Origin: an uncultured Erysipelotrichaceae bacterium
GTDB lineage: Bacteria > Bacillota_I > Bacilli_A > Erysipelotrichales > Erysipelotrichaceae
Length of the DNA stretch: 32,000 nucleotides
Direction: 5' to 3'
Assembly: GCA_942492995.1 (NCBI GenBank)
Contig: OW818653.1
Coordinates: 1,890,001 to 1,922,000, forward strand
Shown here: piece after piece, positions 1 to 32,000 of the stretch
Layout: each line of letters begins with the position of its first letter
Position numbering within the stretch: position 1 is the stretch's first letter
Position numbers and translations under genes: made by a program
Notes under the pieces: model-generated
Told to the model about the DNA's origin: nothing
The model's input: only the letters and a program-made list of their open reading frames with translations
Database searches by the model: none

Positions 1-1
1 T

Positions 2-445
2 CTTCTGTTAGGAAAGAAAGCGAAATTTATCCTCATTTTACAACCCCTCTTAAGTTTTGTGTTTGGGTATGTGGTTAACTTTTTCTTGTATGATTTTAGC
101 TATCTTGCGAATTTAGTCTTTAGTAACTATGCCTTCCAGTTAGTTGGATTATTAGGTGGAATCATATTAATGTCACTGGGCGTTAGTTTAATGATGAGTG
201 TAAAACTTGTTGTACTACCGTACGATGCGTTTATTGTCGTGTTCTCGGATCATTATAAAATACCATTCGTACGAGTTAGAACCGGTGCAGATTTCATTTT
301 TGTACTATCATCACTTGTAATGGCTTGGGCATTTACGCTAAACTATGCGCCAGTTCGTGAAGGTACGGTTATATTTGCTTTAACAGTAGGTAGTTTAATC
401 GGCTATTTCTCTAAATATTGGAAACATTTATTAAAAGTAATCTAA
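2..445 (+). CDS. YczE/YitT-like integral membrane protein, C-terminal part (5' end lies outside the window)
   Basis: The frame is open from nt 2 with no stop before the listed ORF at 59, so the gene is truncated by the window edge. It has hydrophobic helices (GLLGGIILMSLGVSLMM, FIFVLSSLVMAWAF, IFALTVGSLIGYF). The family assignment rests only on remembered sequence character. Confidence 0.45.
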   Translation, partial: LLLGKKAKFILILQPLLSFVFGYVVNFFLYDFSYLANLVFSNYAFQLVGLLGGIILMSLGVSLMMSVKLVVLPYDAFIVVFSDHYKIPFVRVRTGADFIFVLSSLVMAWAFTLNYAPVREGTVIFALTVGSLIGYFSKYWKHLLKVI

Positions 446-512
446 ACAAGTGAAAACTTGTTTTTTATTGTCTGAATTTCACAATCGTTGTACAATAAAC
501 GCGAGGCAAACT

Positions 513-1490
513 ATGGAGACTCCTAAGAATAAGTTAAAACTTCTTGAAATACGTGATTTATTGTTGCGTGAAACAGATGATAAACATTCTCTATCGGTCC
601 AACAAATAATTGATTACTTAGCGTCCAAAGGGATTAAGAGTGAACGCAAAAGTATTTATCATTATATGGAATTATTAGAGGAGTATGGATTAGATATTAT
701 CACTCTAAAAGATAAACAGAATTGGTATTCCATAGCGAATCGAGATTTTCAATTGGCTGAGTTAAAACTATTGGTCGATGCGATTAAATTCTCTAAGTTT
801 ATTACCAAACAAAAAAGTGTTGAATTGATCGATAAGATTAAAGGCTTAACAAGTGTTCATGAAGCGCAACTCTTACAACGTGATGATTTAGTTACGGGAC
901 GTTTAAAAACGCGTAATACCTCGATTTATTTGAATGTGGATGCGATTCATGATGCGATACTAGGTAAACGTAAACTACGCTTTAAGTATTTCGATTATGA
1001 TGTGAATAAACAGATTAAATATCGTAAGAATGGGGAATACTATCAAGTCAATCCAGTCTTCTTATGTTGGGATGATGAAAAGTATTACTGTGTCTGTTAC
1101 CACGAACAACACGATGATTATGTCGTGTATCGCGTTGATAAAATGCGTGAAGTAAGTGTATTAAATGTGACACATAACTATGCACAGAAACCAGATGATA
1201 TGGAAAAATTCTGTGATCAACTCTTTAATATGTTTACAGGCGTCGAAAAAAGAGTTACCATACGGTTTGACCAAGAACTATTAAACGTCGTATTAGATCG
1301 CTTTGGAATGGATGTGAAGATTAATGTGATAGATGATCGTTGGTTTGAAATAACTGAAACAGTTTATGTAAGTCCAACATTCTTATCTTGGGTCATACAG
1401 TTCCAAGATAAGGCAAAGATTATAGAACCCATTGAAGTAATGCATGAGATTAAAACTCTACTAGAAAAAACACTAAAGAACTATGAATAA
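513..1490 (+). CDS. WYL-domain transcriptional regulator (wHTH-WYL-WCX architecture)
   Basis: It has an N-terminal winged HTH (LSVQQIIDYLASKGIKSERKSIYHYMELLEEYG). The central WYL-type region reads LRFKYFDYD...YYQVNPVFLCWDDEKYYCVCY...VYRVDKM, followed by a C-terminal extension. A GAGG SD lies 7 nt upstream of ATG 513. The track start at 450 is a GTG with no SD, 4 nt after the previous stop. Confidence 0.8.
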   Translation: METPKNKLKLLEIRDLLLRETDDKHSLSVQQIIDYLASKGIKSERKSIYHYMELLEEYGLDIITLKDKQNWYSIANRDFQLAELKLLVDAIKFSKFITKQKSVELIDKIKGLTSVHEAQLLQRDDLVTGRLKTRNTSIYLNVDAIHDAILGKRKLRFKYFDYDVNKQIKYRKNGEYYQVNPVFLCWDDEKYYCVCYHEQHDDYVVYRVDKMREVSVLNVTHNYAQKPDDMEKFCDQLFNMFTGVEKRVTIRFDQELLNVVLDRFGMDVKINVIDDRWFEITETVYVSPTFLSWVIQFQDKAKIIEPIEVMHEIKTLLEKTLKNYE

Positions 1491-2352
1491 ATCAAGCCAA
1501 AACAAACAATTAGCCATTAACTATAGTGTCCTTAAACGCTTAGTTCAAAACGATACACTTGTTAACTCAAGAATCAATAAAGAAAATATTCAAGAACTAC
1601 TCGATGTGCAGAAGTTCTATGAAACATACTTTGAAAGTACGAAATTTGTACAATATTTTCCACAAGTATGTCAGCTTATTAAACGTGAAACAGAAACCGC
1701 ATTTGCGCGTTTGAAACAACGTGTTTTTATTGTGCATAAATACGATGAAGAATATCCAAAGGCAATCTTACAAGACTTAAAAGATGAAGCACCTTTATTC
1801 TTATATCTATGTGGTGATAATTCATTGTTAGATCGTAAAGTTAAACGTGTATCTGTTGTCACTACCATCAATCGTGAAGATACATTTATTGAAGAATGTA
1901 AAACGATATGTGATAAGTTTATCGATTCACCGTTTACGATATTACTTCAAAATCGTAGTGTAGTGGATCATGTTATATACGAACAATTAAAAGAAAAGAA
2001 TGTGTCGATCTTACATTTCGTGAATGGTCCATTATTTAAGGATGCGGACGCGGTCAAGATATGCAAATCAAACAACCCTAAATTTGGGCATCTTAGTTTC
2101 GTAGGACCAACCGATGCGGGGATTGAAGAATACCAACGTCTAAAATTAATGAACTCATTAGGCAAGGTTACAGTTCTATTAAGTGACAATCCAAATGATG
2201 TCCATCACTTCTCAATTCAGAATAATTACAGTTGGCATAAGCCTTCATTACTCCCATTATTAAAGAATCATCAGACAGTCCATTTTGATCGTGTATTTAC
2301 CTTAGAAGATACAGCGGATTTTATCCCTTTATTAAATAATCTAATTTCTTAA
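1483..2352 (+). CDS. Divergent DprA/Smf-like (SLOG-superfamily Rossmann) protein
   Basis: By-eye alignment to the DprA core is collinear. YPKAILQDLKDEAPLFLYLCGDNSLLD matches YP-x-L-x-I-x-D-x-P-x-LF-x-KG. RVSVVTT sits where VAVVGSR is, ILLQNRSVVDHV where VSGLA-GID-x-AH is, SILHFVNGPLF where TIAVLG-GLD is, and HLSFVGP where L-LSEYPP is. The canonical GSR and SG-A-GID motifs are substituted. The start ATG overlaps the WYL gene stop by 8 nt (ATGAATAA). Confidence 0.5.
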   Translation: MNKSSQNKQLAINYSVLKRLVQNDTLVNSRINKENIQELLDVQKFYETYFESTKFVQYFPQVCQLIKRETETAFARLKQRVFIVHKYDEEYPKAILQDLKDEAPLFLYLCGDNSLLDRKVKRVSVVTTINREDTFIEECKTICDKFIDSPFTILLQNRSVVDHVIYEQLKEKNVSILHFVNGPLFKDADAVKICKSNNPKFGHLSFVGPTDAGIEEYQRLKLMNSLGKVTVLLSDNPNDVHHFSIQNNYSWHKPSLLPLLKNHQTVHFDRVFTLEDTADFIPLLNNLIS

Positions 2353-2434
2353 CGAGTTTGGCTGGTATAAAACTCTAAAAGTTGTGAAATATGATGATTA
2401 TTGTTATAAATTTCAGAAATTTATGATTGTCTCA

Positions 2435-2463
2435 TTGTATTCCTTTTTTAGCAGTTTTATACT
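2435..2463 (+). promoter_or_regulatory. Candidate sigma-A promoter for the CoADR-fusion gene
   Basis: TTGTAT (2435-2440), a 17-nt spacer, then TATACT (2458-2463), about 34 nt upstream of ATG 2497. Confidence 0.4.
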
Positions 2464-2496
2464 TTTTTTGTGCTTATATCACAAAGGAACAAGACG

Positions 2497-4977
2497 ATGA
2501 AAAAGATTTTAATTGTAGGTGGAGTTGCCGGTGGTGCGACTGCTGCGGCTAGACTCAGAAGATTAAGTGAAGATGACGAAATAATAATGTTTGAACGCGA
2601 TGAGTATATTAGTTTTGCGAACTGTGGATTACCTTACTACATTGGGGATGTCATAACAGAACGTGATGATCTACTCGTACAAACAATTGAAGGAATGTCA
2701 GAACGTTTTAATTTAGACATTCGTAACTTCTCAGAAGTAATTGATATTAATCGTGCTGCGAAAACAGTTACGATTAAGAAAGTTAAAACAGGAGATACGT
2801 ATCAAGAATCATACGATGTTTTACTCTTATCACCAGGGGCTAAACCAATATTCCCTCCAATCGAAGGAATCAAAGAAGCGAATAATTTATTCGTATTAAG
2901 AAATATACCAGATACGGATGCGATTTATCACTACATCGAAACGAAGAATCCTAAGACTGCGGTTGTCGTAGGGGGCGGATTTATCGGCGTAGAAATGGCT
3001 GAAAATTTAACTGAACGTGGCATTAAAGTAACAATCGTAGAAAAACTACCACAAGTACTTGCGCCACTTGATTTTGAAATGGCTCAAATAGTACATCGCG
3101 AATTAAATGCGCATGGGGTAAATTTAGTCTTAGGTGATGGTCTATTAAGCTTTGCGAATAATGGAAGAGTAATTAATCTTGAAAGTGGTAAATCCGTTGA
3201 AACAGATTTAATTATCTTATCTATCGGAGTAGTACCAGAAAATACATTAGCGAAGAAAGCTGACTTACTAGTAGGACCACGAGGACATATCGTCACAACA
3301 TCCAAGTTAGAGACATTGGATATGAATACAAAAGAAGTTGTGGAAGGTGTTTATGCGATTGGGGATGCGATCCAAGTTAAGGACTTCGTTACTAATACAG
3401 ATACTGCGATTGCGTTGGCATGGCCAGCAAATCGTCAAGGCAGAATTGTGGCTGATATCATCCATGGTGCAGATCTTCAATACAATGGTTCAATGGGAAC
3501 GTCTGTATTAAAAGTATTTAATCTAACGATTGCGGCTACAGGTAATAATCAACGTAGTGCAGAAATGAAAAAGATTCCTACTCAAGCAATTCATGCACAT
3601 CGTAATAATCATGCGTCATACTATCCTGGCGCAACGAATATCGATTTCAAACTTGTGTATAACCCTGAAACTTTAGAAATTTTAGGAGCTCAAGCAATTG
3701 GTCAATCAGGTACAGAAAAACGTATAGATGTTATCGCTACAGCGATTAAATTAAAAGCTAAAGTAACACAACTTAGTGATTTAGAATTAGCATACGCACC
3801 TCCATATTCTTCTGCTAAAGATCCAGTCAATATTCTTGGCTATATTGCAGAGAATGTTATTGCGGGTCACTATAAAGTAGCTTACGTCCAACAAATTCCT
3901 GAACTTCAAGCTCAAGGCGCGTTATTCTTAGATGTTCGTACACCAATTGAATTTGAAACAGGGTATATTCCTAACGCAATTAACGTTGAAGTTGATCAAT
4001 TAAGAGATAATCTAAAAGTATTAGGTGATTCTAAAGATCGTATGATCGTTGTAAACTGCCAAGTTGGTTTACGCGCATATGTAGCGATTATGATGTTAAA
4101 GAACTTAGGTTATACAAATTTATATAACTTATCCGGTGGATATTCTACATATAAAGCTTATAAATACGAGTTAAACAGTGCGTCAATGGGAATCGTAAGA
4201 ACGCAGAAAGTGGATGAAACGACAGGTATGACAAAAACATCGCATATTGGTGATAATTCAAAAGTAGTCGATGTATCCGGTCTTCAATGTCCAGGTCCGC
4301 TAATGGCGACATTCAAAGCTGTACAAGACATTAGTGAAGGGGATGGCGTAAAAATAATTGCGACAGATCCTGGGTTTGCGACAGATGTACAAGCATGGGC
4401 TAAAACGAATGGCCATGATTTAGTAAGTTTAAATCTCGATGGTAATAAATATGTTGCGGAGATTGTTAAGGGTAAAAAAGCAGAAACTGATCATTGTGTA
4501 GTAGGTCAAGAAAATGCGACTATCGTATTATTCTCGGGTGAACTTGATAAAGCATTAGCCGCGATGATTATTGCCCAAGGTGCCGCAGCACAAGGTAAAC
4601 ATGTATCAATCTTCTTTACATTCTGGGGATTGAACGCATTACGTAAAGATGCGAATGTACCTACGAACAAGAACTTAATTGAACGTATGTTTGGATTCAT
4701 GATGCCAAGAGGTGCAGATAAGCTTCCATTATCCAGTATGAATATGATGGGTATGGGTCAAAAAATGATTAAGGGTATTATGAAACATAAGAATGTGGAT
4801 CAATTACCAGTCATGATTAAGAATGCTCAAGCACTTGGAATCAAATTTATCGCATGTAATATGAGTATGGATTTAATGGGTATCAAACAAGAAGAATTAA
4901 TCGATGGAGTTGAACTTGGTGGTGTAGGAACATACATCGCTAATAACGAAAACGTCGGTACAACATTATTCATTTAA
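2497..4977 (+). CDS. Four-domain sulfur-trafficking flavoprotein: CoA-disulfide/persulfide reductase + rhodanese + TusA/SirA-like + DsrE/DrsE-like
   Basis: The N-terminus has an FAD fold (ILIVGGVAGGATAA) and the CoADR redox cysteine (SFANCGLPYY), plus a second dinucleotide fold (AVVVGGGFIGVEMAE). The rhodanese active-site loop is VVNCQVGLRA. The TusA motif is GLQCPGPLM. The DsrE-like tail reads ATIVLFSGELDKA...FIACNMSMDLMG. An AGGAA SD precedes ATG 2497; the track start at 2470 has no SD. Confidence 0.85.
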   Translation: MKKILIVGGVAGGATAAARLRRLSEDDEIIMFERDEYISFANCGLPYYIGDVITERDDLLVQTIEGMSERFNLDIRNFSEVIDINRAAKTVTIKKVKTGDTYQESYDVLLLSPGAKPIFPPIEGIKEANNLFVLRNIPDTDAIYHYIETKNPKTAVVVGGGFIGVEMAENLTERGIKVTIVEKLPQVLAPLDFEMAQIVHRELNAHGVNLVLGDGLLSFANNGRVINLESGKSVETDLIILSIGVVPENTLAKKADLLVGPRGHIVTTSKLETLDMNTKEVVEGVYAIGDAIQVKDFVTNTDTAIALAWPANRQGRIVADIIHGADLQYNGSMGTSVLKVFNLTIAATGNNQRSAEMKKIPTQAIHAHRNNHASYYPGATNIDFKLVYNPETLEILGAQAIGQSGTEKRIDVIATAIKLKAKVTQLSDLELAYAPPYSSAKDPVNILGYIAENVIAGHYKVAYVQQIPELQAQGALFLDVRTPIEFETGYIPNAINVEVDQLRDNLKVLGDSKDRMIVVNCQVGLRAYVAIMMLKNLGYTNLYNLSGGYSTYKAYKYELNSASMGIVRTQKVDETTGMTKTSHIGDNSKVVDVSGLQCPGPLMATFKAVQDISEGDGVKIIATDPGFATDVQAWAKTNGHDLVSLNLDGNKYVAEIVKGKKAETDHCVVGQENATIVLFSGELDKALAAMIIAQGAAAQGKHVSIFFTFWGLNALRKDANVPTNKNLIERMFGFMMPRGADKLPLSSMNMMGMGQKMIKGIMKHKNVDQLPVMIKNAQALGIKFIACNMSMDLMGIKQEELIDGVELGGVGTYIANNENVGTTLFI

Positions 4978-4999
4978 ACGGGTTAATCCCGTTTTTTTG
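4976..4999 (+). terminator. Rho-independent terminator
   Basis: AAACGGG / CCCGTTT stem with a TTAAT loop followed by a T-run, overlapping the stop codon at 4975-4977. Confidence 0.8.
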
Positions 5000-5025
5000 T
5001 TATAATCGAGATAGAGGTAAACCAT

Positions 5026-5655
5026 ATGACAGTACATATTGAGTGGTTAGGACATTCTAGTTTTAAGCTAACATATAATGCATATCAGATTGTGATTGAT
5101 CCATTTACAGATAATATTATTCCTGGTTTAAAAGGCGTTAAAGAAGAAGCACATCTAGTCTTATGTTCACATGAACATCGTGATCATAATGCACGTGATT
5201 CTGTCACCTTATTACCTCAAACAGATAATCCATTTAAAATTATTGAGTTAGATAGCTATCATGATAATAATCAAGGATTAGATCGTGGTAAGAATAAGAT
5301 CGTCGTTCTACAAGATTATTCACTAAAACTTGTACATCTTGGTGATATTGGTTGTATCCCAGAAGTTGATATGTTAGAGAAAATGCATCAGCCAGATGTA
5401 TTGTTTGTGCCAATTGGTGGACATTACACATTGAATCGAGAAGATATTGTAAGACTTATTCAAATGATTCAACCAAAAGTGATTGTGCCTATGCATTATA
5501 AATCAAATGAGTTTGGACCAAATGTGATTGGGACGTTAGATGAATTTACACAATTAATGGATCAACCCATTATTGATTACACATCATCAAGTTTTAACTA
5601 TACCTCTGATATGAAGAATCATATTGCGGTTTTATCACCTAAAAATAAACTCTAA
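5026..5655 (+). CDS. MBL-fold metallo-hydrolase (UPF0173/YtkL-like)
   Basis: It has the H-x-H-x-D-H metal motif (CSHEHRDHN) and an N-terminus (WLGHSSFKL...IVIDPF) typical of small cytoplasmic MBL hydrolases. An AGAGGT SD is present. Confidence 0.75.
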   Translation: MTVHIEWLGHSSFKLTYNAYQIVIDPFTDNIIPGLKGVKEEAHLVLCSHEHRDHNARDSVTLLPQTDNPFKIIELDSYHDNNQGLDRGKNKIVVLQDYSLKLVHLGDIGCIPEVDMLEKMHQPDVLFVPIGGHYTLNREDIVRLIQMIQPKVIVPMHYKSNEFGPNVIGTLDEFTQLMDQPIIDYTSSSFNYTSDMKNHIAVLSPKNKL

Positions 5656-5679
5656 GAAGCATCATACTGCTTCTTTTTT
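5655..5679 (+). terminator. Rho-independent terminator
   Basis: AGAAGCA / TGCTTCT stem with a 6-nt loop, then TTTTT. Confidence 0.8.
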
Positions 5680-5715
5680 CATACACTTGATATACTAATA
5701 AAAAAGGAGGGCACT

Positions 5716-6141
5716 ATGTCAAAATACGATCTATCGAAGTTAAATCCAATGCAGCTTCAAGTTACACAAAAGAATGCGACGGAACCCCCATTTAAGAACG
5801 AATTTTACAATCACTTTGAAGATGGGATTTATATTGATATTGTAAGTAAGGAAGTATTATTCTCTTCACTGGACAAGTTTGACTCACATTGTGGTTGGCC
5901 AAGCTTTACTAAACCACTTGAAGATAATGTATTAGAGAAAAGAGATATGAGTTATGGAATGGTACGTATCGAAGTACGTTCAAAAGATGCGGATAGTCAT
6001 CTTGGGCATGTCTTTGATGATGGACCACAAGATAAAGGTGGATTACGTTATTGTATTAATTCCGCATCCTTAGAATTCATTCCGAAAGCTAATCTTGAAG
6101 AAAGAGGATATGGAAAATATCTAAGTCTGTTTGCGAAATAA
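5716..6141 (+). CDS. msrB: Peptide-methionine (R)-S-oxide reductase
   Basis: It has the SelR/MsrB motifs [14 protein letters not shown] and the catalytic RYCINS. A strong AAGGAGGG SD is present. Confidence 0.95.
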
Positions 6142-6175
6142 GAAATATGTTAAAGTAGTTAAAAGTGAGGAAATT

Positions 6176-6724
6176 ATGGCTTATCCAATTCGATTATTTA
6201 CGCAACGTATGCGTGCATTAGTATTAAAGCGTTCAATTGATCTTGTTCAAAACAAAAAAGTAGAATTACTTGATCATGATCATGAACACGCTCAATTTCA
6301 TGTGGAAAATCAAAAAGATGGATATTATCATGTCGAAGTACGTTTACTTGATAATCAAGTTGCGTTTACACATTGTGATTGTCCGTATCGTGGTGTAGGT
6401 TTATGTAAACATACAGGTGCAGCATTGTTACAACTGATTGTGAATGATGGATTTGATATCAATGAATTAACCGATTTAGATTTTAAATTAGAGGATAGTG
6501 ACGTCATTGACCTTGAAGCGATGGAAGAAAATGTTAAAGCAATTATTAAAGAAATCAGTCAAGATAGTGGCTTTGAATTAGTCGAATTTTTGTCTAGCCA
6601 AGATAAACCTCAACTCTTAACATTTATCTTAAAATACTTAGAAGAATCGGAAGATATTCGTCTCGTTATTATGGCTTATTTATGGTATAAAAGTCAGAAT
6701 CCTAAGCCTCCATTTTTGTCTTAA
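6176..6724 (+). CDS. Small SWIM zinc-finger protein
   Basis: The C-x-C-x(n)-C-x-H signature is HCDCPYRGVGLCKHTGAALL. A GTGAGGAA SD lies before ATG 6176, which is the internal Met of the track ORF starting at 6131. Confidence 0.7.
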   Translation: MAYPIRLFTQRMRALVLKRSIDLVQNKKVELLDHDHEHAQFHVENQKDGYYHVEVRLLDNQVAFTHCDCPYRGVGLCKHTGAALLQLIVNDGFDINELTDLDFKLEDSDVIDLEAMEENVKAIIKEISQDSGFELVEFLSSQDKPQLLTFILKYLEESEDIRLVIMAYLWYKSQNPKPPFLS

Positions 6725-6744
6725 GCGCCTACGCGCTTTTTTTA
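6723..6744 (+). terminator. Rho-independent terminator
   Basis: AAGCGC / GCGCTT stem with a CTAC loop and a T7 run. Confidence 0.8.
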
Positions 6745-6787
6745 ATTCTGTCATCATTACAAATTGACAAGCTTGTTGTAGGATGAA

Positions 6788-6816
6788 TTGAAACCGCTTT
6801 AAAAGAAAACTATACT
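6788..6816 (+). promoter_or_regulatory. Candidate mtl promoter with an overlapping cre-like site
   Basis: TTGAAA (6788-6793), a 17-nt spacer, then TATACT (6811-6816). TGAAACCGCTTTAA (6789-6802) matches the cre consensus TGWAANCGNTNWCA at 13 of 14 positions. Confidence 0.45.
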
Positions 6817-6867
6817 AAGGATGACGATGACCAAGTCATCAAGTCAAATTACCTATAAGGAGGTATT

Positions 6868-7923
6868 ATGAAAGAGAAAGTTCAAAGTTTTGGCCGTTTC
6901 TTATCCGGAATGGTCATGCCAAATTTGGGCGCCTTCATTGCTTGGGGTTTAATCACCGCATTATTCATCCCAACTGGTTGGTTACCAAATGAATCATTTT
7001 CCGTCGTAGTTGGACCAATGCTTACTTACCTATTGCCAATTCTAGTTGGTTATACAGGTGGTAGAGTAGTTCATGGACAACGTGGAGCAGTAGTAGGGGC
7101 TACAGCTACATTCGGTGTTATTATGGGCGCTGGTATTCCTATGATCTTAGGCGCAATGATTATTGCTCCTATCACTGCTTATGTATTAAAGAAAATAGAC
7201 GAAGCTTTAGAAGGCAAGATTCCTGCTGGATTCGAAATGTTAGTAAACAATTTCACAGCTGGTATCGAAGCTGCAGTATTCGCAATCCTTGGACTAGTTG
7301 TTATCGGTCCAGTTGTTGAAGCTTTATCAAACGCATTAGGTGCTGGAGCAGAAGTGCTTGTAAGCGCTGGTTTATTACCTTTAGTTTCAATCGTTGTTGA
7401 ACCTGCTAAGATCTTATTCTTAAATAATGCAATCAACCACGGCGTTCTAGGTCCTCTAGGTGTTGCTCAAGTAGCTGAAACTGGAAAATCCATTTTCTTA
7501 CTAATTGAAACAAATCCAGGTCCTGGTCTTGGTGTATTAGTTGCTGCTTACCTATTCGGTAAAGGCTTAACTAAAGAATCTGCTCCTGGAGCAATCATTA
7601 TCCACTTCTTTGGTGGTATTCATGAAATCTACTTCCCATACGTATTGATGAACCCATTACTATTACTAGCTGTTATCGCTGGTGGTGCTACAGGCGTATT
7701 CACATTCGTATTACTAAATGCTGGTTTAGTCGCTCCTCCATCACCTGGATCAATCTTCGCATTATCCGCAATGGCTTCCGGTGATTTACTAAAAGTTTGG
7801 GTTGGTATCGCAACTTCCGCAGCAGTATCATTCTTCGTTGCTTCATTCGTGTACAAATTCACTGAAGGCAAAAAAGACTTAGATGCAGCTACAGCAGAAA
7901 GCGCAGCTAATAAAAATTTATGA
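6868..7923 (+). CDS. mtlA: PTS mannitol-specific EIIC component (stand-alone IIC)
   Basis: It is near-collinear with the MtlA IIC domain: [88 protein letters not shown]. The SD is AAGGAGG. Confidence 0.95.
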
Positions 7924-8201
7924 TAAAGAAAATTGTATTCGCATGTGATGCCGGAATGGGATCCAGCGCAATGGGAGCTACAACGTTAAGTAAGAAACTA
8001 AAAGCGGCTGGTTTAGACATTAAAGTTGTACATACAGCAATAGAAGACATACCAAGTGACGCACAATTAATCGTTACTCACACATCTCTTGCAAATCGTG
8101 CTCGTAAAGAACACCCTAATGTAGAAGTTGTCACCATCAATAGTTTTGTTGGCGCACCTGAATACGATCAACTTGTCAAACGACTCACAGAAGAAAAATA
8201 A
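7920..8201 (+). CDS. PTS mannitol-type EIIB component (free-standing)
   Basis: It has the phospho-cysteine loop [15 protein letters not shown]. The ATG overlaps the IIC stop (ATGA). Confidence 0.9.
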
Positions 8202-8208
8202 TAATACG

Positions 8209-8233
8209 AAGGGGTAGAAATACCCCTTTTTAT
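8209..8233 (+). terminator. Rho-independent terminator between the IIC-IIB genes and mtlR
   Basis: GGGGTA / TACCCC stem with a GAAA tetraloop and a T-run. Confidence 0.75.
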
Positions 8234-8309
8234 TTATGGCAACATATAATGTGTTCTATCTTAAATCATGTCACTATATAACTTTTAAAAAAGTGTTTAT
8301 AATGAAAGT

Positions 8310-10439
8310 ATGATTAATCAACAGTTAACGTTTCTAAGTCCACGCTTAATTCAGTGTTTGATTGTGTTATGCAACACAGATGGTTTCATGACGGTCAATT
8401 CGCTCGCTGAAAAAGTGAAAACGAGTAAACGAACTCTATTTAGAGAATTAAAAGATATTAATACAATTTTAAAACCATATCCTGTGACAGTTATTACACG
8501 GCCCAAATATGGCATTAAACTCGAATGTGATCACGATGAGAAATTACATTTCAAGAGTTTATTATTGCAGATTAGTGCGAACCAAAATAACTTAAGTAAA
8601 GAGGATCGTCAAACGGTCTTATTGGCTGAAATACTGAAGAATAAATCACTTCAAAAATTAGTTGTTTATGCGAATGAATTCGATGTGTCTGAAGCGACAA
8701 TAAGTAATGATATTGATGGATTAGAACCGATTTTGAATGGCTATGGTTTAAATCTTGTGCGTAAGCCTGGAAGTAACTTATGTATCGAAGGTTCTGAGGA
8801 AGCGATACGTAAAGCGATTCGTGATTTTGTGTATCAACATATGGAAGAGGAGAAGTTGGTTCGTTTATTGAATCAACAGATGCCTTGGGACATCGAGAAT
8901 TATTTTAAAAATCAAGGCCCAGATAGTATTCTCAATGTCCTCAATAAGGAAATTCTATGGCAAGTTATTGCCATATTAAAAGAAAATGATTCGACGTGGA
9001 TTCATCGTTTAGCTCAGAACTCGTATATTGGATTGATTCTACATTTAACCATTGCGATTGAACGTATGGTTAAACAAGATCCAATCACGATTGATCCTCA
9101 ACTTTTGGAACAACTTAAAAAAGATCAAATGTTTGAGAAGGCGAAAGAACTATCCGAATACTTTGAAGATGAGTTTAATTTAGTCTTTCCGACAGAAGAA
9201 ATTGCGTATATATCGATGCATCTAAAAGGTGCACGATTGTTGCATATTGATGTGATTGATCCAATTGAAGAAGAAGGTGCGATACAAACCGTTGAACTTC
9301 AACGCTTAGTAAATCAACTTGTCGATCAATTTGAACGTGTAAGTCATATTAAGGTTAAGAATGATGAAATATTGATTCATGGATTAATGACGCATTTAAG
9401 GCCTGCATTAACACGATTGCACTATAACCTAGAGATTCGTAATCCATTGTTAAATCAAATAAAAACACAGTATGCGTCAGTCTATAACCAATGTTTCGAA
9501 TCGTGTAAGAACACTGAAGATAAACGTATACGTGGATTAAATGAGAATGAAATTGGATTTATTGCGATGCACTTCGGGGCAGCTCTAGAACGTGTTAAAC
9601 AAAACGAACCGAACAGATCGGTTAAACTCGCTGTTTTATGTGCTAGTGGAATAGGAATTTCATCCTTGCTCGCATCACGTATAAAGCGTAGTTTAAAGAA
9701 CAGTATCGTGGTTATACCTCGTTCACATCTTGATTTAGAACAAATTAAACTAGAAAATTTTGATTTAATTGTTAGTACGATGGAAATCGAAGATATCGGA
9801 ATACCGTATGTAATTGTTAATCCATTATTAAGTGATAACGATTTAGAACGTATTCATCAACAGGTTAATGCGATCGCATCAACGCCTGAATTAAATGAGG
9901 CAACGCATGAAATCAATTTCTATCAAAGCTTACATACAAGCGCAATCTTAAGCGAATCAATTCTAAATCTAATCGATCAAATCGAAGTAGTTCAATTATC
10001 GAGTGATATTACACGTAAAGGAATTATTGAAAAAGTATCCTATTACTTAGGTCATGATGCGATTAGTCGTAAACAAATCCAAAAAGATATCTTGTCACGT
10101 GAAGCGATGGGTTCTGTAGTAATGGATGATGAGAACTTTGCGTTATATCATGCACAGACAACGGCAGTAAGATTACCAAGAATGTTAGTGTTTAGACCTA
10201 ATAAAGAAGTGTTTAATGCCTATGAATCTAAATCAGTCCATTTGATTGTAGCGTTACTGATACCTGAAAATTCGATTAGAGAACTTAATTATTGGATGAG
10301 TCACTTAAGTTCTGCCCTTATAGAAGACGATGCATATCGCTTAGCTGTCTTTAGTGAAGATAAGACAGTAATTCAAAGGGAAGTTCTACGAATACTGAAA
10401 GGGCCAATCAAAGATTGGTACAGGAAGGTGGGTGGATGA
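8310..10439 (+). CDS. mtlR: Mannitol operon transcriptional activator, PRD-containing (HTH-PRD1-PRD2-EIIB(Gat)-like-EIIA(Mtl)-like)
   Basis: It has an N-terminal HTH and two PRD regions with conserved histidines (ISMHLKGA, IAMHFGAA). An EIIB-like cysteine loop (VLCASGIGISSLLASR) and a C-terminal EIIA-like domain follow. It lies inside the mtl locus. Confidence 0.9.
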   Translation: MINQQLTFLSPRLIQCLIVLCNTDGFMTVNSLAEKVKTSKRTLFRELKDINTILKPYPVTVITRPKYGIKLECDHDEKLHFKSLLLQISANQNNLSKEDRQTVLLAEILKNKSLQKLVVYANEFDVSEATISNDIDGLEPILNGYGLNLVRKPGSNLCIEGSEEAIRKAIRDFVYQHMEEEKLVRLLNQQMPWDIENYFKNQGPDSILNVLNKEILWQVIAILKENDSTWIHRLAQNSYIGLILHLTIAIERMVKQDPITIDPQLLEQLKKDQMFEKAKELSEYFEDEFNLVFPTEEIAYISMHLKGARLLHIDVIDPIEEEGAIQTVELQRLVNQLVDQFERVSHIKVKNDEILIHGLMTHLRPALTRLHYNLEIRNPLLNQIKTQYASVYNQCFESCKNTEDKRIRGLNENEIGFIAMHFGAALERVKQNEPNRSVKLAVLCASGIGISSLLASRIKRSLKNSIVVIPRSHLDLEQIKLENFDLIVSTMEIEDIGIPYVIVNPLLSDNDLERIHQQVNAIASTPELNEATHEINFYQSLHTSAILSESILNLIDQIEVVQLSSDITRKGIIEKVSYYLGHDAISRKQIQKDILSREAMGSVVMDDENFALYHAQTTAVRLPRMLVFRPNKEVFNAYESKSVHLIVALLIPENSIRELNYWMSHLSSALIEDDAYRLAVFSEDKTVIQREVLRILKGPIKDWYRKVGG

Positions 10440-11146
10440 TTAAGATTTATGTGGTTTGTGATGCTGGGATGGGATCAAGTGCGTTAGGAGCTAGTTTACT
10501 TAGAAAAGAATTCAAAGAATCAAAGCTTCAAGTCAGTATACAAAATGTTCCAATTGATATGGATATGCATGACGCAGATGTCATAGTCACTCATAAACAT
10601 TTTGAAATGAATTTAAAGAAACACTATCCAAATAAGAAAATAGTTGGATTAGAAGATTTCTTAAACAAAAATAACTTAAAAAAGGTGGTACATATGATGG
10701 AAACGATTGAAAACGCAGTATTAGTAAAAGAGAATATCCGAGTAAATTTAAAAACAGTCTCAAGTGATGAAGCGATTATCGCGTCAGGTAAGAGATTAGT
10801 TGAAAGTGGATATGTCGAAGAAAGATACATAGAGGGAATGTTGGAACGTGATCATAGTTTATCTGTGTTCATGGGAAACAAAATCGCATTGCCACACGGA
10901 GAATATGACTATAAGAAGAATATTCTAAAGAGTGGAATCGTTGTCGATATCTATCCTGAAGGCATTGATTGGCATGGCGAAAATGTTAATCTTGTCGTAG
11001 GTTTAGCAGGTATCGGTGAAGATCATATGCATATCCTTTCAAATATCGCGACGGTATTCGGAGAAATCGAAGAAGTTGATAAAGTTATTGCACATCAAGA
11101 TGTGGAAGAAATCTATCGCTTATTGACACAAGAGGTACAAGAATGA
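10436..11146 (+). CDS. mtlF: PTS mannitol EIIB-EIIA fusion protein
   Basis: The N-terminus carries a second EIIB cysteine loop ([16 protein letters not shown]). The C-terminus is an EIIA(Mtl) domain with the phospho-histidine motif (KIALPHGE) and LVVGLAG. A GGAAGGTGGG SD lies before ATG 10436. The track start at 10415 is an upstream extension. Confidence 0.85.
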   Translation: MIKIYVVCDAGMGSSALGASLLRKEFKESKLQVSIQNVPIDMDMHDADVIVTHKHFEMNLKKHYPNKKIVGLEDFLNKNNLKKVVHMMETIENAVLVKENIRVNLKTVSSDEAIIASGKRLVESGYVEERYIEGMLERDHSLSVFMGNKIALPHGEYDYKKNILKSGIVVDIYPEGIDWHGENVNLVVGLAGIGEDHMHILSNIATVFGEIEEVDKVIAHQDVEEIYRLLTQEVQE

Positions 11147-12279
11147 AAAATGCGGTTCATTTCGGGGCTGGAAATATAGGTAGAGGTTTTATTGGCCTTC
11201 TTTTGAATCATTCTGATTATTTCGTTAATTTTGTGGATGTGAATGATGTGTTGATTGATGCGTTGAAGAATAGACAATCCTATACCGTTGAACTAATTGA
11301 TGATAACAGTGAGAAAGTTGTCGTAAATAATGTGTCTGGAATTAATAGTAAATATGAACTTGATCTATTAAAGAAAACACTCGTAGAAGCTGATTTAATC
11401 ACCACTGCAGTTGGAGTTACTATTTTACCAATCATTGCGAAATCACTTGTATCTGCAATCGAACAACGTGCAAATGATAAGGTTGAATCATACTTAAACA
11501 TCATCGCATGTGAAAATACCATTGAAGGTTCGACTAAACTAAAGAACGCATTACTTCCACTTTTAAGTGAATATGCGGTTGAATACGTTGAAAAATGGGT
11601 TGGTTTCCCTGATTCTGCTGTTGATCGTATCGTTCCTAATCAAAAGAATGAAGATATTCTTTGGGTTAAAGTTGAACCATTCTATGAATGGGTTATCGAT
11701 CAAACCAAGATTAAAGGTGAATTAAACATTGAAGGTGTCCATTTTACAGATACCTTAGAAGCGTATATCGAACGTAAACTATTTACAGTAAATACAGGTC
11801 ATACAACAGCCGCATATGCAGGATTTATTAAAGGTTATCCTACAATAAAGGATGCGATGCAAGATTCATCAATCGTTACTCTTGTTGAAAAAGTGTTAAG
11901 TGAAACAGGCGCAATGCTTGTGAAGAAACATGGGTTTGATGATACTAAACAAAAAGAATATATTGTGAAGACGATCAAACGATTCAAGAATCCAAGTATT
12001 ATCGATGAAGTTACACGTGTTGGTCGTTCACCATTACGTAAACTACATAAAGGGGATCGTTTTATTAAACCAATGTTAGAATGTGAAATATTAGGATTAA
12101 GTTATGATGGATTAATTCAATCTGTACTTAATGCGTTAAAATTCGATTGTGCAGAGGATGAAGAAAGTGTTAAACTTCAATCCATGTTAAACGAAAAAGG
12201 GTTAGAAACTACAATCATCGAAGTAACTGGGTTAGAAAAAGATCATATCGTTATACAAAACATTATCAAACACGCTTAA
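11143..12279 (+). CDS. mtlD: Mannitol-1-phosphate 5-dehydrogenase
   Basis: It has the N-terminal NAD fold AVHFGAGNIGRGFIG, the motifs DRIVP and TVNTGH, and sits in the mtl locus. The start overlaps the mtlF stop (ATGA). Confidence 0.95.
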   Translation: MKNAVHFGAGNIGRGFIGLLLNHSDYFVNFVDVNDVLIDALKNRQSYTVELIDDNSEKVVVNNVSGINSKYELDLLKKTLVEADLITTAVGVTILPIIAKSLVSAIEQRANDKVESYLNIIACENTIEGSTKLKNALLPLLSEYAVEYVEKWVGFPDSAVDRIVPNQKNEDILWVKVEPFYEWVIDQTKIKGELNIEGVHFTDTLEAYIERKLFTVNTGHTTAAYAGFIKGYPTIKDAMQDSSIVTLVEKVLSETGAMLVKKHGFDDTKQKEYIVKTIKRFKNPSIIDEVTRVGRSPLRKLHKGDRFIKPMLECEILGLSYDGLIQSVLNALKFDCAEDEESVKLQSMLNEKGLETTIIEVTGLEKDHIVIQNIIKHA

Positions 12280-12286
12280 ATAATTG

Positions 12287-12316
12287 GCATCTAGATTCGT
12301 CTAGATGCTTTTTTTT
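12287..12316 (+). terminator. Rho-independent terminator of the mtl locus
   Basis: Perfect 9-bp stem GCATCTAGA / TCTAGATGC with a TTCG loop and a T8 run. Confidence 0.9.
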
Positions 12317-12346
12317 ATGATTTTTAGTAAACGCTTACAAAACTTA

Positions 12347-12375
12347 TTGACAACACATATAAGAATTGATATTGT
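12347..12375 (+). promoter_or_regulatory. Candidate promoter of the 12-gene operon
   Basis: TTGACA (12347-12352), a 17-nt spacer, then TATTGT (12370-12375). Confidence 0.45.
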
Positions 12376-12388
12376 ATGGATATAAAAG

Positions 12389-12417
12389 ATGAATCACCTT
12401 TCATATTAGAGATTCAT
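12389..12417 (+). promoter_or_regulatory. Inverted repeat in the leader (candidate operator or RNA hairpin)
   Basis: ATGAATC (12389-12395) and GATTCAT (12411-12417) are exact reverse complements separated by 15 nt. The repeat lies between the -10 element and the GGGG SD. Confidence 0.3.
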
Positions 12418-12432
12418 TCGGGGTAATAACAC

Positions 12433-13638
12433 ATGAGTAAAGTTTATATCGTTAGTGCTAAACGTTCAGCGACAGGTTCCTTTTTAGGAACTCTTAAGAA
12501 TATGTCGGCGGGTGATTTAGGTGCTGCAGTTTTAAAGTCGATCTTAGAAGAAACAAAAATAGATCCAAGTGATATTGATGAAGTCATTATGGGTAATATC
12601 TTACCAGCAGGTCAGGGTCAAGGTGTTGCACGTCAAGTATCAATCAAAGCAGGTATTCCTGTAAGTGTACCAGCATATAGTTTGAATATGGCATGTGGTT
12701 CAGGGATGAAAGCATTAATGAATGCATATACAAGTATTAAATCGGGTATGCATCATTTAGTTGTGGCTGGTGGTGTTGAAATCATGAGTGGTTCTCCCTA
12801 TTTACTTCCAAAAGAAGTAAGAAGTGGGCATAAAATGGGTAATATTAATATGATCGATCATATGATCTATGACGCATTAACAGATGCGTTTGATGGAACA
12901 CATATGGGAATAACGGCTGAGAATATTGCGGCACGTTATAACATTACACGTTTGGAACAAGAACAATTCGCATATAACTCCCAACAAAAAGCCATTAAAG
13001 CAGTAGATACCGATGTGTTTAAAAATGAAATCGTTCCAATCTTAGTAAAAGTTGGAAGAGATGAAGTGAGTTTCGAAAAAGATGAATACCCAAATCGTAA
13101 AACCGATTTAGATAAATTAGCAAGTTTAAAACCAGCCTTTAAAAAGGATGGAGTAGTTACAGCTGGAACCGCATCAGGATTAAATGATGGGGCTAGCATT
13201 ACACTTATTGCCTCCGAGGAAATGGTTAAGAAATATAACTTGAAACCTCTTGCGGAAGTATTGGCGATTGGGCAAGGTGGTGTAGAACCAAATGTTATGG
13301 GACTCGGCCCAACACCTGCCATTCGCCAAGCTCTAAAACATGGGAATCTTAAGTTAAATGATATTGATGTATTCGAATTAAATGAAGCATTCGCTGCACA
13401 AAGTTTAGGTGTTGTACATGAGTTAAGTGTTGAACACAATGTTTCAAAAGAAGAGATTCTAAATAAGACAAATCCAAATGGTGGGGCAATTGCCTTAGGC
13501 CATCCAGTAGGAGCGAGTGGGAATCGAATCTTGGTTACTTTAGTTCATGAATTGCATGCGTTAGATAAAAATATTGGTTGTGCATCACTCTGCATTGGTG
13601 GAGGCATGGGTACAGCTGTTATCATTAAGAAAGTGTAA
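12433..13638 (+). CDS. Acetyl-CoA C-acetyltransferase (thiolase II)
   Basis: It has the catalytic Cys loop NMACGSGMKA, then NEAFAAQ, NPNGGAIALGHPVGASG and the C-terminal CIGGGMG. Confidence 0.92.
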   Translation: MSKVYIVSAKRSATGSFLGTLKNMSAGDLGAAVLKSILEETKIDPSDIDEVIMGNILPAGQGQGVARQVSIKAGIPVSVPAYSLNMACGSGMKALMNAYTSIKSGMHHLVVAGGVEIMSGSPYLLPKEVRSGHKMGNINMIDHMIYDALTDAFDGTHMGITAENIAARYNITRLEQEQFAYNSQQKAIKAVDTDVFKNEIVPILVKVGRDEVSFEKDEYPNRKTDLDKLASLKPAFKKDGVVTAGTASGLNDGASITLIASEEMVKKYNLKPLAEVLAIGQGGVEPNVMGLGPTPAIRQALKHGNLKLNDIDVFELNEAFAAQSLGVVHELSVEHNVSKEEILNKTNPNGGAIALGHPVGASGNRILVTLVHELHALDKNIGCASLCIGGGMGTAVIIKKV

Positions 13639-13650
13639 AAGGGTAGGACA

Positions 13651-14370
13651 ATGAAATTAGAAGGAAAAGTCGCAGTTATTACAGGTGGTGCAAGAGGTTT
13701 AGGTCAAGCAATGGCTGAAGAGTTTGCGAATGCAGGAGCTAAAGTTATTGCGGCAGACATGGGTGAATTAAGTTACAGTCATCCGAATGTAGAAGGATAT
13801 AAATTAAATGTGACGGATTCAGAAGCGTGTTTGAACTTCTTTAATGAAATCGTTAGTAAATATGGGAAAATTGATATCTTAGTTAATAATGCGGGCATTA
13901 CACGTGACGCATTAACACGTAAGATGACTGAAGAAATGTGGGATTTAGTTATTGATGTAAATCTTAAAGGTGTATTCAATCTTACACGTCATGTTGGTCC
14001 ACATATGCAAAATAATCAATCGGGATCAATTATCAATATCGCATCCATCGTTGGTGTATTTGGTAATATCGGACAAGCGAACTATGCGGCTTCTAAAGCA
14101 GGTGTCATTGGTTTAACTAAGACATGGGCAAAAGAATTCGGTATGAAGGGTGGAAATGTGCGTGTCAATGCGATCGCACCTGGATACGTTATGACAGATA
14201 TCTTAAAGACTGTTCCTCAAGATTTATTGGATAAATTCGCAGCTATGACAATGTTAGGTCGTTTAGGACAACCTGAAGAAATTGCGAAAGTTGCGCTATT
14301 CTTAGCGAGTGAAGACGCATCTTACATTACAGGTCAAGTTATTGAACCAAATGGAGGTATGAGACTCTAA
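13651..14370 (+). CDS. SDR-family 3-ketoacyl reductase (FabG / acetoacetyl-CoA reductase-like)
   Basis: It has TGGARGLG, NNAGI and the catalytic Y-x3-K motif (YAASKAG). Confidence 0.85.
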   Translation: MKLEGKVAVITGGARGLGQAMAEEFANAGAKVIAADMGELSYSHPNVEGYKLNVTDSEACLNFFNEIVSKYGKIDILVNNAGITRDALTRKMTEEMWDLVIDVNLKGVFNLTRHVGPHMQNNQSGSIINIASIVGVFGNIGQANYAASKAGVIGLTKTWAKEFGMKGGNVRVNAIAPGYVMTDILKTVPQDLLDKFAAMTMLGRLGQPEEIAKVALFLASEDASYITGQVIEPNGGMRL

Positions 14371-15263
14371 TGAAACAATACGAAGTTAAGAAATTACATT
14401 TAAGTAATGGTGAGACCATCGCATATCGTGAATGTGGAAAAGGTGATAAAACTTTAATTCTAGTCCATGGAAATATGAGTTCATCTGTTCACTTCCAAAC
14501 AACGATGGAAGCACTTGAAAATGATTATAAAATCTATGCGGTTGATATGCGTGGATTCGGTGATAGTTCATATAAAACAGAATTAAATAGTTTACATGAT
14601 TTCTCGATTGATCTACAACTTTGGATTAAAGCTTTAGATCTAACAAACTTTACCATCTTAGGTTGGTCAACTGGTGGTGGTGTTGTCTTAGAGCTAGCAG
14701 CGGATATGCCGAATCGTGTTAATAAAGTACTATTACTTGATTCTGTTGGAATTAAAGGCTATCCAATGTTTAAGAAGGATGACAAAGGTCAAGCAATCTT
14801 AACTCAACTCATCACGACAAAAGAAGAAATAGCGGCAGATCCTGTACAAGTATTACCGATTGTGACAGCGTATGCGACACGTAATAAAGATTTACTAAAG
14901 ATGATTTGGAATGCGGTTATTTATAATCTTAAACAACCAAATGAAGAAGATTATGACTTATATTTAGACGCAATGTTAAAACAACGTAATTTAATCGATG
15001 TGGATTATAGCTTAGTTCATTTCAATATGACACTTGATCATAATGGCGTTAATTCTGGTAGTGGAAGAATTCAATTGGTTAAAGCACCTGTTGTGATTAT
15101 GCATGGTAAAGCAGACTTTGTCGTACCATTCTCTTACGCAGAAGAAATGAAATCATACTTCAAGGATCAAGTAACTCTCGTTCCATTTGAAAACATTGGA
15201 CATTCATGTGTAACCGATAATTTAGATTTATTTATACAAACAGTGAAAGAACACGTGGCATAG
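14370..15263 (+). CDS. Serine alpha/beta-hydrolase
   Basis: It has the HG oxyanion motif (LILVHGN), the nucleophile elbow GWSTGG, and late Asp/His regions (MHGKADFVVP, IGHSCV). The start overlaps the previous stop (TAATG). Confidence 0.8.
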   Translation: MKQYEVKKLHLSNGETIAYRECGKGDKTLILVHGNMSSSVHFQTTMEALENDYKIYAVDMRGFGDSSYKTELNSLHDFSIDLQLWIKALDLTNFTILGWSTGGGVVLELAADMPNRVNKVLLLDSVGIKGYPMFKKDDKGQAILTQLITTKEEIAADPVQVLPIVTAYATRNKDLLKMIWNAVIYNLKQPNEEDYDLYLDAMLKQRNLIDVDYSLVHFNMTLDHNGVNSGSGRIQLVKAPVVIMHGKADFVVPFSYAEEMKSYFKDQVTLVPFENIGHSCVTDNLDLFIQTVKEHVA

Positions 15264-16292
15264 ATGGAAAAATCGAATATAGGGATACTTGGTATTGGTG
15301 TATATCTACCAAACCAAGTTATGACCGCAAAAGAGATTGCGGAAGCGACGAACGGTGTTTGGAGCGAAGAAGCAGTCCGTGAAAAATTAGGTATTACGCA
15401 AAAAACAATTCCAAGTGTTGAAGATGGCACTCAAGAAATGGGTGCACTCGCAGCGATTGAAGCTGTTAAAGATGCGGGAATTGATCCAAGTGAAATCGAT
15501 GTCATTGTATGTTTCGGTGAAGAATGGAAAGAATATCCACTCACAACTTCCGCATTATACATCCAAGATCGCGTAAAGGCTGTTAACGCATGGGGCATTG
15601 ATGTACAAAATCGTTGTTGCACATCCGTCACAGCACTTAAGATGGCGAAAGATATGATGATTGCGGATGATGAGATTAAGACTGTACTTGTTTGTGGAGG
15701 ATACAGAAATGGTGATTTTGTCGATTATACCGACAAGAATATGTCCATGATGTATAACTTATCCGCTGGGGGTGGAGCGCTTATCTTGCGTAAAGGATTA
15801 AATAAAAATTTACTCTTAGGTTCACATATTATCTCAGATGGATCACTAGCACGAACAGCTGGTGTTGAAATCGGTGGAACGATGAATCCAATGAATAAAG
15901 ATAATGTATCAGAAGGCTATAAATCATTACGTTTAATGGATCCTGAGAAGATGAAGAATCGACTCAATGAAGTATCACAAAATAATTGGTTGAAATGTAT
16001 TGACCGTGCTCTAGAAAAATCTAATCTTACGCGTAGTGATATCGGTTATCTAGATATCTTACATATCAAGAAATCAGCTCATTATGGGATGTTACATGAT
16101 TTAGGTCTACGTGATGATCAAAGTATTTATTTAGAGAATTATGGGCATATGGGTCAAGTAGACCAAATACTATCTTTATCGCTTGCGCTTAAAGAGGGCA
16201 AAGTGAAAGATGGGACAGTTATCTGTATGTTAGCTGCAGGCATTGGGTATGTCTGGGCTGCGAATATCGTGAAATGGGGAGTGGCTCAGTGA
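15264..16292 (+). CDS. KAS-III (FabH)-fold condensing-enzyme family protein, atypical
   Basis: It is collinear with FabH: GIGVYLPNQV at the N-terminus, DVQNRCCTS where DVAAACAGF is, and ILHIKK where VPHQAN is. ENYGHMGQ sits where DRHGNTSAAS is, so the catalytic Asn position appears to be His. The start abuts the previous stop. Confidence 0.75.
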   Translation: MEKSNIGILGIGVYLPNQVMTAKEIAEATNGVWSEEAVREKLGITQKTIPSVEDGTQEMGALAAIEAVKDAGIDPSEIDVIVCFGEEWKEYPLTTSALYIQDRVKAVNAWGIDVQNRCCTSVTALKMAKDMMIADDEIKTVLVCGGYRNGDFVDYTDKNMSMMYNLSAGGGALILRKGLNKNLLLGSHIISDGSLARTAGVEIGGTMNPMNKDNVSEGYKSLRLMDPEKMKNRLNEVSQNNWLKCIDRALEKSNLTRSDIGYLDILHIKKSAHYGMLHDLGLRDDQSIYLENYGHMGQVDQILSLSLALKEGKVKDGTVICMLAAGIGYVWAANIVKWGVAQ

Positions 16293-17164
16293 GTACGTTT
16301 ATCCAAATCTTACTAAGAAGTTTAGAGTCTGGTAGTGTTTATGCACTAGCAGCTTTAGGCATCATTATTATCTATCGTACGTCTAACATCACAAACTTCT
16401 CGCAAGGGGTAGTTGGTATGTTTAATACCTACGTAGTAACCTTCTTATTTATGAAAACGGGGGCTCCTTTGTGGTTGTGTATTTTGGGTGGTGTAGTTAG
16501 TGCGATACTAGTAGGATTAACGATCGACTTTCTGGTTATTCGACATACGAAGAAAGTTGCGCCAGTTGCTAAACAGATCATTACATTAGGATTAATCATG
16601 GTTATTATGGGAATCGCACCACTTTTATTCGGTGTTGATCCATTAAATCTACCAAAGTTAATTGGTGAAGGTAATTTAACTTTAGCCGGTGCGAATATTT
16701 CATACAATGGTTTATTTAATATCATATTTGGTTTAGTTCTTATGTTTGTTTTATTCTATACCTTACAAAAAACTAAAATTGGTCTTGCGGTTCGAACAAC
16801 CGCATCCAATGAATATACCGCTCGTTTAATGGGTGTTCCTACTAAAACCGTTACTTTAGGCGCATGGGCAGTTGCCGGTGTCCTAGGTGTTTTAGCGGGA
16901 GTTATGATAGCGCCTACGACAACAGTTACTTTAAATCTAATGGATGTTGTACAGATTAATGCCTTAGTCGCATGTGTTCTTGGTGGTTTTCAAACCTTCT
17001 ATGGACCGATTATTGGGGCTTATTTAATCGGTGTTAGTCGTAACTTATTAATCTATTATGTATCAAGTGTATGGGGTGGACAAATCCTTTACATCCTAAT
17101 ATTAATTTTCTTAATCTTTAGACCATACGGTTTAATTGGTAAGAAAACAGTGAAGAAAGTGTAG
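16274..17164 (+). CDS. HAAT-family (LivH-type) ABC transporter permease
   Basis: It is a polytopic membrane protein with LivH-like motifs (SGSVYALAALGIIIIYRTSNITNFSQG, GLAVRTTASNEYTARLMGV). An alternative GTG start at 16289 overlaps the upstream stop as GTGA. Confidence 0.88.
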   Translation: MGSGSVSTFIQILLRSLESGSVYALAALGIIIIYRTSNITNFSQGVVGMFNTYVVTFLFMKTGAPLWLCILGGVVSAILVGLTIDFLVIRHTKKVAPVAKQIITLGLIMVIMGIAPLLFGVDPLNLPKLIGEGNLTLAGANISYNGLFNIIFGLVLMFVLFYTLQKTKIGLAVRTTASNEYTARLMGVPTKTVTLGAWAVAGVLGVLAGVMIAPTTTVTLNLMDVVQINALVACVLGGFQTFYGPIIGAYLIGVSRNLLIYYVSSVWGGQILYILILIFLIFRPYGLIGKKTVKKV

Positions 17165-17171
17165 GTGTGAA

Positions 17172-18212
17172 ATGAGTAAATTTAACATTAAGACACCTTC
17201 ATTGAATGTCAAAAATTTAGTAAAGAATCCGTATTTACAATTTATCGTCTTCGGTTTATTGTTAAGTACTTTGCCGATCCTGGCCACCCAATTTTCCTTT
17301 ATTAAATCAGCGTATATCACAACCATCGGTGTCACTCTGATTTATGCCATAGCCGCCTTGGGCTTAAACCTCCTCCTTGGATGGTCAGGATTAATTTCAT
17401 TAGGTACAGCTGGGTTTATGGGTCTTGCGAGTTATATCTCAGCGTATCTAACTGTAGATATGGGACTTCCTTTCGAAGTCGCATTACTCGCCGCAATTCT
17501 AATTCCTACCTTAATCGGGGTATTAGTCGGATTAGTCTCACTCAAAATCGAAGGTCTTTATTTAGCGATTGCGACCTTGGCGGTTTCAGAAATTTTACGA
17601 AAGACCTTCGAAGAGTTTGACCAATTTACTGGTGCATTTAGTGGTAAATCTGCTAAGTTCCCCGTTCTATTCAATTCATTTCAGTTAGACCGTGCAACGA
17701 TGTATTACTTCATCGTATTCGTACTAATCATCATTATGTTAATTACATATAACTTAGTGAATGGACAAATGGGACGTGCACTTAATGCGATGCGTGGTTC
17801 AGAAGCTGCGGCACAAGCAATGGGTGTTAACCTATTGAAATATCGTTTAGTCGCATTTGCCTTAGCTACTATGTTCGCATCAGTATCCGGTGTTCTCTAT
17901 GTACACTTTATCCGATATTCCTATCCATCCTCATGGACACTTAAGTTGTCATTAGACTTCTTGGCCATGATTGTGATTGGTGGAGTACGTTCGATTTATG
18001 GAACAGTACTTGGCGCATTCATTGTATTTGCGGTTCCTGATTTGTTCCTAAAACAAATTCCGTATTTTAATCAATTGTCCTACACCTTAAATGGAATTCT
18101 AATTATCTTAGTCATTATGTTCTATCCAAATGGAATTATTATGATTTTCAAAGATATTAAGAATCTATTCAATAAGTTAATTAAGAAAGGAAATGGGAAT
18201 CATGCTAAGTGA
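17172..18212 (+). CDS. HAAT-family (LivM-type) ABC transporter permease
   Basis: LivM-like features: GLNLLLGWSGLISLGTAGFMGLASY, GRALNAMRGSEAAAQAMGVN. Confidence 0.88.
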   Translation: MSKFNIKTPSLNVKNLVKNPYLQFIVFGLLLSTLPILATQFSFIKSAYITTIGVTLIYAIAALGLNLLLGWSGLISLGTAGFMGLASYISAYLTVDMGLPFEVALLAAILIPTLIGVLVGLVSLKIEGLYLAIATLAVSEILRKTFEEFDQFTGAFSGKSAKFPVLFNSFQLDRATMYYFIVFVLIIIMLITYNLVNGQMGRALNAMRGSEAAAQAMGVNLLKYRLVAFALATMFASVSGVLYVHFIRYSYPSSWTLKLSLDFLAMIVIGGVRSIYGTVLGAFIVFAVPDLFLKQIPYFNQLSYTLNGILIILVIMFYPNGIIMIFKDIKNLFNKLIKKGNGNHAK

Positions 18213-19008
18213 AAATGAAGTTCTGAAGATAGAGAACTTATCCATTGCCTTCGGAGGATTAAAAGCAGTCGATAATCTTACATTTGAAATTAAGAAGAAT
18301 GAAATATTTGGTTTAATTGGACCGAATGGTGCAGGTAAAACAACGGTATTTAATTGTATTACCCAGTTCTATAAACCCAATGATGGAAAGATATTGTTTA
18401 GATTAAAAGATGGCAGTGAAACGAATTTAGTTGATCATAAAGTACATGAAATTATCAAACTTGGTTTAGTACGTACCTTCCAGAACGTTGAACTCATTCG
18501 TGAGTTAAGCATCTTAGATAACGTTATGATTGGGGCACATATCGACTTTAAAGCGAGCATTCTTGAACAAGCTCTAAGATTACCAAGAGCGCGTAAAGAA
18601 GAGAAGGCATTACGGTTAGAAGCAGAAGAAATATTAAAGCGTTTAGGGATATGGGATCGTAAAGATATGTTGGTCTTTGGACAACCATATGGGATTCTAA
18701 AGAAAGTTGAAATGGCACGTACCTTAATGTGTCGTCCAACTCTCATTATTCTAGATGAACCAGCAGCGGGGTTAAATGATGTGGAAACCATTCAACTAGC
18801 TCAATTAATACGTACCATTCGCGATGAATTTAATTGTTCAGTTCTATTAGTTGAACATGATATGCGCTTAGTTATGGATGTATGTGATCGTATTTGTGCT
18901 ATCTCGTTCGGTAAATTCTTAGCGAAGGATACAGCGAAAGAGATTCAGAAGAATAAATCGGTACAAGAAGCGTACCTAGGAAGTTCTGAGGAAATTCAAC
19001 ATGTCTAG
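18193..19008 (+). CDS. HAAT-family (LivG-type) ABC ATP-binding protein
   Basis: It has Walker A GPNGAGKTT, Walker B LIILDEPAAG and H-loop LVEHDM. The true start may be ATG 18202. Confidence 0.9.
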   Translation: MGIMLSENEVLKIENLSIAFGGLKAVDNLTFEIKKNEIFGLIGPNGAGKTTVFNCITQFYKPNDGKILFRLKDGSETNLVDHKVHEIIKLGLVRTFQNVELIRELSILDNVMIGAHIDFKASILEQALRLPRARKEEKALRLEAEEILKRLGIWDRKDMLVFGQPYGILKKVEMARTLMCRPTLIILDEPAAGLNDVETIQLAQLIRTIRDEFNCSVLLVEHDMRLVMDVCDRICAISFGKFLAKDTAKEIQKNKSVQEAYLGSSEEIQHV

Positions 19009-19720
19009 TACAGCACTCTTTATTAAAGGCTTAAAAGTTAGATATGGAGCGATTGAAGCACTTAAAGGCATTGATATGGAAGTTAAAGAAGGCGATGTCG
19101 TAGCGATATTGGGTGCGAATGGGGCTGGTAAAACGACCACATTACGTACAATATCAGGACTCATCGAACCAGCAGAAGGAAGCATTCTCTTCTACAATCA
19201 TGAGATTGGTAGGGAAGAACCTGAGAAGATTGCGGCACTTGGTTTATCACAATCACCAGAAGGAAGACAAGTATTTAGAGATTTAACCGTAGAAGAAAAC
19301 TTGAAAGTAGGTGCATTTACGGTAAGAGATAAAAAGATTATTAAAGAACAGTTTGAAAAAGTATATCGTTACTTTCCAGTTCTTAAGGAACGTAAAAACC
19401 AAATATCATCAACCTTATCCGGTGGTGAACAACAGATGTTAGCGATTGGACGAGCATTGATGAGTAATCCTAAAATATTACTCTTAGATGAACCATCCCT
19501 TGGTCTAGCACCATTAATCATTCGCGATATTATGAACATCGTTCTTGAGATTAAGAAATCAGGAACTACCGTAATCATTGTCGAACAGAATGCGGCACAA
19601 ACCTTAAAGATTGCGGATTATGCGTATGTGTTGGAGTTGGGTGAAATCAGTACTCATGGTCCAGCGAAAGACTTGCTTAACGATCCTAAGCTCATTGAAG
19701 CGTATCTTGGATCACATTAA
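19001..19720 (+). CDS. HAAT-family (LivF-type) ABC ATP-binding protein
   Basis: It has Walker A GANGAGKTT, the signature LSGGEQQMLAIGRAL, Walker B LLLDEPSLGLAP, and EQN. Confidence 0.9.
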   Translation: MSSTALFIKGLKVRYGAIEALKGIDMEVKEGDVVAILGANGAGKTTTLRTISGLIEPAEGSILFYNHEIGREEPEKIAALGLSQSPEGRQVFRDLTVEENLKVGAFTVRDKKIIKEQFEKVYRYFPVLKERKNQISSTLSGGEQQMLAIGRALMSNPKILLLDEPSLGLAPLIIRDIMNIVLEIKKSGTTVIIVEQNAAQTLKIADYAYVLELGEISTHGPAKDLLNDPKLIEAYLGSH

Positions 19721-19766
19721 TTTGGTATCAATGCGAAACGCATTATATAAACAAAAGGAGGAATAC

Positions 19767-20993
19767 ATGATGTTTAAGAAGTTGTTTATGGTTCTTACAG
19801 TTATGGCTCTAGCGACGACACTCGTTGCTTGTGCGCCAAAAGAAGAAGTAGTTGAAGAAGTCGCAGCTCAAGGGATTACAGACACTGAAGTGTTAATCGC
19901 TAACTGTGCAGCAACATCTGGTGCATTTGCGCCAGTTGGTACTCCGTTTATTGCAGGGATTGAAGCTTACTTAAAAACGGTCAATGATGCTGGTGGTATC
20001 GATGGACGTACAATTAAATTCTTACACCAAGACGATGAATTTGATCCTGCAAAGGGTAAAGCATGTTTAGCATCTATGGTTGAAGATGAAAAAGTCTTCG
20101 CTATCGTTGGTCACTTTGGTACTCCAGTTGTTGGGGCTACTTTAGAAGATCTTAAAGATTATGGTATTCCAGCTGTATACTTCGCTACAGGTATCGGTCA
20201 ACTTTATAATGATAAAGCTGAAGGTCGCGACCGTGGTATTATGCCTGTTCAACCAATTTATGTCACAGAAGGACAAATCATGGTTGCGCGTGCTGTTGGG
20301 GATTTCGGAGCTAAGACAATCGGTATTATCTATACAAATGATGATGCTGGTAAAGACATTTTAGCTGGTGCTCAAAAGAAAGCTGCTGAATTAGGTATTA
20401 CATTAGTTGAAGCTCAAGTTGCGCCTGGTACAGATGATGCGTCTGCAGCAGTTACAACAATTAAAGAAGCAAATGTAGATTTCATTATCGGTGGAGCAAT
20501 CCAAGCAACGATTCCTACAATCATTAAAGAATTAGCTGCTCAAGGTAATGACAAAGATTTAATCACAACATACGTTAACGTTGCGCCAGTTATTGCGGAA
20601 TCCGTAATGAATGAAATCGCTGGTAAATTTGATGTATACGGTAGTGGTTGGGTATCATTTGAAGGTGATGACCGTATGGCTGCACTTAATGAATTCGCAA
20701 CTGCTTTACCTGAATATTCTGCTAATGCATACGCTATGACTGGCTGGATTGCCGCAACATTCTTCGTAGAAGGTTTACGTCGTTTAGAAGGTGACAAGAT
20801 TGTTACTTGGGAAAACTACTTAGACGCTATGGAATCTGCACCAATCCAAAATCCATTTGGTGGTTTAATTGATTACACAAATGGTCTACGTGCTGGTACA
20901 CAAGAAATGAACTTATCCAAGATCAACCCTACAACTCCTACTAAATGGGAAGTTGTCGATGGTTTAAGATCAATGGATGATTTATTAAGCTAA
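19767..20993 (+). CDS. HAAT-family (LivJ-like, Peripla_BP_6) substrate-binding lipoprotein, ligand unknown
   Basis: An AAAGGAGG SD precedes ATGATG at 19767. The signal peptide with lipobox is MMFKKLFMVLTVMALATTLVAC. The body is type-I PBP-like (IDGRTIKFLHQDDEFDP..., VGHFGTPVV). The track start at 19611 lies inside livF and is an artefact. Confidence 0.85.
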   Translation: MMFKKLFMVLTVMALATTLVACAPKEEVVEEVAAQGITDTEVLIANCAATSGAFAPVGTPFIAGIEAYLKTVNDAGGIDGRTIKFLHQDDEFDPAKGKACLASMVEDEKVFAIVGHFGTPVVGATLEDLKDYGIPAVYFATGIGQLYNDKAEGRDRGIMPVQPIYVTEGQIMVARAVGDFGAKTIGIIYTNDDAGKDILAGAQKKAAELGITLVEAQVAPGTDDASAAVTTIKEANVDFIIGGAIQATIPTIIKELAAQGNDKDLITTYVNVAPVIAESVMNEIAGKFDVYGSGWVSFEGDDRMAALNEFATALPEYSANAYAMTGWIAATFFVEGLRRLEGDKIVTWENYLDAMESAPIQNPFGGLIDYTNGLRAGTQEMNLSKINPTTPTKWEVVDGLRSMDDLLS

Positions 20994-21016
20994 TAGGTTA
21001 CAATTAAATAGAACTG

Positions 21017-21042
21017 GTTGCGGAAGTTAAACCTTCCGCAAC
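21017..21042 (+). other. Strong intra-operon hairpin without a U-tract
   Basis: Perfect 10-bp stem GTTGCGGAAG / CTTCCGCAAC with a 6-nt loop, followed by ACCCTTTATGG, which is not a T-run. Confidence 0.6.
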
Positions 21043-21049
21043 ACCCTTT

Positions 21050-22369
21050 ATGGAGAAAACAATAATGGATATTTCAATCAAAAAGATTACTGCAAGTGAA
21101 GCTGTTAAAAAAGTAAAAAGTGGAATGATGATCGTTACAGGACTTGGATGTGCTGAAGGACGTGCGTTCTTAGGCGAATTACATACTGTTGCGGATGAAG
21201 TGAGTGGCGTTACAGTTACGAACTGTCTACCGATGTCAGATCCAGAGTTTATGAAGAAGGAATATAAAAATTCATTCTATGTGGATGGATGGTTCTATTC
21301 CCCAGCTTTACGTAAAGCACATCAAAATGGAAATATATCCTTTATCCCGAATCATTTACATCTTGCTGGGACAAAGCGTTTAGCGCATGTTCATACAGAT
21401 ATATATGTCGGTGCTTGTTCAATGCCTGATAAACACGGATATGTCTCATTATCCTTGAGTAATACGTATGAAAAACGTGTCATTGAAGAAGCAGATTTAG
21501 TTATATTAGAAATTAACCCACATATGCCATATACCTATGGTGATTTAGAATTGCATTTAGATGAAGTAGACTATGTAATTGAAGCAGATTATTATCCTGC
21601 AGAATTACCGGATGTCGAACCGAATGAACGAGATATTGCGATTGGGAATAATATTGCGAGCCAAATCAATGATGGAGATTGTATCCAATTAGGGATTGGT
21701 GGTATTCCAAATGCGGTCGCATCTGCACTAAAGAATAAACGTGATTTAGGGGTTCATACAGAGATGTTAACAACTGGTCTCATGAAACTCGCTAAAATGG
21801 GTGTTATTACAAACAAACGTAAAACATTACATAAAGGTAAGATGGTCTGTACTTTTGCGATGGGAAGTAAAGAACTCTATGAGTTTATTGATCATAATCC
21901 AGGTGTCGCAGTTCTTGATGGTGCGTATACCAATGATCCACATATTATTGGGTTAAACGATAATATGGTTTCAATTAATACAACCTTAGAAATTGATTTA
22001 ACTGGACAATGTTGTTCAGAGTCTATTGGTTCTACTCAATTTAGTGGAACAGGTGGACAAGTTGATACTGCAGTTGGGGCTCAAAATGCGAAGAACGGAA
22101 GATCGTTTATAGCGTTATATTCTACCGCAATGGTTAAGAATCCTGAAACTGGTGAACGTGTTGAAACATCTAAGATTGTCCCTCAATTAAAGCAAGGGGC
22201 TGTCGTAACCTTAAGTCGTAATGATGTGAATTATGTCGTGACTGAATATGGAATGGTTAATCTAAAGGGTACTAATGTACGTGAACGTGTGAAGTTGTTA
22301 ATCTCGATTGCACATCCTAAATTCAGAGATGAATTGCTTGAACAAGCTAAATCATTGGGAATCTTATAA
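21050..22369 (+). CDS. Acetyl-CoA hydrolase/transferase-family CoA-transferase (4-hydroxybutyrate / butyryl-CoA:acetate type)
   Basis: It has the family motifs GIGGIPNAV, HTEMLT and SGTGGQVD, and the expected length of about 435 aa. ATG 21065, with GGAG 9 nt upstream, is an alternative start. Confidence 0.85.
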   Translation: MEKTIMDISIKKITASEAVKKVKSGMMIVTGLGCAEGRAFLGELHTVADEVSGVTVTNCLPMSDPEFMKKEYKNSFYVDGWFYSPALRKAHQNGNISFIPNHLHLAGTKRLAHVHTDIYVGACSMPDKHGYVSLSLSNTYEKRVIEEADLVILEINPHMPYTYGDLELHLDEVDYVIEADYYPAELPDVEPNERDIAIGNNIASQINDGDCIQLGIGGIPNAVASALKNKRDLGVHTEMLTTGLMKLAKMGVITNKRKTLHKGKMVCTFAMGSKELYEFIDHNPGVAVLDGAYTNDPHIIGLNDNMVSINTTLEIDLTGQCCSESIGSTQFSGTGGQVDTAVGAQNAKNGRSFIALYSTAMVKNPETGERVETSKIVPQLKQGAVVTLSRNDVNYVVTEYGMVNLKGTNVRERVKLLISIAHPKFRDELLEQAKSLGIL

Positions 22370-23184
22370 TGGCTACTTTAGATTTTAAAGATTATTCAAT
22401 TTACTATGAAGTGTATGGCAAAGGTAAACCACTTGTTATGCTCAACGGAATTATGATGTCTACAGCGAGTTGGCAAATGTTTATTATGAACTTTAGTCAA
22501 TCCAATCAATTGATTCTTGTCGATATGTTAGATCAAGGTCAATCGTCTAAATTAGAAGGACAAATCTACACACAAGATATTCAAGTTGAAGTTGTTAAGA
22601 CGTTAATTGAAAAGTTAAACTTAAAAGAAGTTGCGTTATTTGGGATATCGTATGGTGGCGAAGTTGCGATTAAACTTGCGATTAAATACCCGCATTTAGT
22701 CGAAAGATGTTTACTCTTTAATACCACGAGTTATACCAATTCATGGTTAAAAGAAATTGGTAATGCGTGGAATCTTGCGAGTCCAAACGCTGAACAATAC
22801 TATGGCACAACTATCCCAGTAATTTATTCATCCGACTTTTATGAATCCAAGATTAAATGGATGACGCATCGTAAACAAATCCTTTTAAATGTATTCGCTA
22901 ATCCAGTGTTTCAACGTGCAATGGTACGCTTAACTAACAGCGCAAATTCATTGGATGAACGACATAATCTACATAAAATAAAATGCCCATGTTTGATCGT
23001 TGGATGTGATGAAGATGCGATTACACCTATTTCTCATCAACGGTATCTTCATGAAAACATTAAGTCTTCAAGTTTAGTTATTATTCCTGGTTCTGGGCAT
23101 GCGTCAATGTATGAGAAACCAATGTTATTTAGTTCACTTGTACTTGGATTTGTGCATTCGTTGATTATTCCAGATGTGGTATAA
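22369..23184 (+). CDS. Serine alpha/beta-hydrolase (second copy, different subfamily)
   Basis: It has the nucleophile elbow GISYGG and late Asp/His regions (VGCDEDAITP, GSGHASMYEKP). The start overlaps the upstream stop (TAATG). Confidence 0.8.
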   Translation: MATLDFKDYSIYYEVYGKGKPLVMLNGIMMSTASWQMFIMNFSQSNQLILVDMLDQGQSSKLEGQIYTQDIQVEVVKTLIEKLNLKEVALFGISYGGEVAIKLAIKYPHLVERCLLFNTTSYTNSWLKEIGNAWNLASPNAEQYYGTTIPVIYSSDFYESKIKWMTHRKQILLNVFANPVFQRAMVRLTNSANSLDERHNLHKIKCPCLIVGCDEDAITPISHQRYLHENIKSSSLVIIPGSGHASMYEKPMLFSSLVLGFVHSLIIPDVV

Positions 23185-23207
23185 TTGAAACGATTTGAGG
23201 GAAAATT

Positions 23208-23798
23208 GTGAACACTCTTGTAAACCAACCAAAAACTAAACGAGGACAAGCGACACTAGATCGACTTTGTGCTGCGGCTGAACAATTATTCTTTAAAAAA
23301 GGGTATCATGGGACTTCGATTAATGATATTACCTATAAGGCAAAAGTTGCGCCAGGAACGTTCTACATTTACTTTACGGATAAATTGAGTTTGTATAAAT
23401 ATCTTCTTATTTCGTATAGTCATCAAATTCGTATGAATATTGCGAAGGATGTGAAGGATTGTAAGGATCGTAAAGAAATAGAGCGGATTGGGTTAAAGAG
23501 TTTCTTAGTATTTATCAAAGAAAATAAACATGTTTATAACATTATTTGGGAGTCCTTGTATATCGATAAGAAATTATTTATCGAATATTATACCGATTTC
23601 GCAGCGAATTACGTTAAACATATAACTGAAGCACAAGCGATGGGTGAAATGAAAAATCATGATCCTGAAGTTGTGGCATATATCTTAATGGGTGTTTCAA
23701 ACTTTATTGGGTTGAATTGGATTATGTTCAAAGAATCCAGTGAATTTGATACAGTTGTAGATAAAGTTATTAAGGCATTAGATGAAGGATTATTTTAA
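23208..23798 (+). CDS. TetR/AcrR-family transcriptional regulator
   Basis: The N-terminal TetR HTH reads LDRLCAAAEQLFFKKGYHGTSINDITYKAKVAPGTFYIYF. It uses a GTG start with a GAGGG SD. Confidence 0.88.
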   Translation: MNTLVNQPKTKRGQATLDRLCAAAEQLFFKKGYHGTSINDITYKAKVAPGTFYIYFTDKLSLYKYLLISYSHQIRMNIAKDVKDCKDRKEIERIGLKSFLVFIKENKHVYNIIWESLYIDKKLFIEYYTDFAANYVKHITEAQAMGEMKNHDPEVVAYILMGVSNFIGLNWIMFKESSEFDTVVDKVIKALDEGLF

Positions 23799-23818
23799 AG
23801 GTGGTAACACCTTTTTTT
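23798..23818 (+). terminator. Rho-independent terminator ending the 12-gene operon
   Basis: AAGGTG / CACCTT stem with a GTAA loop and a T7 run. Confidence 0.8.
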
Positions 23819-23852
23819 AGTTGTAATTCATGTTTTAAGGTATAATAGATTT

Positions 23853-24422
23853 ATGCAAAAACACACTATTTTGGCAAGCCAAAGCCCACGTCGTAGAGAG
23901 TTACTCAATTTAATGGGAATACCCTTTACTACTGTGAATCCAAATGTTGATGAAGTGATTAATCCGAATGTTTCTCTTGAGCAAGCAATCGAAGAATTAG
24001 CATATCTCAAGGCATTAGATGTTTTAAATCGTCATCCTGAGGCAAATATTATTTCAGCAGATACAATCGTCGTTTGTGATAATGAGGTTATGGGGAAACC
24101 AGTGAATGAAGAAGACGCGATTAGAATGCTTAAGCAATTATCTGGTAAGAAACATGAAGTTATTACCGGTGTATGTTTATTGAATACGGAGAAAGAAATA
24201 CGTTTCCATACTAAGACGATTGTTGAGTTTTATCCATATGATGAAGAACTTGTACGTGCATATGTTCAATCGAAAGTACCACTTGATAAAGCTGGTGCAT
24301 ATGGAATTCAAGATAAAGGCGCATTACTCGTAAAAGGCATTGAAGGGGATTATTATACCGTTATGGGATTACCAATTAGTGAACTCTATCAAGCACTAAA
24401 GAAATTCAATCAAGAGGGTTAA
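23853..24422 (+). CDS. maf: Maf-family nucleoside triphosphate pyrophosphatase
   Basis: It has ILASQSPRRRELL at the N-terminus, then ADTIV, KAGAYGIQ and TVMGLP. Confidence 0.92.
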   Translation: MQKHTILASQSPRRRELLNLMGIPFTTVNPNVDEVINPNVSLEQAIEELAYLKALDVLNRHPEANIISADTIVVCDNEVMGKPVNEEDAIRMLKQLSGKKHEVITGVCLLNTEKEIRFHTKTIVEFYPYDEELVRAYVQSKVPLDKAGAYGIQDKGALLVKGIEGDYYTVMGLPISELYQALKKFNQEG

Positions 24423-24423
24423 C

Positions 24424-25095
24424 ATGAATTTTATCTACTTTGGGACATTATTTGTCGTTGTTGGATTTAGTATAAATATTGGTGGAGGTCAAGTCGAGTT
24501 ATTTCCAGATGCGATTGGTTACTTTTTAATTCTAAAAGGTACACAAAGCTTATTAGAACTTCAACCAAATTTTAAGAAACTCCAACCACTTCTTTATTTC
24601 TTATTGGGGTATAATGCGTTAGTCTTTATCGATAAATTGTTTAACATTATCCCAAATAATGGCTATATTTACTTCGTGTTTGGATCAATCGCATTAGTGT
24701 TATATTTCTTAGTCTTCTATCGTTTATTCAAAGATTTCGATGGACTTAAAGTTAAACTAAGACGACCTGAAGAAGTAGATCGTTTGAATCGCTCATGGTT
24801 ACGATATACCTACGCGAGTATTATCTTCTTAGTGTTATCGGTGTTAGAAGCTATATACTTTATTACAACCTTAGGTTTTGCGGCTCTTCAAACCTTATTT
24901 ACCTATTTCCTTAACTACTCGACTACCCTTGAGGCTGCTGTTACAGAATTATTAAATAGTAATCAAATCGTTATAACAAGCGTATTTATTTATATCTTAA
25001 TTGCGATTGTAATTGTACTCACTATCTTGGTTTATCTCTTCAAAGTCATCTATTCATTGTATAAGATTAACAATGATTTCCGTACCGCTCAATAA
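24424..25095 (+). CDS. Hypothetical polytopic membrane protein
   Basis: It has about 6 hydrophobic segments and no recognisable motif. The start lies 1 nt after the maf stop. Confidence 0.6.
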   Translation: MNFIYFGTLFVVVGFSINIGGGQVELFPDAIGYFLILKGTQSLLELQPNFKKLQPLLYFLLGYNALVFIDKLFNIIPNNGYIYFVFGSIALVLYFLVFYRLFKDFDGLKVKLRRPEEVDRLNRSWLRYTYASIIFLVLSVLEAIYFITTLGFAALQTLFTYFLNYSTTLEAAVTELLNSNQIVITSVFIYILIAIVIVLTILVYLFKVIYSLYKINNDFRTAQ

Positions 25096-25107
25096 GCGGT
25101 ATTTTTA
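25083..25107 (+). terminator. Rho-independent terminator
   Basis: TACCGCT / AGCGGTA stem spanning the stop codon, followed by a T5 run. Confidence 0.65.
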
Positions 25108-25118
25108 TACTAAAAATC

Positions 25119-25147
25119 TTGCAATATTATTCTTTTTTCAGTATTAT
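25119..25147 (+). promoter_or_regulatory. Candidate promoter for the tRNA gene
   Basis: TTGCAA (25119-25124), a 17-nt spacer, then TATTAT (25142-25147), 13 nt before the mature tRNA 5' end. Confidence 0.5.
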
Positions 25148-25160
25148 AGAAAAGCATAAC

Positions 25161-25234
25161 GCCATCATAGTTCAATGGTAAAATAGAGCAATGGTAATGC
25201 TCAGCTCCGAGTTCGATTCTCGGTGATGGCACCA
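25161..25234 (+). tRNA. tRNA-Thr (anticodon GGU), CCA encoded
   Basis: Hand-folded. The acceptor stem is 7 bp (GCCATCA / TGATGGC). The anticodon stem is GAGCA / TGCTC with loop AUGGUAA, giving anticodon GGU. The T arm is CCGAG-TTCGATT-CTCGG. U8, the D-loop GG, U33 and purine 37 are present, as are G1:C72 and C2:G71. The total is 74 nt including CCA. The D stem is weak (3 bp including one G:U). Confidence 0.8.
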
Positions 25235-25294
25235 GTAAAAAAATAAACACTTTTAGTGAGTTTGTTTAGTTAAAAAGAATAGATATTTAGAAAA

Positions 25295-25330
25295 ACACAT
25301 AAGAGTTTAAAACTCAAATGTGTTTTTTTA
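25295..25330. terminator. Bidirectional terminator-like hairpin (serves the tRNA on + and the ROK kinase gene on -)
   Basis: ACACAT-AA-GAGT-loop-ACTC-AA-ATGTGT, flanked by A5 upstream and T7 downstream. Confidence 0.65.
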
Positions 25331-25421
25331 TGACAAAACTTGAAGTTGTAGAAATACTTTGTTCTAATGAGTATGTTTCTTCAGTAAACGTATAAAAATT
25401 CACTAGATCTGTATTTGTCTA

Positions 25422-26321
25422 TTAATCATTGGCGCTATTGATATGATGATATAGCGCTCCGATTAAGTTACTATCATTACCAAACATGCATGGTACGATA
25501 TTCATCCTTTTTTGAGGTGTCCAATTAAGTTTTTCAAAGAGTAAATCTGTTCTTTTATTAATCGTGTCAATTAGAACAGTTTGAGCAGATATACCACCAC
25601 CAATCGCTATGGTTTCGGTATCTAGAATTGTTTGTATTGTATAGATGCCTAATGCAAAACTATCTGCAAACTCATCGAGAATTTTAATTGCGGAACTATT
25701 TTTGTTGTTAATCGCATCAAAAAACACTTTTCCATTAACATCCACAAGGTTTAAATTGTTAACCTCTGCATATTTCGTAATAAGCTCACCCGTAGAATTA
25801 ACCATAGCCCATATTTTGAATGGATTAGCATGAGCGTCTAAACTAGTTGGTAAGAAAGAAACTTCACCAGATGTGAAATTATGACCACGATGGACTTTAC
25901 CATCAATCACGATTCCACCTCCTATTCCCGTCCCAATTGTTAATACCATTCCACATTTTACATTCTTAAGTGCGCCTTTCCAAACTTCCGCATTTGCGGC
26001 GCATTTCGCGTCATTATCAATCGTTATCGTTACAGGAATATATTTCTTTAATAAATCTACCATTGGGCAATCTTTAATGTACGTAAGTGCGCCACCTGTA
26101 TACATATAACCTGTCTTGGCATCAATTCTACCTGGAGCACTTATTGCAATCCCATCAATATCTTCATGTTTCTTATATAAATCAACAATAGTATTTATAA
26201 ACTCTTCAAGACTAGATTTAGGTGTAGCGATTTCTCCCTTGCTAAGTATTTCTGCATTTTCATTCATTTTAGTGTACTTTATGGAAGTACCGCCAACATC
26301 AATTACGAGATATTTTTTCAT
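25422..26321 (-). CDS. ROK-family sugar kinase (BglK-like, lacks the zinc-cysteine motif)
   Basis: It has the N-terminal ATP motif VIDVGGTSIKY and the ROK glycine-rich signature LTIGTGIGGGIVIDGKVHRG. No CxCGxxGC motif is present. Confidence 0.85.
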   Translation of the reverse strand: MKKYLVIDVGGTSIKYTKMNENAEILSKGEIATPKSSLEEFINTIVDLYKKHEDIDGIAISAPGRIDAKTGYMYTGGALTYIKDCPMVDLLKKYIPVTITIDNDAKCAANAEVWKGALKNVKCGMVLTIGTGIGGGIVIDGKVHRGHNFTSGEVSFLPTSLDAHANPFKIWAMVNSTGELITKYAEVNNLNLVDVNGKVFFDAINNKNSSAIKILDEFADSFALGIYTIQTILDTETIAIGGGISAQTVLIDTINKRTDLLFEKLNWTPQKRMNIVPCMFGNDSNLIGALYHHINSAND

Positions 26322-26357
26322 AAAATAACTTTATCATATTTTAATCCGTTTCGTATA

Positions 26358-26386
26358 TTGACAATTTTGAACCTCGTGACTATATT
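26358..26386 (+). promoter_or_regulatory. Candidate promoter for the esterase gene (and possibly the two-component genes)
   Basis: TTGACA (26358-26363), a 17-nt spacer, then TATATT (26381-26386). Confidence 0.45.
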
Positions 26387-26459
26387 TATGTAGAATATAT
26401 GTGAAAATTAGATAATAATAGTGCATATTTTAATAAAAAACTATAAAGGAGCTATAATT

Positions 26460-27344
26460 ATGTTAAGTAAAGAAATAAAAATGTTTATCGAAATGCTTGC
26501 ACGGGATAAAGAGGCAAATCGTGGGAATAAATTTACGGCTGAATCTGCAATTGCGACAAGAAAATCAATTGATGAGAAGATTGGTGGTTATACAGATTCA
26601 TTAGTGGAAATTGAAATGATAAAGAATCAACTCACATCTGGCGAGTTTTACCATTTTAAAGGGAATAAAAATCCTGATAATATTATTTTGTTTATTCATG
26701 GCGGAGGTTTTGCGGTAGGAAGTGTTGAATCTAGACGTAAAATGTTTATGGACATCCTAAAAGAGAGCAAAATGGATGCTTATTCTGTTGATTATGGTCA
26801 ATGGCCAGAAGCTAAACATCCTCAAGGGTTGAACGATTCTATTAATGCATATAAATATCTATTAGAACAAGGATATAAAGCTGAGAATATTTGTTTGTTT
26901 GGTGAGTCAGCTGGTGCTATGCTTGCTTTAACCACAACGTTATATTTAAAGGATAATGGTTTTGCTTTACCGGCTAAGATTAGTGTATTCTCACCAGTTG
27001 CTGGTCAAGAAATCGATTTACCTTCTCATACACTTAGAGATAAACGAGATCCAATGATAATCTTCGAAGAAGTTGTGCCATATTATGTTGGATCTGATTT
27101 CAGCTCCCCATATGTTTCTCCAATATTTGGTGATTACAAAGGATTTCCACCACTCTTTATTCATGTAGGAACAGAAGAAGTATTATATGATGATGCGATT
27201 GAAATTTATAAAAAATGTGTTGAAGCAGGTGTAACTGTAACGCTAAGGGAATGGGAAGGTTTATTCCATGTTTTCCCACTTTTCCCATCACCTGAATCTG
27301 TTATGGCTGTTAAGGAAATTGCAAACTACTTTTCAACAAAATAA
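26460..27344 (+). CDS. Family IV (hormone-sensitive-lipase-like) esterase/lipase
   Basis: It has the HGGGF oxyanion motif and the GESAGA nucleophile elbow. An AAGGAG SD lies 8 nt before ATG 26460, which is an internal Met of the track ORF. Confidence 0.85.
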   Translation: MLSKEIKMFIEMLARDKEANRGNKFTAESAIATRKSIDEKIGGYTDSLVEIEMIKNQLTSGEFYHFKGNKNPDNIILFIHGGGFAVGSVESRRKMFMDILKESKMDAYSVDYGQWPEAKHPQGLNDSINAYKYLLEQGYKAENICLFGESAGAMLALTTTLYLKDNGFALPAKISVFSPVAGQEIDLPSHTLRDKRDPMIIFEEVVPYYVGSDFSSPYVSPIFGDYKGFPPLFIHVGTEEVLYDDAIEIYKKCVEAGVTVTLREWEGLFHVFPLFPSPESVMAVKEIANYFSTK

Positions 27345-27392
27345 TAGAAAATTAAATATTCGAATTAATATCGTCGAATTGCGAGGTAAATA

Positions 27393-29000
27393 ATGTCATA
27401 TCAATTTAAGTGCATCATTGCTGAAGATGAAAGAAGGATGGCGGATCTAGTTCTTTTACTTGGACATTGGGATGAATACAAAATTGATATTTTAGATGTT
27501 TGCTATAACGGTATTGATGCTCTAGACAGTATCATCAAAAACAAACCTGATCTAGTTATTACTGATATTAAAATGCCGGGTTATGATGGTCTTGCATTAA
27601 TACAAAAATGCCGGGAATATCAAATCGATTGTGCTTTTATTATTGTAAGTGGTTATAAACATTTTGAATATGCCAAAAGCGCAATGCAAAATGGTGTAGT
27701 CGACTATATTTTAAAACCAATTGATGAGGAACAATTGAATATTGCAATTGGAAAAGCCATCAAAATTATTAATGAAAAAAATACAACAGGAATTATAAAA
27801 ACTGAACGAGATGAATATTTCAATAAATATCAAAATATTAAATACAGCGACTTTTGGAGACAACTATTTTCAAGTGCTTTTAACGATAAAGTATTCAATT
27901 ATGAAAAATATGTTGAGTTACTGCCACCAGAAAAATTACACTGGGTCTATCGAATAATATTTGTTAGGACGACGATTGATAATATACTTGATGAAAATAC
28001 ACTATTCAGAGAAAAGCTTAATTCAATATTAAACAATATTGAAACAGATAGATTAAGCCTTCTTTATCAATATAGTAAAGAAGGAATCTTTATACTTTTA
28101 AATTATGAAAATGACTTGGATCTAAATATTAATCAAGTTATTTCAAGTGTTTACTATAAACTTAGTAACTTGACAGAAATTTTCGATGATTTTGATTTGG
28201 CGTTTGGTTATAGTAGAAAAATAAATAGTATTTCTGATTTAGGTAAAATCATGAAAGAAGCAATTGCTGCTGAAACTTCAAAACTTATCTATGGGATGAA
28301 TAAGATTATTTCATTTGAGATGATTCAAAACTTACCAAGATTTTCTCCAGAATCGATATTAACGGATGATTTGATAAATAACTTGAAAAATGCATATGAA
28401 TACCTAAAGATTAGCGATATATATGATTTACACCAAGAATTATTAAATAAGTGTGAAAAATATCAAGGTTTTAATCCTTGGGATATGATCAAGATGCAAC
28501 AATATTTATTGGAAGTTACATTATCGTTATTTATCAATAATGTCGAGGAACTTGAGAGTAAACGTATCGAAACTTGGTGGTTTGCTAGCCAATCTTATCG
28601 ATTTGTAGATTTTATTAGTTTAACTTTAAAATCAATCGAGAAATATTTTGAGGAATATTTACTTCAACAGAAACAAATTCATATTCTGCCTACCGAAAAA
28701 GCTATAAACTATATCGAGGGTCATTATGCTGAATCAATTACACTAGAAGAGATATCTGAATATGTTGGCCTATCTCCAAATTATTTCTCAAAAGTTTTTA
28801 AGAATGAAATGGGTAAAGGTTATTCTGATTTTTTAATTGAATATCGAATAGAGAAATCAAAAAAACTTTTAGCTGAAACAACTGAATCTGTAAAATCAAT
28901 TTCTGTTAGTGTTGGTTATCCAGATCAAAAGTATTTTTCAAAACTTTTTAGAAAAATTACAGGAATTAAGCCCTCAGAATACAGAAAGTTGTATTCGTAA
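27393..29000 (+). CDS. YesN-type response regulator (REC + AraC-family HTH)
   Basis: The receiver has the acidic pocket (AEDE), the phospho-Asp region LVITDIKMPGYDG, and LKP. The C-terminus carries a dual AraC HTH (LEEISEYVGLSPNYFSKVFK...SVGYPDQKYFSKLFRKITGIKPSEYRK). Confidence 0.9.
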   Translation: MSYQFKCIIAEDERRMADLVLLLGHWDEYKIDILDVCYNGIDALDSIIKNKPDLVITDIKMPGYDGLALIQKCREYQIDCAFIIVSGYKHFEYAKSAMQNGVVDYILKPIDEEQLNIAIGKAIKIINEKNTTGIIKTERDEYFNKYQNIKYSDFWRQLFSSAFNDKVFNYEKYVELLPPEKLHWVYRIIFVRTTIDNILDENTLFREKLNSILNNIETDRLSLLYQYSKEGIFILLNYENDLDLNINQVISSVYYKLSNLTEIFDDFDLAFGYSRKINSISDLGKIMKEAIAAETSKLIYGMNKIISFEMIQNLPRFSPESILTDDLINNLKNAYEYLKISDIYDLHQELLNKCEKYQGFNPWDMIKMQQYLLEVTLSLFINNVEELESKRIETWWFASQSYRFVDFISLTLKSIEKYFEEYLLQQKQIHILPTEKAINYIEGHYAESITLEEISEYVGLSPNYFSKVFKNEMGKGYSDFLIEYRIEKSKKLLAETTESVKSISVSVGYPDQKYFSKLFRKITGIKPSEYRKLYS

Positions 29001-29005
29001 TTGAT

Positions 29006-29782
29006 ATGAAACTAAAAAACATTTTTAAAGTCTTTGAAAGTACATCAAAATCTGAGGAAGATTTTAATAAAGTTAAAAGTATAAGCTTATCCGAAAATAC
29101 GTGGGAAATAGAATACAAATTACTTCAAAGCCAGATAAATCCACATTTTTTATACAATACACTTGACTCAATCCGAAGTGAAGCTTTGAAACATAACGAA
29201 AATGAAATTGCGAGTATGATTGAGAGATTATCGCGGTTTTTTAGATACAGTATAAGTAGTACTGGGAACTTCGTTAAAATTTCTGAAGAATTAAACCACA
29301 TAAATGATTACTACTACATTCAGAAATTCAGATTTGAAGAAAGACTTGAGATGGTTATCAAGATTGATAGTGAAGAACTAAAGGAATGCTATATTCCTAA
29401 AATGACGCTTCAACCACTTATTGAGAACGCCATTACTCATGGGCTTGAAAAGAAATTAAACCCAGGACTAATTACGATTCATATATTTGGAACAAAAAAG
29501 AAAGTATATATTCAAATTGAAGATAATGGGGTTGGTATTGAATCTGAATTACTTAAAAAAATAAATGATAAGCTAATTTCTTCTGATCTAAAATTCGATC
29601 GAATATCAAAAAATAGTGGAATTGCATTATTAAATGTAAACGCGCGTTTAAAGATGTTTTTTGGTAAAACTTATGGAATAAAAGTTAGAAGTTTGGTAAA
29701 TGTTGGGACAACAATGGAAATCATTGTTCCACGAGTATCGGACAATGAATTAGCTGAATATGACTTCAGGTTAAAATTATAA
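29006..29782 (+). CDS. YesM/LytS-type histidine kinase catalytic core only (His_kinase + HATPase_c, no transmembrane, HAMP or sensor region)
   Basis: The H-box LLQSQINPHFLYNTLDSI begins at about residue 40. It also has the N-box LIENAITHG, G1 EDNGVGI and G2 SGIALLNV. The protein is 258 aa with no hydrophobic segment. It starts 5 nt after the response-regulator stop. Confidence 0.85.
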   Translation: MKLKNIFKVFESTSKSEEDFNKVKSISLSENTWEIEYKLLQSQINPHFLYNTLDSIRSEALKHNENEIASMIERLSRFFRYSISSTGNFVKISEELNHINDYYYIQKFRFEERLEMVIKIDSEELKECYIPKMTLQPLIENAITHGLEKKLNPGLITIHIFGTKKKVYIQIEDNGVGIESELLKKINDKLISSDLKFDRISKNSGIALLNVNARLKMFFGKTYGIKVRSLVNVGTTMEIIVPRVSDNELAEYDFRLKL

Positions 29783-31068
29783 TGCTAAAACAAGAATATT
29801 TATGGCTAAGAAATATTGATGTCAGTAATGCACACCATGAGCAACTGTTAAACTATGATTTATCTATTTTTGAAGGGGAAATTATTTGTATAACAAGTTC
29901 TACTTTTTCAAAGAGAAAGCTCGTTTCAAACTTAATTTTAGGGTATCTAAAACCAGAAAATGGCAGTATTTTTTTAAACGAGAAATTATGTAAAAACTAT
30001 AATGCTCAATTTGCTTTCTCACATGGTATATCTAGTTCTGAATCAACCGGTAGTTTAGTAAAAACAATGAAGATTGAACATAATTTATTCGCATTACGTG
30101 AACGAAATAATCCATTAAGTATTTTTAATGAAAAAGCTGCACAAATACAAACTCAAAAAATATTGAATTCTTTAGGTTTATTTGATTATAAAAATAAATT
30201 AATACAGGATTTATCGGTATATGAGCAACAGATCGTATGTCTTGCAAAATCTGTTATTAATAATGCAAAAATTATTGTAGTCAATGATACATCTATGAAT
30301 TCTTATGAAGAGAAGATGCAATTGATAAAAAACATAAAAACCTATTCTAAACAAGGAGTTAGTTTCATAATTATCTGTGATGAGAATGATGAGTCTATTT
30401 ATCATGCTAATCGTATTCAATATATTTCAGATTCAAACCAAATTTTTGAATTTGAAGAAGTTAAACAATTTCTAGTTTTCTTAGATGATCAGAACTCATC
30501 GCTAATGAATAAAAATATCTCACAAAGAAATAGTTCTCTTGATTTTTTAGTTCCAAATAGTATGGATGCTTTTAGATATGATGACGCAATTTTAGATATG
30601 TGGTTATCTAAAAGGCAAGCGTATGAAATAACAGGAAATATAGATCGATATTTTATACCAAATTTTTCAATTAAAGAGAATATTTGCTTAGGCATTTATT
30701 CTAAACTTACTACTTGGAGTATTTTAAACGAAAATCTTATCGATTTTACTTTTCTTGAAGCCAAACGGTTTGCGAATATTACTAACTCATCAATTAGTAT
30801 AGATAAGTTGACTCATTTACAAAAATTACTTTTACTCATTTATCGTGTTTCATTACAAAATCATAAATTTATCATTTTAAACGACATCTTTAATGAAATG
30901 GATGATTATGAATGGAGCCATCTTATTAGAACTTTGGAAGATTTGGTTGAAAAAAGAACAGTAATCTATTTTAAAAACTGTAATAGTCATTATTTCCGAA
31001 TAAAGTCATCCAATTTTTATCAACTTGACCGCAAGAAAGCAATAATGATAAAAAAAGACACCTTTTGA
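29782..31068 (+). CDS. Degenerate (predicted catalytically inactive) tandem-NBD CUT2 sugar-ABC ATPase homologue (RbsA/MglA-like)
   Basis: It is collinear with RbsA-type ATPases. LSVYEQQIVCLAKSVINNAKIIVVNDTS aligns with LS-x-QQMVEIAK-x-L-x-IIMDEPT. Walker A is replaced by ITSSTFSKRKL, Walker B DE by ND, and H-loop SH by CD. The second half keeps LTHLQKLLLLIYRV...FIILNDIFNEMD, but no Walker A is visible. The ATG overlaps the kinase stop (TAATG). Confidence 0.7.
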   Translation: MLKQEYLWLRNIDVSNAHHEQLLNYDLSIFEGEIICITSSTFSKRKLVSNLILGYLKPENGSIFLNEKLCKNYNAQFAFSHGISSSESTGSLVKTMKIEHNLFALRERNNPLSIFNEKAAQIQTQKILNSLGLFDYKNKLIQDLSVYEQQIVCLAKSVINNAKIIVVNDTSMNSYEEKMQLIKNIKTYSKQGVSFIIICDENDESIYHANRIQYISDSNQIFEFEEVKQFLVFLDDQNSSLMNKNISQRNSSLDFLVPNSMDAFRYDDAILDMWLSKRQAYEITGNIDRYFIPNFSIKENICLGIYSKLTTWSILNENLIDFTFLEAKRFANITNSSISIDKLTHLQKLLLLIYRVSLQNHKFIILNDIFNEMDDYEWSHLIRTLEDLVEKRTVIYFKNCNSHYFRIKSSNFYQLDRKKAIMIKKDTF

Positions 31069-31081
31069 TAGAAATGGTTCA

Positions 31082-31111
31082 TTGTTTGCGATTAATCGAG
31101 AATACTATAAT
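31082..31111 (+). promoter_or_regulatory. Candidate promoter for the sugar-binding protein gene
   Basis: TTGTTT (31082-31087), an 18-nt spacer, then TATAAT (31106-31111), upstream of the AGGAGGAAAG SD. Confidence 0.4.
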
Positions 31112-31146
31112 TTGGCCATAAAGTTATCTGACTTTAGGAGGAAAGA

Positions 31147-32000
31147 ATGAAGAATTTACTTAAATTAGTATTTGTTGTTGCTATGAGTATTGGTATGTTG
31201 ACAGCTTGCAGTTCAAATAATGCTCCTGTAGCTGAAGAAGGTAGTGGTATTTTTGGTGTAAGTATTATGACTTTAGGCGCAGAATTCTTTACTGGATTAC
31301 AATCATCCATGGAAAAAGTTTTCGGTGAAGAAGGATTTGAAGTTGTAACGGTTTCCGCTGAATTGGATGTTGCAAAACAGGTTTCAGATATAGAAAATTT
31401 GGTAACTCAAGAAGCAGAAGGTATTCTAGTTGGACCAATGGATCCAAACAGTTTACAAGATGCATGTATCGCAGCACGTGAAGCTGGAACAAAAATTATT
31501 ACATTTGTACCATTCGAAGATCCTGAAGCATACGATGTTTTAATTGGTATTGATGAATCTCAATTGGGCTTAGCTGCAGCTGAATTAGCCTCTGAATGGG
31601 TAGACCAAAAATTTGCAGAAAATGAAAATGCTAGTGTGACAACGATCTTGATCACATATCCTACAAACCCAAATGCTGTATTACGCGATGAAGGGTTAAT
31701 GACAATTGCTAATAATTTAAAAGTTAATCTTGTAAAGAATTACGAACTAGGTGCTGCAGATTCTGTGGATCGCGTTCAAGAGTTTATGGAAATTGCTTTA
31801 GCTGAATATCCTAATCTTAACTTAATCTTAGTACATGATGCATCATTTGCGATTGCTGCAAATGAAGTGTTAGCTAGAACTAGTGGAGTTGATGCTTCAA
31901 AAGTTGGTATCTTTGCGATCGGTGCATCTGAAGCTACTGTAAATGCAGTTGCTGATTCAAAAACCGATGCTTCTATGATCCGTGGTTTAGTTGCTTTAGA
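31147..32000 (+). CDS. CUT2-type (RbsB-like, type-I PBP) sugar ABC substrate-binding lipoprotein, 3' end outside the window
   Basis: It is absent from the ORF track because no stop lies in the window. My hand translation is open from ATG 31147 to nt 32000. The SD is AGGAGG. The signal peptide with lipobox is MKNLLKLVFVVAMSIGMLTAC. The body reads FGVSIMTLGAEFFTGLQSSMEK...VAKQVSDIENLVTQEAEGILVGPMDP, typical of ribose/galactose-type binding proteins. Confidence 0.8.
   Translation, partial: MKNLLKLVFVVAMSIGMLTACSSNNAPVAEEGSGIFGVSIMTLGAEFFTGLQSSMEKVFGEEGFEVVTVSAELDVAKQVSDIENLVTQEAEGILVGPMDPNSLQDACIAAREAGTKIITFVPFEDPEAYDVLIGIDESQLGLAAAELASEWVDQKFAENENASVTTILITYPTNPNAVLRDEGLMTIANNLKVNLVKNYELGAADSVDRVQEFMEIALAEYPNLNLILVHDASFAIAANEVLARTSGVDASKVGIFAIGASEATVNAVADSKTDASMIRGLVAL

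What the first reader, a model, noticed from the sequence alone, without database searches (positions are those of the whole stretch)
12347..23818. 12-gene, ~11.4 kb operon fusing acyl-CoA/beta-keto chemistry with a Liv-type ABC importer under a TetR regulator
Between one promoter-like site (12347) and one terminator (23798-23818) lie twelve genes: thiolase, SDR ketoreductase, alpha/beta-hydrolase, FabH-fold enzyme, LivH/M/G/F-type transporter, LivJ-type lipoprotein, 4-hydroxybutyrate-type CoA-transferase, a second alpha/beta-hydrolase, and TetR.
Gene junctions are overlaps or gaps of at most 56 nt (TAATG twice, stop/ATG abutting, 8-20 nt overlaps). No ACP, malonyl transacylase, crotonase or acyl-CoA dehydrogenase is present. 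It is therefore neither a fab cluster nor a standard butyrate or beta-oxidation cluster.
HAAT-family binding proteins are known to bind non-amino-acid ligands such as aromatic and aliphatic acids. My inference is import of a small organic acid or ester, ester hydrolysis, CoA activation by transfer, oxidation or reduction at C3, and thiolytic cleavage, for example of 3-hydroxyacyl or beta-keto-acid oligomers. The reverse, biosynthetic direction is also possible. I do not recognise this gene combination as a described pathway.
Basis: inference. Interest (0 to 1): 0.7.

Follow-up and report, generated by a model that had tools for sequence, protein, structure and literature searches.

The report
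Conserved 3-hydroxybutyrate-ester uptake and breakdown operon
This is a real, widely conserved 12-gene operon that most likely lets anaerobic Firmicutes and wall-less bacteria import 3-hydroxybutyrate or its small esters (breakdown products of the bioplastic PHB) and turn them into acetyl-CoA; one strongly conserved FabH-like enzyme in it has no known job.

Summary
Twelve tightly packed + strand genes lie between a promoter (12347-12375) and a terminator (23797-23814).

The block is not a chance adjacency. In 40 species-level genomes with enough flank, sdr, hyd2 and TetR occur in 40, the Liv-type transporter and the CoA-transferase in 39, and thiolase in 38. The flanking genes differ between genomes.

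- Hydrolase 1 is 46% identical to the solved Bacillus thuringiensis PHB depolymerase and passes NCBIfam's curated cut-off for that family.
- The SDR is a close relative of the NADH-dependent Acholeplasma laidlawii "FabG".
- The CoA-transferase is of the 4-hydroxybutyrate/butyryl type.
- The binding protein lacks LivJ's amino-acid-contacting residues.
- 13-16 related loci add a MaoC hydratase, a short-chain acyl-CoA dehydrogenase and EtfBA, and 11 add acetate kinase.

Conserved cre-like and palindromic operator motifs point to a repressible catabolic operon.

I could not resolve the role of the FabH-like enzyme (PRK06840 family, Cys-His-His). It also travels with Liv-type transporters in haloarchaea and Bacillales. 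No paper in the searched library describes this cluster.

Verdict: new variant of a known kind, interest about 0.6.

The parts
12286..12309 (+). Intrinsic terminator of the upstream mannitol operon (mtlD); it marks the 5' boundary of the unit
   Evidence: 10-bp stem followed by TTTTTTTT; sequence
12326..12339 (.). cre-like site (AGTAAACGCTTACA), just upstream of the -35 box; probable CcpA catabolite-repression site
   Evidence: 1 mismatch to TGWAANCGNTNWCA.: a cre-like site occurs in 34 of 63 thiolase-upstream regions of related loci, against 1.7% of shuffled controls. Within the window alone the count is not significant.
12347..12375 (+). Sigma-70-type promoter, TTGACA-17-TATTGT with an extended -10 TG
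   Evidence: A TTGACA box at a similar offset is visible in several related upstream regions (by eye, not quantified).
12389..12404 (.). 16-bp palindrome ATGAATCACCTTTCAT (consensus ATGAAY-N4-RTTCAT), 14 nt downstream of the -10 box; probable operator of the TetR repressor
   Evidence: present with at most 1 mismatch in 48 of 63 related upstream regions, against 0.6% of shuffled controls.
12433..13638 (+). Acetyl-CoA acetyltransferase-type thiolase (Cys in NMACGSG, His in GHPVGASG, Cys in CIGGGMG)
   Evidence: Thiolase_N and Thiolase_C.: TIGR01930 457 bits against a cut-off of 240.55. Present in 38 of 40 loci.
13651..14370 (+). Classical SDR; probably an NAD(H)-dependent (R)-3-hydroxyacyl-CoA dehydrogenase / acetoacetyl-CoA reductase
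   Evidence: 4NBT (A. laidlawii) E 2.4e-121, 407 bits; 2ET6, a (3R)-hydroxyacyl-CoA dehydrogenase, E 5.5e-72. one search lists 4NBT among NAD-bound dehydrogenases. Asp36 at the end of beta-2 (VIAADM) is read. Present in 40 of 40 loci.
14370..15263 (+). Cytoplasmic alpha/beta hydrolase of the Bacillus PhaZ type (intracellular short-chain-length PHA depolymerase family); lipase box GWSTG; no signal peptide
   Evidence: NF050089 381 bits against a cut-off of 300.: 46% identical over 288 columns to B. thuringiensis PHB depolymerase 8YNV, E 2.8e-86. A hyd1-type hydrolase is present in 30 of 40 loci; three tested ones in Mollicutes-type loci also pass the cut-off.
15264..16292 (+). KAS III (FabH)-fold protein of the PRK06840 family, with Cys118-His267-His295; role unresolved
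   Evidence: NF005308 474 bits against a cut-off of 315; FabH TIGR00747 only 113.5 against 292.: triad mapped, and invariant in 121 close orthologues.: pLDDT 94.4, TM 0.85 to E. coli FabH at 23% identity.
16274..17164 (+). LivH-type permease; its start overlaps the FabH-like stop by 19 nt
   Evidence: BPD_transp_2
17172..18212 (+). LivM-type permease
   Evidence: BPD_transp_2
18193..19008 (+). LivG-type ATPase
   Evidence: ABC_tran and BCA_ABC_TP_C
19001..19720 (+). LivF-type ATPase
   Evidence: ABC_tran
19767..20993 (+). Lipoprotein substrate-binding protein of the HAAT family (Peripla_BP_6), without LivJ's amino-acid-binding residues
   Evidence: NF011933 48 bits against a cut-off of 477.: best PDB hits 4N03 and 3LOP; LivJ reaches only about 1e-6.: Y18V, C78G, T102G, Y150A, Y202I, and the P-E226-G segment aligns to a gap.
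21017..21042 (+). 10-bp GC-rich hairpin immediately after the binding-protein gene, with no T run on the + strand; candidate attenuator or mRNA-stabilising element
   Evidence: A GC-rich hairpin is predicted at the same position in most related loci, with a different sequence in each lineage.
21050..22369 (+). Single-chain family-I CoA-transferase of the 4-hydroxybutyrate / butyryl-CoA:acetate type (probable true start 21065)
   Evidence: TIGR03948 302 bits against a cut-off of 675.: 3EH7 E 1.6e-103 and 3GK7 E 1e-93. Present in 39 of 40 loci.
22369..23184 (+). Second cytoplasmic alpha/beta hydrolase (GISYG nucleophile elbow), MGS-M2-type esterase
   Evidence: 4Q3L MGS-M2 E 2.7e-70. Present in 40 of 40 loci.
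23208..23798 (+). TetR-family regulator, closest to regulators that I recall (or whose names indicate) as acyl-CoA-responsive
   Evidence: TetR_N.: FasR, RefZ and Bacillus FadR models are the best hits, all below their cut-offs.: 6EL2/6EN8 E 1.8e-29; also 6O6N and 3WHB. Present in 40 of 40 loci.
23797..23821 (+). Intrinsic terminator closing the unit
   Evidence: AAAGGTG-GTAA-CACCTTT followed by TTTTT

Best explanation
This is a substrate-inducible, glucose-repressible catabolic operon of an Erysipelotrichaceae bacterium. It scavenges (R)-3-hydroxybutyrate and/or its short oligomeric esters, which are the soluble products of PHB breakdown, and converts them to acetyl-CoA.

Proposed steps:
1. 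The lipoprotein binding protein and LivHMGF-type ABC importer take up the acid or ester. This step is inferred. The protein family is shown, and the loss of the amino-acid contacts is shown by alignment.
2. Two cytoplasmic serine hydrolases, one of the Bacillus PhaZ type and one an MGS-M2-type esterase, cleave the ester bonds to give 3-hydroxybutyrate. The families are shown. The substrate is inferred.
3. The 4-hydroxybutyrate/butyryl-type CoA-transferase makes (R)-3-hydroxybutyryl-CoA, using acetyl-CoA or butyryl-CoA as donor. This step is inferred.
4. The NAD-dependent FabG-like SDR oxidises it to acetoacetyl-CoA. A close relative in A. laidlawii is described as NADH-dependent. I recall, but could not verify here, that it was assayed on acetoacetyl-CoA.
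5. The thiolase gives two acetyl-CoA. This step is inferred.

In a subset of other genomes the same cluster is joined to a MaoC-type (R)-hydratase, a short-chain acyl-CoA dehydrogenase, EtfBA and acetate kinase. That would complete a fermentation of 3-hydroxybutyrate to acetate plus butyrate.

For regulation, I propose that the TetR represses through the 16-bp palindrome downstream of the -10 box and is probably released by a CoA thioester. I propose that a cre site next to the -35 box imposes CcpA catabolite repression.

The FabH-like Cys-His-His enzyme is an integral and strongly conserved part of the unit, but its reaction is not established.
For: Conservation as a unit:
- The identical 12-gene order is found in a genome whose FabH-like protein is only 77% identical and whose upstream neighbours differ.
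- At least 493 candidate stretches in the species-representative genome collection encode a relative of the FabH-like protein; the 80 loci kept are 69-90% identical to it.
- Among 40 loci with enough flank, the counts are sdr, hyd2 and tetR 40, livHMGF, sbp and coaT 39, thl 38, and a hyd1-type hydrolase 30. The flanking genes maf and mtlD appear in only 7 and 3.
- A locus whose FabH-like protein is 40% identical carries the same kinds of genes in a different order.

Substrate class:
- hyd1 scores 381 bits on NF050089 (cut-off 300) and is 46% identical to B. thuringiensis PhaZ.
- The three PhaZ-type hydrolases tested from Acholeplasma and Tenericutes clusters also pass the cut-off.
- The SDR matches 4NBT at E 2.4e-121 and a (3R)-hydroxyacyl-CoA dehydrogenase at E 5.5e-72.
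- The CoA-transferase matches 4-hydroxybutyrate CoA-transferases at E 1e-93 to 1e-103.
- The binding protein lacks the LivJ ligand residues, and both transporter subtypes share the same replacements.
- Neither hydrolase has a signal peptide, whereas the binding protein has a lipobox.
- C4 chemistry is supported by the neighbours in related loci: maoC in 16, acd in 15, etfA and etfB in 13 each, and ackA in 11. In L018, L022, L023, L029 and L042 they sit directly upstream on the same strand.

Catabolic direction and regulation:
- The operator-like palindrome is present in 48 of 63 upstream regions, against 0.6% of shuffled controls. The cre-like site is present in 34 of 63, against 1.7%.
- The TetR is closest to regulators that I recall as acyl-CoA-responsive.
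Against: - No ligand, substrate or transcript was measured. Every substrate assignment rests on homology at 46% identity or lower, apart from the SDR, which matches the A. laidlawii enzyme at 407 bits.
- PhaZ-family membership is an HMM call. The Bacillus enzyme acts on intracellular granules, and I could not test whether these genomes lack a PHB synthase.
- The CoA-transferase falls below every equivalog cut-off (302 against 675), so its acid specificity is open.
- The scheme needs no FabH-like enzyme, yet that gene is among the best-conserved in the block and is invariant at its catalytic residues. The scheme is therefore incomplete.
- Distant PRK06840 homologues sit with Liv-type transporters and acyl-CoA ligases but without a thiolase or PhaZ. 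The ancestral module may therefore act on a different acid.
- The promoter, cre-like site and operator are not individually significant within the window.
Confidence: 0.55

Rival explanations
1. The architecture and logic are the same (import, ester or lactone hydrolysis, CoA transfer, C3 oxidation, thiolysis), but the true substrate is a different short hydroxy- or keto-acid or its ester or lactone. Candidates include free ketone bodies only, 3-hydroxyvalerate or 2-methyl-3-hydroxy acids, and medium-chain (R)-3-hydroxy fatty acids. For the last group, the shortened acyl-CoA would be kept for membrane lipid, and the FabH-like enzyme would cleave or form the non-C4 beta-ketoacyl-CoA.
For: - The CoA-transferase and hyd2 pass no substrate-specific cut-off.
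- The binding protein's best solved relative is 4N03. I recall, unverified, that this is a fatty-acid-bound protein.
- The TetR resembles regulators that I recall as long-chain acyl-CoA sensors.
- Distant FabH-like homologues sit next to lactonase-like NHL or PQQ-like propellers rather than alpha/beta hydrolases.
- A second Claisen-type enzyme beside the thiolase would make sense if two different beta-ketoacyl-CoAs had to be handled.
Against: - PhaZ-type hydrolases pass a curated cut-off for short-chain-length PHA depolymerases, both here and in the three tested ones from distant clusters.
- The associated acyl-CoA dehydrogenase is of the short-chain, Etf-linked type (best NCBIfam hit the clostridial acryloyl-CoA reductase model, below its cut-off), and acetate kinase is a recurrent neighbour.
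- The window carries no hydratase or acyl-CoA dehydrogenase, and without them only a C4 or C5 3-hydroxy acid can be fully degraded.
Confidence: 0.2
2. The enzymes run in the reductive direction, as an (R)-specific route from acetyl-CoA. The thiolase makes acetoacetyl-CoA, the NADH-dependent reductase makes (R)-3-hydroxybutyryl-CoA, and the CoA-transferase releases 3-hydroxybutyrate. Where maoC, acd and etf are present, the route gives butyrate. The pathway would serve as an electron sink. Alternatively, the FabH-like enzyme would build 3-hydroxybutyrate esters or oligomers, as a phaA-phaB-phaC analogue.
For: - The thl-sdr-fabH order recalls phaA-phaB-phaC.
- The relative of the SDR is described in the literature as an NADH-dependent reductase.
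- With maoC, acd and etfBA the gene set amounts to a complete butyrogenic pathway.
- KAS III-like enzymes such as CerJ, which is among the PDB hits, form esters from acyl-CoA (my recollection).
Against: - A binding-protein-dependent ABC importer is present in 39 of 40 loci.
- There are two cytoplasmic hydrolases, one of them of depolymerase type.
- A conserved cre-like site implies repression when sugars are available, which is when a fermentative electron sink would be needed.
- No synthase, phasin or exporter is present in the window or in the recurrent gene clusters of the loci.
Confidence: 0.12
3. This is a primer-salvage system. The transporter imports short, possibly branched, carboxylic acids. 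The CoA-transferase activates them, or an acyl-CoA ligase does so in Bacillales and haloarchaea. The FabH-like protein is a genuine decarboxylating KAS III that condenses the acyl-CoA with a malonyl thioester, and the FabG-like SDR reduces the product for lipid synthesis.
For: - The KAS III fold is predicted with high confidence, and a Cys-His-His triad is compatible with decarboxylative condensation as in KAS I/II.
- Distant homologues lie in TetR / AMP-ligase / FabH-like / SDR / Liv-ABC arrangements.
- NCBIfam names the SDR a FabG subfamily member (246 bits against a cut-off of 222).
Against: - No ACP, FabD, dehydratase or enoyl reductase is present in the block.
- The FabH equivalog and subfamily cut-offs are missed by a wide margin.
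- The thiolase, the PhaZ-type hydrolase, the CoA-transferase and the cre-like site are left unexplained.
- The SDR carries the Asp that typically marks NAD-preferring, often catabolic, SDRs (read).
Confidence: 0.08
4. The grouping is a chance adjacency. An ordinary Leu/Ile/Val importer happens to sit between unrelated acyl-CoA enzymes.
For: Pfam and NCBI name the permeases and ATPases 'branched-chain amino acid transport'.
Against: - The transporter is embedded in or adjacent to the same enzyme set in 39 of 40 genomes from several classes, while the outer neighbours vary.
- The association survives gene-order shuffling at 40% identity.
- It also survives replacement of the transporter by a subtype only 30-40% identical.
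- The LivJ ligand contacts are lost.
Confidence: 0.02

Closest known systems
E. coli atoDAEB short-chain fatty acid / acetoacetate operon, and bacterial ketolysis (BdhA, a CoA-transferase such as ScoAB, and thiolase)
   Same: The logic is the same: a dedicated transporter, a CoA-transferase that activates the acid at the expense of acetyl-CoA, a thiolase that yields acetyl-CoA, and a dehydrogenase acting at C3.
   Different: - The transporter is a binding-protein-dependent HAAT ABC system, not AtoE.
- The CoA-transferase is a single-chain enzyme of the 4-hydroxybutyrate type, not two-subunit AtoDA/ScoAB (TIGR02428 scores only 24 bits).
- The dehydrogenase is FabG/PhaB-like and probably acts on the CoA ester rather than the free acid.
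- Two ester hydrolases and a FabH-like enzyme are added.
- Control is by a TetR and a cre-like site rather than by AtoSC.
Bacillus intracellular PHB mobilisation (B. thuringiensis PhaZ; PDB 8YNV; NCBIfam NF050089)
   Same: hyd1 passes the curated family cut-off, is 46% identical over its full length, and keeps the GWSxG nucleophile box.
   Different: In this operon the enzyme is co-transcribed with an importer. No PHB synthase, phasin or PhaR is present in the window or in the recurrent neighbour genes of the 80 loci. It probably acts as an oligomer or ester hydrolase on imported substrate rather than on the cell's own granules. That last point is inferred and untested.
Anaerobic 3-hydroxybutyrate / PHB fermentation as described biochemically for Ilyobacter delafieldii (Janssen and Schink, recalled from memory, not re-read here)
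   Same: CoA transfer to 3-hydroxybutyrate, oxidation to acetoacetyl-CoA, thiolysis and ATP formation through acetate kinase, with a reductive branch to butyrate. These are the activities encoded here and in the extended loci.
   Different: As far as I know, that work was enzymological and identified no genes. Here the dehydration step is of the MaoC (R)-specific type, and an unexplained FabH-like enzyme is present.
HAAT-family ABC importers for non-amino-acid carboxylates, such as the aromatic-acid-binding proteins of Rhodopseudomonas palustris (4EVQ, 4EVR and 4EVS are among the weak PDB hits; their organism is my recollection)
   Same: A LivJ-fold binding protein with LivHMGF-type membrane and ATPase parts, genetically linked to a CoA-activating enzyme.
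   Different: Sequence similarity to the solved examples is low (E 1e-7 to 1e-14), the ligand is unknown, and the linked activating enzyme is a CoA-transferase rather than a ligase.
KAS III (FabH) and KAS III-like enzymes (BioZ, PqsD, OleA, CerJ, DpsC)
   Same: A thiolase-fold protein in the KAS III size range, with a nucleophilic Cys at the FabH Cys112 position and a His at the His244 position.
   Different: - The third catalytic residue is His rather than Asn.
- The FabH models are missed (113 bits against 292), and identity to FabH is about 23%.
- The genomic partners are a transporter and catabolic CoA enzymes, not ACP or FASII genes.
- OleABCD was considered and rejected, because there is no OleC-type ligase and the SDR is of the classical FabG type.

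Membership tests
KAS III / FabH (beta-ketoacyl-ACP synthase III) | Thiolase-superfamily KAS III fold | tested here: met
   AlphaFold model with pLDDT 94.4. Foldseek TM 0.85 and probability 1.00 to E. coli FabH 6X7R.
KAS III / FabH (beta-ketoacyl-ACP synthase III) | Cys-His-Asn catalytic triad | tested here: not met
   Cys118 and His267 are present, but FabH Asn274 is replaced by His295. This is invariant in 121 close orthologues.
KAS III / FabH (beta-ketoacyl-ACP synthase III) | Score above the curated FabH model cut-offs | tested here: not met
   TIGR00747 113.5 bits against 292.1; NF006829 120.8 against 249.
KAS III / FabH (beta-ketoacyl-ACP synthase III) | Genomic association with ACP and FASII genes | tested here: not met
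   No ACP, FabD, FabZ or FabI in the window or among the recurrent neighbour genes of the 80 loci.
PRK06840 / NF005308 ('3-oxoacyl-ACP synthase', no described function that I know of) | Score above the curated cut-off | tested here: met
   473.7 bits against a cut-off of 315. The 40%-identical homologue in L082 also passes, with 434 bits.
Intracellular short-chain-length PHA depolymerase (NF050089; B. thuringiensis PhaZ type) | Score above the curated equivalog cut-off, with full-length similarity to the characterised enzyme | tested here: met
   381.3 bits against a cut-off of 300. 8YNV E 2.8e-86, 46% identity over 288 columns.
Intracellular short-chain-length PHA depolymerase (NF050089; B. 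thuringiensis PhaZ type) | Ser nucleophile in a GWSxG box, plus a C-terminal His | tested here: met
   GWSTG aligns with the GWSMG of 8YNV, and the GHS motif is conserved (alignment).
Intracellular short-chain-length PHA depolymerase (NF050089; B. thuringiensis PhaZ type) | Hydrolysis of native PHB granules in a PHB-accumulating host | not testable with these tools
The whole genome was not available to check for phaC; none is present in the 32-kb window.
LIV-I / HAAT branched-chain amino acid ABC transporter | LivH, LivM, LivG and LivF plus a Peripla_BP_6 binding protein | tested here: met
   Pfam BPD_transp_2 twice, ABC_tran twice, BCA_ABC_TP_C and Peripla_BP_6.
LIV-I / HAAT branched-chain amino acid ABC transporter | The binding protein keeps LivJ's amino-acid contacts (Tyr18, Ser79, Thr102, Tyr150, Tyr202, Glu226) and passes the BCAA model | tested here: not met
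   Val, Thr, Gly, Ala, Ile and a gap at those positions. The alignment is at roughly 20% identity, so the assignments are approximate. NF011933 scores 48 bits against a cut-off of 477.
4-hydroxybutyrate CoA-transferase / butyryl-CoA:acetate CoA-transferase (family I, single chain) | AcetylCoA_hydro and AcetylCoA_hyd_C domains, with strong similarity to solved members | tested here: met
   3EH7 E 1.6e-103 and 3GK7 E 1e-93.
4-hydroxybutyrate CoA-transferase / butyryl-CoA:acetate CoA-transferase (family I, single chain) | Equivalog-level score, and for the 4-hydroxybutyrate pathway a partner 4-hydroxybutyryl-CoA dehydratase | tested here: not met
   TIGR03948 302 bits against a cut-off of 675. 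No AbfD-like gene in the window or among the recurrent neighbours in the loci.
NADH-dependent FabG-like / (R)-3-hydroxyacyl-CoA dehydrogenase SDR | Close similarity to the A. laidlawii enzyme described as NADH-dependent, and an acidic residue at the end of beta-2 | tested here: met
   4NBT E 2.4e-121, 407 bits. 4NBT is listed as an NAD-bound A. laidlawii enzyme, with the NADH-dependent FabG study cited. Asp36 in VIAADM is read. The cofactor rule itself is established SDR knowledge.
TetR-family repressor with a palindromic operator | TetR_N helix-turn-helix domain and a conserved palindrome in the controlled promoter | tested here: met
   The palindrome is present in 48 of 63 upstream regions, against 0.6% of shuffled controls. 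Binding and the effector were not tested.
CcpA/cre catabolite repression | A cre consensus at the promoter, conserved among orthologous operons | tested here: inconclusive
   A 1-mismatch site lies at 12326-12339. A site is present in 34 of 63 related upstream regions, against 1.7% of shuffled controls. CcpA binding cannot be tested here, and the count within the window alone is not significant.
OleABCD olefin / beta-lactone pathway | OleA together with an OleC AMP-dependent beta-lactone synthetase and an OleD 3-beta-HSD-type reductase | tested here: not met
   No AMP-binding protein is present in the block, and the SDR is of the classical FabG type. OleA is only a distant structural neighbour at 15-16% identity.

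The most novel reading that the evidence does not exclude
The PRK06840-type FabH-like protein may be a new kind of thiolase-superfamily enzyme that works hand in hand with HAAT importers. In this operon it would use Cys118 to take the 3-hydroxybutyryl or acetoacetyl unit directly from an imported oxo-ester and pass it to CoA. That is a thiolytic depolymerisation which conserves the ester-bond energy and spares a CoA-transfer step. An alternative is that it performs a retro-Claisen cleavage that ordinary thiolases cannot do. The whole cluster would then define a widespread, previously unrecognised route by which anaerobic Firmicutes, Acholeplasma and Izemoplasma-type wall-less bacteria, and some gut Clostridia, feed on other organisms' PHB.
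Probability: 0.15. Interest if true: 0.85.

Novelty: new variant of a known kind. Interest (0 to 1): 0.6.

Why it matters
- PHB is one of the most abundant microbial storage polymers and a commercial bioplastic. As far as I know, how strict and facultative anaerobes consume its soluble breakdown products is known mainly from enzyme assays, not from genes.
- This cluster offers a concrete, testable gene set. It is present in at least several hundred species-level genomes, including MAGs whose record names point to anaerobic digesters, groundwater and sediments and to human and animal guts.
- Current annotation labels its parts "FabH", "FabG" and "branched-chain amino acid transporter". These labels would mislead metabolic reconstructions, for example by implying fatty-acid synthesis or amino-acid uptake in Mollicutes-like genomes.
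- It flags an uncharacterised, well-conserved KAS III-like family (PRK06840) that is genetically tied to HAAT transporters in both Bacteria and Archaea. Its chemistry may be new.
- It provides a candidate 3-hydroxybutyrate-responsive or acyl-CoA-responsive TetR/operator pair for biosensor work.

Tried and rejected
- **Distant alignments for locus search.** Alignments of distant FabH-like relatives (A1, A2) had no stretch conserved enough for the search for related loci. A closer alignment (A3) worked, so the 80 loci sample only relatives at 69% identity or above.
- **Literature.** They covered combinations of PhaZ, FabH, CoA-transferase, ABC transporter, TetR, 3-hydroxybutyrate, Acholeplasma, Erysipelotrichaceae, MGS-M2 and anaerobic PHB. 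None found a description of this cluster. The key primary papers are not held in the library: Tseng 2006 on PhaZ, Javidpour 2014 on NADH-dependent FabG, and the MGS-M2 paper.
- **Contexts of distant FabH-like representatives.** P0123 is not on record. P0132, P0135, P0140 and P0149 gave short or uninformative contexts.
- **OleABCD analogy.** Rejected, because there is no OleC and the SDR is of the wrong type.
- **4-hydroxybutyrate / gamma-butyrolactone pathway.** Rejected, because there is no 4-hydroxybutyryl-CoA dehydratase.
- **Mevalonate / HMG-CoA chemistry.** Rejected. There are only weak N-terminal HMG-CoA synthase hits, and no reductase or lyase.
- **Phloroglucinol or triacetate, carnitine, beta-amino-acid and acyl-homoserine-lactone routes.** Rejected for lack of their signature enzymes.
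- **Perfect cre match inside the FabH-like gene (15491-15504).** Not conserved: only 7 of 80 orthologues have it within 1 mismatch. It coincides with the conserved EIDV codons, so it is most likely a coding coincidence.
- **The 7-nt inverted repeat ATGAATC-N15-GATTCAT.** Only its left arm belongs to the conserved 16-bp palindrome.
- **Extra transporter in loci without the ABC genes.** The genes that follow the cluster in L031 and L037 are RNA methyltransferases and a helicase, not permeases.
- **Fold search.** The structure prediction confirmed the KAS III fold but gave no functional discrimination.

Full report
**1. The observation**

The window has about 35% G+C. Its best protein matches carry Erysipelotrichaceae names.

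Twelve + strand ORFs run from 12433 to 23798.
- gaps of 12, 7, 46, 56 and 23 nt;
- two 1-nt TAATG overlaps;
- one abutting stop/start;
- overlaps of 19, 20 and 8 nt.

Upstream, a strong hairpin with a T run (12286-12309) closes the mannitol operon. It is followed by a TTGACA-17-TATTGT promoter with a TG extension (12347-12375). A hairpin with a T run at 23797-23814 follows the TetR gene.

Pfam and NCBIfam confirm every family assignment. None of the 12 products is an ACP, malonyl transacylase, crotonase or acyl-CoA dehydrogenase.

I add two details:
- A 10-bp GC-rich hairpin without a T run lies just after the binding-protein gene (21017-21042).
- The CoA-transferase more likely starts at 21065, behind a GGAG.

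**2. The block is not a chance adjacency**

A genome whose FabH-like protein is 77% identical carries the same 12 genes in the same order, with different upstream neighbours.

A pattern scan of one genome per species found at least 493 candidate stretches that encode a relative of the FabH-like protein. The 80 loci kept (69-90% identity) come from these groups:
- Erysipelotrichaceae;
- Acholeplasmataceae, Izemoplasmatales and "Tenericutes";
- Christensenellales;
- Clostridium, Proteiniclasticum and Alloiococcus;
- a Synergistaceae MAG;
- gut Clostridia.

I ran tblastn with the 12 window proteins against these loci. Among the 40 loci with enough flank, the counts are:

| Gene | Loci (of 40) |
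|---|---|
| sdr, hyd2, tetR | 40 |
| livHMGF, sbp, coaT | 39 |
| thl | 38 |
| hyd1-type hydrolase | 30 |
| outer neighbour maf | 7 |
| outer neighbour mtlD | 3 |

Gene order varies by lineage:
- Erysipelotrichaceae place hyd1 between sdr and fabH, and tetR last.
- Mollicutes-type and Christensenellales loci have a divergent tetR and a PhaZ-type hydrolase at the end.
- Three Acholeplasma loci lack the transporter between fabH and coaT.
- One locus has the transporter upstream.

A locus whose FabH-like protein is only 40% identical still carries TetR, a CoA-transferase, an SDR, a binding protein, LivHMGF, two hydrolases and a thiolase, in a shuffled order.

The transporter occurs in two subtypes, 65-79% or 30-40% identical to the window's. 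Both are always of the Liv type.

**3. What the parts are**

*Hydrolase 1.* It scores 381 bits on NCBIfam NF050089, the family of intracellular short-chain-length PHA depolymerases (cut-off 300). It is 46% identical over 288 columns to the solved Bacillus thuringiensis PHB depolymerase 8YNV, with the GWSxG box conserved. The terminal hydrolases of three Mollicutes-type clusters also pass the cut-off, at 327-349 bits.

*Hydrolase 2.* It matches the metagenomic esterase MGS-M2 (4Q3L, E 2.7e-70). Neither hydrolase has a signal peptide. The binding protein has a lipobox.

*SDR.* It matches the Acholeplasma laidlawii "FabG" 4NBT at E 2.4e-121, and a (3R)-hydroxyacyl-CoA dehydrogenase at E 5.5e-72. 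4NBT is listed among NAD-bound dehydrogenases and comes from the study of NADH-dependent FabG. I recall that the study assayed these enzymes with acetoacetyl-CoA, but the paper is not held in the library. The window protein has Asp36 at the end of beta-2. By established SDR rules this is the usual NAD-preference marker.

*CoA-transferase.* It matches 4-hydroxybutyrate CoA-transferases at E 1e-93 to 1e-103. Its best NCBIfam model is butyryl-CoA:acetate CoA-transferase, but the score is below the cut-off (302 against 675).

*Thiolase.* It is of the acetoacetyl-CoA type (TIGR01930, 457 bits).

*TetR.* Its closest solved relative is 6EL2/6EN8 (E 1.8e-29). I recall this as the acyl-CoA-responsive FadR of Sulfolobus acidocaldarius. 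Other hits are FasR and Bacillus FadR.

*Binding protein.* Its similarity to LivJ is only about E 1e-6. An alignment with LivJ and LivK shows LivJ's ligand contacts replaced, and the same replacements occur in both transporter subtypes:
- Tyr18 becomes Val;
- Cys78 becomes Gly;
- Thr102 becomes Gly;
- Tyr150 becomes Ala;
- Tyr202 becomes Ile or Asn;
- the Pro-Glu226-Gly segment that holds the alpha-ammonium group aligns to a gap.

The alignment is at roughly 20% identity, so these assignments are approximate.

**4. Extra genes in relatives**

I clustered all ORFs of the 80 loci. Recurrent neighbours are:
- a MaoC-type (R)-specific enoyl-CoA hydratase, in 16 loci;
- a short-chain acyl-CoA dehydrogenase whose best NCBIfam hit, below cut-off, is the clostridial acryloyl-CoA reductase model, in 15 loci;
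- EtfB and EtfA, in 13 loci each;
- acetate kinase, in 11 loci.

In L018, L022, L023, L029 and L042 the maoC, acd, etfB and etfA genes lie directly upstream of thl on the same strand. In Erysipelotrichaceae L010, L011 and L036 an ackA-maoC-acd-etfBA set is transcribed divergently from the same control region.

These additions fit a C4 hub at (R)-3-hydroxybutyryl-CoA with two branches:
- an oxidative branch to acetyl-CoA and acetate, yielding ATP;
- a reductive branch through crotonyl-CoA to butyryl-CoA and butyrate.

**5. Regulation**

I aligned the upstream regions by eye and then counted motifs.
- A 16-bp palindrome, ATGAAY-N4-RTTCAT, is present in 48 of 63 thiolase-upstream regions, against 0.6% of shuffled controls. 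In the window it is ATGAATCACCTTTCAT at 12389-12404, 14 nt downstream of the -10 box.
- A cre-like site, TGWAANCGNTNWCA, is present in 34 of 63, against 1.7% of shuffled controls. In the window it lies at 12326-12339, next to the -35 box.

Inside the window alone neither motif is significant. The evidence is their conservation in position.

Together they suggest repression by the TetR and by CcpA, which is the signature of a catabolic operon for a secondary carbon source.

A GC-rich hairpin after the binding-protein gene recurs in most related loci, with lineage-specific sequences. It may give a higher yield of transporter mRNA or partial termination. "One promoter, one terminator" may therefore be a simplification.

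**6. Mechanism proposed**

The steps are import of (R)-3-hydroxybutyrate or its short esters, cytoplasmic ester hydrolysis, CoA transfer, NAD-dependent oxidation to acetoacetyl-CoA, and thiolysis to acetyl-CoA.

What is shown:
- the protein families;
- the conservation of the block;
- the loss of the amino-acid contacts in the binding protein;
- the conservation of the motifs.

What is inferred:
- the ligand;
- the direction of flux;
- the effector of the TetR;
- a single transcript.

I put the confidence at about 0.55 for 3-hydroxybutyrate-type substrates. My confidence is much higher, about 0.85, for the general statement: a conserved catabolic unit for an imported non-amino-acid carboxylate or ester that is handled as a CoA thioester.

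**7. The unexplained part**

The FabH-like protein passes the PRK06840/NF005308 cut-off (474 against 315) but misses the FabH models by a wide margin. Its predicted structure is a confident KAS III fold (pLDDT 94.4; TM 0.85 to E. coli FabH at 23% identity).

Its catalytic residues map as follows:
- Cys118 aligns with FabH Cys112.
- His267 aligns with FabH His244.
- His295 replaces FabH Asn274.
- All three are invariant in 121 close orthologues.
- In distant family members the Cys is sometimes Ser, Gly or Arg.

It keeps about 70% identity across bacterial classes, second only to the SDR in the block. In the window its stop overlaps the livH start.

Homologues at 33-36% identity show the same kind of association:
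- Haloarchaeal plasmids: SBP-LivGFHM-FabH-like, with an 8-nt overlap, followed by a PQQ-like propeller gene.
- Brevibacillus laterosporus: TetR / AMP-ligase / FabH-like / NHL propeller / SDR.
- Bacillus sp. N5-665: TetR / AMP-ligase / FabH-like / NHL propeller / SBP / LivGFHM.
- A metagenomic contig: LivFHM / AMP-ligase / FabH-like.

This family is therefore recurrently tied to HAAT importers, a CoA-activating enzyme and a TetR. The simple ketolysis scheme does not need it.

The possibilities I see are:
- thiolytic transfer of the acyl unit from an oxo-ester to CoA;
- a retro-Claisen cleavage on a substrate the thiolase cannot handle;
- genuine decarboxylative condensation.

None of these could be tested here.

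**8. Comparison with known systems, and novelty**

The logic matches the ato/ketolysis pathways, Bacillus PHB mobilisation, and the enzymology of anaerobic 3-hydroxybutyrate fermentation (the last recalled from memory). It differs in four respects:
- the transporter type;
- the CoA-transferase type;
- the (R)-specific CoA-level dehydrogenase;
- the FabH-like member.

All ten full-text searches found no description of the cluster.

I classify it as a new variant of a known kind. Current annotations ("FabH", "FabG", "branched-chain amino acid ABC transporter") are probably misleading for it.

**9. Limits**

- No whole genomes were available, so I could not test whether the carriers lack phaC.
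- The 80 loci sample only close relatives of the FabH-like protein.
- The binding-site inference rests on a low-identity alignment.
- The properties of MGS-M2, 4N03, 6EL2 and the Javidpour enzymes beyond their PDB names are my recollection.

Noticed in passing
L018 4472-7780; L010 2108-6782; also L011, L022, L023, L024, L029, L032, L036, L042, L044, L053, L062, L073, L079: In 13-16 related loci the cluster is joined, on the same strand or divergently, to a MaoC-type enoyl-CoA hydratase, a short-chain acyl-CoA dehydrogenase and EtfB/EtfA. In 11 loci it is joined to acetate kinase. The window itself has none of these.
   Followed up: yes
L090 (Halobaculum roseum plasmid) 4385-12348; L091 (Brevibacillus laterosporus) 7317-13745; L093 (Bacillus sp. 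N5-665) 9457-19733; L084: Homologues of the FabH-like protein at 33-36% identity sit in or next to Liv-type ABC transporter operons, together with AMP-dependent acyl-CoA ligases, TetR regulators and NHL or PQQ-like beta-propeller proteins. This holds in haloarchaea and in Bacillales. It looks like a recurrent transporter / KAS III-like module with no described function.
   Followed up: partly
window 21017-21042, and the sbp-coaT intergenic region of most related loci: A GC-rich hairpin of about 9-12 bp follows the binding-protein gene in nearly every lineage, with a different sequence in each. Some copies carry a T run (for example L010) and most do not. It may serve differential expression of the transporter genes relative to the distal genes.
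   Followed up: partly
window 6789-6802 and 6868-12279: The upstream neighbour is a mannitol PTS operon: EIIC 6868-7923, a PRD/Mga-type regulator 8310-10439, EIIB/EIIA 10415-11146 and mannitol-1-phosphate dehydrogenase 11143-12279. A cre-like site (TGAAACCGCTTTAA) lies about 65 nt before the first gene.
   Followed up: no
window 2470-4977: An 835-aa fusion protein combines a pyridine-nucleotide disulfide oxidoreductase, a rhodanese, a TusA and a DsrE-like domain. It is a compact sulfur-trafficking or persulfide-reductase-like protein. A similar gene is present upstream in L001.
   Followed up: no
L018 13075-14532 and 15365-17125; L037 4109-5617: In Mollicutes-type clusters the LivG ATPase is larger (485 aa in L018, with roughly 240 N-terminal residues that have no Pfam hit; the L037 counterpart is 502 aa but was not scanned). 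The L018 binding protein carries an N-terminal Big_3 Ig-like domain. Neither feature is present in the window's proteins.
   Followed up: no
window 15491-15504: A perfect cre consensus (TGAAATCGATGTCA) lies inside the FabH-like gene. It overlaps the conserved EIDV codons and is kept within 1 mismatch in only 7 of 80 orthologues. It is probably a coding coincidence.
   Followed up: yes
window 450-1490 and 26421-31068: A WYL/WCX-domain regulator lies at 450-1490. Downstream of the operon are a ROK-family protein (25422-26321, minus strand), an Abhydrolase_3 esterase (26421-27344), an AraC-type response regulator with a histidine kinase (27393-29782), and an ABC ATPase (29782-31068). None is conserved next to the cluster in the related loci.
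   Followed up: no
L082 5533-6540 (minus strand): The 40%-identity variant of the cluster carries a second, more FabH-like paralogue. It scores 192 bits on NF006829 and 145 bits on PRK06840, and lies between the TetR and CoA-transferase genes.
   Followed up: no

Follow-up and report, generated by a model that had tools for sequence, protein, structure and literature searches.

A response regulator, a sensor-less kinase and a dead ABC-ATPase homologue form a conserved module beside a CUT2 sugar transporter in gut Firmicutes

Described sensing systems and the layout of the locus

In the MalK-MalT and PstSCAB-PhoU-PhoR systems, a transcription regulator or a kinase is informed of transport state from the cytoplasmic side of an ABC importer. 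Among Firmicutes, three-component sugar sensors are represented by XylFII-LytS-YesN of Clostridium beijerinckii, AraPST of Geobacillus and CuaDSR of Ruminiclostridium cellulolyticum (PMC8050422, PMC10384115), while in the Bce modules (BceRS-BceAB) the transporter is both the sensor and the target (PMC3023708, PMC7828314). Here we analyzed a 32,000-nucleotide stretch of DNA (the window) from an uncultured Erysipelotrichaceae bacterium, in which positions 27393-31068 hold three tightly joined genes, all on the + strand, for a REC-AraC regulator, a PF06580 kinase and a tandem-NBD pseudo-ATPase. A 5-nt spacer (TAA ttgat ATG) separates the regulator and kinase genes, and the kinase and pseudo-ATPase genes overlap by 1 nt (TAATG). 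Both junctions are as claimed in a preliminary description of this DNA, and the open reading frames, domains and binding lipoprotein that it listed were likewise all found where it had placed them. The three genes constitute a translationally coupled unit located directly 5' of a CUT2 transporter (binding lipoprotein, real ATPase and permease), and the region is best explained as the regulatory half of a locus for sugar uptake and catabolism.

The module resembles the XylFII-LytS-YesN type in combining a PF06580 kinase with a REC-AraC regulator, in the adjacent sugar ABC transporter operon as the putative target and in having a duplicated transporter component dedicated to sensing. In those systems, however, the duplicate is an extracellular binding protein that binds the periplasmic four-helix domain of the kinase, whereas here it is a cytoplasmic, catalytically dead ATPase; with one binding-protein gene in the locus and a kinase without a periplasmic domain, the XylFII type is not matched. 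With the Bce type the module shares a sensor-domain-free kinase encoded beside an ABC transporter, on which the kinase depends in Bce, and most relatives of the window system further resemble BceS in that their kinases have two membrane helices and no extracellular loop. Unlike our locus, Bce modules pair a HisKA-type kinase and an OmpR-type regulator with an active ATPase (BceA) and a MacB/FtsX-type permease whose extracellular domain is large, and they sense antimicrobial peptides by transport flux. In the window system, a CUT2 importer and its binding protein are accompanied by an additional, dead ATPase, an AraC-type regulator and a PF06580 kinase, which in this clade lacks any membrane part; with a BPD_transp_2 permease, this regulator and an inactive signalling NBD protein, the component set of Bce is not matched either. 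The likeness to MalK-MalT and PstSCAB-PhoU-PhoR lies in the cytoplasmic face of an ABC importer as the signal source, but there the signal comes from the working ATPase itself (MalK, PstB), aided or not by an adaptor (PhoU), and no dedicated pseudo-ATPase paralogue exists. We infer that the module represents transporter-coupled two-component sensing in a new form, with the reservation that neither docking nor signalling has been shown. Full-text literature searches yielded no published description of the trio module, in agreement with the preliminary description, which knew of no account of this architecture.

The dead ATPase homologue and its sensor-less kinase

The pseudo-ATPase gene (29782..31068, + strand) encodes a degenerate tandem-NBD homologue of CUT2 ATPases of 428 aa, which was characterized using Pfam, NCBIfam, motif alignment and AlphaFold2. 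Pfam returned a single weak ABC_tran match (35.8 bits), and the best NCBIfam matches were the CUT2 ATPases AraG, GguA, YtfR, AlsA and RbsA at 48-65 bits, roughly 10-fold lower than the cut-offs of those models (~690-850). While homology to the CUT2 ATPases (RbsA/MglA/AraG/XylG) is clear, and the tandem layout and NBD fold are shared, the protein differs from them in the motifs lost from both halves, in the deletion of the P-loop subdomain of NBD2 and in belonging to a separate lineage. Alignment with real CUT2 ATPases revealed SSTFSKRK in place of the NBD1 Walker A motif GENGAGKST and VVNDTS in place of the Walker B motif IMDEPS, together with the absence from NBD1 of the Q-loop Gln, the signature (which reads LSVYEQQ) and the H-loop; NBD2 lacks the N-terminal part that bears the P-loop and has a degenerate signature and Walker B. 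The Walker A, Q-loop, LSGGQ, Walker B and H-loop elements expected of a catalytic CUT2 ATPase are absent from both halves, and with every catalytic motif gone the claim of an inactive ABC-ATPase homologue is upheld. In the AlphaFold2 model, a complete NBD fold (residues 1-235, NBD1 pLDDT 80-92) is followed by a disordered linker (239-269) and an NBD (270-400) that is only partial because the P-loop subdomain is missing. Isolated ABC NBDs were the top Foldseek matches of this model, and what is retained of NBD2 is the helical, post-Q-loop region rather than a new domain.

The YesN-type response regulator (27393..29000, + strand; 535 aa) comprises a REC domain, a middle region of ~300 aa and an AraC-type HTH, with Pfam matches to Response_reg at residues 8-118 (E 2e-19, 70 bits) and HTH_AraC/HTH_18 at 455-532 (75-80 bits); by reading of the REC sequence, the acidic pocket is IIAEDE and the acceptor Asp lies within ITDIKMP. 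The sensor-less histidine kinase (29006..29782, + strand; 258 aa) consists of the PF06580 DHp and HATPase_c domains only (E 5e-28 and 3e-10, respectively), without a membrane helix. The H-box His47, the N-box E140/N141, the G1 box D173xGxG and the G2 residue G205 are invariant in the kinase alignment, and to the extent that motifs can tell, the kinase is catalytically intact. The catalytic boxes and the REC plus AraC-HTH regulator thus conform to the YesM/YesN type, and Pfam and the motif alignment agree on the proposed YesN-type regulator and minimal YesM-type kinase core, but the YesM input arrangement of a TM helix pair, an extracellular domain and then a HAMP domain is not present in the window kinase. 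Only ~43 hydrophilic residues precede its H-box (NPHF), with no TM helices predicted and no other input domain found in the Pfam search; canonical PF06580 relatives have 290-420 residues before the H-box and 2 TM helices. The previous portrayal of the kinase as soluble is correct for the window's clade only, as the kinases of most relatives keep 1-3 membrane helices, without an extracellular or ligand domain. A basic/aromatic N-terminal peptide is present in all TM-less kinases.

Evolution and distribution of the module

Among the top 50%-identity cluster representatives, 79 of 148 score as pseudo-ATPases, and a neighbour-joining tree split 35 pseudo-ATPases from 39 real CUT2 ATPases in 50 of 50 bootstraps. 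Long-branch attraction could inflate the support for this clade. No ATPase motif survives in the window's clade; distant relatives have lost Walker B, the signature and the NBD2 P-loop, and a few keep the NBD1 Walker A (e.g. GPHASGKS in locus L008). Non-synonymous divergence is low (pN 0.13-0.39, against a saturated pS of 0.7-0.9), with dN/dS at most about 0.12 where computable. Purifying selection acts on the pseudo-ATPase, whose lineage is old and evolves separately. In both NBDs of the pseudo family the best-conserved blocks are the helices that immediately follow the Q-loop (N101, F103, N300), which real ATPases share; in ABC importers the coupling-helix groove is lined by this post-Q-loop helical region. 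Conservation of the post-Q-loop Asn residues may reflect fold stability and not contact with a permease.

Intact pseudo-ATPase ORFs occur in at least 35 loci at 20-68% identity, which is difficult to reconcile with the gene being a functionless relic of a duplicated ATPase gene and the short kinase a truncated pseudogene. The loss of all catalytic motifs would fit such decay, as would the existence of only five close homologues among 5.8 billion proteins and the faster evolution of the pseudo-ATPase (64% identity between relatives L003 and L002, compared with 89% for the real ATPase). Nevertheless, pN is far under the saturated pS, the five close members share 124 invariant columns, the conserved residues include family-specific ones such as E5, L105 and P370-F371, the lineage is monophyletic as well as old, and the catalytic boxes of the kinase are all intact. 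Contradicted already by the comparative data on conservation, selection and clade, the notion of a decaying duplicate retains next to no credence.

The partnership between the pseudo-ATPase and the kinase was assessed in 81 loci from metagenomes and genomes, 35 with a sensor-less PF06580 kinase and 46 with one carrying an extracellular sensor domain. A pseudo-ATPase was scored directly 3' of the kinase in 30 of the former and beside none of the latter (Fisher p = 2e-17). This value is uncorrected for phylogeny, which is of concern because short and long kinases form separate clades. The five exceptions are artefacts of ORF calling, frameshifts or contig edges, and two of them do carry a pseudo-ATPase. 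Many sensor-bearing loci have an extra binding-protein gene instead (e.g. L045-L048, L066, L070). The co-occurrence of short PF06580 kinases with degenerate tandem-NBD proteins, suggested earlier as a check, is borne out by this natural control, and it strongly backs the proposal that an ATPase-like protein replaces the missing sensor. The REC-AraC regulator lies 5' of the kinase in nearly all related loci, and the genes run from regulator through short kinase, pseudo-ATPase, binding protein and ATPase to permease in the first nine independent loci inspected; in several loci from metagenomes, the binding protein comes after the real ATPase and permease. The trio arrangement was seen in every related locus examined, far beyond chance, being shared by the five close homologues and by distant Firmicutes, as the preliminary description had required of it, and the trio is a conserved module of gut Firmicutes.

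The same survey bears on the possibility that the pseudo-ATPase regulates transport only, competing with the real ATPase as a dominant-negative subunit that throttles uptake while the kinase responds to a different input. As a dead paralogue of the type of ATPase that the transporter itself uses, encoded beside that transporter, it would be well suited to this role, yet the linkage is to the kinase and not to the transporter, with the pseudo-ATPase starting between -26 and +50 nt from the kinase stop in the 30 loci. Keeping in mind that the pseudo-ATPase is missing from the 46 loci in which a transporter of the same kind accompanies a sensor-bearing kinase, and that the kinase is left without any other input domain, we find this explanation highly improbable.

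Transporter, proposed signalling and promoter

The gene for the CUT2 substrate-binding lipoprotein (31147..32000, + strand; Peripla_BP_4, lipobox LTAC) runs off the window, which contains its 5' part. On contig L001, identical to the window over 2482 nt, the full protein, on which the Pfam search was run, has 322 aa and is followed by a canonical CUT2 ATPase with the Walker A motif GENGAGKST and the Walker B region ILIMD, where L001 ends; a permease follows the real ATPase in the closest relatives, L002 and L003. The authentic ATPase and permease that had been expected beyond the window were thus found, the former on the identical contig and the latter in relatives. In L002 and L003, the transporter is followed by rhamnosidase, rhaB, rhaA and rhaD genes, and in L002 the rhamnulokinase, L-rhamnose isomerase and rhamnulose-1-P aldolase score above the NCBIfam cut-offs, with a Bac_rhamnosid6H gene beside them. 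The substrate is probably L-rhamnose or rhamnosides and not a ribose/galactose-type sugar as originally read, although this assignment relies on synteny with relatives of 63-80% identity, since neither the window nor L001 reaches as far as the catabolic genes.

Five proteins of 805-812 aa are fusions of a pseudo-ATPase with BPD_transp_2, the CUT2 permease, and in both contexts read, the fusion gene follows the short kinase and precedes the genes for binding protein, ATPase and permease. A structure model of one fusion reached a moderate pTM of 0.59 and did not confirm the domain packing. In locus L029, a separate extra permease gene follows the pseudo-ATPase. We interpret the fusions and this extra permease as independent but indirect support for docking of the pseudo-ATPase on a CUT2 permease, an inference made without contact data. 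The conserved post-Q-loop region adds to this indirect support.

Cumulatively, these findings lead us to favour, with reasonable though far from full confidence, a four-component sensing system in which the dead ATPase on a CUT2 permease signals sugar to the sensor-less kinase; docking and signalling are inferred, and there are no protein-protein contact data. The pseudo-ATPase would occupy the NBD docking site under the permease dimer and so create a non-transporting 'receptor' copy of the transporter. Loci of the window's clade have neither a dedicated permease nor a second binding-protein gene, and for want of a dedicated permease the window organism would use the one belonging to the adjacent transporter. 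Docking of the sugar-loaded binding protein outside would cause the coupling helices of the permease to move the two pseudo-NBDs, switching the kinase bound to the pseudo-ATPase towards autophosphorylation, and the phosphorylated regulator would activate the promoter of the binding-protein gene, with its weak -35, and with it the transporter and rhamnose genes. No terminator separates the binding-protein gene from the regulatory genes, and read-through would supply basal binding protein and permease for the sensor. If both ATPases use the same docking site they must compete, and the cost and stoichiometry of this remain unresolved.

The tight 1:1 translational coupling would also suit a stoichiometric inhibitor, and a partner switch similar to MalK-MalT is conceivable, in which the pseudo-ATPase holds the soluble kinase inactive or as a phosphatase until engagement of the permease by the loaded binding protein recruits or re-shapes the pseudo-ATPase and frees the kinase. 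The permease-contact evidence of the fusions and L029 is common to this scheme and the four-component model, and the N-terminal peptide of the TM-less kinases would lend itself to reversible binding. Release and diffusion make less sense for the membrane-anchored kinases of most relatives, and sequences cannot tell activation from relief of inhibition; we consider such a switch quite unlikely.

The window's clade is the most reduced, having lost the kinase anchor and the NBD2 P-loop subdomain and having no dedicated permease, and it may therefore have shifted to a purely cytoplasmic mode. More generally, the pseudo-ATPase, with or without the kinase, could act in solution as the receptor of a signal from within the cell (such as a nucleotide, a pathway intermediate or rhamnose after its import) and control the kinase without contacting a permease, the transporter serving only to import the inducer. 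Besides these three features of the clade, the Walker A retained in a few distant members, such as GPHASGKS in L008, speaks for this, as these might still bind nucleotide. On the other hand, to our knowledge CUT2 NBDs have no sugar-binding site or regulatory domain, the NBD2 remnant is the helical post-Q-loop part and not a new domain, the same protein clade includes members fused to or paired with a permease, and the kinases of most relatives are membrane-anchored without a ligand domain. Cytoplasmic sensing is unlikely in our judgement, but deserves to be kept in mind.

Returning to the permease-docked pseudo-ATPase, we see evenly balanced prospects for the broader proposition of a widespread, unrecognized class of sugar receptors in gut, rumen and fermenter Firmicutes, in which a dead tandem-NBD protein makes a CUT2 permease (borrowed, dedicated or fused) the transmembrane receptor for a sensor-less kinase. 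If true, proteins now annotated as 'sugar ABC transporter ATP-binding proteins' would include such receptors, importer mechanics would be re-used as an ATP-independent relay from binding-protein docking through coupling helices to NBD movement, and the window, where the kinase is fully soluble, would present this design at its most reduced.

The promoter-like site proposed ahead of the binding-protein gene is present. Its -10 hexamer, TATAAT (31106..31111, + strand), is a perfect match at a conserved position, in register as TATAAT or TACAAT in the four relatives L002-L005, and the RBS AGGAGG follows at 31136-31141. The -35 (TTGTTT at 31083-31088, 17-nt spacer) is weak, and because of it the promoter is missed by a generic scan; a weak -35 is what an activator-dependent promoter would be expected to show. 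In the 3'-terminal part of the pseudo-ATPase gene, 44-61 nt 5' of the -10, lies the 18-nt DNA-invariant block ATGATAAAAAAAGACACC (31045..31062, + strand), a candidate activator site or UP element of this promoter whose function is inferred. The block does not vary across five loci with proteins of only 40-68% identity; in a gene-wide control, only 14% of aa-invariant degenerate codons were also codon-invariant.

Regulator, kinase and ATPase-like genes

Three genes follow one another on the forward strand, with a 5-nt spacer (TAA ttgat ATG) between the first and second and a 1-nt overlap (TAATG) between the second and third, as the preliminary description had proposed. The first (27393–29000) encodes a 535-aa protein with Pfam Response_reg and HTH_AraC/HTH_18 domains, in agreement with the suggested YesN-type REC-AraC regulator, and the second (29006–29782) a 258-aa protein with the His_kinase (PF06580) and HATPase_c domains. 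The latter is indeed the minimal kinase core that had been inferred, with only about 43 hydrophilic residues upstream of the H-box and no predicted membrane helix. Since the H-box His, N-box, G1 box and G2 box are all invariant across 16 relatives, the kinase should be active, although this activity is a prediction. At the 5′ end of the regulator gene, an 18-nt run, ATCATTGCTGAAGATGAA (27414–27431, encoding IIAEDE), is the sole run of this length in the gene that is invariant at the DNA level among the five close loci; a constraint on translation initiation or a regulatory site could account for it.

The third gene (29782–31068) encodes a 428-aa protein with a single weak Pfam ABC_tran match, whose top NCBIfam matches are the tandem-NBD CUT2 ATPases AraG, GguA, YtfR, AlsA and RbsA, at 48–65 bits versus cut-offs of about 690–850. 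To read its motifs, we aligned it with the real ATPases encoded at the same loci. In NBD1, Walker A is SSTFSKRK in place of GENGAGKST, the Q-loop Gln is lost, the signature is LSVYEQQ instead of LSTAQQQ, Walker B is VVNDTS for IMDEPS and the H-loop CD for SH. In NBD2, about 48 aligned columns comprising the P-loop part are deleted, and the signature and Walker B, both intact in the real enzymes, read LTHLQK and ILNDIF. Judged from these motifs, the protein is catalytically dead, and we refer to it as the pseudo-ATPase. Directly downstream, a binding protein carrying the lipobox LTAC and a Peripla_BP_4 domain starts at 31147, preceded by AGGAGG, and continues past the end of the window. Thus, everything observed in the preliminary description, including an inactive ABC-ATPase homologue and a binding lipoprotein immediately after it, was confirmed in every detail.

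An AlphaFold2 model of the pseudo-ATPase (mean pLDDT 77) shows a full NBD fold at residues 1–235, a disordered linker at 239–269 and a partial second NBD at 270–400. Foldseek matched this model to isolated ABC NBDs (E ~1e-15); neither Foldseek nor a PDB sequence search returned anything but generic NBDs, so that neither a closer solved relative nor a CUT2 tandem ATPase complex was available for mapping of the interface. Intermediate proteins also occur at related loci (L027 7372–8805; L040 1771–2856; L039 793–2355, minus strand; L086 13146–14642): they keep Walker A, lack the Walker B Asp-Glu pair and score between the HMMs of the pseudo and real ATPases, and may be nucleotide-binding, non-hydrolysing forms or transitional ones. 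The gene in L086 is flanked by two permease genes and probably encodes a real ATPase.

Conservation and association with kinases lacking a sensor domain

A word-indexed search of 5.8 billion proteins returned only five full-length homologues of the pseudo-ATPase (100, 68, 63, 41 and 40% identity), the matches ranked below them being real ATPases that cover half of the query. All five loci share the order regulator, short kinase, pseudo-ATPase, binding protein, ATPase, permease. Much stronger conservation is seen for the kinase, with 2723 matches at E ≤1e-10, the best 120 of which are all short forms of 222–344 aa; the few of these with a named source come from Lachnospiraceae or Eubacterium. 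Seven genomic contexts sampled at different ranks among the kinase matches had the same architecture in each case, with a 396–498-aa protein giving a single ABC_tran hit after the kinase, and in all seven this protein is degenerate, without a Walker B Asp-Glu pair, a signature or an NBD2 P-loop. Walker A of NBD1 is retained in a few of these proteins.

When 1.84 billion cluster representatives were searched exhaustively with an HMM, 29 matched at E ≤1e-30, and below that the matches graded continuously into real ATPases. Scoring 148 of 150 listed representatives (P0144–P0291) with HMMs derived from the loci resolved 79 pseudo-ATPases, 51 real ATPases and 18 ambiguous proteins. The only family member with a named source (P0296) is labelled as an ordinary sugar ABC ATPase subunit. 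A scan of GTDB genomes with the five-member alignment found one locus only, in the known Erysipelotrichaceae MAG, the derived patterns being too specific.

As a natural control, we scanned metagenomes with the kinase alignment, which yielded 80 loci that between them hold short and canonical long PF06580 kinases. ORFs were called, neighbours were classed by phmmer and HMMs, and the segment preceding the H-box was measured for length and hydrophobicity; a locus was scored positive if the start of a pseudo-ATPase fell between −26 and +50 nt relative to the kinase stop. A pseudo-ATPase adjoined 30 of 35 kinases with fewer than 170 residues before the H-box (0–3 TM helices, no extracellular domain) versus none of 46 with at least 240 (two TM helices, extracellular domain, HAMP). 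Fisher's exact test gives p = 2e-17, uncorrected for phylogeny because the short and long kinases form separate clades. The five short-kinase exceptions are artefacts, namely two start-codon overlaps in which the pseudo-ATPase is actually present, one frameshifted long kinase and two kinases truncated at contig edges. Many long kinases are followed by an extra binding-protein gene, not by a pseudo-ATPase, which is the known three-component layout, and in the scanned kinase loci a pseudo-ATPase and an extracellular sensor domain never occur together. These data show the co-occurrence of short PF06580 kinases with degenerate tandem-NBD proteins that had been put forward for analysis, and strongly support the proposal that an ATPase-like protein stands in for the missing membrane sensor. 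That the pseudo-ATPase might instead throttle transport in a manner unrelated to the kinase is, in our estimation, very improbable.

Could the pseudo-ATPase merely be a decaying relic? Its rate of evolution is close to that of the regulator and well above those of the real ATPase and permease: between the two closest relatives, L003 and L002, identity is 64% for the pseudo-ATPase, 72% for the regulator and 78% for the kinase, versus 89% for the real ATPase, 91% for the binding protein and 94% for the permease. However, synonymous sites have reached saturation among the five close loci (pS 0.7–0.9) while pseudo-ATPase pN is 0.13–0.39, with dN/dS ≤0.12 where computable. Further, a neighbour-joining tree separated 35 pseudo-ATPases (including the window protein, three high-GC members outside the HMM training and the N-terminal halves of fusion proteins) from 39 real CUT2 ATPases (including the cognate neighbours) in 50/50 bootstraps. 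The L086 protein, probably a real ATPase, which a Walker B regex had placed in the pseudo set, was left out of this tree; with it, support for the split was 6/30. Long-branch attraction cannot be excluded as a cause of the split. Given the low dN/dS, this split and the invariant kinase boxes, we rejected a pseudogene or relic, which we hold to be scarcely credible; by these sequence measures the pseudo-ATPase is a functional, old and fast-evolving lineage.

The systems form a series. At one end are those with a dedicated permease, fused or separate, and a membrane-anchored kinase (L095, L096, L029); the commonest have the pseudo-ATPase only, with a kinase of 1–3 membrane helices (L012, L014, L016–L035). 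Kinases without a membrane helix are found in an Erysipelotrichaceae-type clade that includes the window, where the pseudo-ATPase is further shortened, and in a high-GC clade (L036, L041, L043). All membrane-less kinases start with a short basic/aromatic peptide, such as MKLKNIFKVF, MWFKRKRE, MLWKRKKQ or MWLKTQWKLRRALRRYRR (window 29006–29050; also L002, L003, L004, L005, L008, L010, L011, L015, L036, L041 and L043), which may be a membrane-surface or amphipathic anchor, a partner-binding peptide or a juxtamembrane remnant.

Transporter, inferred permease contact and proposed signalling route

The public contig L001 matches window positions 29519–32000 without a mismatch and reaches 686 nt further, completing the binding protein at 322 aa and then opening a canonical CUT2 ATPase, whose Walker A is GENGAGKST and whose Walker B region reads ILIMD at the contig end. 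The permease is found in L002 (an Erysipelotrichaceae MAG, OY781039.1) and L003, in which a 492–496-aa tandem ATPase is followed by a 327-aa BPD_transp_2 permease, a GH78-type rhamnosidase, an FGGY kinase, RhaA and a class II aldolase. Of the transporter genes looked for beyond nt 32000, the ATPase is seen on the identical contig and the permease in the closest relatives. Because the last three enzymes exceed the curated NCBIfam cut-offs for rhamnulokinase, L-rhamnose isomerase and rhamnulose-1-phosphate aldolase, L-rhamnose or rhamnosides are the probable substrate, an inference that rests on synteny in the case of the window itself.

Evidence on contact with a permease comes in part from fusions. 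P0209 (811 aa), from the exhaustive search, joins a pseudo-ATPase to a BPD_transp_2 domain; it scores 343 with the pseudo HMM and 213 with the real one, and its Walker A reads GLNDSGIG. Five such fusions of 805–812 aa were found (P0209, P0292–P0295), the other four being 47–55% identical to P0209, and in both readable contexts (L095 8001–10436; L096 8001–10436) the fusion lies between a 335–338-aa kinase and a complete binding protein–ATPase–permease set. Since the fusions carry only one membrane domain per tandem pseudo-NBD, they imply that a free permease subunit serves as the second partner. The AlphaFold2 model confirms the domain order, with two NBD-like domains, a membrane domain that has about ten helices, and a disordered linker some 34 residues long; since its pTM is 0.59, domain packing is not established, and docking is neither supported nor refuted. 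In L029, an additional, separate permease gene (302 aa) stands between the pseudo-ATPase (2701–4089) and the normal binding protein, ATPase and permease genes; this extra permease is the unfused version of a dedicated sensor permease.

In ABC importers, the region just past the Q-loop lines the groove that receives the permease coupling helix. The most conserved columns of the pseudo family include N101, F103 and L105, just past the NBD1 Q-loop, and N300, at the corresponding place in NBD2, N101 and N300 being invariant in real ATPases as well; the portion of NBD2 kept by the window protein is exactly the post-Q-loop region. Docking of the pseudo-ATPase on a CUT2 permease is therefore inferred from Rosetta-stone and conservation arguments, which are not proof.

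With the parts, their order, their conservation, their exclusivity with sensor domains and the fusions established, we propose that the pseudo-ATPase would replace the real ATPase under a CUT2 permease dimer, in the window organism that of the transporter's own permease. Docking of the sugar-loaded binding protein outside would move the coupling helices and the two pseudo-NBDs, and the kinase bound to the pseudo-ATPase would be switched on and phosphorylate the AraC-type regulator, which in turn would activate the binding-protein promoter. Purely cytoplasmic sensing, most plausible for the reduced clade of the window with its membrane-less kinase, is unlikely, though not negligible. A partner switch like that of MalK-MalT appears decidedly doubtful. 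Relay from the permease, as first hypothesized, remains supported in every in silico test available, its docking and relay steps still being inferred.

By family, kinase and regulator are of the YesM/YesN kind, but the input architecture that defines these families is missing from the kinase, and the ATPase homologue is not a functional CUT2 ATPase. The most similar workings are those of the three-component sugar sensors (XylFII-LytS-YesN, AraPST, CuaDSR), in which the sensor is a duplicated binding protein, and of Bce-type modules, in which a sensor-less kinase reads an ABC transporter. The present system differs from both because the component duplicated and dedicated to signalling would be a dead ATPase, located at the cytoplasmic face of an importer. 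The preliminary description knew of no account of this architecture, and in full-text searches of the open literature, subscription-only papers being outside the scope, we found no pairing of a pseudo-ATPase with a PF06580 kinase, only three-component SBP sensors and Bce-type modules. In our judgement, this form of transporter-coupled two-component sensing, the docking and relay steps of which are inferred, is widespread and unrecognised. If correct, it would provide a new input route for two-component systems, a dedicated pseudo-enzyme copy of a transporter motor subunit, with neither a sensor domain nor a duplicated binding protein. It would also account for two large groups of proteins, the "sensor-less" PF06580 kinases and the degenerate "ATP-binding proteins" of gut and rumen Firmicutes; the latter, wrongly annotated as transport subunits, make up at least about 80 clusters at 50% identity. 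Such a system could be a tractable natural case of ATP-free cytoplasmic readout of conformational changes in importer membrane domains, a source of compact sugar-responsive switches for engineering anaerobes, and a help in reconstructing the regulons by which the gut microbiota uses dietary fibre and rhamnose.

Promoter region and other features of the window

The promoter-like site suspected before the binding-protein gene has a perfect −10 (TATAAT, 31106–31111) at a conserved position and a poor −35. Lying 44–61 nt upstream of this −10, an 18-nt block, ATGATAAAAAAAGACACC (31045–31062, encoding MIKKDT near the pseudo-ATPase C-terminus), shows no DNA difference among five loci, although protein identity there is as low as 40–68% and synonymous sites are saturated elsewhere. 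Because only 14% of conserved degenerate codons are codon-invariant gene-wide, the block points to a regulatory site that overlaps the gene, inferred to be a candidate activator site or UP element. These promoter features fit activation by the regulator. No terminator was detected between the pseudo-ATPase and binding-protein genes in a scan of 25000–32000, so read-through could provide the basal transporter parts needed by the sensor. The generic promoter and terminator scan of this region was uninformative (34 promoter-like matches versus 41 in shuffles), and misses the binding-protein promoter because of its poor −35. Alignment of the regions upstream of the regulator gene revealed no conserved motif, and an Rfam scan no riboswitch near the locus, its only hit being a tRNA gene at 25161–25231.

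TGATARAAA occurs in three copies within 61 bp (31014–31074; one inverted, two direct, 20-nt spacing) upstream of the binding-protein promoter. It was rejected as an operator repeat and is kept as a weak lead, since its window-wide count (5 versus 2.8 expected) is not significant and one copy only is conserved in relatives.

The best sigma-70-like site of the region (TTGACA-17-TATATT, 11/12, 26358–26386) precedes an Abhydrolase_3 esterase gene (26421–27344) that ends 48 nt before the regulator gene and also precedes it in L002 and L003, so that one transcript may cover the esterase and the regulatory genes. A divergent ROK-family gene lies at 25422–26321.

Farther away, a mannitol-type PTS operon (6868–12279) encodes EIIC, a PRD/Mga regulator with EIIA, EIIB-EIIA and mannitol-1-phosphate dehydrogenase. 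The cluster at 12433–23184 comprises a thiolase, a short-chain dehydrogenase, an alpha/beta hydrolase, a KAS III-like enzyme, a Liv-type ABC transporter (two permeases, two ATPases, Peripla_BP_6), a CoA transferase, another hydrolase and then a TetR regulator; it is unusual for acyl-CoA-type enzymes to be paired with an importer of the branched-chain type. Unrelated to the three regulatory genes, an 835-aa fusion (2470–4977) of pyridine-nucleotide disulfide oxidoreductase, rhodanese, TusA and DsrE-like domains looks like a sulfur-trafficking protein of the CoA-disulfide/persulfide reductase type.

Follow-up and report, generated by a model that had tools for sequence, protein, structure and literature searches.

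A catalytically dead CUT2-type tandem ATPase paralogue encoded between a sensor-less kinase and a sugar importer: a possible signal input for a two-component system

Transporter-linked regulatory systems and the present locus

Activation of the histidine kinase BceS is wholly dependent on its ABC transporter (PMC8534201), and this kinase, with two transmembrane (TM) segments and no extracytoplasmic sensor, regulates the BceAB transporter operon in what is known in Firmicutes as 'flux-sensing' (PMC8534201, PMC7828314). Three-component sugar sensors have moreover been described in XylFII-LytS-YesN of Clostridium beijerinckii and CuaD-CuaS-CuaR of Ruminiclostridium cellulolyticum (PMC8050422, PMC10384115). 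In MalK-MalT and PstB/PhoU-PhoR, a transcription regulator or kinase is informed of transport status from the cytoplasmic side of an ABC importer. MalK-MalT uses an active ATPase (through the MalK regulatory domain) and PhoU is a non-ABC adaptor; neither involves a dead paralogue of a nucleotide-binding domain (NBD).

The locus described here lies in a 32,000-nucleotide stretch of DNA from an uncultured Erysipelotrichaceae bacterium (the whole of which is referred to as the window), and all of its features are on the + strand. It encodes a degenerate tandem-NBD protein (hereafter the pseudo-ATPase) that matches the ATPases of CUT2 importers (i.e., RbsA, AraG, XylG, MglA, and the rhamnose RhaT) in fold and in collinear tandem-NBD layout. 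These ATPases are also its best NCBIfam and protein matches, share its Peripla_BP_4 and BPD_transp_2 gene neighbours, and carry the post-Q-loop ENxF/ENIxL motifs that it has retained. Unlike them, however, the pseudo-ATPase lacks all nucleotide-binding and catalytic motifs, has a truncated NBD2, and scores about tenfold below the model cut-offs. Since a genuine ATPase is encoded downstream, the pseudo-ATPase is not the motor of the transporter.

As is the case for BceS, the kinase at this locus lacks a sensor of its own and is encoded together with the transporter that it putatively regulates, the 2-TM variants among its relatives looking similar as well; by analogy, its activity may require the transporter, as in Bce. 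Nevertheless, the Bce system relies on an exporter-type FtsX-domain permease (with a large extracellular domain) that touches the kinase in the membrane, and on an active BceA, whereas the window system combines a binding-protein-dependent CUT2 importer (BPD_transp_2), a PF06580 YesM/LytS-type kinase that is sometimes without TM segments, and an added dead NBD paralogue. With the XylFII and CuaD systems, the locus shares a duplicated ABC-importer subunit (here putatively) serving a LytS/YesM-type kinase and a response regulator, with a sugar ABC operon adjacent; as in the XylFII-LytS-YesN type, the regulator encoded beside that operon is of the AraC type. However, the subunit co-opted in XylFII and CuaD is the extracellular binding protein, which contacts the periplasmic domain of the kinase, whereas in the window cassette a cytoplasmic ATPase subunit would have been co-opted, no part of the kinase is extracytoplasmic, and there is a single binding protein. 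A search of the open-access literature yielded no description of a kinase-linked degenerate CUT2 ATPase, although an earlier account cannot be excluded.

Fold and motif losses of the pseudo-ATPase

The pseudo-ATPase (428 aa; positions 29782..31068) was characterised via ORF calling, Pfam, alignments, AlphaFold2 (AF2)/Foldseek, NCBIfam and dN/dS, and comprises NBD1 (~aa 1–232), a linker (~233–270) and the truncated NBD2 (~271–428). At 26.7% GC, the ORF has a stop probability of 0.089 per codon, and 428 open codons would arise by chance with P = 4.6e-18. Shuffling the ORF yielded a longest open run of 152 codons (2000 shuffles), and its other two forward frames hold 39 and 61 stops.

Pfam detects ABC_tran at residues 29–167 (E = 1.4e-8), with no Pfam detection for the second half alone. 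The AF2 model (pLDDT 77) resembles ABC NBD structures (Foldseek E = 1e-15; TM ~0.8 on target), and on the basis of the Pfam and AF2/Foldseek matches the protein is predicted to adopt the NBD fold, i.e., a RecA-like core plus helical subdomain; given a pTM of 0.54, the mutual arrangement of the halves is uncertain. The top NCBIfam models are exclusively CUT2 ATPases (AraG, GguA, YtfR, AlsA, RbsA, XylG, and MglA), with scores of 36–65 bits vs. cut-offs of 689–850, so that the curated CUT2 equivalog level is not reached, and the alignment to the best of them (AraG; 65 bits, cut-off 689) is confined to the N-terminal half. Collinear alignment to CUT2 tandem ATPases spans both halves, with NBD2 lacking its N-terminal beta-subdomain in the window clade, and this truncation of NBD2 leaves the pseudo-ATPase ~65 aa shorter than genuine CUT2 ATPases.

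Motifs were placed by aligning the protein with solved NBDs and with genuine CUT2 ATPases, among them the ones from the downstream part of orthologous loci. In NBD1, the Walker A remnant reads SSTFSKRKL (aa 39–47; 29896..29922) where GENGAGKST or GRSGSGKST would be expected, the Q-loop SES in place of YQE, the signature LSVYEQQ vs. LSxAQQQ (aa 144–150; 30211..30231), the Walker B IIVVNDTS vs. ILIMDEPS (aa 164–171; 30271..30294; Asp to Asn and catalytic Glu to Asp), and the H-loop position CDE vs. SHR (aa 199–201; 30376..30384). In NBD2, the segment that should hold Walker A is missing or cannot be aligned (linker residues 239–267 being of low confidence), the signature remnant reads LTHLQKL vs. 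LSGGNQQ (aa 343–349; 30808..30828), the Walker B remnant FIILNDIF vs. ILIFDEPT (aa 363–370; 30868..30891), and the H-loop position NCNS. All catalytic motifs are substituted in the window protein and its four orthologues, SSRYIYQRM being found at the Walker A position of more distant orthologues, and canonical ABC ATPase chemistry is impossible for this protein.

Several claims of the first-pass annotation, made from the sequence alone, could thus be assessed. Its loss of the Walker A, Walker B, H-loop and NBD2 Walker A motifs held under profile and structure-guided alignment, as did the maintenance of a 428-codon ORF in AT-rich DNA (chance P ~5e-18) and the collinearity with RbsA/MglA-type CUT2 ATPases; its term 'full-length' needs qualifying, given the truncated NBD2 (~65 aa short).

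Other elements have been retained. The post-Q-loop motif E-H-N-L-F, found where the NBD1 helical subdomain begins (aa 99–103; 30076..30090), contains N101, which is invariant in both pseudo- and genuine ATPases (4.14 vs. 4.32 bits), and the NBD2 counterpart K-E-N-I-C-L (aa 298–303; 30673..30690) contains the invariant N300 (4.01 vs. 4.32 bits). Residues specific to the pseudo-ATPase family, e.g., E5, Y25, N101 and N300, are strongly conserved. Relative to genuine ATPases, the conservation ratio is highest for the N-terminal strands (0.75) and the two helical subdomains (0.74 and 0.72), and lowest for Walker A (0.50) and the Walker B/D-loop (0.55–0.58).

The preference for conserving the helical subdomains is only modest. 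Separately, C36, C199 and C302, which are invariant in the close clade, were considered as a metal or redox site, a candidate that was dropped since the wider family does not keep them.

Conserved gene order, family size and divergence

Upstream of the pseudo-ATPase gene, Pfam identified a YesN-like response regulator of 535 aa (27393..29000), consisting of a receiver (Response_reg, 2e-19), a ~300-aa middle region and an AraC-type HTH (HTH_AraC, 1.6e-22; HTH_18, 4e-21), whose position is constant in those related loci whose contig includes the upstream end. It is followed by a YesM/LytS-type kinase of 258 aa (29006..29782) that is a histidine-kinase core only, i.e., DHp (His_kinase PF06580, residues 36–114, 5e-28) and HATPase_c (residues 135–243), with intact catalytic motifs (H47, N141, and D173/G175/G177 being invariant across cassettes) and without any transmembrane, HAMP, sensor or extracytoplasmic segment. 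A longer N-terminus is impossible because the ORF begins 6 nt past the regulator stop. Related kinases likewise have a bare N-terminus or a 2-TM hairpin only; a short basic/aromatic stretch of poorly conserved sequence makes up the N-terminus or comes after the hairpin. The ATG of the pseudo-ATPase overlaps the TAA stop of the kinase by one base (TAATG, 29780–29784), and this start/stop overlap is kept in the window clade.

Downstream, the intergenic region (31069..31146) contains a TATAAT –10 box (31106–31111), a weak –35 and an AGGAGG ribosome-binding site (RBS; 31136–31141), and the –10 box (TATAAT/TACAAT) and RBS are conserved in 5/5 orthologous loci. No terminator-like site was found between the pseudo-ATPase and binding-protein genes, and it is possible that 31069–31146 is a regulator-dependent promoter of the transporter operon, its promoter function being inferred. 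The first gene of this CUT2 operon, truncated by the window end, encodes a lipoprotein substrate-binding protein (31147..32000; Peripla_BP_4, Pfam 3e-30) with an LTAC lipobox read from sequence. In a locus with a 100% identical pseudo-ATPase (L001), the gene after that of the binding protein encodes a genuine ATPase (GENGAGKST), and related loci also encode a BPD_transp_2 permease. Each cassette has one Peripla_BP_4 gene and no dedicated sensor binding protein. In two orthologous loci (L002 and L003), the downstream genes encode alpha-L-rhamnosidase, RhaB, RhaA and RhaD.

The resulting order, i.e., AraC-type response regulator, short YesM-type kinase, pseudo-ATPase, binding protein, genuine tandem ATPase and CUT2 permease, was found at every locus examined, as far as each contig extends. 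These loci comprised four look-ups in the window clade, seven short kinases outside it that were obtained from a kinase search (P0035, P0033, P0030, P0065, P0054, P0103, and P0118; 7/7 with the cassette order), and two loci approached from the pseudo-ATPase side; gene context covered ~10 lineages rather than the 108 clusters of the family described below. At the loci examined, the pseudo-ATPase gene directly follows a sensor-less (0-TM or 2-TM) kinase and directly precedes a complete CUT2 importer.

A first metagenome scan with a five-member alignment gave no matches, a scan of species-representative genomes gave a single locus in an Erysipelotrichaceae MAG, and a word-indexed profile search added one distant sequence (P0144). 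It was an exhaustive profile search that revealed the family: 108 of 147 further 50%-identity representatives have no Walker B Asp-Glu in either half and no NBD2 Walker A. The Walker A lysine (GxxxxGK) is kept in 59 of 117 degenerate sequences, 28 of which have a complete GxxxxGK[ST], and an NBD2 signature remnant L[ST]xxE[KR]K is conserved. The window clade, in which Walker A is lost as well, is therefore an extreme member of a large degenerate family. Larger homology-search matches (~500 aa) were examined as candidate degenerate members and set aside: almost every one has the complete set of motifs and is a genuine ATPase, the few exceptions are missing just the NBD2 Walker B Asp-Glu, and the family includes none of them.

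The pseudo-ATPase gene is intact in 5/5 orthologues (with identity down to 40%), and homologues are also conserved in lineages at only 21–29% identity. Its dN/dS is 0.086–0.119, compared to 0.066–0.081 for the kinase and 0.035–0.126 for the regulator; these values are approximate, as dS is close to saturation. Purifying selection thus acts on the gene, while at the protein level it is the fastest-evolving of the cassette (64.5% identity vs. 89–95% for the transporter genes). The first-pass annotation had argued for retention rather than decay, for a TAATG overlap with the kinase, and for CUT2 transporter genes beyond the window; all three claims held, the last because such genes are seen in orthologous loci.

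Pseudo-ATPase distances correlate most strongly with those of the regulator (r = 0.96) and kinase (0.94), followed by the binding protein (0.77), ATPase (0.66) and permease (0.56), showing that the pseudo-ATPase diverges in step with kinase and regulator and not with the transporter. Excess similarity between a pseudo-ATPase and its cognate genuine ATPase, as expected after co-adaptation or a recent duplication, was absent for the NBD1 helical subdomain (p = 0.51; 9 cassettes); for the NBD2 helical subdomain an uncorrected p = 0.046 was obtained in the same 9 cassettes, the overall test being negative. Since cognate similarity is lacking and the permease is tracked least, nothing shows the pseudo-ATPase to be co-adapted to the transporter.

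Candidate roles of the pseudo-ATPase

The reading that we prefer, although the evidence leaves it no better than evenly balanced, is that the pseudo-ATPase is a dead CUT2 ATPase paralogue retained as the third, signal-input part of a two-component system. In this view, the preserved helical subdomains would let the pseudo-ATPase engage the coupling helices of the dimeric permease, displacing the real ATPase in some transporters. Docking of the sugar-loaded binding protein (putatively carrying L-rhamnose or a rhamnoside at this locus) would shift the permease, and this shift would change how the two pseudo-NBD halves are placed against one another, switching the attached kinase core from its kinase to its phosphatase state or back. 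The phosphorylated regulator would then activate the promoter ahead of the transporter/rhamnose operon, the importer doubling as receptor so that the sensor takes on the specificity of the binding protein. In the maltose transporter, docking of the binding protein alone partly closes the MalK dimer (pre-translocation state).

This inferred role is supported by the dead chemistry, selection, synteny, a kinase without input domain, family size, the conservation and divergence patterns, and operon structure. Against it stands the absence of direct evidence for any protein-protein contact, and docking to the transporter is further weakened by the loss of the Q-loop glutamines, which are coupling-related in real NBDs. 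The lack of any sign of co-adaptation to the transporter, the incomplete NBD2 with its uncertain placement against NBD1, the only modest favouring of the helical subdomains and the restriction of gene context to ~10 lineages count against it too. The non-catalytic docking or scaffolding role proposed in the first-pass annotation is supported in so far as it is non-catalytic, while docking to kinase or permease is still inferred; the pairing of this family with sensor-less YesM-type kinases at every locus examined narrows the reading from scaffolding in general to signal input to the kinase.

A bolder version, which we would sooner doubt than accept, is that these cassettes form a widespread, unnamed class of Firmicute sugar sensors, in which a binding-protein-dependent ABC importer also acts as receptor and a dead paralogue of its ATPase, taking the place of the motor in 'sensor' complexes, relays the substrate-induced permease movement to a sensor-less kinase. 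If true, this would be a plug-in module giving any CUT2 transporter an inducer-specific two-component switch, with the window clade as an evolutionary end point that has neither nucleotide site nor kinase membrane anchor. Should the pseudo-ATPase indeed be the input device, it would account for sugar perception by hundreds of 'sensor-less' YesM-type kinases of gut and rumen Firmicutes. It would also add a pseudo-enzyme to the links between transporters and two-component systems (Bce flux sensing, PhoU, MalK-MalT, and sensor binding proteins), and make the conformational signal from permease to NBD readable as gene expression without ATP turnover, which would be useful for studies of ABC importer coupling. 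Current labels (ABC_tran, sugar ABC ATP-binding) would then inflate transporter counts and mask a regulatory family.

Among the rivals to transporter-coupled input, a cytoplasmic sensor remains possible. The pseudo-ATPase might bind an imported sugar, a catabolite or (in those members that keep Walker A) ATP/ADP, and regulate the kinase directly without transporter contact; the action of PII on NtrB is a model for this. Its co-divergence with kinase and regulator rather than with permease or ATPase fits this possibility, as do helical subdomains without cognate signal, and the Walker A keepers (59/117) might bind nucleotide at a site formed with the NBD2 L[ST]xxE[KR]K. However, the window clade lacks even Walker A, so that nucleotide binding is not the family-wide signal, the NBD fold is not known to contain a sugar-binding pocket, and why a complete CUT2 importer should be encoded next to it at every locus would go unexplained, unless the importer is merely the regulated target.

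Less plausibly, the pseudo-ATPase could be a kinase platform, the coupling-helix grooves of the pseudo-NBDs holding the N-terminal or juxtamembrane helices of two kinase protomers as a constitutive dimerisation/activation scaffold, with the signal entering elsewhere, e.g., via the ~300-aa middle domain of the regulator. A tandem pseudo-dimer would suit a kinase homodimer, the short basic/aromatic kinase N-termini (with or without preceding 2-TM hairpins) would be available for holding, and the preserved helical subdomains, the strong co-divergence with the kinase, and a start/stop overlap compatible with co-translation are in line with it. Nevertheless, it identifies no sugar input for the system, lacks structural support, and sits poorly with the weak sequence conservation of the kinase N-terminal segments.

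We regard it as very improbable that the pseudo-ATPase is a transport brake that slows uptake by occupying the permease in competition with the real ATPase, kinase adjacency then reflecting co-expression only. The kept helical subdomains and the CUT2 importer genes adjoining at every locus examined are in its favour, but it leaves unexplained the systematic loss of sensors from the partner kinase, the placement close behind the kinase instead of among the transporter genes that follow the conserved putative promoter, and the divergence tracking kinase and regulator.

Finally, next to nothing is left of the idea of a decaying duplicate, i.e., a functionless pseudogene-like remnant, for although all catalytic motifs and ~65 NBD2 residues are gone and its protein evolves fastest in the cassette, this reading is effectively ruled out by the dN/dS of ~0.1 and the ORF statistics (a frame kept open at 26.7% GC; chance P = 5e-18), and the gene is conserved in orthologues and in the 21–29%-identity lineages with its family-specific residues strongly kept.

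Loss of catalytic motifs in a gene under selection

The ORF of the pseudo-ATPase (i.e., the degenerate homologue of CUT2-type ATPases with tandem nucleotide-binding domains, NBD1 and NBD2; 29782-31068, + strand, 428 codons) is real. It starts within a TAATG sequence (29780-29784), in which its ATG has one base in common with the TAA stop of the kinase gene. At its GC content of 26.7% a stop is expected every ~11 codons, and the probability of 428 open codons by chance, as derived from ORF composition, is 4.6e-18. Moreover, the longest open run in 2000 shuffles of the ORF was 152 codons, and the remaining two forward frames contain 39 and 61 stops across it.

Pfam assigned a single ABC_tran domain to the N-terminal half of the protein (E = 1.4e-8), and the top NCBIfam models were all CUT2 sugar-importer ATPases (AraG, GguA, YtfR, AlsA, RbsA, XylG and MglA), matching the first half only and scoring 36-65 bits vs. 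cut-offs of ~700-850. The AlphaFold2 model (mean pLDDT of 77, pTM of 0.54, with a disordered linker at residues 239-267) matched solved ABC NBDs (Foldseek E = 1e-15). Lack of the N-terminal part of NBD2 leaves the protein ~65 residues short of the length of real CUT2 ATPases.

Motifs were placed by alignment to solved NBDs (YtrE and PotA) and genuine CUT2 ATPases, among them the products of the downstream genes of orthologous loci. Specifically, in NBD1 the CUT2 Walker A (GENGAGKST) has become SSTFSKRKL, the Q-loop (YQE) SES, the signature (LSxAQQQ) LSVYEQQ, Walker B (ILIMDEPS) IIVVNDTS and the H-loop (SHR) CDE, while in NBD2 Walker A (GLIGAGRTE) is missing, the signature (LSGGNQQ) reads LTHLQKL and Walker B (ILIFDEPT) reads FIILNDIF. 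The post-Q-loop motifs opening each helical subdomain are kept (E-H-N-L-F at 99-103 and K-E-N-I-C-L at 298-303), N101 and N300 being invariant in dead and live proteins alike. Canonical ABC ATPase chemistry is thus absent. By descent the protein is a CUT2 ATPase, but it fails every catalytic criterion for membership as well as the curated score cut-offs. Each motif loss listed by the first-pass annotation, which had called the protein catalytically dead, was thereby upheld.

Its further claim that the ORF is retained rather than decaying held as well. Only four other close relatives were found among 5.8 billion clustered proteins (68, 63, 41 and 40% identity), all full length, and the gene is under selection, with a Nei-Gojobori dN/dS of 0.086-0.119. 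Corresponding values were 0.066-0.081 for the kinase, 0.035-0.126 for the regulator, 0.11-0.13 for the neighbouring hydrolase, 0.044 for the real ATPase and 0.020 for the permease. With dS at 1.5-2.5, i.e., near saturation, these values are approximate, though far from 1.

Cassette and wider family

Directly upstream of the pseudo-ATPase lie a YesN-like response regulator with a receiver domain and AraC HTH (27393-29000, + strand) and a histidine kinase of 258 aa (29006-29782, + strand) consisting only of the PF06580 DHp domain and a HATPase_c domain. Because the kinase ORF opens six bases past the regulator stop, there is no room for a transmembrane, HAMP or sensor segment. The phospho-acceptor His, N box and G1 box of the kinase are invariant across cassettes. 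Downstream, after a 78-nt spacer, a Peripla_BP_4 lipoprotein binding protein starts at 31147 (+ strand) and runs past the window end; in a short assembly with an identical pseudo-ATPase, the gene after the binding protein is a genuine ATPase (GENGAGKST). The spacer contains a -10 box (TATAAT, 31106-31111, + strand; TATAAT or TACAAT in five of five loci) with only a weak -35 and no terminator ahead of it, which fits an activator-dependent promoter of the transporter operon, a function that is inferred.

Two orthologous loci, L002 (from an Erysipelotrichaceae MAG) and L003, have the upstream neighbours of the window (ROK protein, hydrolase) and continue downstream with the real tandem ATPase, a BPD_transp_2 permease, alpha-L-rhamnosidase, RhaB, RhaA and RhaD. 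These rhamnose genes make L-rhamnose or a rhamnoside the most likely cargo, as inferred for the window from its orthologues. Comparison of L002 with L003 gives 89-95% identity for the binding protein, real ATPase and permease, but merely 64-78% for the regulator, kinase and pseudo-ATPase (the sensor trio). This mosaic of evolutionary rates could stem from relaxed constraint on the trio or from recombination among the transporter genes. Within the window, the trio region (27001-31000) has 26-31% GC per kb vs. 32-41% elsewhere, and the binding-protein gene just past it has 36%, within the non-trio range.

A search with the window kinase returned thousands of relatives, the best 120 of which were all short (222-344 aa), their DHp domain being preceded either by nothing at all or by a bare membrane hairpin of two helices. 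Seven loci inspected from the kinase side (46-57% kinase identity) all showed, as far as the contig reached, the order AraC-type regulator, short kinase, ABC_tran protein, Peripla_BP_4, real tandem ATPase and BPD_transp_2 permease, the third gene encoding 396-488 aa with a single N-terminal ABC_tran match. Two more loci, found via the pseudo-ATPase, had the order regulator, kinase, pseudo-ATPase, one of them also with the real ATPase and permease. The pseudo-ATPases of these distant cassettes were missed by the first search because they are only 21-29% identical to the window protein. In the loci looked up, the pseudo-ATPase is an obligate genomic partner of the sensor-less kinase, the AraC-type regulator and a full CUT2 importer.

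When 1.84 billion representatives were searched exhaustively with a profile, 162 matches fell below 1e-30. Among the best 147 new representatives, 108 had no Walker B Asp-Glu in either half and no NBD2 Walker A, 28 were genuine ATPases and 11 were intermediate; gene context is known just for the lineages looked up, not for all 108 clusters. Together with six already known and three from the loci, the degenerate set (n=117) retained in NBD1 a full GxxxxGK[ST] in 28, GxxxxGK in 31, only the glycines in 25 and nothing in 33, the window's clade (its pseudo-ATPase and the four close orthologues) being the extreme end of this graded loss. The first-pass finding is confirmed, and it extends to a family that is large and apparently unnamed.

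Measured against real CUT2 ATPases, information in this family is best kept in the N-terminal strands (ratio of 0.75) and helical subdomains (0.74 and 0.72), and most reduced in Walker A (0.50), Walker B/D-loop (0.55-0.58) and the C-terminal part of NBD2 (0.45), a modest difference between regions. Residues E5, W/R8 and Y25, and RIQY 211-214 in closer clades, are conserved specifically in the degenerate family. Across eight cassettes, pairwise pseudo-ATPase distances correlated with those of the regulator (r = 0.96), kinase (0.94), binding protein (0.77), real ATPase (0.66) and permease (0.56), the pairs being few and not independent. No extra similarity of each pseudo-ATPase to its cognate real ATPase was detected. 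Together these results place the pseudo-ATPase evolutionarily with the signalling trio, as an old lineage and not the product of repeated recent duplication of the local ATPase.

Many partner kinases carry a two-helix membrane hairpin without extracellular loop (L012 8001-8945; L031 7001-8002; P0044, P0075, P0099), and soluble ones start with a basic/aromatic stretch (MLWKRKK, MFRWRKK, MWFKRKR) resembling a juxtamembrane segment, suggesting that the anchor may have been lost stepwise. The short kinases of the window, L008, L011, L012, L014 and L015 have a common tail after the catalytic domain (~P-x-[VI]-[DST]-[DE]-x2-[LF]-x2-3-Y; 29740-29779 in the window, VPRVSDNELAEY), absent from the two (near-identical) full-length YesM-type kinases compared; this tail could serve as a docking peptide. 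Another half-degenerate CUT2 class (P0243, P0253, P0262, P0279) has NBD1 Walker A and B intact and both lost in NBD2 (e.g., ILLLMNPT), and could represent single-site motors rather than sensors.

A putative kinase input device

The retained, non-catalytic role proposed by the first-pass annotation is supported; its mechanism is inferred and testable rather than shown. Our best explanation, which we hold with no more confidence than doubt, is that the pseudo-ATPase is the input device of the kinase and operates from the cytoplasmic side of the transporter. In some complexes it would sit on the permease coupling helices, register the shift that occurs when sugar-loaded binding protein docks and relay this movement to the kinase core, which would set the phosphorylation state of the regulator driving the transporter/catabolic operon. 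This model accounts for the missing kinase sensor, for there being just one binding protein in each cassette, for the retention of the helical subdomains and for one trio type being able to serve transporters with different cargo (downstream genes vary from rhamnose genes to aldolase/Fe-ADH and sulfatase). Against it count the lost Q-loop Gln, the truncated NBD2 in the window's clade, the absence of co-variation with the permease and the lack of any demonstrated contact with a partner.

Alternatively, the pseudo-ATPase might sense a cytoplasmic ligand or nucleotide and act on the kinase alone, a possibility weakened by the absence of a nucleotide site in the window's clade. It is doubtful that it serves as a scaffold, with the N-terminal helices of the kinase itself lying in its grooves, and a competitive brake on transport is more improbable still. 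Decay of the gene is all but excluded.

The nearest functional precedents include Bce-type modules, whose 2-TM kinase depends entirely on an ABC transporter (PMC8534201, PMC7828314), and three-component sugar sensors, in which a LytS/YesM kinase receives its input from a duplicated binding protein (XylFII, CuaD; PMC8050422, PMC10384115). MalK-MalT and PhoU-PhoR are further functional precedents. In contrast to all of these, what has been co-opted here is a dead version of the cytoplasmic motor subunit, and the kinase can be a wholly soluble protein. Searches of the open-access full-text literature turned up no account of such a system. We regard the cassette as a variant of already known transporter- or accessory-protein-coupled two-component sensing.

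Other genes in the window

In an 835-aa protein (2470-4977, + strand), which resembles a CoA-disulfide or persulfide reductase, a pyridine-nucleotide disulfide oxidoreductase is fused to Rhodanese, TusA and DsrE-like domains. A co-directional cluster (12433-23798, + strand) encodes a thiolase, short-chain dehydrogenase, alpha/beta hydrolase, KAS-III-like protein, a LivHMGF-type ABC transporter with a Peripla_BP_6 binding protein, a CoA-transferase, a second hydrolase and a TetR regulator. Adjoining maf, a 223-aa product without Pfam match (24424-25095, + strand) has long hydrophobic stretches and is probably membrane-spanning. The WYL/WCX-domain regulator (450-1490, + strand) and the mannitol-type PTS operon (6868-12279, + strand; EIIC, PRD/Mga regulator with EIIA, EIIB-EIIA and mannitol-1-phosphate dehydrogenase) look ordinary.
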